Assembly (NCBI GenBank): GCA_003280965.1
Contig: QCDI01000002.1
Location: forward strand, 99,712 to 163,711
Direction of reading: 5' to 3'
DNA length: 64,000 nucleotides
DNA from: Prochlorococcus sp. AG-355-B18
GTDB lineage: Bacteria; Cyanobacteriota; Cyanobacteriia; PCC-6307; Cyanobiaceae
Below, one piece after another: positions 1 to 64,000 of the stretch (positions are counted from its first letter, which is position 1; each line of letters starts with the position of its first letter). A model generated the notes under the pieces. The model saw nothing but the letters and a program-made list of their open reading frames with translations. It searched no databases and was not told where the DNA came from. The position numbers and the translations under genes are program-made.

Positions 1-759
1 GTCATAAAAAATTGTTCCATTGACAGCTTTCTTATAAGCAACTCCAGTATTAGAAAATTTCTTGCTATTAAAATTCTCTCTTCTGAACATCTGAACAACT
101 TCTAGACCTTGAAGATTCTCTTGAAAATCAGAGTTGAGTTGAGATAGTTCTTCTCTTACTTGATAATTAGCCTTTCTGTATCGTTTTTGAAGCCATACAA
201 TAAAATATGAAACTGGAATCTGAGTTAATAGCAATAAAATGGCAAGCCCTCGATCAATTGAAAGCATTGTCAAAGAAATTACTATCAGGCTAACAAAGTC
301 AGCAATTACTCCGACCGCCCCACTACCAAAAACCTCGGCTAAAGCATCAACATCATTGGTTAATCTCGTCAATAACTTACCAACAGGCATTTTATCGTGA
401 TACTTCAAAGATAAAGATATTGAATGATCAAAAAGTTCTCTTCTTATCCTGGCAGTTAATCTCTGACCAACAGCTTGAATATTATAGGTTTGGTATCCTT
501 GCAAAACCAACCTAAAAATAACTGTTAAAAATAAGGTAAGGATTATGGCATTTATTGACTGCCCAAAAAAAGTTTTACTTAGCCAAACATCTGTACTTTC
601 GTTTTTAAGAATAGTAATTGCTTGACCTACCAATAGTGGTTGAATTGCTCCAGAGAAAGATACTGGTAGCAATACTATTAGGATTAGATAGATTGTTTTT
701 TTATCTTTAGTTAAATATTTACCTAATTTTTTAATCCTTCTAAAATCATTAAAAAACAT
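1..759 (-). CDS. ABC transporter, fused permease/ATP-binding (MsbA/MdlA-like), N-terminal part; runs off the window edge
   Basis: Manually translated open frame from ATG at 759: MFFNDFRRIKKLGKYLTKDKK...AIQPLLVGQAI...HDKMPVGKLLTRLTNDVDAL; ABC membrane-domain pattern. Confidence 0.85.
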   Translation of the reverse strand, partial: MFFNDFRRIKKLGKYLTKDKKTIYLILIVLLPVSFSGAIQPLLVGQAITILKNESTDVWLSKTFFGQSINAIILTLFLTVIFRLVLQGYQTYNIQAVGQRLTARIRRELFDHSISLSLKYHDKMPVGKLLTRLTNDVDALAEVFGSGAVGVIADFVSLIVISLTMLSIDRGLAILLLLTQIPVSYFIVWLQKRYRKANYQVREELSQLNSDFQENLQGLEVVQMFRRENFNSKKFSNTGVAYKKAVNGTIFYD

Positions 760-771
760 TTAGCTAATCAT

Positions 772-1410
772 CTATAAAGCATTAGTTGATTCTATTGATA
801 AAATCGTATCTTTGAGATGATTATCATCTAACCTCATTGATAAGGGATTGCCAATTAGTTTTGCAGTTGAATAAAAAAGATCATCAATTTTAGTTAAACC
901 ATTCTCCTTAAGAGTCTTTCCGGTCGCCACCAAATCTACTATTGCCTCTGCCATTCCTGTAATAGGACCAAGCTCGACAGATCCTGTCAAATGAACTATT
1001 TCTGCAGGTATATTTAATTCATCAAAATAAGATCTTGCTGTTTTTGTAAATTTACTCGCAACCTTACAATTCGCTGGAAGATCAGTTGGTTTGGAATAAT
1101 TGCTATTGTTCTTAACCGCCAACGACATATAACAACCCCCAAAGCCTAAATCTAATAACTTTGCAACTTTCAATTCGGATTCGCGTAAAACGTCATCTCC
1201 AACAATACCCAAATCAGCCTGACCATAACTTACATAAACAGGAACATCTCCATTTCTTACTAATAAAGCTCTAGCCCGCTTGCAATTTGATTCAAAAGTT
1301 AATGATCTATTATTTTCGTTCAACGCATCAGAAAAATCTAACCCAGCTCTTTTAAAAGTTGAAATTGAATCTTTTAACAGAGCTCCTTTTGGTAAAGCTA
1401 TAGTAAACAT
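772..1410 (-). CDS. hisG: ATP phosphoribosyltransferase, short form
   Basis: [32 protein letters not shown] motifs; 212 aa with no C-terminal regulatory domain. Confidence 0.97.
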
Positions 1411-1450
1411 AGATCAACTTCTTCCAGAGATTCTTCATTCTAAGTTAACA

Positions 1451-2191
1451 ATGGAATTTAATAAAGCTCAAAATATAATAGGTCTCAGAGTTTTAAATGA
1501 TAACGTTATTTGGTTATGGGTAAAAGGTAAATCCGTGGTAGTTATAGACCCATCCGTTCATGATCCGGTAATTAGATATATTGAGGAAAATAATTTTCAC
1601 TTAAAAGCTGTTCTTCAAACTCATCATCATTCGGACCATATTGGAGGAACGAAAAACCTTATTGAAAGATGGCCAAATGTTGAGGTGATTGCTTCTTCCA
1701 AAGAAAAAAAACGAATACCTTTTCAAAATATATCTGTAGAGGATGGAGAAACTTTGAATATTTTAGGTGAAGAAGTAAAAATAATTGAAGTATTAGGGCA
1801 TACAAGCTCACATATCTCTTTCTTTTTAAATGGGAAAAATCCTGTACTTTTTATTGGTGATACATTATTTTCTGGTGGGTGTGGAAGAATTTTTGAAGGA
1901 ACTTATCAACAAATGTATTCTTCATTAGAAAGAATTAAGTCATTACCAAAAAATACTCTCATATATTGTGCACATGAATATACTAAGGGGAATCTATTGT
2001 GGGCATTGAATCTCAAGCCTAAAGATCAAGATATAAAAAATAAACTTTCAGAAGTTGAGAAAAAACTTTCTCTTAATCAATTGACAATTCCATTTTTACT
2101 AGATGAAGAAATGAAAATAAACCTATTCTTAAGAGCAAAAAATTTAGAAGAATTTACTTTTTTGAGAGCAAATAAAGATTTATGGGTTTAA
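1451..2191 (+). CDS. gloB: Hydroxyacylglutathione hydrolase (glyoxalase II)
   Basis: [30 protein letters not shown] motifs; start moved to ATG 1451 because the longer ORF overlaps hisG. Confidence 0.93.
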
Positions 2192-2215
2192 ATAGATAGG
2201 TATCGTATTAAACAA

Positions 2216-2608
2216 ATGGCCCCAAAGCAAGTAATTAAAACATCAAATGCTCCAGATCCAGTAGGACCCTATAATCAAGCCATAAAAGCTGGTGATTTTA
2301 TTTATTGTTCTGGCCAAATTGCTATAGACCCAGATTTAAATGAAATAACATGTTTAGGTGATATAGAGAAGGAAACTATTCAAGTTTTAAAAAATCTCGC
2401 CGCAGTTCTTGAAGCTGGTGGAGCAAAAATAGAGGATGTAATAAAAACAACTATTTACTTAACCGACCTAAGTAATTTTCAAATTGTCAATAGGATATAT
2501 AGTAATTTTTTCAATGTGCAGAATCCTCCAGCGAGGGCCTGTGTGGAAGTTTCATCTCTACCTAAAGGAGTGTTGGTTGAGATAGATTGTGTTGCCTTTC
2601 TAGATTAA
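2216..2608 (+). CDS. ridA: RidA/YjgF/YER057c family enamine deaminase
   Basis: GPYNQA, CSGQI, PPARACVEVSSLP, VEIDC motifs. Confidence 0.93.
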   Translation: MAPKQVIKTSNAPDPVGPYNQAIKAGDFIYCSGQIAIDPDLNEITCLGDIEKETIQVLKNLAAVLEAGGAKIEDVIKTTIYLTDLSNFQIVNRIYSNFFNVQNPPARACVEVSSLPKGVLVEIDCVAFLD

Positions 2609-2693
2609 TTTCTAATTATTGAGAAATTTTAAATATGATCCAAATCTGCGCCATATTTGTATAGATTATTAATTGGTAATTCTTCTTTAATCT

Positions 2694-2921
2694 ATGTCAG
2701 CAGCAAAGCTTAATATAGATGAATTAGAAGCAGGCTATCCCCTTTTTTGTAAGGCTTTAAGACTATTAATTTTAAAAGGTAACTCAGTTAAAGATATAGA
2801 AAAGACAGTATGCTGGGGACATCTTGAAACTTTAAATAGATGTTTACCAGGAAGATATAAAGCTCCCACATATTTAATGGCTTTAATCAAAAGAGATATT
2901 GAAAAGCCAAATAATTATTAA
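2694..2921 (+). CDS. Conserved small picocyanobacterial protein (DUF3136-like)
   Basis: 75 aa ORF, ELEAGYPLFCKALR...VCW motif recalled from DUF3136; flanks the cso locus. Confidence 0.75.
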   Translation: MSAAKLNIDELEAGYPLFCKALRLLILKGNSVKDIEKTVCWGHLETLNRCLPGRYKAPTYLMALIKRDIEKPNNY

Positions 2922-2927
2922 AAAGCA

Positions 2928-3167
2928 CTAATCTTCTAAATAAAATTTATCAATATCTTTTGCAAAATTTTTTTCCTTTTCTGATAATACTTTATTATCT
3001 AAAAATATAGTAAGACTTACAAAATTCTTACCGAAGCTGATATTTGGATAGATATCCCTTTCTTTACATAATTTCTCAATTTTCCCCATAAATTTACTAA
3101 TTTTTGAATATTGCTCAAATTCAAATCTTTTTTCAATCCTCAAAGGTGATTCTCTTTCTTTCCACAT
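2928..3167 (-). CDS. Pterin-dehydratase-like alpha-carboxysome RuBisCO assembly factor (acRAF/Raf2)
   Basis: PCD fold pattern (W...KRFEF...F...YPNISFG) without the catalytic HHP; directly downstream of csoS4B. Confidence 0.85.
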   Translation of the reverse strand: MWKERESPLRIEKRFEFEQYSKISKFMGKIEKLCKERDIYPNISFGKNFVSLTIFLDNKVLSEKEKNFAKDIDKFYLED

Positions 3168-3241
3168 TACATTCTTTATACAAGACTAATTACACTATAC
3201 CTTCAACAAAGTTTCTCAATAAATTTTTGAAGATAAAATTT

Positions 3242-3490
3242 TTAGTCACTCTCCCAATAATCAATAATACCGCCAATCGTTAAATCGGTTTGAACTTCTG
3301 GATTAGGGCATGCAAATCTAGCGGCGGAGCCACTAGCAGTAAAAACCCAGTTACCTTCTCTAGCTCCAACAGGATCAACAGCAACTAATTTCTTTCCTTT
3401 ATTATTTTCTAAAATTCGTAAATTCATATGACCTAAGCCAGGGACTCTTTGAGTGCATACCATCCTTCCTAATACCTTCATAATTTCCAC
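3242..3490 (-). CDS. csoS4B: Carboxysome pentameric vertex protein CsoS4B
   Basis: EutN/CcmL family: VAVDPVGAREGNWV, GSAAR, DLTIGGIID. Confidence 0.96.
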   Translation of the reverse strand: MEIMKVLGRMVCTQRVPGLGHMNLRILENNKGKKLVAVDPVGAREGNWVFTASGSAARFACPNPEVQTDLTIGGIIDYWESD

Positions 3491-3507
3491 AATTTATATC
3501 CTCCCTT

Positions 3508-3759
3508 TTATGACTTGTTAGGATCCCAATGATCAATAATTCCAACAATCGTTAAATCGCTTGGATAAGATTTACTTCCCGCAGCTTCTCTAGCAGCTGA
3601 ACTTCCAACACAAATAACCCAATCTCCTGGCTTACAGCCAACAGCATCAACTGCAACTTTATTAGAAGAACCATCTAATACAACCTGCAGATGTTTATGT
3701 TCAAAACCAGGAATCCTATTGGTAGAAACAAGTGGTTTTACAACTTTGCAAATTAACAT
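3508..3759 (-). CDS. csoS4A: Carboxysome pentameric vertex protein CsoS4A
   Basis: VAVDAVGCKPGDWV, SSAAREAAG, DLTIVGIID. Confidence 0.96.
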   Translation of the reverse strand: MLICKVVKPLVSTNRIPGFEHKHLQVVLDGSSNKVAVDAVGCKPGDWVICVGSSAAREAAGSKSYPSDLTIVGIIDHWDPNKS

Positions 3760-3761
3760 AA

Positions 3762-5291
3762 TTAGTGAGCCTCCTCTGTTTTTTTATCTAAAGACATTCC
3801 AATAATTTGGGCGGAATGAATGTTGTCCCTATCTCTAATAGTAGAGCAAGTATGTAACAAACCTTGATCAACTAAATTTTTATATCTAATTGATATCGCA
3901 TTATTAACTCTTTCACAATCATTTATTGCCCTTTCTTTTGCGCCGGGTACTTTCCCAGAGTAATCAAATCTTATTACTACCGGAATTGGTAGATCTTGAG
4001 AAACATTTAATCCAGTAAAAATCTTTACTCCTACATCTAAATCTGGAGCCCCTTCTTCGACTGTATCTAAATGAGCAAAATAAGTTAAATTTCTGAGATG
4101 TACTTCTTTGAAACCTATACCTACTCCAATAAACCTCTCTGCATGTCCAATATCTTCATAAGAACCATTATGAAAACTCTTAACATAATCAATTTGAGAA
4201 ATATTATTGACAATTAATTTATACGTAAATTTTTCCAGTCCACTGAGTTTATCTTTTGAAGATTGATTAGAAATTGTCTGGCAAATTTCTCTTTCCGCAT
4301 CCTCTTTTGAAAAATTAATTGTTGAATTATAAATTTCTAATGTAGAAATAGTTTTTTCTAAATCTATATTGCCATCACTAGTTGATAAATGTATTTTTAA
4401 TGAATCAGTGTCTGTATCAAGTCCAATTAACATTAAATCCACTGAAGCTCCGCAGCAAAAGCTATTCTCTACAGCCTCTTTGAAAGCATATAATTTATTT
4501 CTTCCTTCTGCTGCAGCTAACTCGTCATTACTCCCATGAGCTGCGCATCCCTGATGAAAAGGATCTACTGAACTAAAATGATAAGTTACAACTTTTAAGT
4601 ACCTGGTATCTTTATGAGCTTCATTAGGAACATTCTCTCTATATCTTTTATGTTCAGTTTTTACCCATCGATTAACAGTATTTTCAATATCAAATAGTGC
4701 TCCAGCATGGGATCTTCTTCTTACTGAACTAAAAGGTATTCTCATCACATAAGCAACTGAATGAGCTAATCTTCCATCTGAACAAGGAGTTATATCAAGT
4801 AAATGTATTCCGCAATCTAAGAGAAATTTTTCAAAGTCTTCCGCATCTCTACTTCCAGCAGCACCTTCTAGTGGATCATTGTTAAAAAAATTGTCGCTAA
4901 GTTTGTCATGCTGTTTAAAAGCACACCATGCATATAAAGCTCTCATATCAAGAGGTTTTACCCAAGATTTATCTAATACATGGAGGGGTAAATCTATTCC
5001 CAAATTTTTTCTTGATATTTTCTGAGCCTTATTTATAAAATCTTCGTGATGTTGAATTCGAGCAATTTCCTTGAGAGTTGGAACAATTTCGTCAAAATCA
5101 CTTTTTATTTTGCTTTCATACCTAAATAGATTTTCATTTTGAATATTGTTGGTTAATTTATGAGACTTTCCAGAATTTCTGAGATTATTTGATTCTTTAG
5201 TTTGTATATGGATATTTTCCGTAAAAGTTTTCATTGGAGCTGTTGGCCCCAATGTGAAGTTCTTGGCTTTAGCCAGTCCTCTTAAAGGCAT
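3762..5291 (-). CDS. csoSCA: Carboxysomal carbonic anhydrase CsoSCA (CsoS3)
   Basis: Zn ligands in PCSDGR and YHFS...HQGCAAH; position in the cso operon. Confidence 0.97.
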   Translation of the reverse strand: MPLRGLAKAKNFTLGPTAPMKTFTENIHIQTKESNNLRNSGKSHKLTNNIQNENLFRYESKIKSDFDEIVPTLKEIARIQHHEDFINKAQKISRKNLGIDLPLHVLDKSWVKPLDMRALYAWCAFKQHDKLSDNFFNNDPLEGAAGSRDAEDFEKFLLDCGIHLLDITPCSDGRLAHSVAYVMRIPFSSVRRRSHAGALFDIENTVNRWVKTEHKRYRENVPNEAHKDTRYLKVVTYHFSSVDPFHQGCAAHGSNDELAAAEGRNKLYAFKEAVENSFCCGASVDLMLIGLDTDTDSLKIHLSTSDGNIDLEKTISTLEIYNSTINFSKEDAEREICQTISNQSSKDKLSGLEKFTYKLIVNNISQIDYVKSFHNGSYEDIGHAERFIGVGIGFKEVHLRNLTYFAHLDTVEEGAPDLDVGVKIFTGLNVSQDLPIPVVIRFDYSGKVPGAKERAINDCERVNNAISIRYKNLVDQGLLHTCSTIRDRDNIHSAQIIGMSLDKKTEEAH

Positions 5292-5298
5292 TATTTAC

Positions 5299-7596
5299 TT
5301 AACCTCTTGCACCACCTGAAAAGGTAACAAGTTGTCCTTCACGAGTATTTCCACTAGATCCAGTTATCAAGAAATCTGGTTTTTCTGTTTCATCATTTCT
5401 TTTAGCTTCCATTGGAGGCATTGCGCTCATAAAACCTGCTCTAGATGGATTTCTCTTTCTAGAAGAAGCTCCTTCTGTACCTGTTACCTTATCACCGCGA
5501 TCCCAATCATCACCAGTTACGTTTCCTACAGATTGTCCTTCACCAGTAATCCTAGATGCGACTCTTTTTTCTGGTGTCTTTGCAGCACGGTCTGCTTCTT
5601 CAATTTCCATTTTTTGCTTATAAGTAATATTTTTATTCGGTTCAAATCTAAATTTTTCAGTACCAGTGACCTTATCAACTGCCATATCAAAAGGTCCTGT
5701 TACCTTTGAACCATTTTCATATTCATTACCGGTAACACCTTGAGTATTTTTTTCAGAATATTTATCTCTTGATGGTGACTTGACAGAGAAGTCATTCCAA
5801 AAGTTACCTGCTGACTTTTCCGGATTCGCATAAGCAGTATCATGTGGAGGATTATCACAAGCTTGTGAGAACTGATCTCCACCAACATAAGGAGTTCCTG
5901 TTAAGTTTTTACAAGCACCTTTTTTAGCACCTGTCATTACTCCGCCAATTCCTGGTTGTTGTCCTGTAAGTCTGGCATTTGAATTATTTCCTGAATTAAC
6001 TGTTGCTCGTGATTTCATATCTTCAGAAGTTTCATTATTACAATTCTCATTAATCTGATCTAAGCCTGCGTATGGTGTTCCCGTTAACACTTTGCATGAA
6101 CCTGGTTCATCTCCAGTTACTATTTTTGATCTTCCTGTCATAGTCCCGCTTATTAAATTTGATTTTGAAGAAAGGCTTAAACCTACTTTTCTAGCTTCTG
6201 GTTTTGGTTTTGAACCGCAAAACTTCTCATATTGTTGAGATCCTATGTACTCATCACCAGTTACATTCTTGCAACTCCCATGTTCATTACCTGTCATATG
6301 GTCTGATCTACCTACCCCTGTACCAGTTACATTATTCCCATTAAGAGTGTTGTAACTACCAACTTTTTCAAATGCTTTACCTTTTGGATTTTGCTCTGAG
6401 CCAAGATATTGATCTCCAGTTAACTGATGTCCAGAACCTGATTCATCTCCAGTAACCAGGGTTGATCTACCAGGAAGTGATCCAGATACTTTTAATCCAT
6501 CAGTTGTAGTACTATGTTTAACCTTTGAAGGATTTTTGGGAACATCACCACAATACTTCTGTGATTGATTAGCAGATACATATTCAGTTCCTGTAAGATT
6601 TTTACAAGTCCCAGGCTCATCGCCTGTGACCCTCTCAGATCTACCAACTTCATTTCCAGTTACTTTATTACCTGATGTTGTAGAGGTAACAGTTGATCTA
6701 AGTGGCTGTATATAACTTGGTCTATCTTGACAAAATTGATCAACTACTTCTGATCCCATATATTGAGTACCAGTTACAGTCCTGCATGTACTTGCTTCAT
6801 TACCTGTAGTTTTCACAGATCTATTGGCTTGTGTTCCAGTAACTATTTGACCTGAATCAGTTTCACTTTTACCAACTTTCCAGCTAGCATCTGCAATATT
6901 TTGTTTGGCACCATTTTTATTTGGACCACATGGTCTACATTTACCATTACCTTTTTTGCCTGTGGCACCAGTTTTACTTCTTAGCTCTCTCACTCTCTGA
7001 GAAATTTCTCTACTACTTAAATCTGGGTCTCCCCTTCTAGCTAAAGAAGCTGAACTGGTATTTTGTTTAGTTGCTGATTTACCATGCTTAGATTGAGCTT
7101 CTCTTCTAGCCAAAACAATATCTCTACTTATATTAGTAATAGGCTTTCTCTTCTGATTAATTCTTCTTTTAACGTTTGGTTTTGATGTTTGAATTTCTGT
7201 ATTATGTGAGCTTTGAACTTCCTGATTTTTGCTTATGGAAGTTTTAACTGTGTTTACAGGACTTTCTTTTTTAACATCAGTACGAGTTCTATCGGATGAA
7301 GTTATTGCTGATTTACCATGAGTAGACATTGCTTTTCTTCTCTCTATTACCAACTCTTTACTAGATAAAGTTGTTGAAGAAGACTTTCTACTTACCTGGT
7401 TTTTTGGGATATGTTTTGTAACTGGTTTAGTAATATTTTGATTATTTGAAGAAGACTGAGTACCAGAAATCTGTATATCTTGAGAAGATCGAACTCTATC
7501 TTTAGTAGTCGAAGAATAAGCAGCAGCTTTTTTACCGCTATCACTCATCGCCTTTCTTCTTTCTAATGCAATCTCTCTACTGGTTTTTTTTGACAT
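5299..7596 (-). CDS. csoS2: Carboxysome scaffold protein CsoS2
   Basis: Four N-terminal S[RK]xxxxxRxxxxS repeats, six M-region repeats, C-terminal VTFSGGARG; ATG at 7596 preferred over TTG 7605. Confidence 0.97.
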   Translation of the reverse strand: MSKKTSREIALERRKAMSDSGKKAAAYSSTTKDRVRSSQDIQISGTQSSSNNQNITKPVTKHIPKNQVSRKSSSTTLSSKELVIERRKAMSTHGKSAITSSDRTRTDVKKESPVNTVKTSISKNQEVQSSHNTEIQTSKPNVKRRINQKRKPITNISRDIVLARREAQSKHGKSATKQNTSSASLARRGDPDLSSREISQRVRELRSKTGATGKKGNGKCRPCGPNKNGAKQNIADASWKVGKSETDSGQIVTGTQANRSVKTTGNEASTCRTVTGTQYMGSEVVDQFCQDRPSYIQPLRSTVTSTTSGNKVTGNEVGRSERVTGDEPGTCKNLTGTEYVSANQSQKYCGDVPKNPSKVKHSTTTDGLKVSGSLPGRSTLVTGDESGSGHQLTGDQYLGSEQNPKGKAFEKVGSYNTLNGNNVTGTGVGRSDHMTGNEHGSCKNVTGDEYIGSQQYEKFCGSKPKPEARKVGLSLSSKSNLISGTMTGRSKIVTGDEPGSCKVLTGTPYAGLDQINENCNNETSEDMKSRATVNSGNNSNARLTGQQPGIGGVMTGAKKGACKNLTGTPYVGGDQFSQACDNPPHDTAYANPEKSAGNFWNDFSVKSPSRDKYSEKNTQGVTGNEYENGSKVTGPFDMAVDKVTGTEKFRFEPNKNITYKQKMEIEEADRAAKTPEKRVASRITGEGQSVGNVTGDDWDRGDKVTGTEGASSRKRNPSRAGFMSAMPPMEAKRNDETEKPDFLITGSSGNTREGQLVTFSGGARG
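5860..7585 (-). repeat. Protein-level repeats in CsoS2: 4 N-repeats and 6 M-repeats with [VILMT][TS]G triplets
   Basis: SREIALERRKAMS / SKELVIERRKAMS / SRDIVLARREAQS / SREISQRVRELRS; M units such as VTG...RS..VTGDEPG.CK.LTG..Y; the third M unit lacks Cys; boundaries approximate. Confidence 0.9.
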
Positions 7597-7621
7597 AATC
7601 TTCAAATGTGAAACTCTTTTG

Positions 7622-7656
7622 AAAAAACTTTCTCCAAAAATATTTTTTGGAGAAAG
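7622..7656 (-). terminator. Intrinsic terminator between rbcS and csoS2
   Basis: Perfect 13-bp stem CTTTCTCCAAAAA (7628-7640) / TTTTTGGAGAAAG (7644-7656), 3-nt loop, followed on the minus strand by U6 (A run 7622-7627). Confidence 0.8.
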
Positions 7657-7679
7657 ATATTTACTACATAAAAGTAGAT

Positions 7680-8021
7680 TTAACGTCCTTGGAAAACTAC
7701 AAAAGCTGTTCCTTGGCTTTGAGTGTAAGCATCGTATCCGATGATTCTTACATGATGATCAGGGTATGCTCTATGACATGCCTCTAATTCACTTACAACC
7801 AAGTTAAGGTCTTTTTCCCCAAAGAATGGGAGCTTCCAATAAGACCAATAAGTTTGCATACTTCCACTAGGATGAACATGCTCAATAACAGGACTCCAGC
7901 CTTGAGCAATTATGTATGCAATTTGATCGTATATTTCCTCCTGGGTCATCGGTGGTAAGAAACCGAATGTTTCCAGGGTTGCAACTGTTTGATAGTCGCC
8001 TACTGTGCTCTGGAAAGGCAT
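7680..8021 (-). CDS. rbcS: RuBisCO small subunit, form IA
   Basis: ETFGFLPP, YWSYWKLPFFG, HHVRIIGYD. Confidence 0.99.
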   Translation of the reverse strand: MPFQSTVGDYQTVATLETFGFLPPMTQEEIYDQIAYIIAQGWSPVIEHVHPSGSMQTYWSYWKLPFFGEKDLNLVVSELEACHRAYPDHHVRIIGYDAYTQSQGTAFVVFQGR

Positions 8022-8075
8022 AATTAATTTAAATGTGAATGAAATTACTCGTAATAGAACGAGATTTGTAGAAGT

Positions 8076-8097
8076 TTGAGGAGAAGAATCTCCTCAA
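8076..8097 (-). other. Intergenic stem-loop between rbcL and rbcS (no U tract)
   Basis: TTGAGGAGA (8076-8084) / TCTCCTCAA (8089-8097), 9-bp perfect stem with a 4-nt loop. Confidence 0.7.
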
Positions 8098-8111
8098 TTT
8101 TGAAATCTGGT

Positions 8112-9527
8112 TTAACCTTGAACGTCTAGTTTGTCGACGGTATCAAATTCAAACTTAATTTCCTTCCAAGTTTCAAGAGCGATAGCTAATTCAGGACTGT
8201 GTTTAGCAGCTTCCATAAGAATGTCTCTACTCTCTTTTTCGATTTCGCGACCAGCATTACGTGCTTTTACGCAAGCTTCTAAAGCAACTCTGTTGGCTGC
8301 AGCTCCAGCAGCTGAACCCCATGGATGACCATGTGTTCCTCCACCAAACTGAAGACAAGAATCATCTCCAAAAATCGCTAGGAGTGCAGGCATATGCCAT
8401 ACGTGAATACCACCTGATGCGACAGCAAATACTCCTGGCATTGAACCCCAATCTTGATCAAAGAAGTTACCTCTTGATCTATCTTCGGGAACAAATGACT
8501 CTCTTAAGTTGTCAATGTAACCAAGAGTTGTTTGACGATCACCTTCTAGTTTTCCAACAACAGTTCCAGTATGTAGTTGATCGCCTCCGGAGAGTCTCAA
8601 ACATTTTGCTAGAACCCTGAAATGGATACCGTGTTTTGGATGTCTATCAATAACAGCATGCATCGCTCTATGAATATGTAGAAGCATGCCATTTTTACGA
8701 CACCAGTTTGCTAATCCAGTATTTGCAGTGAAACCGCCAGTTATATAATCATGCATGATGATTGGCATATCTAGCTCTTTTGCAAATTCAGCTCTTTCGT
8801 AAAGTTCTTCAGGAGTGTTGGCAGTACAGTTTAGGTAGTGACCCTTAACTTCGCCAGTTTCCTGCTGAGCAAGCTTAACTGCTTCTGCAACAAACTCAAA
8901 TCTTTCTCTCCAACGTTGGAATGGCTGAGAGTTTATATTCTCGTCATCCTTCGTTAAATCGAGACCACCTCTAAGGCACTCATATACAACTCGACCATAG
9001 TTTTTACCAGATAATCCTAATTTAGGTTTAATGGTACAACCAAGTAAAGGTCTTCCATATTTGTTTAAACGATCTCTTTCAACTACGATTCCATTTGGTG
9101 GACCACCGCAAGTTTTGATGAAAGCGATTGGGAATCTAATATCTTCTAGACGTAAGTGTCTTAGAGCTTTAAATCCAAAAACGTTTCCTACAAGAGATGT
9201 TAGTACGTTTGTAATAGAACCTTCTTCAAAAAGATCTAAAGGATATGCAATAAAAGCATAAAAAGCTTCAGGGTCTCCAGGAACGTCTTCGATTCGATAA
9301 CAACGTCCTTTATAAAATTCTAAATCTGTAAGTAACTCGGACCAAACCGTTGACCAAGTACCTGTTGAAGATTCAGCGGCAACAGCTGCTGCAACTTCTT
9401 CTCTGGGAACACCTTCCTGACCTGTACATTTGAAACAGGCTAGTAAATCGGTGTCTAGGGGTACATATTCTGGAGTCCAGTAGGTATCTCTGTACTCCTT
9501 TACCCCTGCGTCATACTTCTTACTCAT
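8112..9527 (-). CDS. rbcL: RuBisCO large subunit, form IA
   Basis: [11 protein letters not shown] catalytic motif, [20 protein letters not shown]. Confidence 0.99.
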
Positions 9528-9595
9528 AAGGATAAATTTAGGTCTGTGTAGGGAAAATAATTATTGTGCAAAATTTATAAATTTTGCTTTATTTA

Positions 9596-9907
9596 TTAGT
9601 CCTTTTGACCAAGAAATTCACCATTACCAAGAGCTGGTTCAACTTCTCTATGAGGACGAGCAATAATGTGAGCTGCAACTAGACCGTCACCAACTCTTTC
9701 ACAAGCATCAGCACCAGCTCTTACAGCTGCGTTAACTGCTCCTGTTTCTCCTCTAACTAATACTGTGACATAACCGCCACCTACGAATTCACGACCAATA
9801 AGGCGAACTTCTGCTGCCTTTGTCATTGCGTCAGCTGCTTCGATTGCAGGTACAAGTCCGCGTGTCTCGATCATGCCGAGAGCGATACCCATTGTTTCTG
9901 TAGCCAT
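9596..9907 (-). CDS. csoS1: Major carboxysome shell hexamer CsoS1
   Basis: BMC domain: ALGMIETRGLVPAIEAADAMTKAA, HIIARPH. Confidence 0.98.
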   Translation of the reverse strand: MATETMGIALGMIETRGLVPAIEAADAMTKAAEVRLIGREFVGGGYVTVLVRGETGAVNAAVRAGADACERVGDGLVAAHIIARPHREVEPALGNGEFLGQKD

Positions 9908-9925
9908 TGTCTACTAATTACTAAA

Positions 9926-9939
9926 TGTGGAATGTTCAA
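9926..9939 (-). repeat. 14-nt dispersed motif, copy 1 (TTGAACATTCCACA in csoS1 sense), 18 nt upstream of the csoS1 ATG
   Basis: Exact match to 10157-10170 and to the reverse complement of 56952-56965. Confidence 0.9.
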
Positions 9940-9944
9940 TTCGA

Positions 9945-9974
9945 AGAATGCTTCATTAAGTACTTATAAGTCAA
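9945..9974 (-). promoter_or_regulatory. Putative sigma70-type promoter of the csoS1-rbcL-rbcS operon
   Basis: TTGACT (9974-9969) - 18 nt - CATTCT (9950-9945); predicted TSS near 9938-9940. Confidence 0.5.
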
Positions 9975-10094
9975 GCGTTTTCGATAAAATCTCCATTAAT
10001 GTTTTTTCTATCATTCATAAGTTAAACTTATCACCCTTGGTACTATTGATATGTCAATACTTATGCAAATTAGTTAGTGCATCAAAACATACTG

Positions 10095-10123
10095 TTGTGT
10101 TAAGAAAAAATTTACATTATGTT
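10095..10123 (+). promoter_or_regulatory. Putative promoter for the structured RNA at 10130 / ham1-like gene
   Basis: TTGTGT (10095-10100) - 17 nt - TATGTT (10118-10123); predicted TSS near 10130, at the foot of the stem. Confidence 0.45.
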
Positions 10124-10129
10124 ATTTCT

Positions 10130-10188
10130 GTACGAGGCAGGCCCTGTCTACACAGGTGTGGAATGTTCAACCTTTCCTGTCTCCGTAT
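10130..10188 (+). ncRNA. Candidate structured sRNA or leader RNA
   Basis: GC-rich island; outer stem TACGAGGCAGG (10131-41) / CCTGTCTCCGTA (10176-87) with one bulge and one G-U; inner hairpin CCTGT-ctac-ACAGG; motif copy 2 (10157-10170) lies inside the loop. Confidence 0.55.
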
Positions 10189-10234
10189 CTAGCTTTGAAG
10201 TAAGATAATAACCTCAATAAATTTATTTATTATT

Positions 10235-10819
10235 TTGAACCATCCAGTCCTTACTATTGCGAGTGGCAACAAAACTAAAGTTTCTGAAATTTCTGCAATG
10301 CTGGATGTTTTGTCTTTAAGGGTTCAGAAGCAACCAGAATATTTAAATGTTGAAGAGACTGGAGACACATATTTTGAGAATGCACTTTTAAAAGCAAAAG
10401 CAGCTGCTTTAGAGACAAAAACCTGGGCATTAGCTGACGATTCTGGACTTGAAGTAGATGTTTTAGATGGTCGACCTGGCATATATTCTGCTCGATATGC
10501 CAAAAACAACTCTGAAAAAATTAAAAAATTAATTAATGAACTTTCTGATAGTCCTTACAGGAGCGCGAGATTTATAAGTTGTATGGTTTTATGTGATCCC
10601 TCAGGAAACTTAGTGAAGGATTCAACTGGAATATGCTGGGGAGAAATTCTTAAGACTCCAAAATATCCAAATGGGGAGTTCGAATCTGTTTTTTGGGTAA
10701 AAGAAGCTAACTGTGTTTACGGTGAGCTATCACAATCACAACTAAGTAAGTTAGGAAGCAGGGGTAAAGCCGCCAGAATTATGTCACCTTACCTCAAAAA
10801 AGAAATTGGTTTAAATTAA
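10235..10819 (+). CDS. Ham1/RdgB-family NTP pyrophosphatase-like protein (carboxysome-locus associated, divergent)
   Basis: ASGNKTK, ENALLKA, DDSGL, PGIYSARY present; C-terminal GFGYDP and SHR signatures altered. Confidence 0.88.
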   Translation: MNHPVLTIASGNKTKVSEISAMLDVLSLRVQKQPEYLNVEETGDTYFENALLKAKAAALETKTWALADDSGLEVDVLDGRPGIYSARYAKNNSEKIKKLINELSDSPYRSARFISCMVLCDPSGNLVKDSTGICWGEILKTPKYPNGEFESVFWVKEANCVYGELSQSQLSKLGSRGKAARIMSPYLKKEIGLN

Positions 10820-10826
10820 AAAATTC

Positions 10827-11597
10827 TCAATAATTTGAAATTACATCAATTGCTCTTATAGCAGCAGCAGCTGCTTCTTCTACATCTCCTTCTTTCCCAG
10901 CGAGAGTTAATCTACCAAAAGCTCCAACTGCTTTTACATCTACAACAGTTATATTTGATGCTTTTTCTGCTTCATTTGCTGCTTTTAAGACATACCCAGC
11001 TGGTTCAGTTTCTAATATAAACATGCTCATTCCAGATTGAATCATTGATCCACTTCTGTTTTGTCTATTTATTAAAACAGCATGGTCTGGAGTAATAGCT
11101 CGAATAACTTCTGTCCAACTTGTTGAAGGTTTGGTTCTTTTTCTAACTTCACTTCCAATAGCATCTAGAACAACATCCCCAGAATGTAAAACAGTACTTT
11201 GATCTTTGTGATAAAGAGCAAGAGAGCCAAATGCTCTTTCAACAATCATCTGACCAAGTCTTACATTACTTGCTTTTAAGGCAATATCAGTGACTCTATG
11301 AACGGCCATCCCTGGTGAAACTTCCATCCATAGGCATGAATCTCCAGGTATAGGTAAAAAACCCCTACTAACCGTCCCCATATATGCAGCTAATTGAGGT
11401 TGAAGAGAATCTAAAAAAACATATGTTCTCAACTCAATTTGCTCAACTTGACTTGCTTGTCTGGACACCAAAGACTTTTCTGAATCAGTTGTAATAAAAC
11501 AGCTTGCACCACTGGCCTGAGATTGCACCTCAGATCCCGTGACTAGGGAACTTCCTTTTTTTCGTTCCCCTCTGTTTAAACTAGAAGTTGGTTCCAT
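10827..11597 (-). CDS. csoS1D: Tandem-BMC shell protein CsoS1D
   Basis: [29 protein letters not shown]; double BMC domain; position upstream of the cso operon. Confidence 0.96.
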
Positions 11598-11694
11598 TCA
11601 CGCGACTATAACGGATAATGGTTCATTTTTTCTATTAAATTTACTTGCATGCTTCCAACAAAACGATAACTTCAAGTAAAAGATATGCATTTTT

Positions 11695-12063
11695 ATGGGA
11701 ACTTCTCAAAAAAAAGAACCAAATGTTTCTGGTACTGAAAAAGAATTAACTCCTGATCAAACTCTTGGATTAGTTAGCCTTAGCTTGATGCAAAAACTAT
11801 CTCAGAAAGACCCATCTTTTAGTTGGTTAGAAGAAGATAAAATTGAAAAAGTAAATCTTAAGAACCTTAGAGATAGATTGGAGTTAACCCAATTAGCTAT
11901 AAATACTGGAGCACCTTTAACCACTTCAGAAGTGACAGCTTTAATTGGTGCAAAGCCCGGTAAATCTAAGTTAGAAAGAGCAGGATTATTAGCAACTAAA
12001 ATAGCCAGAAATGTGTGGAAGCTTTCGAAAATAAGTCAAGGAAATTCCTTCTACAGAAATTAA
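11695..12063 (+). CDS. Conserved hypothetical protein
   Basis: 122 aa ORF filling the gap between csoS1D and chlN; C-terminal LTTSEVTALIGAKPG...VWKL pattern is HTH-like. Confidence 0.75.
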   Translation: MGTSQKKEPNVSGTEKELTPDQTLGLVSLSLMQKLSQKDPSFSWLEEDKIEKVNLKNLRDRLELTQLAINTGAPLTTSEVTALIGAKPGKSKLERAGLLATKIARNVWKLSKISQGNSFYRN

Positions 12064-12211
12064 AATACGCCCCAAAAGTTTTTTTCATAATTCCCATTTA
12101 AGTATTTAAACATTCATATAAGTTTTTTAAATGTGTTTATTTTGTAAAGGAACTTATTAATTACTTTCTTAAATTAAAAAGTGTATGCAAGCTTGAAATA
12201 TAAGCTCTTGA

Positions 12212-13477
<1,266 letters not shown>

Positions 13478-13482
13478 AAACT

Positions 13483-15054
13483 ATGGAATTAACTCTTTGG
13501 ACGTATGAAGGACCACCACATGTTGGTGCCATGAGAATTGCCTCGTCAATGAAAGACATTCATTATGTGCTTCATGCCCCCCAAGGAGATACATATGCAG
13601 ATCTCCTCTTTACAATGATCGAGAGGAGGGGACAAAGGCCTCCAGTAACCTATACAACTTTTCAGGCTAGAGACCTTGGAGGCGATACAGCTGAATTAGT
13701 GAAGAAAAATATTAAGGAAGCGGTTGAACGATTCAAACCCAAAACTCTTTTAGTCGGAGAAAGTTGTACAGCAGAACTTATCCAAGACCAACCTGGAGCT
13801 CTCGCGAAAGGGATGGGGTTTGACATACCGATTGTGAATCTTGAATTACCTGCCTATAGCAAGAAAGAGAATTGGGGGGGCTCAGAAACCTTTTATCAAT
13901 TAATAAGAACTCTTTTAAAAGAAAAAGTAAGCTATTCAGAGAAAATAAGTCCTCTAAGGTGGAAGGAATATGGGCGTAGACCAAAAGTCAATATACTTGG
14001 TCCTTCATTACTAGGGTTTAGATGCAGAGATGATGTAATCGAAATCCAACGCATACTTTCAGAGCAAGGAATAGATACAAACGTAGTTGCTCCATTAGGT
14101 GCTAGTCCAGATGATATTGGAAGACTAATTGATGCTGAAATAAATATTTGTCTTTATCCAGAAATTGCGGAAGCATCGTGCGAATGGCTTAAACGGAACT
14201 TTGGAATGAAATATACAAACACTATTCCAATTGGAATAAAAAATACAATCGAATTTATAAATGAAGTTCATAAGAAATTAGATCTTCCTTTGACGAATAA
14301 AAAAGAATTAGAAAATAAATCAAAACTTCCTTGGTACTCAAAATCAGTTGACTCAAACTATCTAACTGGCAAAAGAGTTTTTATTTTTGGTGATGGAACA
14401 CATGCAATTGCAGCGGCCAAAATTGCTAAGGAGGAATTGGGTTTTGAAGTAGTTGGTCTTGGAACGTACAGCCGGGAGATGGCGAAGCAAGTAAGAGCTA
14501 CTGCAAAAAATATAAATATAGAAGCTTTAATTACTAACAATTATCTAGAAGTAGAAGATGCCATGAAAAAAGCCGCCCCTGAATTAGTTTTAGGAACCCA
14601 AATGGAAAGGCATAGTGCAAAAAGACTCGGCATTCCATGTTCAGTAATTAGTACTCCAATGCATGTTCAAGATGTTCCTGCAAGATATAGTCCACAGATG
14701 GGATGGGAAGGGGCAAATGTAATTTTTGATGACTGGGTACATCCCCTAATGATGGGCTTAGAAGAGCATCTTATTGATATGTTCAAACATGATTTTGAGT
14801 TTGTTGACGGTCATCAAAGCCATTTAGGACATACAGCGACAAAAACAAAGGATTTTATAAAGTCTGACGAGAAAAAAGAAAAAAATAGTATGGAGGGAAT
14901 TATTTGGACTGAATCTGGTAGAGCTGAATTAACAAAAGTTCCTTTTTTTGTAAGAGGTAAAGTCAAAACTAATACCGAAAAATACGCAATCTTGAGAGGA
15001 ATTCCAGAAATAAGCGATGAAACTCTTTACGACGCGAAAGCATATTTCAGCTAA
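13483..15054 (+). CDS. chlB: Dark-operative protochlorophyllide reductase subunit B
   Basis: [20 protein letters not shown]-terminal PCP_red domain ([10 protein letters not shown]). Confidence 0.98.
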
Positions 15055-15243
15055 TTTGTACTAATGATTTATAACAAAGTCATGAGTATTTTCACTCATA
15101 ATCTAATAGATTTAATCCTAAAAATTCAGTTATAAGAACATATTTCCGGCTTTTAATACAATTAAATACATATTTGTTTAGAAACATATTCCATGTGTAT
15201 TTACACTGCAAGAATATAAATAATAATGTGTTTAAAGCTTTAA

Positions 15244-16131
<888 letters not shown>

Positions 16132-16137
16132 TCTAAA

Positions 16138-17148
16138 TTAATCTAATCCAACCAATTTGCTTGTTAAATCATAAGTTTGTTGAGAGGTCTTCTTATCAAT
16201 TATTCTTTTTGACAACTTTTGAGAAAAAGCTTTTCTACCAGTTTTTTGACGATTTCCCCAGCTCCAATGGACTGATGGTTTAGCAAATTCTTTATAAGTT
16301 GCCACTTGAGCGACCCTCTCTCCTGCCAGTCTTTGTGAAACATATCCTTTTGTTATAAATTTTTGAAATATCGGGAAAAGAAATCTAAATAACCAAGGTG
16401 TATCTCTAAAAAGTTTTGTATCAGCAACACATCCAGGATATAGAGAATTTACAATAATCTTCTCTGCAGGATATCTTTTTGATAATTCCTGAACGGTAAC
16501 CATATTACAAAGTTTACTATCCTTATAAGCCTTACCAGGTTTAAATTTCTTTCCATTCGCCATACTTATTGGAGATAAAAAACCATTTTTGAATCCAGAT
16601 AAATCTCCCAAATCAGCTGGGGCAGGGATGGGGATCCTTCCTCCAAGTTCTGAATAATTAGCCGTAACAGTCCCTAATACTGTAATTCTTGGCTTAAATA
16701 AAGTTGATTTGCCATTTAAAACAATTTCTCTTTCAGAAGATAAAATATTTTTCACAAGTAGGTTTATCATAAGAAAATGCCCAAAATGATTTACTGCCAT
16801 AGAGTTTTCAAACCCTTGTGCAGACCTTTCAGGTCTCTTTAGTCTCGGTTTATAAACTGCTGCATTACAAATAAGAGAATTTATCGGCTTTTTAAATCTT
16901 TCTAATATTTCATCGCAACCTTTTCTCACATCATCCAAATTAGAAAGATCTATTTCTATAAAGTGAACATTTTCAACTTCCTCTTTTGTCAAGGATTCCT
17001 CAGCTACTTTTATAGCTCTTTTATTTGATCGATTAACTGCTATAACCTCCCATCCAAATCTTAATAGAGGTTTTAGAGTATTTAATCCAACTCCTGAAGT
17101 TGTTCCTGTTATTAGGACTAAACCCTTAATGTTCTTACTCACTAGCAA
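16138..17148 (-). CDS. por: Light-dependent protochlorophyllide oxidoreductase (POR-type SDR)
   Basis: TGTTSGVG, CNAAVY, KAYKDSKLCN, YPGCVADT, FPIFQKFITKGYVS; true start may be GTG 17142. Confidence 0.9.
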   Translation of the reverse strand: MLVSKNIKGLVLITGTTSGVGLNTLKPLLRFGWEVIAVNRSNKRAIKVAEESLTKEEVENVHFIEIDLSNLDDVRKGCDEILERFKKPINSLICNAAVYKPRLKRPERSAQGFENSMAVNHFGHFLMINLLVKNILSSEREIVLNGKSTLFKPRITVLGTVTANYSELGGRIPIPAPADLGDLSGFKNGFLSPISMANGKKFKPGKAYKDSKLCNMVTVQELSKRYPAEKIIVNSLYPGCVADTKLFRDTPWLFRFLFPIFQKFITKGYVSQRLAGERVAQVATYKEFAKPSVHWSWGNRQKTGRKAFSQKLSKRIIDKKTSQQTYDLTSKLVGLD

Positions 17149-17196
17149 AAAAGTTAATTGAAAAATGAAAAGTAGAATGATTCAAAACCATCCTTA

Positions 17197-17544
17197 TCAA
17201 CGCCATATTACTCTGATAATGTCCCTAGAAATTATTTGATCCTGATCCTTCATAAATCTTTGCTCACCTTCAGAAGAAAATAAATTATCAAACTCATCTG
17301 TTAAAACGATAAATCTATAATTTTCGTATAAAAATGAGTCTTCAATTTCCCTTAATCTGGTCAACCTTACTTTAGAACTATAGCCAAGTTTAATCAGGCT
17401 TATTATTGCTAAAAGGGAAAAGCTAATTTTTATAATTAAAAAAATTGTTGATACAAAATTATCCTGTTTCTGTTGTCTTTTTATAAATCCAGACCCTAAA
17501 GATTTTTTGTGGAAAATACTATTTTTATAAAAAGATTTTGACAA
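17197..17544 (-). CDS. Conserved membrane-anchored protein (single TM plus coiled coil; resembles the cyanobacterial Slr1601-type family)
   Basis: One hydrophobic helix followed by heptad-like segment; downstream of psaM; family assignment from recall only. Confidence 0.6.
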   Translation of the reverse strand: MSKSFYKNSIFHKKSLGSGFIKRQQKQDNFVSTIFLIIKISFSLLAIISLIKLGYSSKVRLTRLREIEDSFLYENYRFIVLTDEFDNLFSSEGEQRFMKDQDQIISRDIIRVIWR

Positions 17545-17629
17545 AGTAAGTACTTGATATTTTTACTGAATAAAATAATTCAGTCTTACTTTATTATTAC
17601 CTTATAAATTTTAAATTTTCTAATAGACT

Positions 17630-17734
17630 TTAGTTCCTACCTAAACTAATTCCTAGTCTTAAGGCTAAAACTCCTGCATGCATAACAACTATGAGGCTTA
17701 ATGCAATAAGATTTATTGTTTGAGTTGGCTCCAT
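17630..17734 (-). CDS. psaM: Photosystem I subunit XII
   Basis: Manually translated 34 aa [42 protein letters not shown] signature; below the ORF-track cutoff. Confidence 0.92.
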
Positions 17735-17835
17735 GGAAAAAAATTTATTTCCTATATTCTCCACCGAAAAGAGAAGATTTGAAACACTATTACAAAATGA
17801 TGTTACGTAATTAACAAATTGAAAGAAAAAATTTA

Positions 17836-18591
17836 TTGAAAATTATCATAAATAAACCTACAAAGTTAATTTTGGGAATTGAAAATCAGGCTTTAATTTT
17901 TTCAACAAATAATTTACCTGGATTTGATCAAATGGCTTTAGATTTAAATTCTTTAGATCAGACAATTTCGAATCCTGAAATAATTCTCACATTGAGGTTC
18001 TACTATTGGACTGGGGATTGGCTTTCAATTGGCTATCACCAAAAGGAAATTCCTCTTCATTGGAAAAATTTATTATCAAACGGGGAAATTAATATTGTTA
18101 GACGTCCCTCTGGAGGGGGTGCTGTTCTGCATTCAGGAGGCATAACATATTCATTAACATTTAAAAAAACTTACTATAAAGTCTTAAGTTATGAAATGGT
18201 TAATAATTGGTTAATTAAAAGTTTTAGAGAATTAGGTCTAAACTTACAATATGGTAATTTACGAAAATCAAGCATTAAAACAAATTGTTTTGGGACTTCA
18301 TTAATTTCTGATTTAGTTGATCAGGATGGGTTTAAAAGGATAGGAAGTGCGCAATATCGTAGAAAAGGTGCATTCCTTCAACATGGAGAGATTCAAACAA
18401 ATCCTTCACAAGACTTATGGTTCAAATTATTTAAAGAAGAAGCTCCACCAAAAATAAATCTAGGCCTCACAAATGATGAAATAGTTCAACATTTAAGAAA
18501 TTCATTCCTAGAGAATAAATCAAATATAAAGTTCAAAAATATTGCCATAGACAATAATATATTAAAAAATTTTCGTGACACGAATTCTTAA
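17836..18591 (+). CDS. Lipoate-protein ligase A / octanoyltransferase family protein
   Basis: [31 protein letters not shown]. Confidence 0.9.
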
Positions 18592-19811
18592 AGATCTCCT
18601 TTCTGCTTCATTGAATTAATTATTCTTGGAAGTTCAATTCCCAAGGGATATTGATTTTTATAATTTAATTTGTTGACAATTTCTGAAGGAAAATTAAATC
18701 CTAATTTATTCAATACAAAGTTTCCTATTTTAGATCTATCAATTATCCCTAAAGGGATATCTGCAGAATTGAGAACCAATATAAAACCTTTACCTGTTTC
18801 TTCAATTCTTTCTATAGTTTTCCATAATTTATCGTTAGCATACACACTTTCAAAACTATCAATTGGCTTCTTAAAATCCCCAACGAAGTGCCGTTCCCAT
18901 TTTTTTATGGAGACAGTTTTTAAAATATTCTCATCAATAAAACCAGTCCATCTTCCATTATTAGTAACAAAAAAATATTTATCTGATTCATATTTTTTAT
19001 TTTTTATTAATCTGTTCAACTCTGCGAAATTAGAATCGAATTCAATTTTTTGTAAAGGCTTTAATTTAAGCTCAGAAACTTTACTAAATTTAAGTATGTT
19101 TTCAATTTTAAAAAATTGACTTTCTGATTTTGAAGAATTAACTCCAAACAATCCTAAGAAAGAAAGAATAAGACCATAATAAAAGTTAAATCTAAACGAA
19201 CAAATTATTCCAAATATAAGAACTAAAAAAGATAAAGATAAATTTACTTTATTGAGAAAGTTTCTTCCTTTGTTTTTACTACCTGAGAAATGCCAAATAA
19301 TACTTTTTAATAAATTTCCTCCATCTAAAGAACCTATTGGAATCAAATTTAAAAAGCCTAATAATAAATTTAATATACCAACTCTAGAAATTATATTGAT
19401 GAATATTATTTCTTGAGATGCACTGTAATTACTAATTAAAAGTAGGATAAATGCTGTAATAAAACATAATAGAGGTCTAACAATTGCGATTTTTATATTA
19501 CCTATAGCAGTTTCACAATACTTATCTATTTGTAAAATAGCTCCAAGAAAATAAAAAGTTATTTTTTTTATTTTTACTCCCTGATTTAAGGAAACATAGG
19601 TATATATAACCTCATGGGAAATAATTGAAGATAATAAGAAAAAAGAAGTTAAAAAACCTATAACCCAAGCTTCTTTATTATTAAATACATCACCAGAAGA
19701 TAAATTAACTTGATTACTTATGCTCCATGAGAATAAAAAGAGAATAACAAACCAATAGGGATGAATTTTGAAGGGAATTCCCCATATTTTAAAAATTTGC
19801 CAACTTCTCAA
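18588..19811 (-). CDS. Site-2 (M50) membrane metalloprotease-like protein with degenerate CBS region
   Basis: GIPFKIHPYW start, NLIPIGSLDGG motif; HExxH reads HEVIY. Confidence 0.88.
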   Translation of the reverse strand: MRSWQIFKIWGIPFKIHPYWFVILFLFSWSISNQVNLSSGDVFNNKEAWVIGFLTSFFLLSSIISHEVIYTYVSLNQGVKIKKITFYFLGAILQIDKYCETAIGNIKIAIVRPLLCFITAFILLLISNYSASQEIIFINIISRVGILNLLLGFLNLIPIGSLDGGNLLKSIIWHFSGSKNKGRNFLNKVNLSLSFLVLIFGIICSFRFNFYYGLILSFLGLFGVNSSKSESQFFKIENILKFSKVSELKLKPLQKIEFDSNFAELNRLIKNKKYESDKYFFVTNNGRWTGFIDENILKTVSIKKWERHFVGDFKKPIDSFESVYANDKLWKTIERIEETGKGFILVLNSADIPLGIIDRSKIGNFVLNKLGFNFPSEIVNKLNYKNQYPLGIELPRIINSMKQKGDL

Positions 19812-19866
19812 AAATAATCTCCGCTATATTTAGCAATAATATTAATTTTACATACAGGATAATGAT

Positions 19867-20532
19867 ATGCCCAAGACTAATACTTTAGTTAAAATTTGTG
19901 GATTAACATCAGAAGAACAAGCTCTTCAAGTAGCTAAATTAGGAGCGCATGCTATTGGCATTATTTCGGTTGAAGAGTCACCAAGGTACGTATCACCTGA
20001 AATTAAGAAAAAAATATTTAAAACCTTAGAAAGTTTTTATCCAAAAATCCATAGGGTATCTGTTGTGCAAAATAGTCCTGTAGATTTAATTATCAAAAAT
20101 TTCTTAGGCAACCCAAGTGAAACTATCATTCAATTGCATGGTGATGAGGATATTGATTACTGTAAAAAAATAAGAGAAAAAATTCCAAATATTGGCCTAT
20201 GGAAGGCTTTCAGGATAAAAACGGAAAAAGACTTGGATAAAATACAACCTTTTGAAAATTTTGTAGATGCGATACTACTTGATTCTTGGAGTGAAAAAAC
20301 TTATGGAGGTTCAGGGAAAAAAATAAATTCTAACTATCTAAAGAATCTGCAATTTAGTAAACCTTGGTGGTTAGCAGGCGGAATATCAATTGAATGGATT
20401 AATGAAATTCTTATAGATATCAAACCTGATGGGCTAGATATTTCTAGTAGTGTTGAAATTTCTCCGGGTCAAAAAGATCTAAAAAAAACTGAAGAACTTT
20501 TTAATTTTTTAAAAGGGATTAGTAATTATTAG
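19867..20532 (+). CDS. trpF: Phosphoribosylanthranilate isomerase
   Basis: VKICGLT, IQLHGDE, GGSG, LAGGI, DISSSVE. Confidence 0.96.
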   Translation: MPKTNTLVKICGLTSEEQALQVAKLGAHAIGIISVEESPRYVSPEIKKKIFKTLESFYPKIHRVSVVQNSPVDLIIKNFLGNPSETIIQLHGDEDIDYCKKIREKIPNIGLWKAFRIKTEKDLDKIQPFENFVDAILLDSWSEKTYGGSGKKINSNYLKNLQFSKPWWLAGGISIEWINEILIDIKPDGLDISSSVEISPGQKDLKKTEELFNFLKGISNY

Positions 20533-21259
20533 TAGCAGACTGCTGTTTTACAAGCTCAAAAAATTCTTGTTTTAGACTTAAATCGTGTCTAAAATCTCCC
20601 CTCACCACAGAATTAATCATACTCGTATTTGGTTCTTTGACTCCCCTCCACTTCATGCAATAATGTTGGGCCTTTACAATAATACCTAAACCTTTAGGTT
20701 CACATAGTTTTTCGATTTCATCTGCAAGTATCATTACAGCTTCTTCCTGAATATGAGGTCTTGAAAAAACCCAATCAGCAACTCTCGCAAATTTTGAAAG
20801 TCCTATAACTTTGTTCCCAGGTTTAATACCTATCCAACACTCTCCTAGAATTGGAACTAAGTGATGTGAACATGCAGATCTAACAGAAATTGGGCCGACT
20901 GTATAAATCTCGTCAAGATTCTTGTCATTTGGGAAACTTGTAACTTTAGGTTGTTGATGATATCTGCCTTTAAAAACTTCATTTAAATACATTTTTGAAA
21001 CTCTTTGGGCAGTTTCTTGTGTATTATGATCATTTTCAACATCTATTATGAGGGACTTTAGTAAGTCTTTAACTCTTGAGGCAACTTCTCTTTCTAAAAT
21101 CTCTAATTCTCCAGGATTTATAAAATCTGCAATATTATCGTTAGCACTAAACCTGGTTCCAGAATTTTTGATTCTGTCTCTTATAATTTCGGAGATTAAT
21201 TTATTAGTAATCTGGTCGTCAAAGTTTCTAATATTATCGTTGGGTAATGTAGAGGTCAT
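20519..21259 (-). CDS. folE: GTP cyclohydrolase I
   Basis: SACSHHLVP, GLSKFAR, IQEE, HYCMKWRG. Confidence 0.97.
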   Translation of the reverse strand: MTSTLPNDNIRNFDDQITNKLISEIIRDRIKNSGTRFSANDNIADFINPGELEILEREVASRVKDLLKSLIIDVENDHNTQETAQRVSKMYLNEVFKGRYHQQPKVTSFPNDKNLDEIYTVGPISVRSACSHHLVPILGECWIGIKPGNKVIGLSKFARVADWVFSRPHIQEEAVMILADEIEKLCEPKGLGIIVKAQHYCMKWRGVKEPNTSMINSVVRGDFRHDLSLKQEFFELVKQQSATNNY

Positions 21260-21412
21260 AAAATTCTTGACAGAAAAATGTATGCAACTTAATTAACTGT
21301 ATCTTCCAAAAGCTTAATTGCTTATACACTATATCACATTCTCTTGTTTAATCGGGTTCACGTAGCCCTAAAAAAAATCACTTTTTAAGGATTAAGAAAA
21401 GAAAAAGAATGT

Positions 21413-22120
21413 TTAAAAAGCTCCTCCAGAGGGCATTAAAGTTAAGTCTTCAATCAGTTGTGATTCAGGTTGTTGAGCCATATAGAGAATAGTATCTGAT
21501 ACTTCGCTTGAGGAGAGCATAGAAGTTCTATCAAAATCAGCATTGATAGATTCTGAGTCCCAAAGAGGAGTATTTACTGAACCTAAAGTTATCGTACAGG
21601 CTCTGATTGAATTAAATCTCTCCTCTTCTCTCAAGCATTTAGTAAACATAGCTAGTGCAGACTTTGAAATACAATACGCTCCCCATTGGGGAAATGCATT
21701 ATAAGAAGCATGACTACTAACGTTAATGACTAATCCACCATTTTTTCTCATTTTAGGAATTATTGAACTGCAAATTTGGAAAACACTTGTGAGGTTTATT
21801 TGCATAGTTTGTTCCCATTGACCTAAATCCATTTCAACTAAGGGACCATTAAATGCACAACCAGCATTATTTATCAATACTGAAGGGCACCCATACTTCT
21901 TAATCGCTTCCTTAACACAATTTTCTATTTCTAGAGGATTAGATAAATCACATTTAACTAGGTTAATTTTTGATTTAGTAGTCAAAAGTTCGCTCTTTAG
22001 TTTCTCCATTAAATCCATATTCCTGGAGAGCAAAATCAAATCCCAGCCAGCATTAGCAAAAGTAATTGCAGTAGATCTGCCAATACCTTTAGTAGCACCC
22101 GTTATAAAAGCTAGTTTCAA
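21413..22120 (-). CDS. Short-chain dehydrogenase/reductase
   Basis: TGATKGIG, NNAG, YCISK; start set at TTG 22120 just past the accA stop. Confidence 0.9.
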   Translation of the reverse strand: MKLAFITGATKGIGRSTAITFANAGWDLILLSRNMDLMEKLKSELLTTKSKINLVKCDLSNPLEIENCVKEAIKKYGCPSVLINNAGCAFNGPLVEMDLGQWEQTMQINLTSVFQICSSIIPKMRKNGGLVINVSSHASYNAFPQWGAYCISKSALAMFTKCLREEERFNSIRACTITLGSVNTPLWDSESINADFDRTSMLSSSEVSDTILYMAQQPESQLIEDLTLMPSGGAF

Positions 22121-22121
22121 T

Positions 22122-23129
22122 TTATTCAGTTTTTTGGGGGATTTCACTATAAATCTCTTCAATATTATTTGCTTCGATAAATTTACCTAAAACCCTAAAT
22201 TTTTTGTATCTTTCCTCAATTAATTCGTCTTCAGGCATTTGCAGTAAAGCATTAAGGTGTTTCTCAATAGCCTCTTTTAGTGTATTGCCAGCATCTAAAG
22301 GATCCCAATTATTCCCACCAGAGGGTTCTGGTAATACCTCATCAATTATCCCCAATTTAAGTAAATCTTTACCTGTAATTTTAAGTGCTGATGCGGCTTC
22401 TGGAGCCTTCGCAGCATCTCTCCACAAAATTGATGCACATGCTTCCGGACTAGCAACTGTGTAAACACTGTGTTCAAACATTAGTAATCTATCGGCAACA
22501 CCTATTCCAAGTGCTCCTCCTGAACCTCCTTCTCCAATGACAGTAGCTACAATTGGGACTCTTAGTCCAAACATCTCTCGAAGGTTTCTTGCAATAGCTT
22601 CCCCTTGACCCTGTTCTTCAGCTTTCAAACCAGCATAAGCTCCAGGAGTATCAATAAATGTAAGAATTGGCAAGGAGAATCTATTTGCATGCTGCATTAA
22701 TCTAAGAGCTTTTCTATAACCTCCTGGTTTTGCCATCCCAAAGTTTCTTACTACATTTTCTTTTGTGTCCCTTCCTTTCTGATGCCCTAACATCAACACC
22801 GGTCTGTTATTTATCGAGCCTATCCCCCCAATTAGTGCCATATCATCACCACCATTTCTATCTCCATGTAATTCGATCCAGTCATCACAAAACATTTGAA
22901 CAAAATCCAAAGTACTAGGTCTTTGTGGATGTCTAGCTACCTGAATCTTTTGAGCAGGGGTGAGAGATTTAAATATTTCTTCTCTTCTCCTAGCAGCTAA
23001 GGTTTCAAGCTGTAGAAGCTGTTGACTAACATCTACCTCTGAATCTCGAGCTAATTCTTTAATTTGCTCTATCTGCTTCTCAAGTTCAACAAGAGGCTTT
23101 TCAAAATCAAGGAGGTAACGTTTAGCCAT
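22122..23129 (-). CDS. accA: Acetyl-CoA carboxylase carboxyltransferase alpha subunit
   Basis: [29 protein letters not shown]. Confidence 0.98.
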
Positions 23130-23134
23130 AATTC

Positions 23135-24175
23135 TTAAACCGTTAATACTTTAGGCTGCTTATCAAGTCCAATCGCAGAAAAACCATGCTTTAAAGATGC
23201 TGCTCCAATAAACTCCATCTTTTCAAGGGAAATGTTATTTCTTCCCCAACTAAAGTTTGTATGACACTTTTCGAATTCTAAAATCATAGCTTCTGCAAAG
23301 CAAGCAAACATCTCTCGCTGAGGGTTTTGCATTTCCGCAAGTTCCATCATATTCCAACCAATATCATTGAAAAACTCTACTATACCTCCTTTTAAAACAT
23401 GAATATTTTCACCCTGAAATTTCTCATCAAGATTTTTGGGGTATCCGCCATCAATCATTAAACATGGTTTTTTTAAGTTATCTGTATCAATCTCAATAGT
23501 TTTAGGCATACTTGCAACCCATACAACAATATCCGCCTGCGGCAATGCCTCATTTAAGCTTGTTACGGTGCCACCATCTAATTCTTTTTGTAACAGCGCT
23601 AGTGGTTCTTGTTGTCTTGCTACCATAAGAAGCTCTGAAATCCCAGTTTTATTGATAAGCCATCTACAGACAGCACTACCAATATCACCTGTAGCACCAA
23701 TTACAGCAACAGTTGCTTTTTTAAGGTCTATCCCAATGCGAGGCGCATTTATTTCTAGTTGCTTACAAATAACCCAGGCTGTATGAGTATTGCCAGTAGT
23801 AAATCTTTCCCACTCTAATGAAGTATTTCTAATTTGTTTATGCTGTAGAAGATTAAAATTCTCAAAAATAATAGAAGTAAATCCTCCTAAAGCGGTAATG
23901 TTAATCCCTTTTTTCTGAGCTAGTTCCATAGCATTTAGTACTTTTCTTCTAGCCGTTTTAAACCTAGAAAGCATTTCAGGAACAAAGCACGAATCTATAT
24001 AGGAACCTTCAATAGATATTCCAGTAGCACTCTTAACTTCTACATTTTCAACAAGCTGAGGAGGAGCAGTACACCAAACATCCAAGTCGCCATCAGCAAT
24101 ATGATCAAAGCCTAGCATCGAAGCTTTTCTTTTTGCATCTTCAAAACTAGTTGAGTGGCCTATTAACCCAAACAT
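23135..24175 (-). CDS. aar: Long-chain acyl-ACP reductase (aldehyde-forming)
   Basis: MFGLIGH start, [30 protein letters not shown]. Confidence 0.97.
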
Positions 24176-24283
24176 TTAAAATTTATAAATGGTTTCTATA
24201 CGATGTTATGAACAATAGCACAGAGATAACTACTTAAATAAGATTGATTAATTATTAAAAAACTTAATTGATTAGAAAGATAA

Positions 24284-25012
24284 TTAGACGATAGCTGCCA
24301 TAGCCATTCTTGCAATTTCTCTATTATCTAGACCTATTTCCATCAACGTATCTTGATAAGCAATCATAAATTCTTCCATTAATTCTTCTCTGTCCATAGC
24401 TAAAACTGATGCGTCATCTGCTACTTCATCTAACATCTTTTTAATTAACGGAAGATTAACTTTATTAGCTTCCATTAATTCCTCTTTACAAGTAGATAGA
24501 TTCTCTTTAAGCCACTCTTGACCATAATTTAAATGAAGATATTCATCTTTTACAACTCCCTCTGTTATTTTTTTTGCAAAAGGATCCGCAACTCTTATGT
24601 AGACGTTATAAGCGGAGATTGCGAAAGCTTCGATTAAAATAGCTTGAATTAAAAGACATGTTGTTAAATTTCCTTTTTCAAGAGCAACCTGAAAATTACC
24701 ATGTAATTTAGAAAAGAATTTTTTAGCAAATTCCATATCAGCTACTACACCTAAATTTCTTCCACATGCAGTAAACCCTTTTTTATGCTTCATTTCCATT
24801 CTCGCCAATTTTGTTAACTCCTCTAACTCATTTGGAATTAGAGTTGCTATTGAGATGTAATTATCATGAGCCTCTTGCTCTCCTTCTATAACAATTGCAT
24901 TTATTCTGCTGTATGCATCCTTATAAGAATCAGTAGTGAAGTCGGGCAAATCTAAAGAAATCGGATTAGTCGTTTCTTCAATAGTTTTTTTATTTGATTC
25001 TAGAGTTTGCAT
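24284..25012 (-). CDS. ado: Aldehyde-deformylating oxygenase
   Basis: YKDAYSRINAIVIEGE, EMKH, IEAFAI, DEYLH di-iron motifs; second ATG chosen (alternative start 25039). Confidence 0.97.
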   Translation of the reverse strand: MQTLESNKKTIEETTNPISLDLPDFTTDSYKDAYSRINAIVIEGEQEAHDNYISIATLIPNELEELTKLARMEMKHKKGFTACGRNLGVVADMEFAKKFFSKLHGNFQVALEKGNLTTCLLIQAILIEAFAISAYNVYIRVADPFAKKITEGVVKDEYLHLNYGQEWLKENLSTCKEELMEANKVNLPLIKKMLDEVADDASVLAMDREELMEEFMIAYQDTLMEIGLDNREIARMAMAAIV

Positions 25013-25123
25013 GTCAGTAATCTTTAGCTCATTATGCATGAATATTACATGATTATAGTGAGTTTATTTAAATATCATGAAAATAGTTTCAATTGTTAAG
25101 TCACATTTTTTACTTAAACTTAT

Positions 25124-25918
25124 TTAAGAATTGTTTGGCCAATCTGATTGCATCAGATTCATAATCAATTTGAACCAATGATTAATCAATAATTCCTTTA
25201 AATTTTTTCCTAAAGACTCATTTGCTCCTCTGCTATCCCCTATAACTCCTGATTTGCTGAAGTCATCAGTAAGCCAAGCAGTAGGTGCATTTCCCTCAAG
25301 ACTCCAACCATCTGGTATCTGCCCCTTAATACCTTCATTTGGACGTTGATCACCTACTAATTCTGGTTTTAAAGCAAGCATCAAACTTGTTTCAGCTAAA
25401 GAAGCATGAAGCCCATTCTCGATCTCAGTTTTTGTTAACAAATCACTTAACCCATTAACTCCACTCCATAAGAAACAAGGGAAAACTGCCATCCCAGGTG
25501 CAAAACTTCTTAGCTCTCTTGCCGCTGTATTTAATAGTGAGATTTGACCTCCATGTCCATTAATCAATATCAATCTTTTAAAACCCATTTCAGATAATTG
25601 ACCTCCGACTTCCTTAATCATTGAGGTTATTAAATTTGAGGAAAGTGAAATTGTCCCATTAAAACCCTTATGTTCTGGAGAAAAACCAATGTATTGAGTT
25701 GGAAGTTTTTTTAATGGAATATCGGAAGAGAATAATTTAAAAACTTCGCTAATAATTTCATCAACAAAAATACTATCTGTAGCAAGAGGCAAATGTGGCC
25801 CATGTTGTTCAACAGCACCGAATGGCCAAATCACGGTTGACCTTTTGTCTTTTGCAATACTTTCGATTTCTTGCCAATTTAAATATTCAAATTTATTAGG
25901 TATTGGTTTAAAGTTCAT
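25124..25918 (-). CDS. Creatininase family amidohydrolase
   Basis: GAVEQHGPHLPLATD, SPEH, NGHGG, HASLAETS. Confidence 0.93.
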   Translation of the reverse strand: MNFKPIPNKFEYLNWQEIESIAKDKRSTVIWPFGAVEQHGPHLPLATDSIFVDEIISEVFKLFSSDIPLKKLPTQYIGFSPEHKGFNGTISLSSNLITSMIKEVGGQLSEMGFKRLILINGHGGQISLLNTAARELRSFAPGMAVFPCFLWSGVNGLSDLLTKTEIENGLHASLAETSLMLALKPELVGDQRPNEGIKGQIPDGWSLEGNAPTAWLTDDFSKSGVIGDSRGANESLGKNLKELLINHWFKLIMNLMQSDWPNNS

Positions 25919-25984
25919 TAATTTTAATTTCGAGTACTAACATTTAGAGTATGTTATTAATTAATTATTATCATTTTACCTACG

Positions 25985-27199
25985 ATGGGAGTCAGTAATA
26001 ACAATGCCCAAGAAAATATCCAACCAAAGGGCAAAAAAAAAGATTTCAAAAAACCTCTTCAAGTACTTCACCTAAGCAAGAAAGATACCCAAAAAAAATC
26101 TCAAGAAATACAGAATGAGCAACCCAATTCGCAAGAAGAAATTAAAAAAGAAAATATTGCAATAAAACCTCAAATATTTAAAGATGGATCAGAAACAGAA
26201 ATTAAGGACAGAAATGAAAACACTAAATCTTTGGATAGTTCTCAACATGATTTAAATAAACCCCTTAATTTTTCTGAGCAAAACACAGATTTTCAATTAG
26301 AAAGAACAGTTGATGAATTCGATTTTGATGAAAGTGCTTTTTTGGAGGCTTTAAATGCAAATGAGCCAATTGGGGCTACGGGAGAAACAATTTCAGGGAA
26401 GGTTATAGCAATAGAAAGTGATGGACTATATGTTGACATTGGTGGGAAAGCACCTGGTTATATGCCAAAAAAAGAAAGTGGGTTAGGCGTCATAACTAAC
26501 TTTAAAGAAAAATTTTCAATAGGCCATGAAATAGAAGTTTTGGTTATCAAAGAACAAAATGCTGATGGAATGGTAACAGTAAGCGCTCGGGCATTAATTC
26601 TCAGACAAAGTTGGGAGAAAGTATCAAGTTATGCAAAAAATGGAGAATTAATTGACGTTTTAATAAATGGATTTAACAGAGGTGGGCTTACATGTGATGT
26701 AGATGGATTGAGAGGCTTCATCCCGAGATCCCAACTTGAAGACGGTCAAGATCATCAATCTTTTGTTGGCAAAACTCTAAAAGTAGCCTTTCTTGAGGTG
26801 AATCCAGAATCCAGAAAATTAGTTCTCTCTGAAAAGAAGGCATCATTAGTCTCTAAACTTACGAGTCTAGAATTGGGGCAATTAATTGAAGGAGAAGTTC
26901 TAGCAGTAAAACCATATGGATTCTTTATTGATTTAGGCGGAGCCAGTGGACTTCTTCATCAATCCTCACTAACAAATGGTTCTATTCGTTCTTTACGAGA
27001 AATTTTTAGAGAAGGGGAAGTTATAAAAGCTTTAATATCTGAAATTGACCTTGAGAAAGGGCGCATTGGTCTTAATACAGCACTCTTAGAGAACTCTGCG
27101 GGAGAATTAATTATTGATAAGCAAAAAGTTATGCAAGAAGCCACAGAGAGAGCACTAAAAACTAAAGCACTTTTCGATAAAAAAGAACAAGACAAATGA
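25985..27199 (+). CDS. Ribosomal protein S1 homolog (S1 RNA-binding domain protein) with long low-complexity N-terminus
   Basis: Three S1 repeats (LYVDIGGK, LRGFIPRS, YGFFIDLGG..GLLH). Confidence 0.9.
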   Translation: MGVSNNNAQENIQPKGKKKDFKKPLQVLHLSKKDTQKKSQEIQNEQPNSQEEIKKENIAIKPQIFKDGSETEIKDRNENTKSLDSSQHDLNKPLNFSEQNTDFQLERTVDEFDFDESAFLEALNANEPIGATGETISGKVIAIESDGLYVDIGGKAPGYMPKKESGLGVITNFKEKFSIGHEIEVLVIKEQNADGMVTVSARALILRQSWEKVSSYAKNGELIDVLINGFNRGGLTCDVDGLRGFIPRSQLEDGQDHQSFVGKTLKVAFLEVNPESRKLVLSEKKASLVSKLTSLELGQLIEGEVLAVKPYGFFIDLGGASGLLHQSSLTNGSIRSLREIFREGEVIKALISEIDLEKGRIGLNTALLENSAGELIIDKQKVMQEATERALKTKALFDKKEQDK

Positions 27200-28101
27200 A
27201 CATTAATAATAAAACGGAACCAAGGCTTGAATTAAAAATTTCAGATTGGGAATTAGACTTTTACTCAAGACCAATCATTGAATCAAATGGAAAAAAAAGG
27301 TGGGAGTTAATTATTTGCTCTACAAGAAGTTATAAGAAAAAAGATGTTTTTCTTTGGAATAAAAAATGCCCTGCCAATGAAGTTAATTCAGTGTGGCTTA
27401 CAAAGTCACTAAATGAAGCAATTAATGATGCAAAAAAAGAAGGATGGGCAAAACCATCAATAATTAGATTTTGGAGATCGTCAATGAAATCTATAATAAA
27501 GAAATCACTGGAGGCTTCAAGTATTGAAGCTCTTGTCAGTAGAAGAACTTATAATTTATTCGATAGAATCGAATTCCTCGAAAAAGAGATTTATCCAAAG
27601 GAAAAAGGTTATGTAAGAGGGGTATTAGCTCCTACTTTTACTTCCAAAATGGAAAATTCCCCTAAACCCCTACCAGAAGCAGTAAGGGGTGATGCTTTAA
27701 CTATTTCTGAAATATCAATTGGCGAATTAAAATCTGCGGAAAATTGGCCTATGGAATTTGGAGATATTTTCCCAATTCAGCAAGATTTAGATGATAGTGA
27801 TTTAGTTCCAGGATTAAGACTTTTTAGCAAAGATAGATCTTTAGCACTTTCTGCATGGTTCAGTTGTTTAGAACCTATTAAATTAACTATTAGTAAGAAC
27901 CAACTCATCCTTGAAGCTTCAGAAGATGACAAGTGGCTGGTAACAGATTTGCCAGAAAAAGATGCAAACATTTTAAGTACAAAGTTTTTAGAGAATAAAA
28001 AAAATTCTTTTGGTTATCAATTTATTTCCATACAGTCAACGCCATACATTGAAAAATTTGCAGGATTCTGGATCTTGAGAGATATTGAATTAATTTCATA
28101 A
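27196..28101 (+). CDS. Tab2/Atab2-family RNA-binding protein
   Basis: WELDFYSRP..KKRWEL, VNSVWL, FAGFW. Confidence 0.9.
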   Translation: MNINNKTEPRLELKISDWELDFYSRPIIESNGKKRWELIICSTRSYKKKDVFLWNKKCPANEVNSVWLTKSLNEAINDAKKEGWAKPSIIRFWRSSMKSIIKKSLEASSIEALVSRRTYNLFDRIEFLEKEIYPKEKGYVRGVLAPTFTSKMENSPKPLPEAVRGDALTISEISIGELKSAENWPMEFGDIFPIQQDLDDSDLVPGLRLFSKDRSLALSAWFSCLEPIKLTISKNQLILEASEDDKWLVTDLPEKDANILSTKFLENKKNSFGYQFISIQSTPYIEKFAGFWILRDIELIS

Positions 28102-28123
28102 ACTCAGTTAAGGAGCAGGAACT

Positions 28124-28906
28124 ATTCCTTACAAAGAAATCAATTTCACAAAAGCTGAAATTTTTATTAAAAACAAAAAATTCGAGTATTATTCATCACC
28201 TATTCTTAGTCAATATAATTTCAAACATGCATACTTTTCTAAGACTAGCTCTTATAATATTCTTCAATTATTAGGAGGTCACTTTAACAAAAATTATATA
28301 AATTGTGTTTCTAATCAAATTCACAGCAATGTTATAGTTTTTGGTTCACATTCGCAAGAAGGGTGTAAGACTGATGCAGATGGTCTTTTTGGTAATAAAT
28401 GTAATCAAAACTTATGGGTTTATACAGCTGATTGCATGCCAATATTTTTTGCAGATAAAAGGACAAGAAATGTAGCAGCCTTACATTGTGGAAGAAAAGG
28501 TTTAGAAAAAAAAATCATACACAATATGGTGAAATTTTTCGATAATTTTGGGACATCCAGAAATGACTTACTTGTTGCAATAGGCCCATCGATATCAAAG
28601 GAACATTATCTTGTTGATAAAATTACATTCAAAGAATTTTACAGAAAGTTCGAGAACAAAAACATAACGATCAATTTGACTAAAACTGAAAAAGATCATT
28701 TTTTTTGTGATTCAAATCACTTGAAAAAGCAAAACTTAAATCAACTTGATCTTAAAAGATCTGCATATAGACAACTTTTAAGTGAGAACATCCCAAATAC
28801 AAATATAGACGTCTCAAATTTATGCACATACAAATTAAAAAATGAATTTAATTCCTGGAGAAGGAACAAAACAATCTTGAGGCAATGGAATTTTATTTGC
28901 TCTTAG
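28124..28906 (+). CDS. pgeF: YfiH/PgeF (laccase-domain, purine nucleoside enzyme) family protein; probable ATT start
   Basis: Frame open from 28112; the upstream part encodes QIHSN, DADG, YTADCMP; downstream HCGRKG, AIGPSI, NLCT; SD AAGGAG at 28110-28115. Confidence 0.85.
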   Translation: MPYKEINFTKAEIFIKNKKFEYYSSPILSQYNFKHAYFSKTSSYNILQLLGGHFNKNYINCVSNQIHSNVIVFGSHSQEGCKTDADGLFGNKCNQNLWVYTADCMPIFFADKRTRNVAALHCGRKGLEKKIIHNMVKFFDNFGTSRNDLLVAIGPSISKEHYLVDKITFKEFYRKFENKNITINLTKTEKDHFFCDSNHLKKQNLNQLDLKRSAYRQLLSENIPNTNIDVSNLCTYKLKNEFNSWRRNKTILRQWNFICS

Positions 28907-28912
28907 AAATAG

Positions 28913-29263
28913 TTAACTCGGACAAATTTCACTGGCTAAGTCTTTGGCAACTAATATTTCGGTCATCTCCTTAGTACCTTTAATATTAAAAACTTTGGCT
29001 TGCAGTAAATTCTCTTTAAAACCAAAAGGTTTTATTTTTACTTTGCTTCCCCTTGGAAATTCACTCTTTAGTAAATTAATTGCTTCAAACTCATCATTTT
29101 CATTTACATCTACACAAAATAATCCAATAGTTAAATTCCTATTTTGATCGCCCACCAAAATAGTATTTGAGCTTTTAATTTGAAGAATTTCAGCCGAGTT
29201 AACTATTACAGGATTAAGAAAAATCAAGCATACTAAAATTAAAATTTTTGATAATTTTTTCAA
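28913..29263 (-). CDS. Secreted thermonuclease(SNase)-like protein, probably non-catalytic
   Basis: Signal peptide, then AEILQIKSSNTILVGD...LFCVD...QAKVF...LVAKDLA pattern resembling SNase. Confidence 0.6.
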   Translation of the reverse strand: MKKLSKILILVCLIFLNPVIVNSAEILQIKSSNTILVGDQNRNLTIGLFCVDVNENDEFEAINLLKSEFPRGSKVKIKPFGFKENLLQAKVFNIKGTKEMTEILVAKDLASEICPS

Positions 29264-29324
29264 TTAAATAACTATTTTAAAATTATCTTAAAGTTAATTT
29301 TTTAAATTGACGAGTTAAAAATAA

Positions 29325-31088
29325 TTAGTCTTTATAATTAACATATCCAACCATTTGAGCATTACTTTTCCCGGGAGGTACCATTGGATAGCAATTTTCA
29401 CCTCTTCTAACAAGAATATTAATCAAGGCAGGTCCATCATAATTAAGTGCATTTTGTAATTCGTTCAATAGTTTTTCTCTATCAGATATTAAGTACCCTT
29501 TAACTCCGAAAGACTCAGCAAGTTTTACAAAATCAGGTTCTCCACAACTCATATCCGAGGAGGAATACCTTTCGTTATAGAAACTTTCTTGCCATTGTCT
29601 AACCATCCCTTGCCAGCGATTATTAATTATGATCAATTTCACCTTCAAACCATATTGAGATAAAGTTCCTAATTCTTGAATATTCATTAAGACACTCGCA
29701 TCTCCTGCTATACAAATTACTTCTGAATTAGGTAAGGCCGCCTTTACTCCAATTGCCGCTGGCAAACCAAAACCCATAGTTCCTAAGCCTGCACTACTTA
29801 TCCATTTTCTGGGGGAATTCCTGAGGTATTGAGCGGCCCACATTTGATGTTGACCTACATCTGTTGTTACATAAGCTTCTGGTGAAAGATCTCTAACTTT
29901 CAAAAGAACTTCCTGAGGATAAATTTCTCCTTCGTTAGGTGGGACGTACAAAGGGTGTTTATTTTTCCAAAAATTAATTTTTTCTAACCAGTTTTTCGTT
30001 TGAGAGGCAAATTCATTATTTGTAGATTTTTGATTAATTTTGCGAACAGCTTTTGACACGTCAGAGACAATTGCAACATCTACACGCCTATTTTTATTAA
30101 CTTCTGCTGGATCAATATCTATATGAATAACCTTGGCATCAGGAGCAAAAGTGTCTAGTTTACCCGTTACTCTATCATCAAATCTAGCTCCTATAGCAAT
30201 TAAAAGATCACATTCTGTAACCGCAAAATTTGCATAAGCAGTTCCATGCATTCCTAACATTCCAACTGACAAATTATCTTTTTCATCAAAAGCACCCTTC
30301 CCCATTAATGTAGTTGTAACCGGTATTTGATAATTTCTTGCCAAAATTCTTATCTCTTCATGAGCCCCTGAAGATATTGCCCCACCGCCAACATAAAGAA
30401 GGGGTCTTTCAGACTCCTCTATTAATTTAATAGCTTTTTTTATATCTGAATCATTAATGTCTCCATTTCTCTTAAATCCTTTAGGAATAATCTCACCAGG
30501 CAAAACTCTTTGGTAATTAAAGTATTCTTGGCCAACATCCTTCGGTATATCAATTAAAACAGGACCTGGTCTTCCAGAAGATGCAATAAAAAAAGCTTCT
30601 GAAACTACTTTCGCGATATCTGAAGGATTTCTTATCACCCATGAATGTTTAACTATTGGAAGAGTTATTCCAAAAATATCAGTTTCTTGAAAGGCATCTG
30701 TCCCTATAGCAGGTCTTGGGACTTGACCAGTAACAACAACAAGAGGTACTGAATCCATTTGAGCAGTAGCAATACCCGTTACTAAATTTGTTGCACCTGG
30801 GCCAGAAGTTCCAAAGCAAACTCCAACTTCTCCAGTAGATCTTGCATACCCATCAGCAGCATGAGAACCACCTTGTTCGTGTCTTACCATGTAATGCTTT
30901 AACCAACCATCTTGTTCTGCTTTATGAACAGCATCATAGATAGGTAGTATGGCTCCTCCAGGATATCCAAATATAACCTTTACCCCATGAATTTTAAGAG
31001 AATCCATTAGTGCCTCAGCACCTGTTATCCAAATAGGATTTTCATTTTTTGAACCACCCTTTGATAAGGATCTCGAAGTAAGAGTCAC
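29325..31088 (-). CDS. ilvB: Acetolactate synthase large subunit
   Basis: [29 protein letters not shown]...NN ThDP motif. Confidence 0.98.
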
Positions 31089-31222
31089 TAAAGAAATTCA
31101 ATATTTAATATAAATATTAAACTTAATTAAAAACTTTTGCCTCATTTAGAAATGTAATGTCAGAAAAATATTCAAAAAATTTTTAAAAAATTTTAATTTC
31201 TAAAAAAAATATGAATTGACCT

Positions 31223-32398
31223 TCATAAAATTCCTAGCCTATGCAATGGTCCAGATCCTGAAATAAGTTCAATAAAAAGTACCAAAAAAACAATCATGGC
31301 AACCCTTCCGTTCCAAACCTCTGAACTATTATTCCAACCCCATTGCCATTTCTCTTGGGGATAAAGTTTAATTTTTTCAGGTAATTGAGAAGCCTCCTCA
31401 ATATTTACTAAAGGCCCTTCTAAACAAGAAATCACAAGGTCGCTGAGACCCTCAATAAAAGTGGGATGAGTATTTAGAGCCTTTACTCTTCGAAAGTTTT
31501 TAATCCCTGCTTTTTCAGCTATTTCTTTATATTCAATATCAATTTCTTGCAAAGTTTCAATATGCTCACCAACGAAACTTATTGGAACCACAATCAAATC
31601 GTTAACATTTGATCTTCCAAGATCTGCTAACACTTCTTCTGTATAAGGCTTCAACCATTCAACTGGGCCAACTCTACTTTGATATGAAAGTGTATGAGGG
31701 TTACTATGCCCCAAATATTTTTCCAGCTCATTTATTATTAATAAGGAACAATCTTCGATTTGTTGTTTATAAGGGTCTCCAGCTTCCTCTACGTAACTCT
31801 TAGGAACTCCATGAGCAGTGAAAAATATATGCGCATTAGGAGGCGATTCACAAAGAGAAATTTGTTCAGAAATCAATTCAACCATTGACTTTAAATAACC
31901 TGATTGACTGAACCAACTTCTTACACATCTCATAGGGATTTTTTTAAAGTCTTTATCTGAATCTCGCAATTTTTTTAATTCTCGAAAGCTTGAACCACTA
32001 GTACTTATTGAAAAGTGTGGATACAAAGGCAGTACAACAATTTGATCTATACCATCTGCTTTCATATCAGCAATTGCTGATTCAGTAAAAGGATGCCAAT
32101 ACCTCATTGCTATATATGTCGTTGCATTCAACCCTTTATCCCTTAATTTAGATTGCAATTCTCTTGCTTGTTGTTCTGTTATCCTTCTTATTGGTGATCC
32201 TCCACCTATTGAAAGATAAGCCTGTTGTGAAGTAGTACTTCTAAGCGTACTAATTAACCAAGCTAAAGGCTTTTGAAAAGCAGGAAAAGGGATTCTGATT
32301 ATCTCTGGATCAGAAAAAAGGTTATATAAAAATGGACCCACATCGGTAATGCGTTCAGGCCCTCCTAAGTTCATTAATAAGACGCCTATTTTATACAT
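31223..32398 (-). CDS. hemH: Ferrochelatase with C-terminal CAB domain
   Basis: [34 protein letters not shown] motif. Confidence 0.98.
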
Positions 32399-32463
32399 TT
32401 AAAGATTATGGTGATTGAAAATCAACAGTAAAAACGTCATTATATGGTCAATTATATAAGTTA

Positions 32464-33633
32464 ATGAACGTAATTCAGGAAATTAATAATGTCAACGATA
32501 AATTTGCTACTCAAGGAAGCAAGCTTAGAATTGAAAAAAGGGGAGAGAAATTAAATATAAGAGGCTCACTACCTTCAAAAGAGGATAAAAAAAACTTTAA
32601 AGTTCAAAGAATATCTCTTGGTATAAAGGCTGATATTTCTGGATTAGAGGAGGCTAAAAAAAAATTACAATTAATTAATTTACAACTGGAATTAAACCAA
32701 TTTGACTGGATTAATTGGATAAGCATATCTAATAAAAAGGGGATAAAATATGATTCTGAATTTTCAAATAAATTGAATCTATTTGAGGAATTTTTTTTTA
32801 AGGAAAGCAAAAGTGAATATCTAAACAGCACAAGAAAAACTACTTGGAGAAGTTCTTACAAACCCTATTTGAAAAGAATCCTTAATATTTATAATGATAA
32901 TGAAAATTTAGATTTAGAAAAAATATTTCATAAAACGCTTGAAAGTTATAAGGAGGGAAGTAGAAGTAGAAAACAATGCGCAACTTCACTTAGTGTTTTG
33001 GCTAAGTTTTTGGAAATTAAACTTCCAGATGATTGGAAATTAAATGCTAAAGGATATGGTCTTAATAAAGCAAGTTTTAGGGATCTCCCCTCAGACGAGG
33101 TAATTGAAGAACTTTGGGAGAAAATACCAAACGAATCTTGGAAATTTGTTTTTGCCCTGATGGCTACATATGGATTAAGAAATCATGAAGTATTTTTTTG
33201 TGATTTAAGTTCTCTCAAAAATTTTGGTGACAAAATCATTAGGGTTTTACCAACTACTAAAACAGGGGAACATCAAGTTTGGCCTTTCCATCCTGAATGG
33301 GTAGAAAAGTTCGAATTATCAAAGCTTGGGGAGCATCCAGACCTACTACCAAATATTAATAGAGACCTAAAAACAACAACCTTACAGAATATTGGGAAAA
33401 AAATTACTGACCAATTTAATCGTTATTCTCTACAAATAAAACCTTATGATCTCAGGCATGCTTGGGCAGTAAGAACAATTTTTTATGATTTACCTGATAC
33501 TGTGGCTGCGAGAATGATGGGACATTCGGTTAGTTTACATACTCAAACTTATCACCATTGGATTACGAAACGAGATCAACAAAAAGCAGTTAATAATGCA
33601 CTTCTGAAAGTTAAGAGGGCTAATAGTATTTAA
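32464..33633 (+). CDS. Tyrosine recombinase (phage-integrase family, XisA/XisC-like)
   Basis: YGLRNHE, TKTG, PYDLRHAWA, MMGHS...HTQTY catalytic boxes; N-terminal arm-type domain. Confidence 0.93.
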   Translation: MNVIQEINNVNDKFATQGSKLRIEKRGEKLNIRGSLPSKEDKKNFKVQRISLGIKADISGLEEAKKKLQLINLQLELNQFDWINWISISNKKGIKYDSEFSNKLNLFEEFFFKESKSEYLNSTRKTTWRSSYKPYLKRILNIYNDNENLDLEKIFHKTLESYKEGSRSRKQCATSLSVLAKFLEIKLPDDWKLNAKGYGLNKASFRDLPSDEVIEELWEKIPNESWKFVFALMATYGLRNHEVFFCDLSSLKNFGDKIIRVLPTTKTGEHQVWPFHPEWVEKFELSKLGEHPDLLPNINRDLKTTTLQNIGKKITDQFNRYSLQIKPYDLRHAWAVRTIFYDLPDTVAARMMGHSVSLHTQTYHHWITKRDQQKAVNNALLKVKRANSI

Positions 33634-33665
33634 AGATTTATAATCAAAAATAAAATTCAAATTAT

Positions 33666-34358
33666 ATGCAAGAAAAACCTTTATCTTCAGATAAAAAACT
33701 TAATCTAGATGATCGAGCTAGTGAACTTGGGATGGGAGGAAAAATATCACCAGAGAGCGATGAGATCTCATATAAAAAAAGAATGCAGCAAAGAAAAGAT
33801 ATTCAAGCTGAAAGACTACAAATTAGAAAAACAAAAAAAGGATTATTGATTGTATTCACAGGGAATGGTAAGGGTAAAACAACTGCATCTTTAGGGATGG
33901 CTTTAAGGACGATAGGGCACGGTTATAAAGTAGCAATCATTCAATTTATTAAAGGTGGCTGGACCACTGGAGAAGAAAAAGCACTTAAAAATTTGTCTTC
34001 AAGTATATCTTGGCATTCATTAGGAGAGGGGTTTACTTGGGAAACACAAGATAGAATTAGGGATGAGAAATTAGTTAAAGAAGCATGGCAATTATCTAAA
34101 AAATATATAAAGAATGAATCTTATAAACTCATCATCCTTGATGAAATTAATATTGCTACAAAACTGGGCTATCTTACCTCAGAGGAAATAATCACTTTTT
34201 TAAAAAGTTTAAATAATAGAAATAACCATGTCGTTTTAACCGGAAGGGGCGCATCCGATTCGATTATCAATTATGCTGATTTAGTTACAGAAATGAAACT
34301 AATTAGACATCCGTTTAAAGAACAAGGAATAAAAGCACAAAAATGTGTTGAGTTTTAG
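33666..34358 (+). CDS. cobO: Cob(I)yrinic acid a,c-diamide adenosyltransferase
   Basis: TGNGKGKTTA, QFIKG, GEGFTW, LDEI, LTGR. Confidence 0.96.
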   Translation: MQEKPLSSDKKLNLDDRASELGMGGKISPESDEISYKKRMQQRKDIQAERLQIRKTKKGLLIVFTGNGKGKTTASLGMALRTIGHGYKVAIIQFIKGGWTTGEEKALKNLSSSISWHSLGEGFTWETQDRIRDEKLVKEAWQLSKKYIKNESYKLIILDEINIATKLGYLTSEEIITFLKSLNNRNNHVVLTGRGASDSIINYADLVTEMKLIRHPFKEQGIKAQKCVEF

Positions 34359-34482
34359 TTGAAAATTATTTTTATCATGTTGTTCAAACAGGTTTAGAAA
34401 TGTTTAAAGACGCAAGTAATATCTGAACAAACAATAAATAAGGTACGTTTACTTGCTAAGGTCTTAAAAGAATGGTTATTGA

Positions 34483-35187
34483 ATGACTTACAAAAGAGTT
34501 CTCTTAAAACTTAGTGGTGAAGCACTAATGGGTGAAAAACCTTATGGTATTGATCCTGCTATAGTTCAGTCAATAGCTGAAGACGTTTCAAAAGTAGTCG
34601 AAAATAATATACAACTTGCAATAGTTGTTGGTGGTGGGAATATTTTTAGGGGGCTTAAAGGGTCTGCTGATGGAATGGATAGAGCAACTGCTGATTATGT
34701 AGGGATGCTCGCAACAGTAATGAATGCGATTTCACTTCAAGACGGCCTTGAAAGAGTAGGAGTAGCAACCAGAGTTCAAACTGCTATCGAAATGCAAGAA
34801 ATTGCAGAGCCCTATATTAGAAGAAGAGCCATGAGGCACCTAGAAAAAGGTAGAGTTGTAGTCTTCGGTGGTGGGTGTGGAAACCCATTTTTTACAACTG
34901 ACACTACTGCAGCACTAAGGGCAGCAGAGATAAACGCTGAGGTTGTTATGAAGGCTACTAAAGTTGATGGTGTATATGATTGTGATCCAAACAAATTTGA
35001 AAACGCAAAAAAATATTCCACTCTTAGTTATCAGCAAGTTCTTAGTGATGAAATTGCAGTTATGGACAGTACTGCAATTGCTCTTTGCAAAGATAATAAT
35101 ATCCCAATTATGGTATTTGATATATTCAAAAAAGGTAACATCTCTAAAGCTGTTGCAGGGGAGCCTATAGGATCTTTAATTAGTTAA
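34483..35187 (+). CDS. pyrH: Uridylate kinase
   Basis: [24 protein letters not shown]. Confidence 0.98.
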
Positions 35188-35211
35188 AGCTTATTTTATT
35201 TTTTTTTAATT

Positions 35212-35760
35212 ATGAAAGAAAAAGAAATTCAAGAAAATATGAATAAAAGTATTGAAGCCACACAAAGAAACTTTAATACTATAAGAACTGGTAGAGCAAA
35301 TGCCTCATTGCTAGACAGAATAAGTGTCGAGTACTACGGTACTGAAACACCAATTAAATCACTTGCGTCAATTAGTACTGTTGATTCACAAACTATTTCA
35401 ATACAGCCATTCGATATTTCATGTTTACAAGCTATAGAAAAATCTATCTCGATGAGCGATCTAGGTATTACTCCAAATAATGATGGAAAAGTAATAAGAA
35501 TAAATGTTCCTCCATTAACTGAGGAAAGAAGAAAGGAATTTTGTAAACTAGCCTCGAAATATGCAGAGGAAGGAAAAGTAGCTTTGAGGAATATTAGAAG
35601 AGATGCTGTTGATAAGGTAAAGAAAGACGAAAAAGATGGCCTTATTTCAATTGATGAATCTAGAGATAACCAATCTGAAATACAAAAAATTACTGATAAA
35701 TTTATTGCTCTAATAGAAACAAAATTATCTGACAAAGAGAAGGAAATTCTAAAAGTTTGA
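35212..35760 (+). CDS. frr: Ribosome recycling factor
   Basis: [20 protein letters not shown]. Confidence 0.98.
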
Positions 35761-36884
35761 AATGTTTTGACGTCATAGTAATTGGTGGAGGTTTGTCGGG
35801 ATCTTCCACTGCTCTCAACTTAGCAAAAAAAGGATATTCAGTTTTAATTATTGAAAAAGAAAAAAACCAAGATTTTAAACCATGTGCTGGTGGGATGGCA
35901 TCCTCAATGAAGAAATTCCTCCCTTTAGAAATAAAAGATGCAATAGAATCAAAAATCAAGAATGTTGAATTTAGATGGAAGGCGTCAGATAATGTGATTG
36001 CCGATCTGACTGGTGAATCCCCTTTTTGGATTATTAAAAGAGAGAAATTTGATCAATTATTAACTGATGAATCCTTGAGAAATGGAGTTCAAATATTAAG
36101 ACCAGTTTTAGTCGAAAAAATTTCCAAAAAAAATGATAATTGGGAAATTATTTGTAATAATAATAAAAAATATAAATCTGAATTTCTTGTTATTGCAGAC
36201 GGATCCCAGTCCAAATGGGCAGGATATTTCAAATTGGGGCCGAGAAAACCTAAATTTGCAAACACAATCTCATTAAGATTGAAAGGTTTAGGTCAAATTC
36301 CTAAAGATGCAGTTAGATTTGAGTTTGGATTCATAAAATATGGATTTGCTTGGGCATTCCCACTAAAAGAAAGTTTAAATATTGGTCTAGGTACATTTAT
36401 AAATAATAGTCCTCTAGAAAATCAGGCAGTAAATAATCAAGTTATAAGAAGTTTCGGATTTGATGCATTTCCCCATAAAACAATTAATAAAAAATTGAGA
36501 ATATGGAATGGCCTCCACCCAATTAATGGAGATAAAGTTTTAGCAGTAGGGGATGCAGCCTCTCTATGCGATCCATTTTTAGCTGAAGGAATTAGACCGT
36601 CTTTAATTAGCAGTTTTTATGCTGCAGAATCCATAGATCAATGCCTATCAGGGAAAATAGACAATTTGAATCTTTATACGAAAAATATAAACAACAATTG
36701 GGGTAAATCTATGGCTTGGGGGAGGAGAATCGCGCAAGTCTTTTATAGATTTCCCAGAACTGGATATCAATTAGGTGTTAAAAGAAAAACAGCTCCTAAA
36801 CGAATTGCTCAAATATTATCCGGTGAAATGGGTTATGAAGACATCGCAAAAAGAGTTATCAAAAGACTTTTAATAAAGAGCTAA
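35757..36884 (+). CDS. Geranylgeranyl-reductase family FAD-dependent oxidoreductase
   Basis: GGGLSG, KPCAGG, ADG, GFAWAFP, GDAA...[11 protein letters not shown] start overlaps the frr stop. Confidence 0.9.
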
Positions 36885-36916
36885 TTTAATTTTTGTTTTT
36901 TAATTAAAGCTTAGAT

Positions 36917-37918
36917 TTAATTTGCTGAAATTAATTTCTGATTTTTTATATCTGAGAATCTCTTTAGTAACAATTGTTCTAATTCTTCAATAGCCTTACT
37001 AAATCCTGTGATGCCTTCACTAAGCTTCTCGCTGGCCATTTGGTCATCCAACATATTCAATCTGAAATCTTTTTCATCAAATTTGTAGTCAACAGAATTA
37101 TTTCTTAGATTAGTTGCATCTAATTTTCTAATTAAATCTCCTTTTTCTTTTTTAAGTTCCTCAAGGAATTTTGGTGCAATTGTCAAAAGATCGCAACCTG
37201 CTAATTCTTTTATTTCATCAAGATTCCTGAAACTCGCCCCCATTACTTCTGTCTTGAATCCTTTTTCTTTAAAGTAATTATAAATTTGTGTAACCGAGAT
37301 AACACCAGGGTCTTCAGCTCCTATAAAACTAGTTTTCCCAGTTTTTGCCTTATGCCAATCCAATATTCGGCCAACGAACGGAGATATTAGAGTAATATTT
37401 GCTTTTGCACAAGTTACCGCTTGGCAGAAGTTAAAAAGTAAAGTTAAGTTGCATTTAATACCCTCTTTTTCCAAAATTTCAGCTGCCTTAATTCCTTCCC
37501 AAGTTGCGGCAATCTTAATCAAAATTCTTTCCTTTTCAATTCCAAAATTTTTGTAAAGATTGATCAATTTTCTCGCTTTTTCTACCGTAGCTTCGGTGTC
37601 AAAGCTAAGTCTTGCATCGACTTCTGTAGATACGCGCCCTGAAATAATTTTCAATATTTCTTTTCCAAAAAATACTGAAACTTGGTCAACAGTTTCTTTA
37701 ATTAATTCAATTTCAGAGAATCCTTGGGGCAATGCATTTTCTGAACTTTCTAGAGCTTTATCAATTAATTTCACATAATCAGGATTCTTAGCAGCAGCAA
37801 GTATTAGCGATGGATTAGTGGTGGCGTCCCTTGGTTGAAATTTTTTTATCGAATCTAAATCTCCAGTATCAGCAACAACAACAGTCATTGAAGATAATTG
37901 TTCTAAAATTGATTTCAT
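36917..37918 (-). CDS. tal: Transaldolase
   Basis: [38 protein letters not shown]. Confidence 0.98.
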
Positions 37919-38009
37919 ATCTAGTTAATCAATATATATCTATAAACTAGCTTTTATTCCTTATGAAATCATCAGATAATGAACTAAATATTTATAAAAC
38001 TGGAAAATT

Positions 38010-39761
38010 TTAGGGTTTTTTAACAATCATTCCGTGATCCTTAATATTAGGAGGTATTTTTTCAATTACTATCAAACTCTCGATAATTTCTTTCGCGACT
38101 GGCACTGCAACAGTTGAACCGTATGCATATGATTTAGATGGCTCATCAACTACTACGAGGACAGCATATTTTGGATCATTAACTGGTAAGGTAGCTACAA
38201 AGCTACAAACTTTTTTGCTTGAATACAAACCATTTAAAGCTTTTTGAGACGTCCCTGTTTTACCAGCTATTCTGTAACCTTCAATTTTTACTCCAGATCC
38301 ACTACCTTTATCAACTACGCTCTCCATCCATTCAAGAACAGTTTTAGAAACCTCGTTTGAAAAAAATTGTTTTTTTGGATTTTCATTAAATCTTTCTTTA
38401 AAAGTTGAGGTTACATGTGGAGTCACTTCAAAACCCCCATTTGCTAGAGCTGCATGAAGCTGAACCAATTTAAGTGGTGAGATCGAGAAACCTTTACCAA
38501 AAGAAGTTACAGCAGGCTCAATGGATTGATTTACAAATAAATCTTTTCTTTTTAGTTGGCCAGCAGTTGATTCAAATAAGTCAGTCTCTAAATTTTTATT
38601 TATACCTAAATTTATTAGCCAATCCCAATAGATTGTGGGGTCTAAATTTTGCATTATTTTTACCATCCCAACATTACTTGAAACCTGCAAAACTTTTGGA
38701 TAATCAATGTATCCATTACCTTTTTTATTCCAATTAGAAAGTGTCCATCCTCCAACATTAATCTTTCCAATATCTTCAACTACTCCATCTTTCTGGATTA
38801 CTTTTTCTTCTAAAGCTAAGGCAAGATTAATAGGTTTAAAAGTGGAACCAGGCTCAAATAAATCTTGAGAATACCAACCCCTAAAAAGTTCAGAATCATA
38901 CTGCCAAAATTTATTTGGATCATATGTAGGAACTGTAACCAAGGAGAGAATCCTGCCATTGTTAACATCCATAACTATGGCAAATCCCTTCTTTGCTCTC
39001 CATTTGCTTACTTGCTTTGATAATGCATTGAATGACGCTTTCTGTAATTTTGAATCTATAGTTAGGCCTAAACTTTTGTAATCAGAAATAAAATCACCTG
39101 GGGCTGAATTATCCGGGAGAGGAGTTCCGTCGCCCCCTCTTTTTAAAAAATTACTTTTATTAAAAACTTTAATTTGCTTATCTAAATGTAGCTCTAAACC
39201 TGCTGAAGGTATATTCTCATCATTAACAAACCCGACAAGATTAGAGTAAAGCTCTCCTTGTGGATAATATCTCTGCGAATATTTAAACAAATCAAGTCCG
39301 CTTATTTGAAGTTTCTTAATCTTTTCTGCCTTTTCTTCTGAAATTTTATCCAAAAGCTTGATACCACTCATTTTATTATTAAATTTCCTCAAGAGTATTT
39401 CATTATTAATATCCAAGATTGGTGACAATTTTTGTGTAACTTCTTCAATACTGCGAACTCTGTTAATTGAATCACCAGGAAAATTAAAATATTTTGGATG
39501 GGCCCATAATCTATATAGCGGTTTGTCGTAAGCAATTAGTCTATTATTTCTATCAACAATTGGTCTCCTTTTTTTTAAAGAGTTAGTTTTAGAAGACTGA
39601 ACTAATCTAGCTTTCCTTTGCAAATCAGAAGCGTTAAAGACTTGCAAATTAACTAACCTACCAAACAAACTCAGTATTATTAGCAGGCTAAAAATATAGA
39701 GCAATTTAAATCTTCTTTGATCAAGGGGTAAAATATGAATATTTTTTTTATATTTTTTCAT
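38010..39761 (-). CDS. ftsI: Class B penicillin-binding protein (FtsI)
   Basis: EPGSTFK (SxxK), SSN, KTGT; N-terminal TM; ATG 39761 overlaps the upstream stop (TGATG). Confidence 0.93.
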   Translation of the reverse strand: MKKYKKNIHILPLDQRRFKLLYIFSLLIILSLFGRLVNLQVFNASDLQRKARLVQSSKTNSLKKRRPIVDRNNRLIAYDKPLYRLWAHPKYFNFPGDSINRVRSIEEVTQKLSPILDINNEILLRKFNNKMSGIKLLDKISEEKAEKIKKLQISGLDLFKYSQRYYPQGELYSNLVGFVNDENIPSAGLELHLDKQIKVFNKSNFLKRGGDGTPLPDNSAPGDFISDYKSLGLTIDSKLQKASFNALSKQVSKWRAKKGFAIVMDVNNGRILSLVTVPTYDPNKFWQYDSELFRGWYSQDLFEPGSTFKPINLALALEEKVIQKDGVVEDIGKINVGGWTLSNWNKKGNGYIDYPKVLQVSSNVGMVKIMQNLDPTIYWDWLINLGINKNLETDLFESTAGQLKRKDLFVNQSIEPAVTSFGKGFSISPLKLVQLHAALANGGFEVTPHVTSTFKERFNENPKKQFFSNEVSKTVLEWMESVVDKGSGSGVKIEGYRIAGKTGTSQKALNGLYSSKKVCSFVATLPVNDPKYAVLVVVDEPSKSYAYGSTVAVPVAKEIIESLIVIEKIPPNIKDHGMIVKKP

Positions 39762-40192
39762 CAATATCCCACTTGATATTTGCTGTCTCTGAAGCCTTCA
39801 AAGAAGATTATGAGATTTTTCCCGAAAAAACTCTCTTTTTTTTCTGCAACTTTATCGAGATAAATTAAATCTTTGGGTTTAGTTTTTTTATAACTATTAA
39901 GAGATTCAAGTTCGCTAATATAAAACTCTTCTGTTTGAGAAATATAGTCAATTAGATTATTATTCATTGCCCTTGTTTTAGATAAAGTTTTATATGTATT
40001 TGACCATTTCCTTTGGCTATCCAAAGATAAAAAAAATAATGTAAAGATTAAAACTATAAAGGAGATATTAATAGTGTCGAATATTTGATGTATTAATTTG
40101 ATATTTAATTTAGAAATATTTTTTTCAGAATTTTTTTGACTTCCATATGAAAGTTTTTTTTTTAAATAAGATTTTTTGCCATAAAGTCTCAT
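39761..40192 (-). CDS. Conserved membrane protein, possible FtsL-like
   Basis: Basic N-terminus, single TM, coiled coil; stop overlaps the ftsI start. Confidence 0.6.
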   Translation of the reverse strand: MRLYGKKSYLKKKLSYGSQKNSEKNISKLNIKLIHQIFDTINISFIVLIFTLFFLSLDSQRKWSNTYKTLSKTRAMNNNLIDYISQTEEFYISELESLNSYKKTKPKDLIYLDKVAEKKESFFGKNLIIFFEGFRDSKYQVGY

Positions 40193-40275
40193 CTAAAATT
40201 TATTTAATTAAAAGAAGCATTATTAATTAAATAAACATCTTTAAGTTTGATATGCAAGTAATAAAATTAAATTCT

Positions 40276-41637
40276 TTATGTTCTTAATAAGAACAAATTT
40301 AAGAAGGTTAATCCATTCCATAAAGAATGCATAATTACGGAAGAAAGCAAGCTACCTGAAACGATTCTTGTAATCCCAAGTCCTATTCCTAGAACAAATA
40401 ATGGAGGCATTTCCCCAATACTTAAATGAGCCAAAGCAAAAATAAAAGCTGAAACTATAATGCCCCAAATCACTCCAAAATCTCTTGAGAGAGTTGGTAA
40501 TAAAATACCGCGAAATATGATCTCTTCAAAGAAAGGAGCTAAGAGGGTTGTTGTTGCAAATAAAATAATAAATGAAAAGTAATTCTTGTTATTAAGAACA
40601 ATTTCTAATAAAGGGTTACTTCCATTCTGATTATCAATCAGACTATTCATAATTACAGATATCAATAAAACAAAAGGAACAATAGTTAACCAGCCTTTAA
40701 TTCCATAAATAATTGCATGTTTTATGGACGCGAACTTGAACTGAAAATAATCTTTTTTTAAAATAAATTCACCCTTTACGGATTTAACTTGATAATAAAC
40801 TATTAATAATGGTGGAATAGCCATAAAGAGATATCCAAAAAATATTTTTAGAGATTGAGACAGCTCATTTGAAATATTTTTAGAGAAAAGTTCAACTAAA
40901 GTAATTGAAAATAAGGGAGAAACAACCTCTCCTAGGACAACAAATCCTCCTGCAATCAATAAAACCATATCTATTAATTCCAACTCTAGGGGTTCAATTT
41001 CTTTCCAACCAAACTTTTTTAAATATATAACTTTCCATAATGTTTTTAGAGCCAGAATTGAGCCAATCAAAATTGTTACTAGTGGTATAAATCTTATAGC
41101 TAATATTTTTAAAAACATTTTGCTTGAAAATGATTTTGTAATTAATGAACTATCATCAAAATCAAGTTCCTTACTTAAAAGATGATATAAGAATCTATCA
41201 TCTTTAAATAAATCAAACTTATCAGAACTAGGTTTATACAAATTATTATTAGATTTTTTTTCTATCTCTTTTATTAGTAAGTTATAGTTTTTATTTTTAA
41301 ACTCTTTTGATATATTTTTATCAATTTTAAATGCATTTGATTCTGAAGAAATAATTCGAATTAATTTATTTCTTTCTGTTAGTTCATTAAATGATACCTG
41401 TGATAGTAAATTATTTATTTCATCAACTGGATCATTTGTGATAAGAAATTTTTTAAGTTTTATTGGTATTGATGGGATTGCTAATTCAGCAATTTCCTGT
41501 TCTGTTTGACTTATATCGAATGAAACAGATGGTCTACTCAAACTATCTCTTAAGCCTTGTTGCCATACAAAAAAAGTTATGACTAAGGAAATTAAAGCTA
41601 AGGAAATTTTTGTCTTAGAAATATTTTTAAAGATCAT
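40276..41637 (-). CDS. CPBP (Abi/CAAX) family intramembrane protease
   Basis: EEIIFRG, FALAH, HSLWN motifs. Confidence 0.92.
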   Translation of the reverse strand: MIFKNISKTKISLALISLVITFFVWQQGLRDSLSRPSVSFDISQTEQEIAELAIPSIPIKLKKFLITNDPVDEINNLLSQVSFNELTERNKLIRIISSESNAFKIDKNISKEFKNKNYNLLIKEIEKKSNNNLYKPSSDKFDLFKDDRFLYHLLSKELDFDDSSLITKSFSSKMFLKILAIRFIPLVTILIGSILALKTLWKVIYLKKFGWKEIEPLELELIDMVLLIAGGFVVLGEVVSPLFSITLVELFSKNISNELSQSLKIFFGYLFMAIPPLLIVYYQVKSVKGEFILKKDYFQFKFASIKHAIIYGIKGWLTIVPFVLLISVIMNSLIDNQNGSNPLLEIVLNNKNYFSFIILFATTTLLAPFFEEIIFRGILLPTLSRDFGVIWGIIVSAFIFALAHLSIGEMPPLFVLGIGLGITRIVSGSLLSSVIMHSLWNGLTFLNLFLLRT

Positions 41638-41753
41638 AATTCATTATAAAGCTAAAAAATATAGTTAGACATCATTGAAATTTCTAATATTTATGTACCT
41701 ATTTTTATCACGCCATGAGATGATTAAATAATCATCATTTTCAAATTAATATA

Positions 41754-43082
41754 ATGACTATAAGATTAGTTTTAGTTAGGCATGGACTAAGCAGTTTCAA
41801 TGCAAAAGGATTGATTCAAGGTAGAACAGATGATTCATTATTAACTGAAGAAGGGTACAAACAAGCCCTCAAAGCAGGAAAAGCATTATCGAAAATAAAT
41901 TTTAATAAGATCTATTCATCTCCTCTCTTGAGAGCCGCTGAGACTGCAAAAACAATTAAAAAAAGCTTCCATGAAGAACAAGATATTATATTTGATAACA
42001 ATTTGTTAGAGATAGACCTTAGTGAATGGTCTGGTCTAAAAATTGATGAAATAAAAAACAAATTTCCAGAAATTTACCCTATATGGAAAAATGATCCAGA
42101 AAATCTAATTTTAAAAAAAGGTGATGGTAAAACTTATAAACCAATTCAAGAGTTATTTGATCAAGCAACTAATTTTATAGAAGATATTTTGAAAAATTAT
42201 TTAGATAAAGACGATATTAATATTTTAGTCGTTGGACATAATGCGATTCTTAGATGTTTAATCCTCTTATTAATAGGAAAACCTCCTCAAGGTTTTAGAA
42301 AAATAAGGTTAGAAAATGCTTCTTTCTCAATTCTCAATATTACAAAAATTTATAACTCTTTTAAGACACAGATTGAATGCTTAAATCAAACTTCCCATCT
42401 TAATAAAAATGTTCCAAATAAAATTGGAGATTCCAGAATATTTCTTATAAGGCATGGTGAAACTAACTGGAACAAAGAAGGTAGATTTCAAGGCCAAATT
42501 GATATCCCTTTAAATGAAAACGGAAAAGATCAAGCTAGAAAGACTTTTGAATATTTGAGAAATATTTCTTTCAATAAGGCATTTTCAAGTTCAATGCATA
42601 GGCCTTATAAAACTGCACAAATAATCCTTCAAAATAACAAAGATTTAAAAATTGAGAAAATAGATTCACTCGTAGAAATCAGTCACGGATTATGGGAGGG
42701 TAAATTGGAAGCAGAAATTAGAGAAGAGTGGCCTGCTTTACTTAAAAATTGGCATGATAAACCTGAAGAAGTAATAATGCCCGAAGGGGAATCTATAAAA
42801 GACGTATCAGAAAGATCCATAGAAGCTTTTAATAATATTTGTTTATCTCAAAAAGATAACGATTTAACACTTCTAGTTGCTCATGATGCAGTAAATAAAA
42901 CTCTTATTTGCAATATCCTAGGCTTAAATTATTCCAACATATGGATGATAAAACAAGGTAATGGAGGCATAACTGTAATTGACCTCTTCAATGATCCCAG
43001 TAAACCCCCTGTGATTAGTGCTCTTAACATCACTACACATCTTGGGGGAATAATTGATCCAACTGCTTCAGGAGCACTTTAA
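41754..43082 (+). CDS. Tandem histidine phosphatase (phosphoglycerate mutase-like) protein
   Basis: Two domains, each with RHG...QG..D and SS..R. Confidence 0.92.
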   Translation: MTIRLVLVRHGLSSFNAKGLIQGRTDDSLLTEEGYKQALKAGKALSKINFNKIYSSPLLRAAETAKTIKKSFHEEQDIIFDNNLLEIDLSEWSGLKIDEIKNKFPEIYPIWKNDPENLILKKGDGKTYKPIQELFDQATNFIEDILKNYLDKDDINILVVGHNAILRCLILLLIGKPPQGFRKIRLENASFSILNITKIYNSFKTQIECLNQTSHLNKNVPNKIGDSRIFLIRHGETNWNKEGRFQGQIDIPLNENGKDQARKTFEYLRNISFNKAFSSSMHRPYKTAQIILQNNKDLKIEKIDSLVEISHGLWEGKLEAEIREEWPALLKNWHDKPEEVIMPEGESIKDVSERSIEAFNNICLSQKDNDLTLLVAHDAVNKTLICNILGLNYSNIWMIKQGNGGITVIDLFNDPSKPPVISALNITTHLGGIIDPTASGAL

Positions 43083-43142
43083 ATTAAAAAGCTTTTTAAA
43101 GTAATATTTTTGTTCAAGTCTGAGTAATAAGAGAGACTTGTT

Positions 43143-43802
43143 TTATTGAAAAAAGCCTACTTTACTAAGAGGCCAAAATCTTAAATATGCTTTTCCAATG
43201 ATCTCTTTTTTGTGAAGAAATTTACTTCCAGGCCAATATCTCCCATCCCAACTATTTGACCTATTATCGCCTAAAACTAAAAAATGATCTTCTGGAACTT
43301 TAATATTTTCAAATGCACCACAATTGTTATTAAAAAAAGATAAAGAGCATTTATACGATAAATAAGGTTCAGCAATTAATTTATTATTAATTATCACTTC
43401 ACCTTTTTTATTTACGCTAACAATTTCTCCAGGGAGTGCCACCACTCTTTTAATATAAGCATCGCAAGCTTGATCCCTCAAGCCAGGAATAAAAGAAATT
43501 GGAGGGAAACTCATAAAAAAACAATATCTTTTTTTTGGCAACGGCTTAGATCTCGATGAGATTAGTTTTTCATCAAATGCGTAAGGAGAATTAAAAACAA
43601 CAATATCTCCTCTTTTTGGTAAAGAGTTCCTCAGAGAAAGTTTTTCAATAATTAACCTATCGTTTATTTGTAATTCTGGGAGCATAGAACCTGATGGAAT
43701 ATAACGAGGTTCTGCAAAAAATGATCTACAAGAAGAAACAAAAAAAGTTAATAAAATTAGTAGGCCCCATTCCTTTAAGAAACTTTTTACAAAAGCAGGC
43801 AT
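43143..43802 (-). CDS. lepB: Signal peptidase I
   Basis: IPSGSMLP, YIKRV, GDNRSNSWDGR. Confidence 0.96.
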   Translation of the reverse strand: MPAFVKSFLKEWGLLILLTFFVSSCRSFFAEPRYIPSGSMLPELQINDRLIIEKLSLRNSLPKRGDIVVFNSPYAFDEKLISSRSKPLPKKRYCFFMSFPPISFIPGLRDQACDAYIKRVVALPGEIVSVNKKGEVIINNKLIAEPYLSYKCSLSFFNNNCGAFENIKVPEDHFLVLGDNRSNSWDGRYWPGSKFLHKKEIIGKAYLRFWPLSKVGFFQ

Positions 43803-43840
43803 AAATTTATCGACGGATTATTATTTTAACCTTACATAAT

Positions 43841-44197
43841 TTAGATAAATTGTTCGGCATATTCAATTTCGTTGAATCCTAATATTACTTTTTCTTCTTC
43901 GTAAACCAAAAAAGGTCTTTTTATTAATTTACCATCACTTAAAAGAAGTTGAATAATTTCTTCCCTTGATAAACCATTTATATCAATATTAAGCGTTTTA
44001 AAGGCTTTACCTCTTGTATTGAAAATCCTTTTCTTATCGTCAGAGTATTGTTTTAAGGCTATATTTAAATAATTAACGAGTGGTGGTTCTTTTGTAATAT
44101 CAATTAATTGGAATTGAAAATCTTTGCTTTCAAGCCACTTTGCAGCTTTTCGGCAGGTAGAGCATCTTAAATAACTATAAAAAATTATTTTATTCAA
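43841..44197 (-). CDS. ArsC/Spx/YffB family thioredoxin-fold protein
   Basis: CSTCRKA, NTRG, LIKRP. Confidence 0.9.
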   Translation of the reverse strand: MNKIIFYSYLRCSTCRKAAKWLESKDFQFQLIDITKEPPLVNYLNIALKQYSDDKKRIFNTRGKAFKTLNIDINGLSREEIIQLLLSDGKLIKRPFLVYEEEKVILGFNEIEYAEQFI

Positions 44198-44748
44198 TTT
44201 AATTTACTAATATTTGATTTCTTTATTACTTTAAAGTTTTTCTTTTTTAGGGGGATACAACTTTTCAATAAATTTTCAACCGCATCAAAATCCCTCCAAC
44301 CATCAATTTGAACTGTTCTTCCATCAAGTCCTTTACTTGTCCTAAAAAATTCTGCAACATCCTCAAGCTGATTAGGAGCAATTTGATTAATACTTACTAT
44401 ATTAGCCTGTCTAGGATTAGCCATAGGGACACATAAAAGCTTTCCATCGTACGCGCCACAATCATGCATATCCAAAACTCCGATAGGTCTTGCTTTTATC
44501 AGACAACCAGCAAAAGTAGGTTCATCCATTATCACCATTGCATCAAGTGGAGCTCCATCATCAGCGAGGGTATTAGGGATAAAACCATAATCAAAAGGGT
44601 ACCTCACTGAAGAATGCAATACTCTGTCTAAAGCCATTATTCCTGCATCAGAGCAATATTCATATTTATTCCTACTCCCTGCAGGTATTTCCACAACAAT
44701 ATTTACAATTCCCTTCATTGGAGATGGAGGTATTGAACTAAGGTCCAT
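44194..44748 (-). CDS. ppa: Family I soluble inorganic pyrophosphatase paralog with altered catalytic residues
   Basis: EIPAGSRNKYE, LDRVL, YPFDYGFIP; DGDPLD reads DGAPLD and FxxYK reads FRTSK. Confidence 0.9.
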   Translation of the reverse strand: MDLSSIPPSPMKGIVNIVVEIPAGSRNKYEYCSDAGIMALDRVLHSSVRYPFDYGFIPNTLADDGAPLDAMVIMDEPTFAGCLIKARPIGVLDMHDCGAYDGKLLCVPMANPRQANIVSINQIAPNQLEDVAEFFRTSKGLDGRTVQIDGWRDFDAVENLLKSCIPLKKKNFKVIKKSNISKLN

Positions 44749-44992
44749 CTTTTTTAAAATCCTGATTATGAATTATCTCGTTTCCTTGAGATAAGGGTCT
44801 GCCAATCAAAATGCTTATTGAAGGTAATAAAATTGTCAAAAAGGCAAAAATAATACCTAAAGATGTTACTGATAGACTCCTTATACTTAAGGGGTCATCA
44901 TCATCTCTTTCAAAATCACTTCTAGCAGAATCAAGAGAAGATTCTTCGCTTAATTTACTTTGAATAAACTGCTTTGATTTCGTGTAACTCAA
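44738..44992 (-). CDS. Small hypothetical membrane protein
   Basis: 84 aa, acidic N-region then one TM; overlaps the ppa start. Confidence 0.6.
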   Translation of the reverse strand: MSYTKSKQFIQSKLSEESSLDSARSDFERDDDDPLSIRSLSVTSLGIIFAFLTILLPSISILIGRPLSQGNEIIHNQDFKKDGP

Positions 44993-45088
44993 GAACTCTT
45001 AATTGGTAAATATTAAGGAGATAATTAAACATCATTATCCTACATTCAAAATGTCAATAAATCAAAACATTGATAGTTGACTTTTTAA

Positions 45089-45445
45089 TTACTCTTTTTC
45101 TAGCAAAGACCTAATAGATTTTAGTTCGTCTAATATTTGTACCAGTATATTTTGAGCAGCGGAGGAAGGTGTATTAAAGACCTCTACAGTAACTTCCTTA
45201 ATTCTTAAAATATCTTTTGCAAATCTTGCTACTTCATTAGGATGAAATTTTAAGGGATCTTTTTGATCAGTTCTAAATTCGGGATTTAATTTTCTTGGAT
45301 TAAAGCTAGGGTTTAAATTTCTTAAATCTGTATTTGTATACCTATAGACAGAAGCTCTTGATCTGTTTAGGAATTTTTGAACTTCATCAATACCAACTAA
45401 TTCCTCTTCGCTAGAAATATTGGAATCTATATTTTCCATAAACAT
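45089..45445 (-). CDS. Helix-turn-helix DNA-binding protein (resolvase/excisionase-like HTH)
   Basis: LVGIDEVQKFLNRSRASVYRY HTH; C-terminal amphipathic helix. Confidence 0.8.
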   Translation of the reverse strand: MFMENIDSNISSEEELVGIDEVQKFLNRSRASVYRYTNTDLRNLNPSFNPRKLNPEFRTDQKDPLKFHPNEVARFAKDILRIKEVTVEVFNTPSSAAQNILVQILDELKSIRSLLEKE

Positions 45446-45612
45446 AAGAAAATTTTAGTAGTTAATGAACTTTTAAAAGAGTTTGAACTTCATTACTGAA
45501 GAAGTTAGCAGAAAGAATATTTTTAGACTATCCGCGTTGAGGGACTCAAGACACTTTAGATTCTTTTTTCATCTTAATTGATAAAATTAATTATCATAAA
45601 TTATTTTTTTGT

Positions 45613-47415
45613 ATGCGCGTGACAACCTCATTTCCTCTGGGGACACTTCGTGACACACCTTCTGAAGCTGAGATTATTTCACATCAATTACTTTTAAAAG
45701 CTGGGTACATTCGAAGAGTAAACAGCGGTATTTATGCATACATGCCAATAATGCTTAGGGTTATTGAAAAAATATCAACGATAATAGATAAAGAACTTAA
45801 TAGTATTGGTTGTACAAAATTACTATTACCTCAACTTCATCCTGCAGATTTATGGAAAAAAAGTGAAAGGTGGGAAGGATATACTGCAGGGGAAGGAATA
45901 ATGTTTAATCTCAAAGATAGACAAGGTAAAGAATTTGGTTTAGCTCCAACTCACGAAGAGGTGATCACAAGTATTGCATCAGAGACCATAAACTCCTATA
46001 AGCAATTGCCTCAATGTTTTTATCAAATTCAGACAAAATTTAGAGATGAAATAAGGCCAAGGTTTGGATTGATGAGAAGTAGGGAATTTATAATGAAAGA
46101 TGGTTATTCTTTTCATTCTTCAGAAAACGATCTGGCTTGTTTCTATGAAAAGATGGGCAATGCTTATGAAAATATTTTTAAATCTTGTGGACTACAAACT
46201 GTTGGCGTTGAAGCTGATAGTGGAGCAATTGGCGGTGCTTCATCTAAAGAATTTATGGTCACTGCTGATGCTGGGGAAGATTCCATATTGTTCACTCAAA
46301 GTGGTTCTTATGCTGCCAATATAGAAAAAGCTGTTTCTCTACCCTCTCAACCTATTCCACTTAAAGATAATATTGCAGAGTGGTTGGAAACGCCTCATCA
46401 AAAAACAATCCTAGAAGTTTGCGATAATAACAATCTAGAACCAAGTCAGATTATTAAAGTAGTAATATTCCTTGCACAGTTCGAAGGTGAATTTAATGTC
46501 CCAATTCTTGCATGCATAAGAGGCGATCAACATATTAATGAAGTAAAGCTTTTTAACTTAATCAATAAACTTCATCACTTCAATCTCCTTAATCTTAAAA
46601 AGATTGAAAACAAAAATACTATCGAAAAAAATCTAGTTGATTTACCCTTAGGTTTTATCGGGCCAGATTTAGATAATAAAACTATTAAAGCTAGTTCTAA
46701 TTGGAAAAAAAAATGGACAAGAATAATTGACTATTCTGCAAGCGACCTTTCAAAGTTTATAAGTGGTGGGAATAAAATTAATTTCCATAAAGTTTTTCAA
46801 GGATTTTCTTTTGCTTCGAAAGACTATCTAATTGGAGATATAAGGAATGCCAAAAAAGGAGATAAAATAAGTATTTACGATGATGAAGAACTTAAAGAAA
46901 AAAAAGGTATCGAGATTGGACATATTTTCCAACTAGGTCAGAAATATAGTGAAAAATTAAATGCAAAGTTCTCTGATAAGGACGGTCAGCTTAAGAATTT
47001 ATGGATGGGTTGTTACGGAATAGGAGTGACAAGAATAGCTCAAGCCGCTATCGAACAGAATCATGATCAAAAAGGCATTTGTTGGCCTATCCAGATTTCT
47101 CCTTTTGAAGTTATTATTATCCCAACAAACCTAAAAGATCCTATTCAAAGTGATCTTACAGAGCATATCTATAACAACTTTTTAATTAATAAAATTGATG
47201 TCCTTCTTGATGATAGAAACGATAGAGCTGGAGTGAAATTTAAAGATGCGGAATTAATTGGTATTCCTTTTCAAGTAATTATTGGCAGAGATTCTATTAA
47301 TAAAGAAGTAGAACTTTTGTGCAGAACAAATAATACTAAGCTTAAAATTAGTACTGATAAATTGTTAGAAACATTTATTTCCGAATCTGAAATAATGTAC
47401 AATAAAAAGTCTTGA
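45613..47415 (+). CDS. proS: Prolyl-tRNA synthetase
   Basis: LAPTHEE, KFRDEIRPRFG, IEIGHIFQLG, GCYGIG. Confidence 0.98.
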   Translation: MRVTTSFPLGTLRDTPSEAEIISHQLLLKAGYIRRVNSGIYAYMPIMLRVIEKISTIIDKELNSIGCTKLLLPQLHPADLWKKSERWEGYTAGEGIMFNLKDRQGKEFGLAPTHEEVITSIASETINSYKQLPQCFYQIQTKFRDEIRPRFGLMRSREFIMKDGYSFHSSENDLACFYEKMGNAYENIFKSCGLQTVGVEADSGAIGGASSKEFMVTADAGEDSILFTQSGSYAANIEKAVSLPSQPIPLKDNIAEWLETPHQKTILEVCDNNNLEPSQIIKVVIFLAQFEGEFNVPILACIRGDQHINEVKLFNLINKLHHFNLLNLKKIENKNTIEKNLVDLPLGFIGPDLDNKTIKASSNWKKKWTRIIDYSASDLSKFISGGNKINFHKVFQGFSFASKDYLIGDIRNAKKGDKISIYDDEELKEKKGIEIGHIFQLGQKYSEKLNAKFSDKDGQLKNLWMGCYGIGVTRIAQAAIEQNHDQKGICWPIQISPFEVIIIPTNLKDPIQSDLTEHIYNNFLINKIDVLLDDRNDRAGVKFKDAELIGIPFQVIIGRDSINKEVELLCRTNNTKLKISTDKLLETFISESEIMYNKKS

Positions 47416-47442
47416 GGCTTATTTTTTTTTGGGAGCTAAGTT

Positions 47443-47880
47443 ATGTTACTGAAATGGACATCAAAATTATTTTTTAAGAATCTTACCAAAGCTATATCTT
47501 TTGCAATATCCCTAATTGTTGTTTTTACACTATTTAGTTCTCCTTCCATAGCTGCAAAAACAGCTATGACAGGTGACTATACAAAGGATACAATTTCAGT
47601 TGTTAAAACATTACAAACAGCTGTTGATACTCCAAAAGATTCTCCAAATAAAGATGAAGTAAGAAGTGAAGCTCTTACACTCATAACTGACTATATTTCC
47701 AGATATAGAAATAGAGGGATGGTGAATAAAACGCAATCATTTACCACAATGCAAACAGCATTAAATGCTATGGCAGGTCATTACAAAAACTTTGCAAGTA
47801 GACCTTTACCAGATAAACTTAAAGAGCGTTTAACCAAAGAATTTTCTCTTGCTGAAAAAATGGTTCTAAGGGAAAGTTGA
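47443..47880 (+). CDS. psb27: Photosystem II assembly factor Psb27
   Basis: MTGDY..DT, YISRYR, SFTTMQTALNAMAGHY...RPLP. Confidence 0.95.
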   Translation: MLLKWTSKLFFKNLTKAISFAISLIVVFTLFSSPSIAAKTAMTGDYTKDTISVVKTLQTAVDTPKDSPNKDEVRSEALTLITDYISRYRNRGMVNKTQSFTTMQTALNAMAGHYKNFASRPLPDKLKERLTKEFSLAEKMVLRES

Positions 47881-47907
47881 TACAATTCATTTACTTTTTA
47901 AAAGTAA

Positions 47908-49272
<1,365 letters not shown>

Positions 49273-49287
49273 TTTAGTTCCAAATTA

Positions 49288-50289
49288 ATGAAGGAATCCT
49301 TTAGGCATTTTGAACATAAAAAAATTGATCTGATTGGTTTGGGCAACGCAATAGTAGATATTATTGTAAATATTGAAGATGAGTTTCTTGAGATAAATAA
49401 TCTGGATAAAGGATCAATGAATCTTATTAATTCTGATGAATCTCAGAGATTGTTAGAAAATTGCAAAGTGATCAAACAAATTTCAGGTGGGTCCTCAGCA
49501 AATACTGTTGTTTCTTTAGCAGAATTAGGTAATCATGTGCAGTTTATAGGAAGAGTGAAAAATGATCAATTTGGGAATTTCTTTTCTGACGATATAAAAA
49601 AAAGCAACACTATATTTAATACTCCACCTACTATTGAAGGTGCTCCAACAGCTCATTCGATCATTTTGGTTACACCTGATGCACAAAGAACTATGTGCAC
49701 TTACCTGGGAGCATCTGTAGAATTTGAGCCAAAAGACATTGACTTTACTGTAATTAAGGAAAGTAAATACTTATATTTAGAGGGATATTTATGGGACAGC
49801 GAATTAGCTAAAAAAGCTTTTATTAAAGCCGCCCAAATTGCAAAACAATCTAATACAAAAATAATCCTTTCTTTGTCTGATTCATTTTGTGTAGATAGGC
49901 ATCGTAAGAGTTTCTTGGAATTAATTTATGAATATGTAGATATTGTTTTCTGTAATGAATCCGAAGTATTAAGTCTATTTAAAAATGATAAATTAGCAAG
50001 CTGCCAAGAAGAGCTATCTTCTTTATGTGAATTAGTCATTGTAACTCTTGGAAGCAATGGTTCTCTGATCGTTAACAAAAATAATGTTGAAATAATTGAG
50101 TCAATAACGAAAGGTAAGATTATTGATACTACAGGAGCGGGAGATATCTATGCGGGAGGATTTATCCATGGATTAATAAACAATTGTTCCCTCAAAAAAT
50201 GCGGAGAGATAGCTTCAATTTGTGCGGGGCAAATAATTACGCAATTAGGATCTAGAACAGATATTGATCTTAAAGAGTTAATAAAATAG
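49288..50289 (+). CDS. PfkB-family carbohydrate/adenosine kinase
   Basis: GNAIVD, GGSSAN, RTMCTYLG, DTTGAGD. Confidence 0.92.
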   Translation: MKESFRHFEHKKIDLIGLGNAIVDIIVNIEDEFLEINNLDKGSMNLINSDESQRLLENCKVIKQISGGSSANTVVSLAELGNHVQFIGRVKNDQFGNFFSDDIKKSNTIFNTPPTIEGAPTAHSIILVTPDAQRTMCTYLGASVEFEPKDIDFTVIKESKYLYLEGYLWDSELAKKAFIKAAQIAKQSNTKIILSLSDSFCVDRHRKSFLELIYEYVDIVFCNESEVLSLFKNDKLASCQEELSSLCELVIVTLGSNGSLIVNKNNVEIIESITKGKIIDTTGAGDIYAGGFIHGLINNCSLKKCGEIASICAGQIITQLGSRTDIDLKELIK

Positions 50290-50295
50290 ATTTAA

Positions 50296-50601
50296 TCAAA
50301 TAGTCTTATTCAACCAATCATAATATTTCATCTCAGCATGGTATTTTTTGTAAATAATTTGAGGGACATCATACGTGGAATTTTTATTTACGAAATCAAT
50401 TAAACAATCTTTAAATTCTAGTTTACTTTTTATTGTGATTTCAAACTCTTTAGTTTCTTCAATATCATCATCCCACTTATAAATTGAAAAAATTTGCCTT
50501 ATCGAAACACAAGCAGCAAGTTTATTTTGTATTAGTAATTTAGCCATTCGCAAAGCATTTGCGTTACTTGATTCAGTTGTGATCATAACTAATACTTCCA
50601 T
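50296..50601 (-). CDS. cutA: Divalent-cation tolerance protein CutA
   Basis: LAACV, SIYKW, YDVPQII, YYDW. Confidence 0.92.
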   Translation of the reverse strand: MEVLVMITTESSNANALRMAKLLIQNKLAACVSIRQIFSIYKWDDDIEETKEFEITIKSKLEFKDCLIDFVNKNSTYDVPQIIYKKYHAEMKYYDWLNKTI

Positions 50602-50613
50602 ATAAACTAAACA

Positions 50614-51411
50614 TCAATATTTTTTAATTATGTGATTTATCAAATTGTGATATTGATCAAAAGAGTAAGAATAATCATTTTTAACTTTCGGCCTTTTAAC
50701 CAAAAATAACTTCATCTTACTTCCAGAAACTATACTCTCCCAGTTTTTCTGAGAATAACTTCCAGATTCTCTGCATAGAACATAATCTATCTCCCAAAAA
50801 TCACAAAGTTTTTTTTCTAAAATGCTTTTATTATTTTTACTCGGTTCAAGTATGGCTATGTTTGAATTTTTAATACATGATCCAAAAGCTTTAGTTATAC
50901 TTTCATAAGTTGGAAGTACCCTTGTAAATACATTTGCTTTACAGTTCATATAATAACTAGCTGTATCGTTAAGGAATCTTGATCCTATTGCAAGAAGAAT
51001 ATTCTTATTTTCTATATCAACATTATTTATATCCTTTAAATGATCAATATAAAAAAAATTATTAGTTTTATTTATTAGAGATTTCCTCTCAAATAGTAAA
51101 AGAGGAGTATTAATTTCTTTACATGCATTATTAAGATTTTTAGAAATTATTACGGCAAATGGATGAGTAGCATCGACAACGCATGTGATTTTATTTTTAT
51201 TTATGAAATCAATTATTTGATCTTTATTATTTAATTTACCCGTAATGATATGTAACTTTGGATTATCAATATAAGCTTGCCCTGCTTTATAACTTAAAAC
51301 ACTTGCAAAGACTGAATAATTAAGTTCAATAAGCCTATTAGCTATTACAGGTCCATCCGAAGTTCCTGATAGGATCCAAACATTTTTATAGCAATTTTCT
51401 TGATTCTGCAT
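50614..51411 (-). CDS. cobK: Precorrin-6A/cobalt-precorrin-6A reductase
   Basis: LSGTSDG, VVDATHPFA, RVLP, RESG, VKRP. Confidence 0.92.
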   Translation of the reverse strand: MQNQENCYKNVWILSGTSDGPVIANRLIELNYSVFASVLSYKAGQAYIDNPKLHIITGKLNNKDQIIDFINKNKITCVVDATHPFAVIISKNLNNACKEINTPLLLFERKSLINKTNNFFYIDHLKDINNVDIENKNILLAIGSRFLNDTASYYMNCKANVFTRVLPTYESITKAFGSCIKNSNIAILEPSKNNKSILEKKLCDFWEIDYVLCRESGSYSQKNWESIVSGSKMKLFLVKRPKVKNDYSYSFDQYHNLINHIIKKY

Positions 51412-51439
51412 CAGTATGTCTTTAATTAAATAGTAAATA

Positions 51440-51865
51440 ATGAATCATTGTTTAATTCAGGCGGTAATCAATAGCGCTCCCAAAATGAGGTATACCAAAG
51501 AAAACCAAACTCCAATTGCAGAAATGATTGTTAATTTTAAAGGATTACGTAGTGAAGATCCAACTAGAAATCTCAAGATCATAGGATGGGGAAATATTGC
51601 CCAAGAAATGTTAGATGAACTAAAGGAAGGGCAAAATATTGTTATTGAGGGACGTCTAAAGATGAATTCTGTCACTAGAAAAGACGGAACAAAAGAAAAG
51701 CAACCAGAACTTACAGCTTCAAAGATTCATCAAATCTCACCAGTTGAACTTATTAATTCTGATCAAAAAGAAAATAACGAGTCATTTGATAATAAAGAAA
51801 CCACCAAAAAATCTAGTTGGGATAGCTCACCTTTAGTGCCCGAAGTTGACGAAATACCCTTTTAA
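51440..51865 (+). CDS. Single-stranded DNA-binding protein-like (cyanobacterial divergent SSB type)
   Basis: P.MRYT, VIEGRL OB-fold pattern; acidic C-terminal tip DEIPF. Confidence 0.88.
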   Translation: MNHCLIQAVINSAPKMRYTKENQTPIAEMIVNFKGLRSEDPTRNLKIIGWGNIAQEMLDELKEGQNIVIEGRLKMNSVTRKDGTKEKQPELTASKIHQISPVELINSDQKENNESFDNKETTKKSSWDSSPLVPEVDEIPF

Positions 51866-51866
51866 A

Positions 51867-52049
51867 TCAATTATCAACATTATTTTCCTGAACACTTATA
51901 ATTAATTTGCTTATTTTTCTTTCTAGCGAGGCAAGTTCGCTTCTGATTTCTGGCCATTTACCCTTATCAAGATTTTCTAATAGCCAAGCTCTGTCTTGAT
52001 CAAGTTTAAAAATTAAATCTCCTTGATTTGCAGTATTGGGATCTTGCAT
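51867..52049 (-). CDS. Small conserved hypothetical protein
   Basis: 60 aa, LDQDRAWLL..LD.G.WPE.R.ELA.LER; fills the gap exactly. Confidence 0.7.
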   Translation of the reverse strand: MQDPNTANQGDLIFKLDQDRAWLLENLDKGKWPEIRSELASLERKISKLIISVQENNVDN

Positions 52050-52091
52050 AATACTTGTTAGCCAACTTAAAATTTATTTTACTAAATCAAA

Positions 52092-52622
52092 ATGAAGAAA
52101 TACTTATCACCTGGAAATTTAATCGTAACAGCTGGGGGTATATTAGCTTTTGTTGGAATGACTGCTTATTTTACAGACTCAGTAAATTTAAGTGTACCTA
52201 CTTTTTTTTATGGAGTACCTATTTTTCTAATTGGATTAGGTTTAAAGACTTCCGAAATTCCACCTGTAGAGTTGTTTGACAAGACAAATTTTGCGACAAA
52301 TAAATTTAATAGGCCAAAAGAATTAACAGCACTAGTAAAAGATGTTACGAGATGGAGGTACGGGATTAAAGCTCATCTTGAATCTTCATTAGAATCATTA
52401 AATTTGTGGGACGAGGATAATCCACCTCAATTAAAAGAAATAGAAGAAATTACAAAGGAAGAAAAAAATGGTCTCAGAATGCGTTTCGAATTAAACGCTA
52501 TCCCCATAGAAAAATGGATTGAAAAACAAGAAAGATTAAACAGGTTTTTCGTCAAAGGTCTTGAATCAGAATTTATTATCGACGATAATAAAAAAGAATT
52601 TGATTTTATTCTCTTTTATTGA
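52092..52622 (+). CDS. Conserved membrane protein (DUF2854-like)
   Basis: Two N-terminal TMs, FFYGVP..LGLK.SE, KDVTRWRYG..AHL. Confidence 0.8.
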   Translation: MKKYLSPGNLIVTAGGILAFVGMTAYFTDSVNLSVPTFFYGVPIFLIGLGLKTSEIPPVELFDKTNFATNKFNRPKELTALVKDVTRWRYGIKAHLESSLESLNLWDEDNPPQLKEIEEITKEEKNGLRMRFELNAIPIEKWIEKQERLNRFFVKGLESEFIIDDNKKEFDFILFY

Positions 52623-52686
52623 ATATAAGTATATATTTGTAAAAACCTAATTTCTCAATTCAATCAAGTTTTAATGATTTTTAATA

Positions 52687-53538
52687 ATGAATGATTCTCA
52701 AAGAGTATCAATATTAAGCGAAGCACTTCCATATATACAAAGTTTCTCAGGTAGAAAAATTGTTATCAAGTATGGTGGTTCTGTTATGGAGGACGATGAT
52801 TTAAAAAATGCTTTTTTTAGAGACATAGCACTTTTATCAACAGTGGGGGTATGTCCAATAGTAATTCATGGAGGTGGACCCGAGATTAATAATTGGTTAA
52901 AGAAATTAGAAATATCTCCTAAATTTGAAAATGGATTAAGAATTACTGATCAAGAAACAATGGATATCGTCGAGATGGTTTTAATGGGTAGGGTTAACAA
53001 ACAAATTGTAAAAGGGATTAATAAAACTGGATCCTTAGCTGTAGGAATATCAGGACTTGATGGTAACTTAATTCAATCTAGAGAATTAGGAGATGGGAGC
53101 CATGGGTTAGTGGGAGAGGTTACAAAAATAAATCCTGAGATCTTAGACCCTCTTATTTCTAAAGGATATATCCCTATTATTTCTAGTATCGGATCAACTA
53201 TGGATGGTATTTCCCATAATATTAATGCGGATTTTGTTGCTGGAGAAATTGCTGCTGCAATAAATGCAGAAAAACTTATTCTTCTTACTGATACTCAAGG
53301 TATTTTAAAAGAAAAAGATAACAAAAATAGTCTTATTGAAAAGACGAACCTCAAAGAAGCAAGAGATTTTATTGATAAAAAGATTGTGACTGAAGGTATG
53401 ATTCCAAAGACAGAATGCTGCATAAGAGCTTTAGCACAAGGAGTCAAAGCAGCTCACATAATCGATGGAAGAGTAGAACATTCATTACTTCTTGAGATTT
53501 TTACAAATTCTGGAATTGGTACAATGATAGTCGCCTAA
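52687..53538 (+). CDS. argB: Acetylglutamate kinase
   Basis: IKYGGS, HGGGP, NINAD, GMIPK. Confidence 0.98.
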
Positions 53539-53541
53539 CCT

Positions 53542-54651
53542 ATGAAAACTTATGAGCAAGTTTTAGAAAAAGTAGAACTTGCTTTAGCTAAAGGTGAGTA
53601 TAATTATTGTATTGAATTTCTTTTGCCATTAATTGAATCGTTTCCTTTACCAAGCAAAGAGGGAGTAAATTTAAGAACAATTTTAATTACTGCTCTTTGT
53701 GGTATCAATAAAAAGGAGGAGGCTAAAAGATTTTGTAAAGAACTTCTAAAATCTTACGATAATAAGACGAGAGAAAATGCAAAATATTTGATGGAAGTAA
53801 TAGATTCTCCTGAAATTAAAAAGCCAGAAAATTGGAACGTACAGTTTGAAAGCGACCTATCACTAAATAAAAAATCTTTTAACTCACTACGCAAAAAAAG
53901 AGATGTATTGAAGAAAAAGAAATTTATTAATGTTACTGATACTCCAACTGGTGAAACAAAACCCTTTCAGAAAGGCTTTTCACTGATCATTTTTTTAATA
54001 CTATTATTATTAATTCCACTTTTAAGTGGCTGCGTTAAAATTGAGGATACCCTTAATCTTAGTGAAGTTGATTCAATAACCAATAATTTAGTGATAGAAA
54101 GTAAATACATAAAGAAATTTCCTTGGCAATCAAAATTTGAGGAGAAAATAAAAGATATTTTTCCTGACGCAGAAATTGAACAAGGCGAATCAACCTTTTC
54201 TTTGAAACATAAAAATCTCAATCTAGAAGATACAAAGCAAGTTCTTAAATTAACCCAAAATACCGCTGGAGAGTTAGCGGGAGGATCTACAAACATAGAA
54301 ATTAATACTAGCCAAAAAAACTTCATTTTTTTTAAAAAATACTTTTACAAGGTAGATTTGGATCTTAACTCTATTCAAGATCTTGATAATTTAGAACTCA
54401 TCTTCAAAATTATTCACCCTAATAAAGCTATCCTTACTAATAAAAATAATTCAAATTTAGAAATCACAAAAAATCTAATAATTTGGAAATTAAATCCGAG
54501 TCAGATAAATACTCTTGAATTTTCGTTCTGGAGCCTCAACAAACTTTTGATTGGGATATCTACTATTTCGATGATTGTAGTATTTGCTTATTTATTAAGA
54601 TTCTATAGATTTAAATTAGGTACAGACTTGCCACAACTTCCATCAAACTAA
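53542..54651 (+). CDS. Membrane protein with N-terminal TPR-like helices and DUF3153-like domain
   Basis: Helical N-terminus, internal TM ending in LLSGC, C-terminal TM. Confidence 0.7.
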   Translation: MKTYEQVLEKVELALAKGEYNYCIEFLLPLIESFPLPSKEGVNLRTILITALCGINKKEEAKRFCKELLKSYDNKTRENAKYLMEVIDSPEIKKPENWNVQFESDLSLNKKSFNSLRKKRDVLKKKKFINVTDTPTGETKPFQKGFSLIIFLILLLLIPLLSGCVKIEDTLNLSEVDSITNNLVIESKYIKKFPWQSKFEEKIKDIFPDAEIEQGESTFSLKHKNLNLEDTKQVLKLTQNTAGELAGGSTNIEINTSQKNFIFFKKYFYKVDLDLNSIQDLDNLELIFKIIHPNKAILTNKNNSNLEITKNLIIWKLNPSQINTLEFSFWSLNKLLIGISTISMIVVFAYLLRFYRFKLGTDLPQLPSN

Positions 54652-56928
54652 TTACAATTCAGTTGGATTAACATCAATTGTTAAAAAAACATTTTTTGGA
54701 ATAAGTTTCCATAATATTGATCTATCAGGTAAAGGTATCTTTGTTCCTTCAGGACCATGTATTAATATCTGCCATCTAAATTTTTTACCGACTTTAGCAA
54801 TTAAACTAGGAGCCGGGCCAATTAATTTCCAGTTCTGTTTCTCACAAAAATTGTGTAGATATTTCGCTAATTTTATTGCAATTGATTCAGTTAATTCATA
54901 ATTTTCACCTGATAATTTAAGAAGGCAAATCTTGCAAAAGGGAAATAAATTAGCATCTTTTCTCAATCTTGAGTTTTCAATTAAGAATCTCTCATAATTT
55001 CTTTTCTGAAGATACGAAATTACTGGGTGGTTAGGTTTATATGTTTGAAAAATTACTTTTCCTTTTTTTTGAGCCCTGCCTGCCCTGCCAGCTAATTGTA
55101 AAAACAATTGTAATGATTTTTCTTCTGCCGAAATATCTGGGCGATGAAGCAACCCATCTGCTGCAATAACTACTGAAAGAGTAATATTGGGAATGTCAAT
55201 CCCCTTTGCCAACATTTGAGTTCCTACAAGAATATCAGCATCACCTTTAGAAAACTTTGAAAGAATATCTCTATGACCATCCTTTACTGAAGTTGTATCT
55301 CGATCAAAGCGAAGCACTCTTAAGTCAGGGAATTCTTCATTTAAAAACTCTATTACCCTTTGTGTCCCTATTCCAAAAGGTTTAAAGGCAGTTGAATGAC
55401 AATCAGGGCAACGATTGATCAATCTCGATTTATGATCACACCAATGACAGCTTAACCATTTTTTTCCTTGTGAACCGAGATGCACTGATAAAGGAACATC
55501 ACAGTTGGGGCAATTTATTAAATATCCGCAATTTCTACAACTTAAAAACCCACTATGCCCCCTCCTAGGGATCAAAATTATTGCCTGCTCATTTTTTAAG
55601 CGTAGTTGAGGAAGCAATTGCAATAATTCATTGGAAAAAATTTTCATATTTCCCTTCTTGAACTCATTACGCATATCAATAATTCTTATTTCAGGAATCT
55701 CATTACTTGATATCCTTTGAATCATTCTTACCAATTTAAAATTCTTTTCAAAAATACACTTTTTCCAGGTCTTCATTGATGGGGTTGCACTCCCAAAAAT
55801 TAATTTTGCAGAATTCCTTTTTACTATTTGAATAGCAATCTCTCTTGCGTCATAACAAGGCATAGGACTATCCTGTTTGTATGAAACATCATGTTCTTCA
55901 TCCATTATTATCAATCCTAGATTTTTAATTGGAAGAAAAACTGCAGACCTTGTTCCTATTACTATTAAAGGTTCATTAGTATTAATAATTTTCTTCCAAA
56001 CTACAGTTCTATGAATGGAAGAACAGTTACTATGATATTCGTAAACAACATTTTTAAATCGTCGACAAAACCTATCGATAAGTTGAGGAATTAGTCCAAT
56101 TTCTGGGGCGAGTATCAAACAACTTTTTTTCTTAAGAAATTGATCTTCAACAATTCTCATATAAACTTCTGTTTTACCTGAACCTGTTTCGCCCCATAGA
56201 AGTAACGCCTCTCCTGGTTTCATTGTTTGAAATTCTTGAAATGCAATTTTTTGCTCATTTGTAAGATTTGGTTTTTTCGTTAAGTTATGATCATCTAAAA
56301 AGGAATTTAGTTTAGTATTCATATTTTTTTTTCTTTTAGATTTAACAAGGTATTTCTTACTGACCATTGAGTTAATAAGAGTGTAACCAAAACCAGACTT
56401 TATTAATTCACTTTGCCAATTACCTTTTTCAGGCAAAGTATTCATTAAAAAAAATTCTTTTTTAGTTAATCCATTTTTCTTAATATCAAATTCTTTTTTA
56501 GTTTCAATCCATATTTGATCTTTTAAACCTTGAGAAATATTCTTATATTTACCAATCCAGCCAGGAGGAAATGCAGTTTTAAACATTTTTAAATTACTTA
56601 CCATATAAACAGAGGCTAAGGACTCTATCCATTCTCTCCAAGAGTCCTCAAATATTTTTTTCTGCAAAATACTTTCAACAAACAAATATCTCATACTTTT
56701 TCCTCCAGAAATATTTGATTCATTTTTGTTAAATGTCGAAAAGTTTTTTTTGGAGATCACCAACCCATTTAATAATCTCCCTCTTAGTCTCACATTTACA
56801 ATATCCCCAACTTCTGCACCAAGATTATTTCCATCTAAATAGTAAAAGCTTTCATTACTACTACCTATATCAAGCAAAATTTCCAATTTGTAGGAGATTT
56901 TTAATAACTGATTACTTGCCGGCTTCAA
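54652..56928 (-). CDS. priA: Primosomal protein N' helicase
   Basis: GETGSGKT, DEEH, SATPS, four CxxC pairs, QLAGRAGR. Confidence 0.97.
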   Translation of the reverse strand: MKPASNQLLKISYKLEILLDIGSSNESFYYLDGNNLGAEVGDIVNVRLRGRLLNGLVISKKNFSTFNKNESNISGGKSMRYLFVESILQKKIFEDSWREWIESLASVYMVSNLKMFKTAFPPGWIGKYKNISQGLKDQIWIETKKEFDIKKNGLTKKEFFLMNTLPEKGNWQSELIKSGFGYTLINSMVSKKYLVKSKRKKNMNTKLNSFLDDHNLTKKPNLTNEQKIAFQEFQTMKPGEALLLWGETGSGKTEVYMRIVEDQFLKKKSCLILAPEIGLIPQLIDRFCRRFKNVVYEYHSNCSSIHRTVVWKKIINTNEPLIVIGTRSAVFLPIKNLGLIIMDEEHDVSYKQDSPMPCYDAREIAIQIVKRNSAKLIFGSATPSMKTWKKCIFEKNFKLVRMIQRISSNEIPEIRIIDMRNEFKKGNMKIFSNELLQLLPQLRLKNEQAIILIPRRGHSGFLSCRNCGYLINCPNCDVPLSVHLGSQGKKWLSCHWCDHKSRLINRCPDCHSTAFKPFGIGTQRVIEFLNEEFPDLRVLRFDRDTTSVKDGHRDILSKFSKGDADILVGTQMLAKGIDIPNITLSVVIAADGLLHRPDISAEEKSLQLFLQLAGRAGRAQKKGKVIFQTYKPNHPVISYLQKRNYERFLIENSRLRKDANLFPFCKICLLKLSGENYELTESIAIKLAKYLHNFCEKQNWKLIGPAPSLIAKVGKKFRWQILIHGPEGTKIPLPDRSILWKLIPKNVFLTIDVNPTEL

Positions 56929-56944
56929 AACTTTTTCTTAATAT
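56916..56944 (+). promoter_or_regulatory. Putative sigma70-type promoter firing toward rpoD, overlapping the priA start
   Basis: TTGCCG (56916-21) - 17 nt - TAATAT (56939-44); predicted TSS G56951. Confidence 0.55.
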
Positions 56945-56950
56945 TGGATT

Positions 56951-57080
56951 GTTGAACATTCCACAAAGTGTTTTTTGCACATTGTAAGTATCCTGCTCTT
57001 AAGGGAGACATGAAGCTTTGATCATTGACTGAAAATTCAAAAGTGATCTGCCTGTCTGAGAAATCCCAAGACTTTTTACT
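56951..57080 (+). ncRNA. Candidate structured sRNA or long rpoD leader beginning with motif copy 3
   Basis: Starts GTTGAACATTCCACA; hairpin 56963-56985; nested stems TCTT/AAGA, GGGA/TCCC, GACA/TGTC, GATCATT/AGTGATC (56997-57071); followed by a T-rich run. Confidence 0.5.
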
Positions 57081-57251
57081 TTAGGTAATCTATAGCACTA
57101 TTTAAATTTTTCAACAGTTTAAAAAACTTTTTTATTCAAATTCCTGAAAAAGTTCTTTTACAAAATTAACAGGGAAATTTACTACTAAATGTACAAATTA
57201 TCCCTAAATAAAATTTAATCTAGTTAAATTCACCGTAGAAAGGAGTCAATC

Positions 57252-58433
57252 ATGTGTCCAGTAGCAGCAGAATCAAAGAATTCCAAGCCCAGCTCAAAAA
57301 AAAAGATCAATAAAAAAATTAATACAAACTTAGACACAGTAGTCGAAGAAGATATTAAAAAAAATGGTCAAAGTTTTGAGACATCTCCTGATTTAAATGA
57401 AAGCAATATTGAAAATGTTAATGAATTTAATGATTCTGAAGAAGAAGATAAAGGGCTTGGGAATATAAAGCTTGGACCAAAAGGTATCTATACCGAAGAT
57501 TCAATAAGAGTTTATCTCCAAGAAATTGGAAGAATTAGGCTTTTGAGACCAGATGAAGAAATTGAACTTGCTAGAAAAATTGCTGACCTACTTCAATTAG
57601 AAGAACTGGCAACAAAATATGAGTCAGAAAAAGGACATTTCCCATCAGTTAGAGAATGGGCTGAGTTAATAGATATGCCTCTTTCCAAATTTAGAAGAAG
57701 ACTTCTTTTAGGTAGGAGAGCTAAAGAAAAAATGGTTCAATCAAATTTAAGATTAGTTGTTTCCATTGCTAAAAAATATATGAATAGAGGTTTATCATTT
57801 CAAGACTTAATCCAAGAAGGAAGTTTGGGTCTAATTAGGGCAGCGGAAAAATTTGATCATGAGAAAGGCTACAAGTTCTCTACATATGCAACTTGGTGGA
57901 TTCGCCAAGCGATTACAAGAGCAATTGCGGATCAAAGTAGAACTATTAGATTGCCAGTTCACTTATACGAGACAATATCCAGAATTAAAAAAACCACAAA
58001 AGTTCTTAGCCAAGAATTTGGCAGGAAGCCTAGTGAAGAAGAAATCGCTGAGAGTATGGAAATGACAATTGAAAAATTAAGATTTATAGCTAAAAGTGCT
58101 CAGCTTCCTATTTCTTTAGAAACTCCGATAGGGAAAGAAGAAGACTCAAGACTCGGAGACTTTATAGAGGCTGATATAGAAAATCCAGAGCAAGATGTTT
58201 CTAAAACTTTATTAAGAGAAGATTTGGAAGGAGTATTAGCCACTCTAAGTCCGAGGGAAAGAGATGTGCTCAGATTGAGATATGGAATTGATGACGGAAG
58301 AATGAAAACTCTTGAAGAAATTGGCCAAATTTTTGATGTAACAAGAGAAAGGATTAGACAAATAGAAGCAAAAGCTTTAAGAAAACTTAGACATCCAAAT
58401 CGAAATGGAGTTTTAAAAGAATATATAAAATAA
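57252..58433 (+). CDS. rpoD: Principal RNA polymerase sigma factor SigA
   Basis: [55 protein letters not shown]. Confidence 0.97.
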
Positions 58434-58529
58434 AAAAAGTTAAGTATAATCTTCAGCTTTAGAAACTTGCAAAAGAATAGCTTAAAATAAATTCGACTTT
58501 ATTTTAATTCAAACTCAAAATAATATTTA

Positions 58530-59486
58530 ATGACTAATTTAAAGCTGAAAATAGCTAGTAGAAGAAGTAAGCTAGCAATGGTTCAAACTTTATGGGTTAA
58601 AGATCAACTAGAGAGGAATATTCCCAATTTAGAGGTATCTATAGAAGCCATGGCAACTCAGGGGGACAAAATCCTCGATGTAGCATTAGCAAAAATAGGC
58701 GACAAAGGATTATTTACAAAAGAACTTGAAGCACAAATGCTCGTAGGTCATGCAGATATAGCAGTACATTCACTGAAAGATTTACCAACCAATTTGCCTA
58801 ATGGCCTCAAATTAGGATGCATCACAAAGAGGGAAGATCCCGCAGATGCTTTAGTAGTAAACAAAAAAAATGACTGTTATAAATTGGAAACCTTACCTGA
58901 AGGTTCGATTGTAGGAACAAGCTCTCTAAGAAGACTTGCACAATTAAGAAATAAATACCCACATCTTGTTTTTAAAGATATCAGGGGAAATGTTATTACA
59001 AGAATGGAAAAATTAGATGCAGGAGAATTTGATTGTATAATTCTTGCGGCTGCTGGTTTAAAAAGATTAGGCTTTGAATCAAGAATTCACCAAATTATAC
59101 CTAGTGAAATTTCCCTTCATGCCGTCGGCCAAGGAGCTCTAGGCATTGAATGTAAATCTGACGATGACAAAGTTTTAGAAATTATAAATGTCTTAGAAGA
59201 TAAACCCACTAGTCAAAGATGTCTCGCAGAGAGGGCTTTTTTAAGAGACCTTGAAGGTGGATGCCAAGTTCCAATAGGAGTCAATAGTAATATTGATAAT
59301 GGACTGCTTTACCTTACTGGAATGGTAGCCTCTCTTGATGGAGAAAGGCTTATAAAAGATCAAGTTATTGGAAATATTAATGACCCTGAACTCGTAGGCA
59401 TAGAACTAGCAGAAAAACTAAAGCTCCAAGGTGCCGATAAAATACTAAGCGAAATATTTGAAGAATTTAGAGAAAACAAAAATTAG
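58530..59486 (+). CDS. hemC: Porphobilinogen deaminase
   Basis: [35 protein letters not shown]. Confidence 0.98.
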
Positions 59487-60074
59487 TTAATTTACTAATT
59501 TAGGATCAATTTCTTTTTTGTATCTCTCTTCACAATCTTTAATCACTTTAATAGCTTCTTCTATCCCAAAAAAGCCATTAACATTACATGTTCCAGGTTT
59601 TTTTAAATCTTTGTAATGCTCCCAATAATACTTTGTTTCTTTTAACCAATGCTCTCCAAGGTCTTCATAACTTGAGATATGATCCATTCTTTTATCGTCT
59701 GCGAGAACCGCTATTACCTTATCATCAACCTCTCCACCATCATCAAATTTCATCACCCCAATAATCCTTGCCTCGACAATAGATCCAGGTATTAATGGCT
59801 CAGTTACACTTACAATTTCGACATCAAGTGGATCTCCATCTTCATCCCATGTCCTTGGTATACATCCATAAGCGAATGGATAAGAAAGTGAAGAATAACC
59901 TACCCTATCAAGTTTAAGGTGCCCCGTTTCTGTAATTAATTCATATTTATTTATGGTGTTAGAGTTCAATTCAACAATAGTGTTAATTATTGTATTCGAG
60001 CTATCAGTGAAAGCGTTTAGTATGTGCAATAAATTTGGAGTAACCCTGCTTGGGGGTTGATTAAGGTTTGCCAT
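59487..60074 (-). CDS. ppa: Family I soluble inorganic pyrophosphatase, intact active site
   Basis: NKYE, LDR, YPFAYG, DGDPLD, DDGGEVDDK, HYK all present. Confidence 0.94.
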   Translation of the reverse strand: MANLNQPPSRVTPNLLHILNAFTDSSNTIINTIVELNSNTINKYELITETGHLKLDRVGYSSLSYPFAYGCIPRTWDEDGDPLDVEIVSVTEPLIPGSIVEARIIGVMKFDDGGEVDDKVIAVLADDKRMDHISSYEDLGEHWLKETKYYWEHYKDLKKPGTCNVNGFFGIEEAIKVIKDCEERYKKEIDPKLVN

Positions 60075-60137
60075 CAAGAAATAATTTTTATTTATCTTAC
60101 AACCTCAAGCTCAATCAAATTCTTTAAAAGTAATCTT

Positions 60138-61643
60138 TCAGCAAAAATCTTTTATTTTAGACCTTAAATGATTAATAAAATAGTTTGGTGATAGTTCTTC
60201 GTCAGTGACCGTTCTTATCAATTCCATAGAATTAACTGATCTGCCATATTTATGGACATTATTTCTTAACCAAAAGATGATTTTTTGATATTCACCATTT
60301 TGGATTAAATCATCTATCAAACCAATGTCTCTTTCCATTTGCGAAGATATTTGCGCGCTTATAAGATGACCTAACAAATATGAAGGGAAATATCCAAAAG
60401 CCCCTTCACTCCAATGAACATCTTGAAGACAACCTTCTGAATCGTTAGATGGTTTTATTCCTAAGAGTTCATCATATCTTTTATTCCATTCCTCTGGGAT
60501 ATCCTCAGCAGGTAACCCACCCTCAATTAAATCTATTTCAAGTTCGGTTCTAATCAGTATGTGTAATCCATAGGTCAATTCATCTGCCTCAACCCTATTT
60601 AATCCTGCTTCCAAATGGTTAATAGATTTCCAGAGTTCAAAATAATTATTTAATGTACATCCAGCTGAAACAAATTTTTTAAAAAATCTTTTCGAAAAAG
60701 ATTTGGATTTAACTATTCTATTTTCCCAAAATAACGATTGACTTTCATGTATACCCATAGAAGTTGCTTGACCTAAAGGCCAAGCAAACCATTGATGACT
60801 TTGTGATGGCAGACCTTGCTCATAAATTGAATGCCCCCACTCATGAGCAGTTGCTAAAAAGCTTGATAATGGTTCACCTTCAACAATTCTTGTCGTAATT
60901 CTATAATCATTAGGCCCTAATGTAATCGAAAAAGGATGTGGAGATTTACCGACAACTACTAGATCTTTATCTCTCCCAAGCTCATCAAGTAATTTAGAAC
61001 ATAAATTCTGTTGAGATTCTGGACTTAAATCCCAGTGATATTTCTTTGAATTGTTAATTCCTCTAATCAACTCTGGGAGAGTGTCTTTCAAAGGCTGAAA
61101 AATTTTATTCAACCACTTTAAAGTTAATTCAGGCTCAAAGGGCTGGGCTAGTGTTTCCCATGGCGAATATTGATCTGATATCTGTTTTGCCTCTTCAATC
61201 CGTAATTTGACTAGTTCTTCAAAGAATGGGAGAAAAACTTTAAAATCTGATTTTTTCTTAGCTTCTTGCCAACTTTCATATCCTTTAGATTTTGCCTTTG
61301 CTAAAGACTCAACTAATTTAGGATCTAAATTTTTCGCTCTATTAAATTCCTTGATTAAAAGATTAATGTTTCTTTCTTTACCTTTAATGAAGAGTTGATT
61401 ATTGAAATTTTGTTCAGTATCTAATAATTCATTTTTTGCAGATTGTATTAAATTATAAAATTCTTCAGAAGAATTTCTCTTGTGCAAGATTTTTGCAATG
61501 TAGGTAAGTTGTTCAGACCTCCAAGAAGCTCCTTTCTTTGGCATCCCAGTATTCTGATCCCAGTAAAGTGTATTTTGGATTGAACCTAATATTTGAGTTT
61601 CTTTAAGATAAGCCCCGAGCTTATTCCATTGAATTTCGGTCAA
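60138..61643 (-). CDS. M32 carboxypeptidase (Taq-type)
   Basis: HPF, DYRITTR, HEWGH, HESQ, RVEADE, QDVHW, YFPSY. Confidence 0.96.
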   Translation of the reverse strand: MTEIQWNKLGAYLKETQILGSIQNTLYWDQNTGMPKKGASWRSEQLTYIAKILHKRNSSEEFYNLIQSAKNELLDTEQNFNNQLFIKGKERNINLLIKEFNRAKNLDPKLVESLAKAKSKGYESWQEAKKKSDFKVFLPFFEELVKLRIEEAKQISDQYSPWETLAQPFEPELTLKWLNKIFQPLKDTLPELIRGINNSKKYHWDLSPESQQNLCSKLLDELGRDKDLVVVGKSPHPFSITLGPNDYRITTRIVEGEPLSSFLATAHEWGHSIYEQGLPSQSHQWFAWPLGQATSMGIHESQSLFWENRIVKSKSFSKRFFKKFVSAGCTLNNYFELWKSINHLEAGLNRVEADELTYGLHILIRTELEIDLIEGGLPAEDIPEEWNKRYDELLGIKPSNDSEGCLQDVHWSEGAFGYFPSYLLGHLISAQISSQMERDIGLIDDLIQNGEYQKIIFWLRNNVHKYGRSVNSMELIRTVTDEELSPNYFINHLRSKIKDFC

Positions 61644-61749
61644 AATTTACTAATAAATTAAATTCATTTTAAGATAAAAATTTTGATGTTTGCACATAAC
61701 ATACATTCTTTATCCATTATAGAATATTAATTAATTGAGTTTTATTTAT

Positions 61750-62235
61750 ATGGAACAAATATTTTCAAAAATAGAATTTACAACTAATGGTGAGGGGTTT
61801 ATTGATATTACAAATGATTTAAATTTATTTATTGAAAAAAACAATTTTGATTCAGGAATTTTAAATTTAACTTCACTGCATACAAGTTGCAGCTTAACTA
61901 TTAATGAAAATGCTGATCCAAACGTACTAAGAGACTTAAAAAAATATATGCAATCTATAGTCCCATATAATTCCTACTTAACTTTATCAAAAAAAAGAGA
62001 AGAAATTTCTTATAAACACTATCAAGAAGGGGCTGATGATATGCCAGCACATATCAAAACATCATTAACAAACACGAGTTTATCTTTGAGTTTTCAAGAC
62101 AGCAATATTATGCTTGGTACATGGCAAGCAGTATATTTGTGGGAACATAGATTTGATAAAAAAGAAAGGGTTTTAAATTTACATATAATGGGTGAGAAAA
62201 GGAAAAATATTTATAATGTAATTAATAAAAACTAA
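61750..62235 (+). CDS. yjbQ: YjbQ (UPF0047) family protein
   Basis: HTSCSL.INENADP, DMPAHIK, LGTWQ...E; ATG 61750 preferred. Confidence 0.92.
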   Translation: MEQIFSKIEFTTNGEGFIDITNDLNLFIEKNNFDSGILNLTSLHTSCSLTINENADPNVLRDLKKYMQSIVPYNSYLTLSKKREEISYKHYQEGADDMPAHIKTSLTNTSLSLSFQDSNIMLGTWQAVYLWEHRFDKKERVLNLHIMGEKRKNIYNVINKN

Positions 62236-62245
62236 TATTTATTAA

Positions 62246-62536
62246 ATGGAACCTTACCTTTTGCAAAATGAAGAATTGAAGGAATTAGTTTTCAAAATAC
62301 CCGGCTGGGAAATTAACAATAAACAAATCCAGAGAGAATTTAAATTTTTAAATTTTGTTGAAGCCTTCTCATTTATGACTAAAATTGCCTTAATTTGCGA
62401 AAAATATAACCATCATCCAAACTGGGAAAACGTTTATTCAAAAGTAATAATTAGGTTAAGTACCCATGATTTGAGGGGCATAACAAATCTGGATCAAACA
62501 TTAGCTTCAGAAATAAATAAAGTTTTCGATCAATAA
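62246..62536 (+). CDS. Pterin-4-alpha-carbinolamine dehydratase
   Basis: NHHPNW.NVY, THD..GIT.LD catalytic motifs. Confidence 0.93.
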   Translation: MEPYLLQNEELKELVFKIPGWEINNKQIQREFKFLNFVEAFSFMTKIALICEKYNHHPNWENVYSKVIIRLSTHDLRGITNLDQTLASEINKVFDQ

Positions 62537-62576
62537 ATTACAAATTTAAAATTATTAATTTAAAAAATTCGTCAAA

Positions 62577-63635
62577 ATGTCTAAAAAATTATTACCTGTT
62601 ACGATTATTAGTGGATTTTTAGGTTCTGGAAAAACTACGCTTTTAAATCATATTTTAAAAAATCAAATTGGTCTTAAAACAGCTGTTTTGGTTAATGAAT
62701 TTGGAGAGATAGGGATAGATAATGACTTAATAATAGAGGGCTCGGAAGATATGATTGAATTAAATAATGGCTGTATATGTTGCTCTATTAATGGTGAATT
62801 ATTAAATACAGTATCTAAAGTTTTAGAAAGATCTGAAAAAATAGACTATTTGATTGTCGAGACTACTGGACTAGCAGATCCATTACCAGTAGCAATGACT
62901 TTTGCAGCTGGAGATCTTCGAGAAAAAGTAAGATTAGATTCAATCATCACTGTTATTGATGGAGAAAATTTTGATTTTGAAATCAATAATACAAGTATCG
63001 CCTATTCTCAGATTTTATATGGAGATATCCTTCTACTAAATAAATGTGATTTAGTTAACGAAGAACAATTAAAGAAAGTCGAAAAATTTATAAATAAAAT
63101 AAAAAAAGAACCAAGGATATTGAGATCAACAAATAGTGAAGTTGGATTACAAACAATAATGAGTGTCGGGCTATTTGAAACAGATACTTTTAAATTCGAT
63201 AAGGATAAAGAAGATTTAGAAGACAATTCACACGATCATTCTTCTCATTCACACGATCATTCTTCTCATTCACACGATCATTCTTCTCATTCACACGATC
63301 ATTCTTCTCATTCACATGATCATTCTCATGATTTGATCAATAATATAGAGGGTTTTACATCAGTTTCTTATGAGACATTTGAACCATTTTCCTTAAGAAA
63401 GTTTCAATATTTCTTAGATAATCAAATCTCACAAAATGTGTTTAGAGCGAAAGGAATATTATGGTTTATGGAAAGTGAAAGAAAACATATTTTTCACCTA
63501 TCTGGAAAACGATTTTCTCTAGATGATGAAGAATGGACTAAAGAAAAATCTAACAAGATAGTATTAATTGGGAAAAACTTAGATCATCAAACTATTAAGA
63601 ATCAACTTTCATCATGTAGATTTAGTAAAGACTAG
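62577..63635 (+). CDS. COG0523/CobW-family G3E GTPase metallochaperone with His-rich insert
   Basis: GFLGSGKTT, NEFG, GCICC, ETTG, NKCD, RAKG; His tract. Confidence 0.95.
   Translation: MSKKLLPVTIISGFLGSGKTTLLNHILKNQIGLKTAVLVNEFGEIGIDNDLIIEGSEDMIELNNGCICCSINGELLNTVSKVLERSEKIDYLIVETTGLADPLPVAMTFAAGDLREKVRLDSIITVIDGENFDFEINNTSIAYSQILYGDILLLNKCDLVNEEQLKKVEKFINKIKKEPRILRSTNSEVGLQTIMSVGLFETDTFKFDKDKEDLEDNSHDHSSHSHDHSSHSHDHSSHSHDHSSHSHDHSHDLINNIEGFTSVSYETFEPFSLRKFQYFLDNQISQNVFRAKGILWFMESERKHIFHLSGKRFSLDDEEWTKEKSNKIVLIGKNLDHQTIKNQLSSCRFSKD
63228..63332 (+). repeat. 21-bp in-frame tandem repeat: 4 perfect copies plus 1 degenerate copy
   Basis: Unit TCACACGATCATTCTTCTCAT (SHDHSSH) at 63228, 63249, 63270, 63291; degenerate unit at 63312. 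Confidence 0.97.
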
Positions 63636-63664
63636 AGTATACATATTTAGGGTTTAATTAATTT

Positions 63665-64000
63665 TTGAAAATACTTATTAAAGGATTTAAAAACGCAGTA
63701 ACCGAATTAAAACTTTTTTATCTTGCTTCGTTCGTTGTTGCACTTTTAGTAATCATTCCAATTTCCAATTTTCTTCTTGAGGGATTTCGATATATTTTAA
63801 GTGGGAATTTTTCATTAGGTATTGCTGGAGGAAAAGAAGTATTAGGAACTTTAAAAGTTCTATTACTAACTAGTTTTTTTGGTGGAGGGTTAGGAACTTT
63901 AAATGGATGGTTACTTTCAAATTGTGATTTTGAGTACAGAAAAGTTCTGCGTATTTTACAGCTAATCCCACTAGCTGCCCCAGCATATCTAATAACAGCT
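63665..64000 (+). CDS. futB: Fe(III) ABC transporter permease, N-terminal part; runs off the window edge
   Basis: Manually translated open frame from TTG 63665: ...GTLNGWLLSNCDF..RK.LR..QLIPLAAPAY; start position uncertain. Confidence 0.82.
   Translation, partial: MKILIKGFKNAVTELKLFYLASFVVALLVIIPISNFLLEGFRYILSGNFSLGIAGGKEVLGTLKVLLLTSFFGGGLGTLNGWLLSNCDFEYRKVLRILQLIPLAAPAYLITA

Follow-up and report, generated by a model that had tools for sequence, protein, structure and literature searches.

Comparative analysis of this locus suggests that a small RNA of about 60 nt, transcribed from its own promoter next to the carboxysome operon, acts on the 5' end of the csoS1-rbcL mRNA. We give this reading a probability of about 0.65. 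The fold of the RNA, its promoter boxes and its conserved complementarity to the mRNA are evident from the sequences; that the two RNAs pair in the cell, and the direction and sign of the effect, are what we infer. The small RNA (sRNA) probably tunes carbon fixation, and a further match upstream of rpoD is probably a genus-limited extra rather than a core target.

The link between these sites is a 14-nt word. In the window, i.e. the whole 64,000-nt stretch of DNA analysed, it occurs exactly at 9926-9939 and 10157-10170 on the plus strand (copies 1 and 2) and at 56952-56965 on the minus strand (copy 3), and no further copy was found across the window with up to two mismatches. Exact search and comparison with the ORF positions agree with the initial annotation on the three copies, on their intergenic location and on the lack of copies in the coding remainder of the window; the 15-nt match between copies 2 and 3 is likewise present in the letters. 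According to profile models, the flanking genes are csoS1, a HAM1/RdgB-like gene, priA and rpoD, the HAM1 and priA scores being below the curated cut-off of the respective best model. With one tandem repeat set aside, the word is the sole 14-mer with at least three occurrences in the window. The 1.58-Mb genome holds four exact copies and none with one mismatch, the Markov expectation, a post hoc figure, being 0.015-0.021 exact copies per genome; complete genomes contain 2-4 copies. The fourth exact copy in the genome falls in coding sequence outside the window (G000:C1:137866), coinciding with codons for L-W-N-V-Q in the last part of an ABC-transporter gene. Being coding and variable, it was set aside. 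Phage mimics of the word were found neither in viral contigs, searched with one pattern, nor by blastn among 50,697 phage records.

Table 1. Features of the csoS1-HAM1 and priA-rpoD regions, in window coordinates.
Feature	Position	Strand	Basis
rbcL, Rubisco large subunit	8112..9527	-	NF003252 over cut-off
csoS1, alpha-carboxysome major shell protein	9596..9907	-	NF053791 over cut-off
First 15 nt of csoS1-rbcL mRNA, predicted target, overlaps copy 1	9923..9937	-	MED4 start offset and family conservation
csoS1 promoter: -35 TTGACT, -10 CATTCT	9945..9974	-	TTGAC kept in 68/68 loci
Palindrome ATAAG-N5-CTTAT between divergent promoters, putative RbcR-like site	10017..10031	.	present in 65/68 loci
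sRNA promoter: -35 TTGTGT, 17-nt spacer, -10 TATGTT	10095..10123	+	sequence parse and conservation
Candidate sRNA, three-way junction	10132..10189 (approximate)	+	fold, covariation, model match 10128-10196, published offsets for ends
sRNA closing stem P1	10130-10141 with 10176-10188	+	fold
sRNA hairpin P2	10143-10156	+	fold
sRNA motif loop (copy 2)	10157-10170	+	fold
sRNA stretch predicted to pair with csoS1 mRNA 5' end, 15 bp including two G-U	10154..10168	+	duplex prediction; overlaps copy 2
HAM1 own -10 box GATAAT (10204-10209) and start (~10216-10217), downstream of sRNA	10204..10217	+	parse and published offset
HAM1/RdgB-like non-canonical purine NTP pyrophosphatase	10235..10819	+	TIGR00042, E 3e-41, slightly below cut-off
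Distal promoter upstream of rpoD: TTGCCG, 17 nt, TAATAT	56916..56944	+	TTGC...TAnnnT in 65/65 loci having RNA core
Separate conserved structured RNA between priA and rpoD; first 15 nt (56951-56965) = copy 3	56951..57083	+	alignment, consensus fold, model match
rpoD, principal sigma factor	57252..58433	+	NF005643 over cut-off

Judged by sequence comparison, copy 2 forms the loop of a three-way-junction RNA of about 60 nt that is conserved on the plus strand. A structured RNA had been proposed there, and covariation, promoter conservation, published start sites and a read peak all support it. In an alignment that had been fitted to the model, 85% of 1,270 cells are paired and 15 of 18 pairs show two-sided change, a result equalled by none of 500 shuffles; a plain MAFFT alignment gives 82% of 481 cells and two-sided change in 9 of 18 pairs. 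Folds of individual sequences were combined manually into the structure, and RNAalifold alone on the MAFFT alignment recovered neither P1 nor P2, placing six pairs in the motif on the plus strand and none on the minus strand. Folding energy favours the plus strand in just 16 of 28 sequences and therefore does not fix the strand. The stems, however, carry a strand signal (81 G-U versus 36 A-C, favouring plus), and in promoter windows chosen after the data had been viewed a -10 box TAnnnT stands at the expected place in 72 of 74 genomes on the plus strand and in 6 of 74 on the minus strand. It is accompanied by a TTG -35 box in 48 of the 74. A strict consensus promoter scan did not pick up this promoter or anything else relevant. 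No terminator-like site was detected within 9880-10300, an intrinsic terminator being a usual but not universal trait of sRNAs.

The published start sites and read peak were transferred from MED4 by offset. In three of four MED4 tables a start site is given 102 nt ahead of HAM1, at a distance of 196 nt from that of csoS1 (PMC5607370 supplements), and the corresponding distance is 194 nt for reads mapped to Synechococcus CC9605 (PMC5069720 supplement). A 64-nt MED4 read peak, separate from that of HAM1, appears in one of three peak tables and comes from libraries retaining the small-RNA fraction (PMC6778093 supplement); public RNA runs, available for contigs only, gave no information on the sRNA.

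Both published tables label the sRNA start as a HAM1 start (PMC5607370, PMC5069720 supplements), as would be expected if the interaction ran in the reverse direction, with the csoS1 5' end titrating the sRNA or controlling read-through or processing of a long, actuaton-like HAM1 leader. The missing terminator is compatible with this improbable reading. So is the fact that all loci read have the element upstream of HAM1, including those with csoS1 1.6-1.9 kb away. The start-site signal can moreover be over 100 times higher for csoS1 than for the element (90,415 at the csoS1 peak versus 216-595, values not normalised; PMC5607370 supplements), a difference that is awkward for a one-to-one regulator. 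Arguing against the reverse reading, HAM1 is also transcribed from a site of its own 84 nt further downstream, lying 18 nt upstream of PMM0548 in MED4 (PMC5607370 supplements), and has a separate read peak; in 8 loci the element and HAM1 are about 200-700 nt apart, and the element was not found in many HAM1-bearing genomes. An actuaton, as described in the accessible text of PMC6596454, is an sRNA sharing its start site with the mRNA of the following gene. The arrangement on the HAM1 strand, with the sRNA start 102 nt before the gene and no terminator found, resembles this and may be of the same kind; points of difference are the second HAM1 start with its separate peak and the conserved match of the RNA to another transcript.

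On the opposite strand, the MED4 csoS1 start site lies 44 nt upstream of the annotated start codon (PMC5607370 supplements), an offset that fits the second ATG here and would place the csoS1 start at 9936 +/- 2. Copy 1 had been placed at the csoS1 start site: it does overlap the mRNA 5' end, but transcription most likely begins at 9936-9937 and not at 9939. The TT at 9938-9939 is probably outside the mRNA because of the published offset, and both positions are also unconserved. Depth in one public RNA run falls from 148,171 (bin 9910-9940) to 1,383 in the next bin, a weak hint at the same start. The palindrome between the divergent promoters was compared with the RbcR motif ATTA(G/A)-N5-(C/T)TAAT, which, according to the accessible part of a 2026 review, precedes a start site by about 90 nt (PMC13249358).

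The initial annotation had named csoS1 as a partner of the sRNA, and conserved complementarity and co-occurrence both point to it. Of the first 14 nt of the csoS1 mRNA, 13 or 14 can pair with the sRNA in 72 of 74 genomes, including all 26 in which the sRNA is more than 1 kb (1.6-1.9 kb) from csoS1. Departures from full pairing, counted as genus-position cases, comprise 11 G-U-compatible changes, 1 of the reverse type and 13 plain mismatches. C-to-T drift in the leader, with hairpin P2 holding G, could also give a G-U bias. Cognate RNA-target pairs match at 5.58 of 6 positions versus 5.14 for shuffled pairs (0 of 2,000 shuffles), although this test overstates the effect because two-sided RNA/target changes are few and partly shared among kin. 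Binding energies modelled for the sRNA and csoS1 lie between -4 and -18 kcal/mol in all 38 genomes examined. Ranked genome-wide among 6,639 candidates, the rpoD-side site and csoS1 form the best two duplexes after the sRNA's own locus, the third being just 0.1 kcal/mol weaker than that of csoS1.

The sRNA is conserved in related strains, being single-copy in 80 of 150 family genomes: 77 have both sRNA and csoS1 motif, 3 the sRNA only, 21 the motif only and 49 neither. In the loci read directly, the csoS1 5' end is kept in 38 of 38 genomes with the sRNA and in 12 of 30 without it, while the -35 box of csoS1 is kept in all 68, sRNA or not. The 14-nt match persists across 23 genera with locus G+C of about 37%-69%, also after rearrangement, and several genera hold both states, the csoS1 end having decayed only where the sRNA was not found. 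These observations make it very unlikely that the match is chance or the relic of an old short duplication and that the structured RNA has an unrelated role, even though both features are shared by kin, so that their co-occurrence does not represent independent trials, and only few independent two-sided changes are available. Outside the family, one weak model match (E 6e-4, in G432) was obtained among 147 genomes of other families.

The 21 genomes with an exact csoS1 motif and no detected sRNA imply that the motif may have another use or that the model misses copies; in one genome (G146) the motif is present though one model search missed it. They could also be taken to mean that the word is a protein-binding site, as DNA operators (at two start sites and one upstream position) or in single-stranded RNA, with no RNA-RNA pairing, and copies 1 and 3 indeed lie at start sites in the same orientation. 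We consider this improbable. The shared DNA site offered as an alternative in the initial annotation is disfavoured by the spacing of copies 1 and 2, about 230-306 nt in some genera and 1.6-1.9 kb in 26 genomes, and thus without the kept spacing or phasing of paired operators. Copy 2 is moreover embedded in covarying stems and transcribed as the complement, so that one RNA-binding protein could not read both copies, and the departures from full pairing lean to G-U.

In the mechanism we propose for the sRNA, a sigma-70-type promoter would direct transcription away from csoS1, giving a product of about 60 nt that does not overlap that gene. The fold of the RNA comprises a closing stem and a side hairpin, together with a loop exposing AAUGUUC; this loop would seed on the unpaired first nucleotides of the csoS1-rbcL mRNA, GAACAUU. 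The duplex could then grow to 14-16 bp by taking in the G-rich arm of the side hairpin, and would stop about 15 nt short of the start codon; the effect would fall on the 5' end of the carboxysome/Rubisco message. Expression may well be dampened, either by masking of a pyrimidine-rich ribosome-loading leader or by marking of the RNA for decay; a possible but less probable outcome, by analogy with RoxS and FasX, is that the 5' end is shielded from nucleases. Repression is slightly favoured. On modelled pairing, the ribosome site becomes more accessible in 11 of 23 genera and less accessible in 10, so folding gives no indication of the sign.

RoxS on yflS mRNA (Bacillus subtilis) and FasX on ska mRNA (Streptococcus pyogenes) are described in the accessible text of PMC5419742 as sRNAs shielding an mRNA 5' end. 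Like them, the present RNA has its own promoter and start and is complementary, in a conserved manner, to the very 5' end of an mRNA that it does not overlap. It differs in lacking sequence or Rfam likeness, in the placing of the G run, which lies in the sRNA and faces a C run in the mRNA (reversed in RoxS/FasX), in being encoded beside its target and possibly in the sign of its effect. RblR on rbcL in Synechocystis likewise controls Rubisco expression via complementarity (PMC5306279, accessible text), but such a cis-antisense RNA overlaps its target, whereas the sRNA is encoded up to 1.9 kb away and here diverges from csoS1 without overlap.

Among marine picocyanobacteria, this folded RNA apparently has no name. 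At the gathering threshold, Rfam 15 gave no match in the window or in 20 related loci, where only chance-level E-values were returned, and no name or description was found in the literature searched, one main catalogue lying outside that search. The Prochlorococcus Yfr sRNAs, as far as the accessible parts of the sources go, are likewise short and structured with a conserved single-stranded motif (PMC2518516, PMC6778093, PMC7368042, PMC5069720); the set compared comprised Yfr1/Yfr10, the Yfr2 family, Yfr8-21, Yfr28/29, Yfr103 and Yfr106-108. The Yfr1/Yfr10 motif ACUCCUCACAC, as given in the accessible part of PMC2518516, differs from the sRNA word and was not found in 10130-10190, which speaks against membership. 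Yfr10 is recorded as having pulled down csoS1 and csoS2 RNA. By locus, none of Yfr8-21 lies between HAM1 and csoS1 in Table 1 of PMC2518516 and Yfr28 maps to ftsQ-ftsZ, a comparison that covers Yfr8-21 and Yfr28 and leaves out Yfr22-27, Yfr29 and Yfr101-108. Cluster 87 of Axmann et al. is probably the same intergenic region: in the accessible part of that work it is scored as structured (Z -4.24) from 2 strains, marked as not tested and read as a promoter, with no RNA or target proposed.

In very abundant marine phototrophs, the genes for Rubisco and the carboxysome lie in the cso operon. For carbon-concentrating mechanisms, the accessible part of the 2026 review names five protein regulators and treats non-coding RNAs only in general, and its main text gave no match to 'sRNA' or 'small RNA' (PMC13249358). 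If our reading is correct, a family-wide sRNA acting on the first 15 nt would be a dedicated post-transcriptional control point for the cso mRNA. The target prediction is unusually sharp, with natural losses and compensatory variants available as controls, and is testable in reporters and in tractable marine Synechococcus. It would also be relevant to the transfer of alpha-carboxysome operons with their native leader.

The initial annotation went further, proposing joint control of the cso operon and rpoD by a single sRNA or, alternatively, that the rpoD-side RNA sponges the sRNA. Its placing of copy 3 at the start of a transcript from the rpoD strand is supported by the conserved promoter and a published 172-nt read peak on that strand. 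The co-regulation of rpoD itself is doubtful, as is the sponge, and either would be compatible with csoS1 targeting in this genus only. Here the case includes the perfect 15-nt match at the predicted 5' end of the rpoD-side RNA, a core exact in 62 of 68 sequences of the genus, modelled binding energies near -10 kcal/mol in all four genomes of the genus, and the duplex ranking above, tempered by its close third entry. In addition, the ancestral stems that hide the 5' end look lost, the first 12 nt being unpaired in a 60-nt model, although a 200-nt fold leaves this end paired. On the other side, one subclade carries a central C-to-A change (6 of 68 genus sequences) with the loop unchanged in two genomes read, none of the four MED4 tables lists a distal start site, and transcription of rpoD also begins proximally, at a site only 14 nt ahead of the gene (PMC5607370 supplements).

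Pairing with the rpoD-side RNA as a general feature was not borne out. In 34 genomes of other genera the mean duplex value is -11.9 compared with -26.5 for csoS1, and cofold binding is weak, near the shuffled control, with the 5' end tied in its own stems. The GUUGRRYR start is equally common without the sRNA (14 of 27) and with it (21 of 38), both counts being lowered by a start 2 nt off in 10 of 65 rows. The RNA's own stems account for this start, so few changes are needed to reach the match. A family-wide rpoD interaction, considered because three lineages (G107, G084 and G153) have a change in the sRNA loop that fits the ancestral rpoD-side end, was rejected on binding energies and absent co-occurrence. 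A three-RNA circuit, in which the rpoD-side RNA of the high-light Prochlorococcus-like genus lost its 5'-hiding stems and became a second sRNA partner, seems unlikely; if true, an ancient csoS1-specific regulator would connect the principal sigma-factor locus with Rubisco/carboxysome output, in cells mostly without Hfq.

Three exact copies of the 14-nt word had been placed in the window by the initial annotation, and all three are present, each between ORFs; the neighbouring genes are csoS1, rbcL, a HAM1/RdgB-like gene, priA and rpoD, and the window contains no near matches. A genome-wide search for exact and one-mismatch occurrences gave four exact copies, where a post hoc estimate predicts about 0.02, and no copy with one mismatch; the many random copies that would weaken the case are absent. 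The fourth copy (G000:C1:137866-137879; L001:2067-2080 in the extracted locus) is coding: it falls on the final codons of an ABC-transporter gene, reads the same way as the sRNA loop does, and is probably a codon chance. At 1.58 Mb and 31.5% G+C the genome is small and A+T-rich, and these properties together with the flanking genes point to a high-light Prochlorococcus. Within the genus, 58 of 61 genomes carry the exact word and none carries the reversed control word; only 1 of 141 genomes from the family's other genera has it. Since the exact word is nearly confined to the genus, variants of the arrangement were sought further out.

Features located in the window
Feature	Positions	Strand	Remark
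14-mer copy 1	9926-9939	+	overlaps predicted sRNA target
Palindrome ATNAG-N5-CTTAT	10017-10031		about 88 nt upstream of csoS1 start
sRNA promoter boxes	10095-10123	+	boxes located in window
sRNA	~10132-10189	+	candidate three-way junction
14-mer copy 2	10157-10170	+	sRNA loop
rpoD-side RNA	56951-57083	+	multi-stem, ~135 nt, own promoter
14-mer copy 3	56952-56965	-	5' end of rpoD-side RNA
21-nt tandem repeats	~63226-63314		four repeats

The second copy had been assigned to a structured plus-strand RNA, and this is borne out by conservation and by two-sided changes in the stems. Among the csoS1 upstream regions of 68 family genomes, 28 have another GAACATTCC-like word, set in inverted repeats and 230-306 nt farther from the gene than the first; single-sequence folds of the region show a side hairpin and a loop enclosed by a closing stem. 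Because RNAalifold did not recover the stems on a MAFFT alignment of the region, the structure was set by hand. In this structure 82% of 481 cells are paired, more than in all 500 shuffles and in the slid controls, and 9 of 18 pairs have changes on both sides. The derived model finds one copy per genome, and its refined version matches 80 of 150 genomes (E < 0.001). When 73 distinct rows are aligned to the model, which biases the alignment towards it, 85% of cells are paired and 15 of 18 pairs have two-sided change. Beyond the family, one weak match was obtained among 147 genomes (L339, G432:C18:45597-45680, E 6e-4), from another cyanobacterial family. Two genomes of one genus (G106 and G076; L065 and L076) keep remnants of the closing stem after loss of the loop motif, apparently a case of ongoing decay. 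We conclude that the sRNA is a real, conserved small RNA, and apparently an expressed one.

The sRNA is made from the plus strand. With two weak pairs left out, its alignment, itself fitted on that strand, holds 81 G-U cells versus 36 A-C cells. In windows picked after the data were viewed, a TAnnnT box stands just 5' of the sRNA in 72 of 74 genomes, compared with 6 on the opposite strand and 2 in a shifted window; combined with a TTG -35 element, the counts are 48, 0 and 0. In the accessible parts of PMC5607370, three of four MED4 tables list start sites 102 nt and 18 nt upstream of HAM1, and two of four place a csoS1 start 196 nt from the former. Transferred by offset, these correspond to ~10132-10133 (sRNA), ~10216-10217 (HAM1) and ~9936 (csoS1), fitting the positions of the plus-strand sRNA and of csoS1. 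Reads from the Red Sea, mapped to Synechococcus CC9605, likewise put the ccmK1 and ham1 starts 194 nt apart (PMC5069720, in part). One of three tables in the accessible portion of PMC6778093 reports a 64-nt read peak at the 102-nt start, apart from the HAM1 peak; the 3' limit of this short peak falls at ~10189, where the closing stem finishes. As far as these three sources could be consulted, the 102-nt start and peak signals are labelled HAM1, not sRNA.

Across genomes, the sRNA loop follows the csoS1 5' end. The comparison covers 74 genomes, i.e. the model-positive genomes with loci read, minus G153 (two loop mismatches) and plus G146, with six genomes of the genus left out. Of the first 14 nt, 14 pair in 51 genomes, 13 in 21 and 12 in 2, although a genome entered the set only if its core word had no more than one mismatch, which partly guarantees high pairing over the first 9-10 positions. 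Departures, counted by genus and position, comprise 11 G-U-compatible changes, 1 of the reverse type and 13 plain mismatches, and two-sided sRNA-target changes amount to only a handful of events. Outside the core, cognate pairs outscore shuffled ones in a test that kinship inflates. The pairing is kept at 13-14 of 14 nt in all 26 genomes (seven genera) with 1.6-1.9 kb between csoS1 and the sRNA, which stays upstream of HAM1; at the sole insert checked (L243:1906-3256, G065), an sbtA/sbtB-like pair, a Sbt_1 bicarbonate transporter and a P-II-like gene, lies between them. The presence of sRNA and motif is nested: sRNA with the exact csoS1 motif in 77 genomes (21 genera), sRNA with a one-mismatch motif in 3 (2), motif alone in 21 (3) and neither in 49 (10). 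Read directly, the csoS1 end is within one mismatch in 38 of 38 genomes with the sRNA versus 12 of 30 without it, and all 68 retain the csoS1 -35 box. The proposal that csoS1 is a partner is thus well supported by sequence comparison, with the start of the alpha-carboxysome operon as a sharply predicted target. Separately, three genomes of three genera (G107, G084 and G153; L083, L254 and L271) share a single loop change that costs one csoS1 pair and fits the ancestral rpoD-side end.

Cofolding gives about -13.6 kcal/mol for the pair in the window and -4 to -18 kcal/mol in 38 of 38 genomes. The predicted duplex takes in the opening 14-16 nt of a 29-33-nt leader and ends ~15 nt short of the start codon. 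Predicted pairing has no consistent effect on how accessible the ribosome site is; therefore, the sRNA would more likely act through the 5' terminus of the mRNA or through its pyrimidine-rich leader. Of the MED4 data sets consulted, the three that list the sRNA start have a weak csoS1 start or none listed, and the set with the strongest csoS1 start does not list that of the sRNA. This pattern hints at repression, in values that lack normalisation and are low next to the csoS1 peak. We put repression at roughly 55%. Protection is a possible, less probable outcome; pairing at the extreme 5' end stabilises the mRNA in RoxS-yflS and FasX-ska (PMC5419742, in part). The low sRNA start signal leaves some probability to a reverse reading, in which the csoS1 end would act on the sRNA or on a long HAM1 leader. 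The palindrome, found in 65 of 68 csoS1 upstream regions, resembles the RbcR motif in the available text of PMC13249358; it sits between the divergent csoS1 and sRNA promoters and could regulate both.

Copy 3 forms the 5' end of a second conserved RNA, which lies between priA and rpoD. Its core occurs in 65 of 70 family loci (L090-L119, L159-L198), each with a promoter, and a search of 100 genomes of other families did not find the RNA; 8 of 25 consensus pairs have two-sided changes among 24 sequences. This rpoD-side RNA may function as a leader switch or on its own, and merits separate study. A 172-nt read peak on the rpoD strand is published (PMC6778093, in part); the portions of four MED4 tables available do not list the distal start site, and an rpoD start lies 14 nt before the gene. 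The suggested link between sRNA and rpoD is doubtful overall. What holds is the 15-nt match within the genus, where the core is exact in 62 of 68 sequences and the stems hiding the 5' end look lost; the six exceptions share a central change, with the loop unchanged in the two where it was read. In other genera the first nucleotides, GUUGRRCAG, pair within the molecule, are equally common with and without the sRNA, and show modelled binding close to the shuffled control, and on these grounds a family-wide link was rejected. Among 6,639 seed matches genome-wide, the rpoD-side site ranks first and csoS1 second after the sRNA's own locus, the third duplex being only 0.1 kcal/mol behind. A role as genus-specific second partner is possible, though less likely than not.

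Neither RNA has a match in Rfam 15, and a limited search found no description of the rpoD-side RNA. The sRNA is undescribed in the literature covered, which lies outside the catalogues of Voigt et al. (2014) and Gierga et al. (2012); the former reports 176 non-coding start sites in MED4 (cited in PMC6596454, in part), and either may already name it. The consulted parts of PMC2518516, PMC7368042, PMC6596454, PMC6191309 and PMC13249358 do not describe it, and term searches of the available text of PMC3898218 and PMC2897979 gave no relevant match. Cluster 87 of PMC1242208, as far as accessible, probably covers the region and was untested there. Elsewhere in the window, the tandem repeats code for the His-rich tract HSHDHSS of a CobW-family protein, an ordinary feature.
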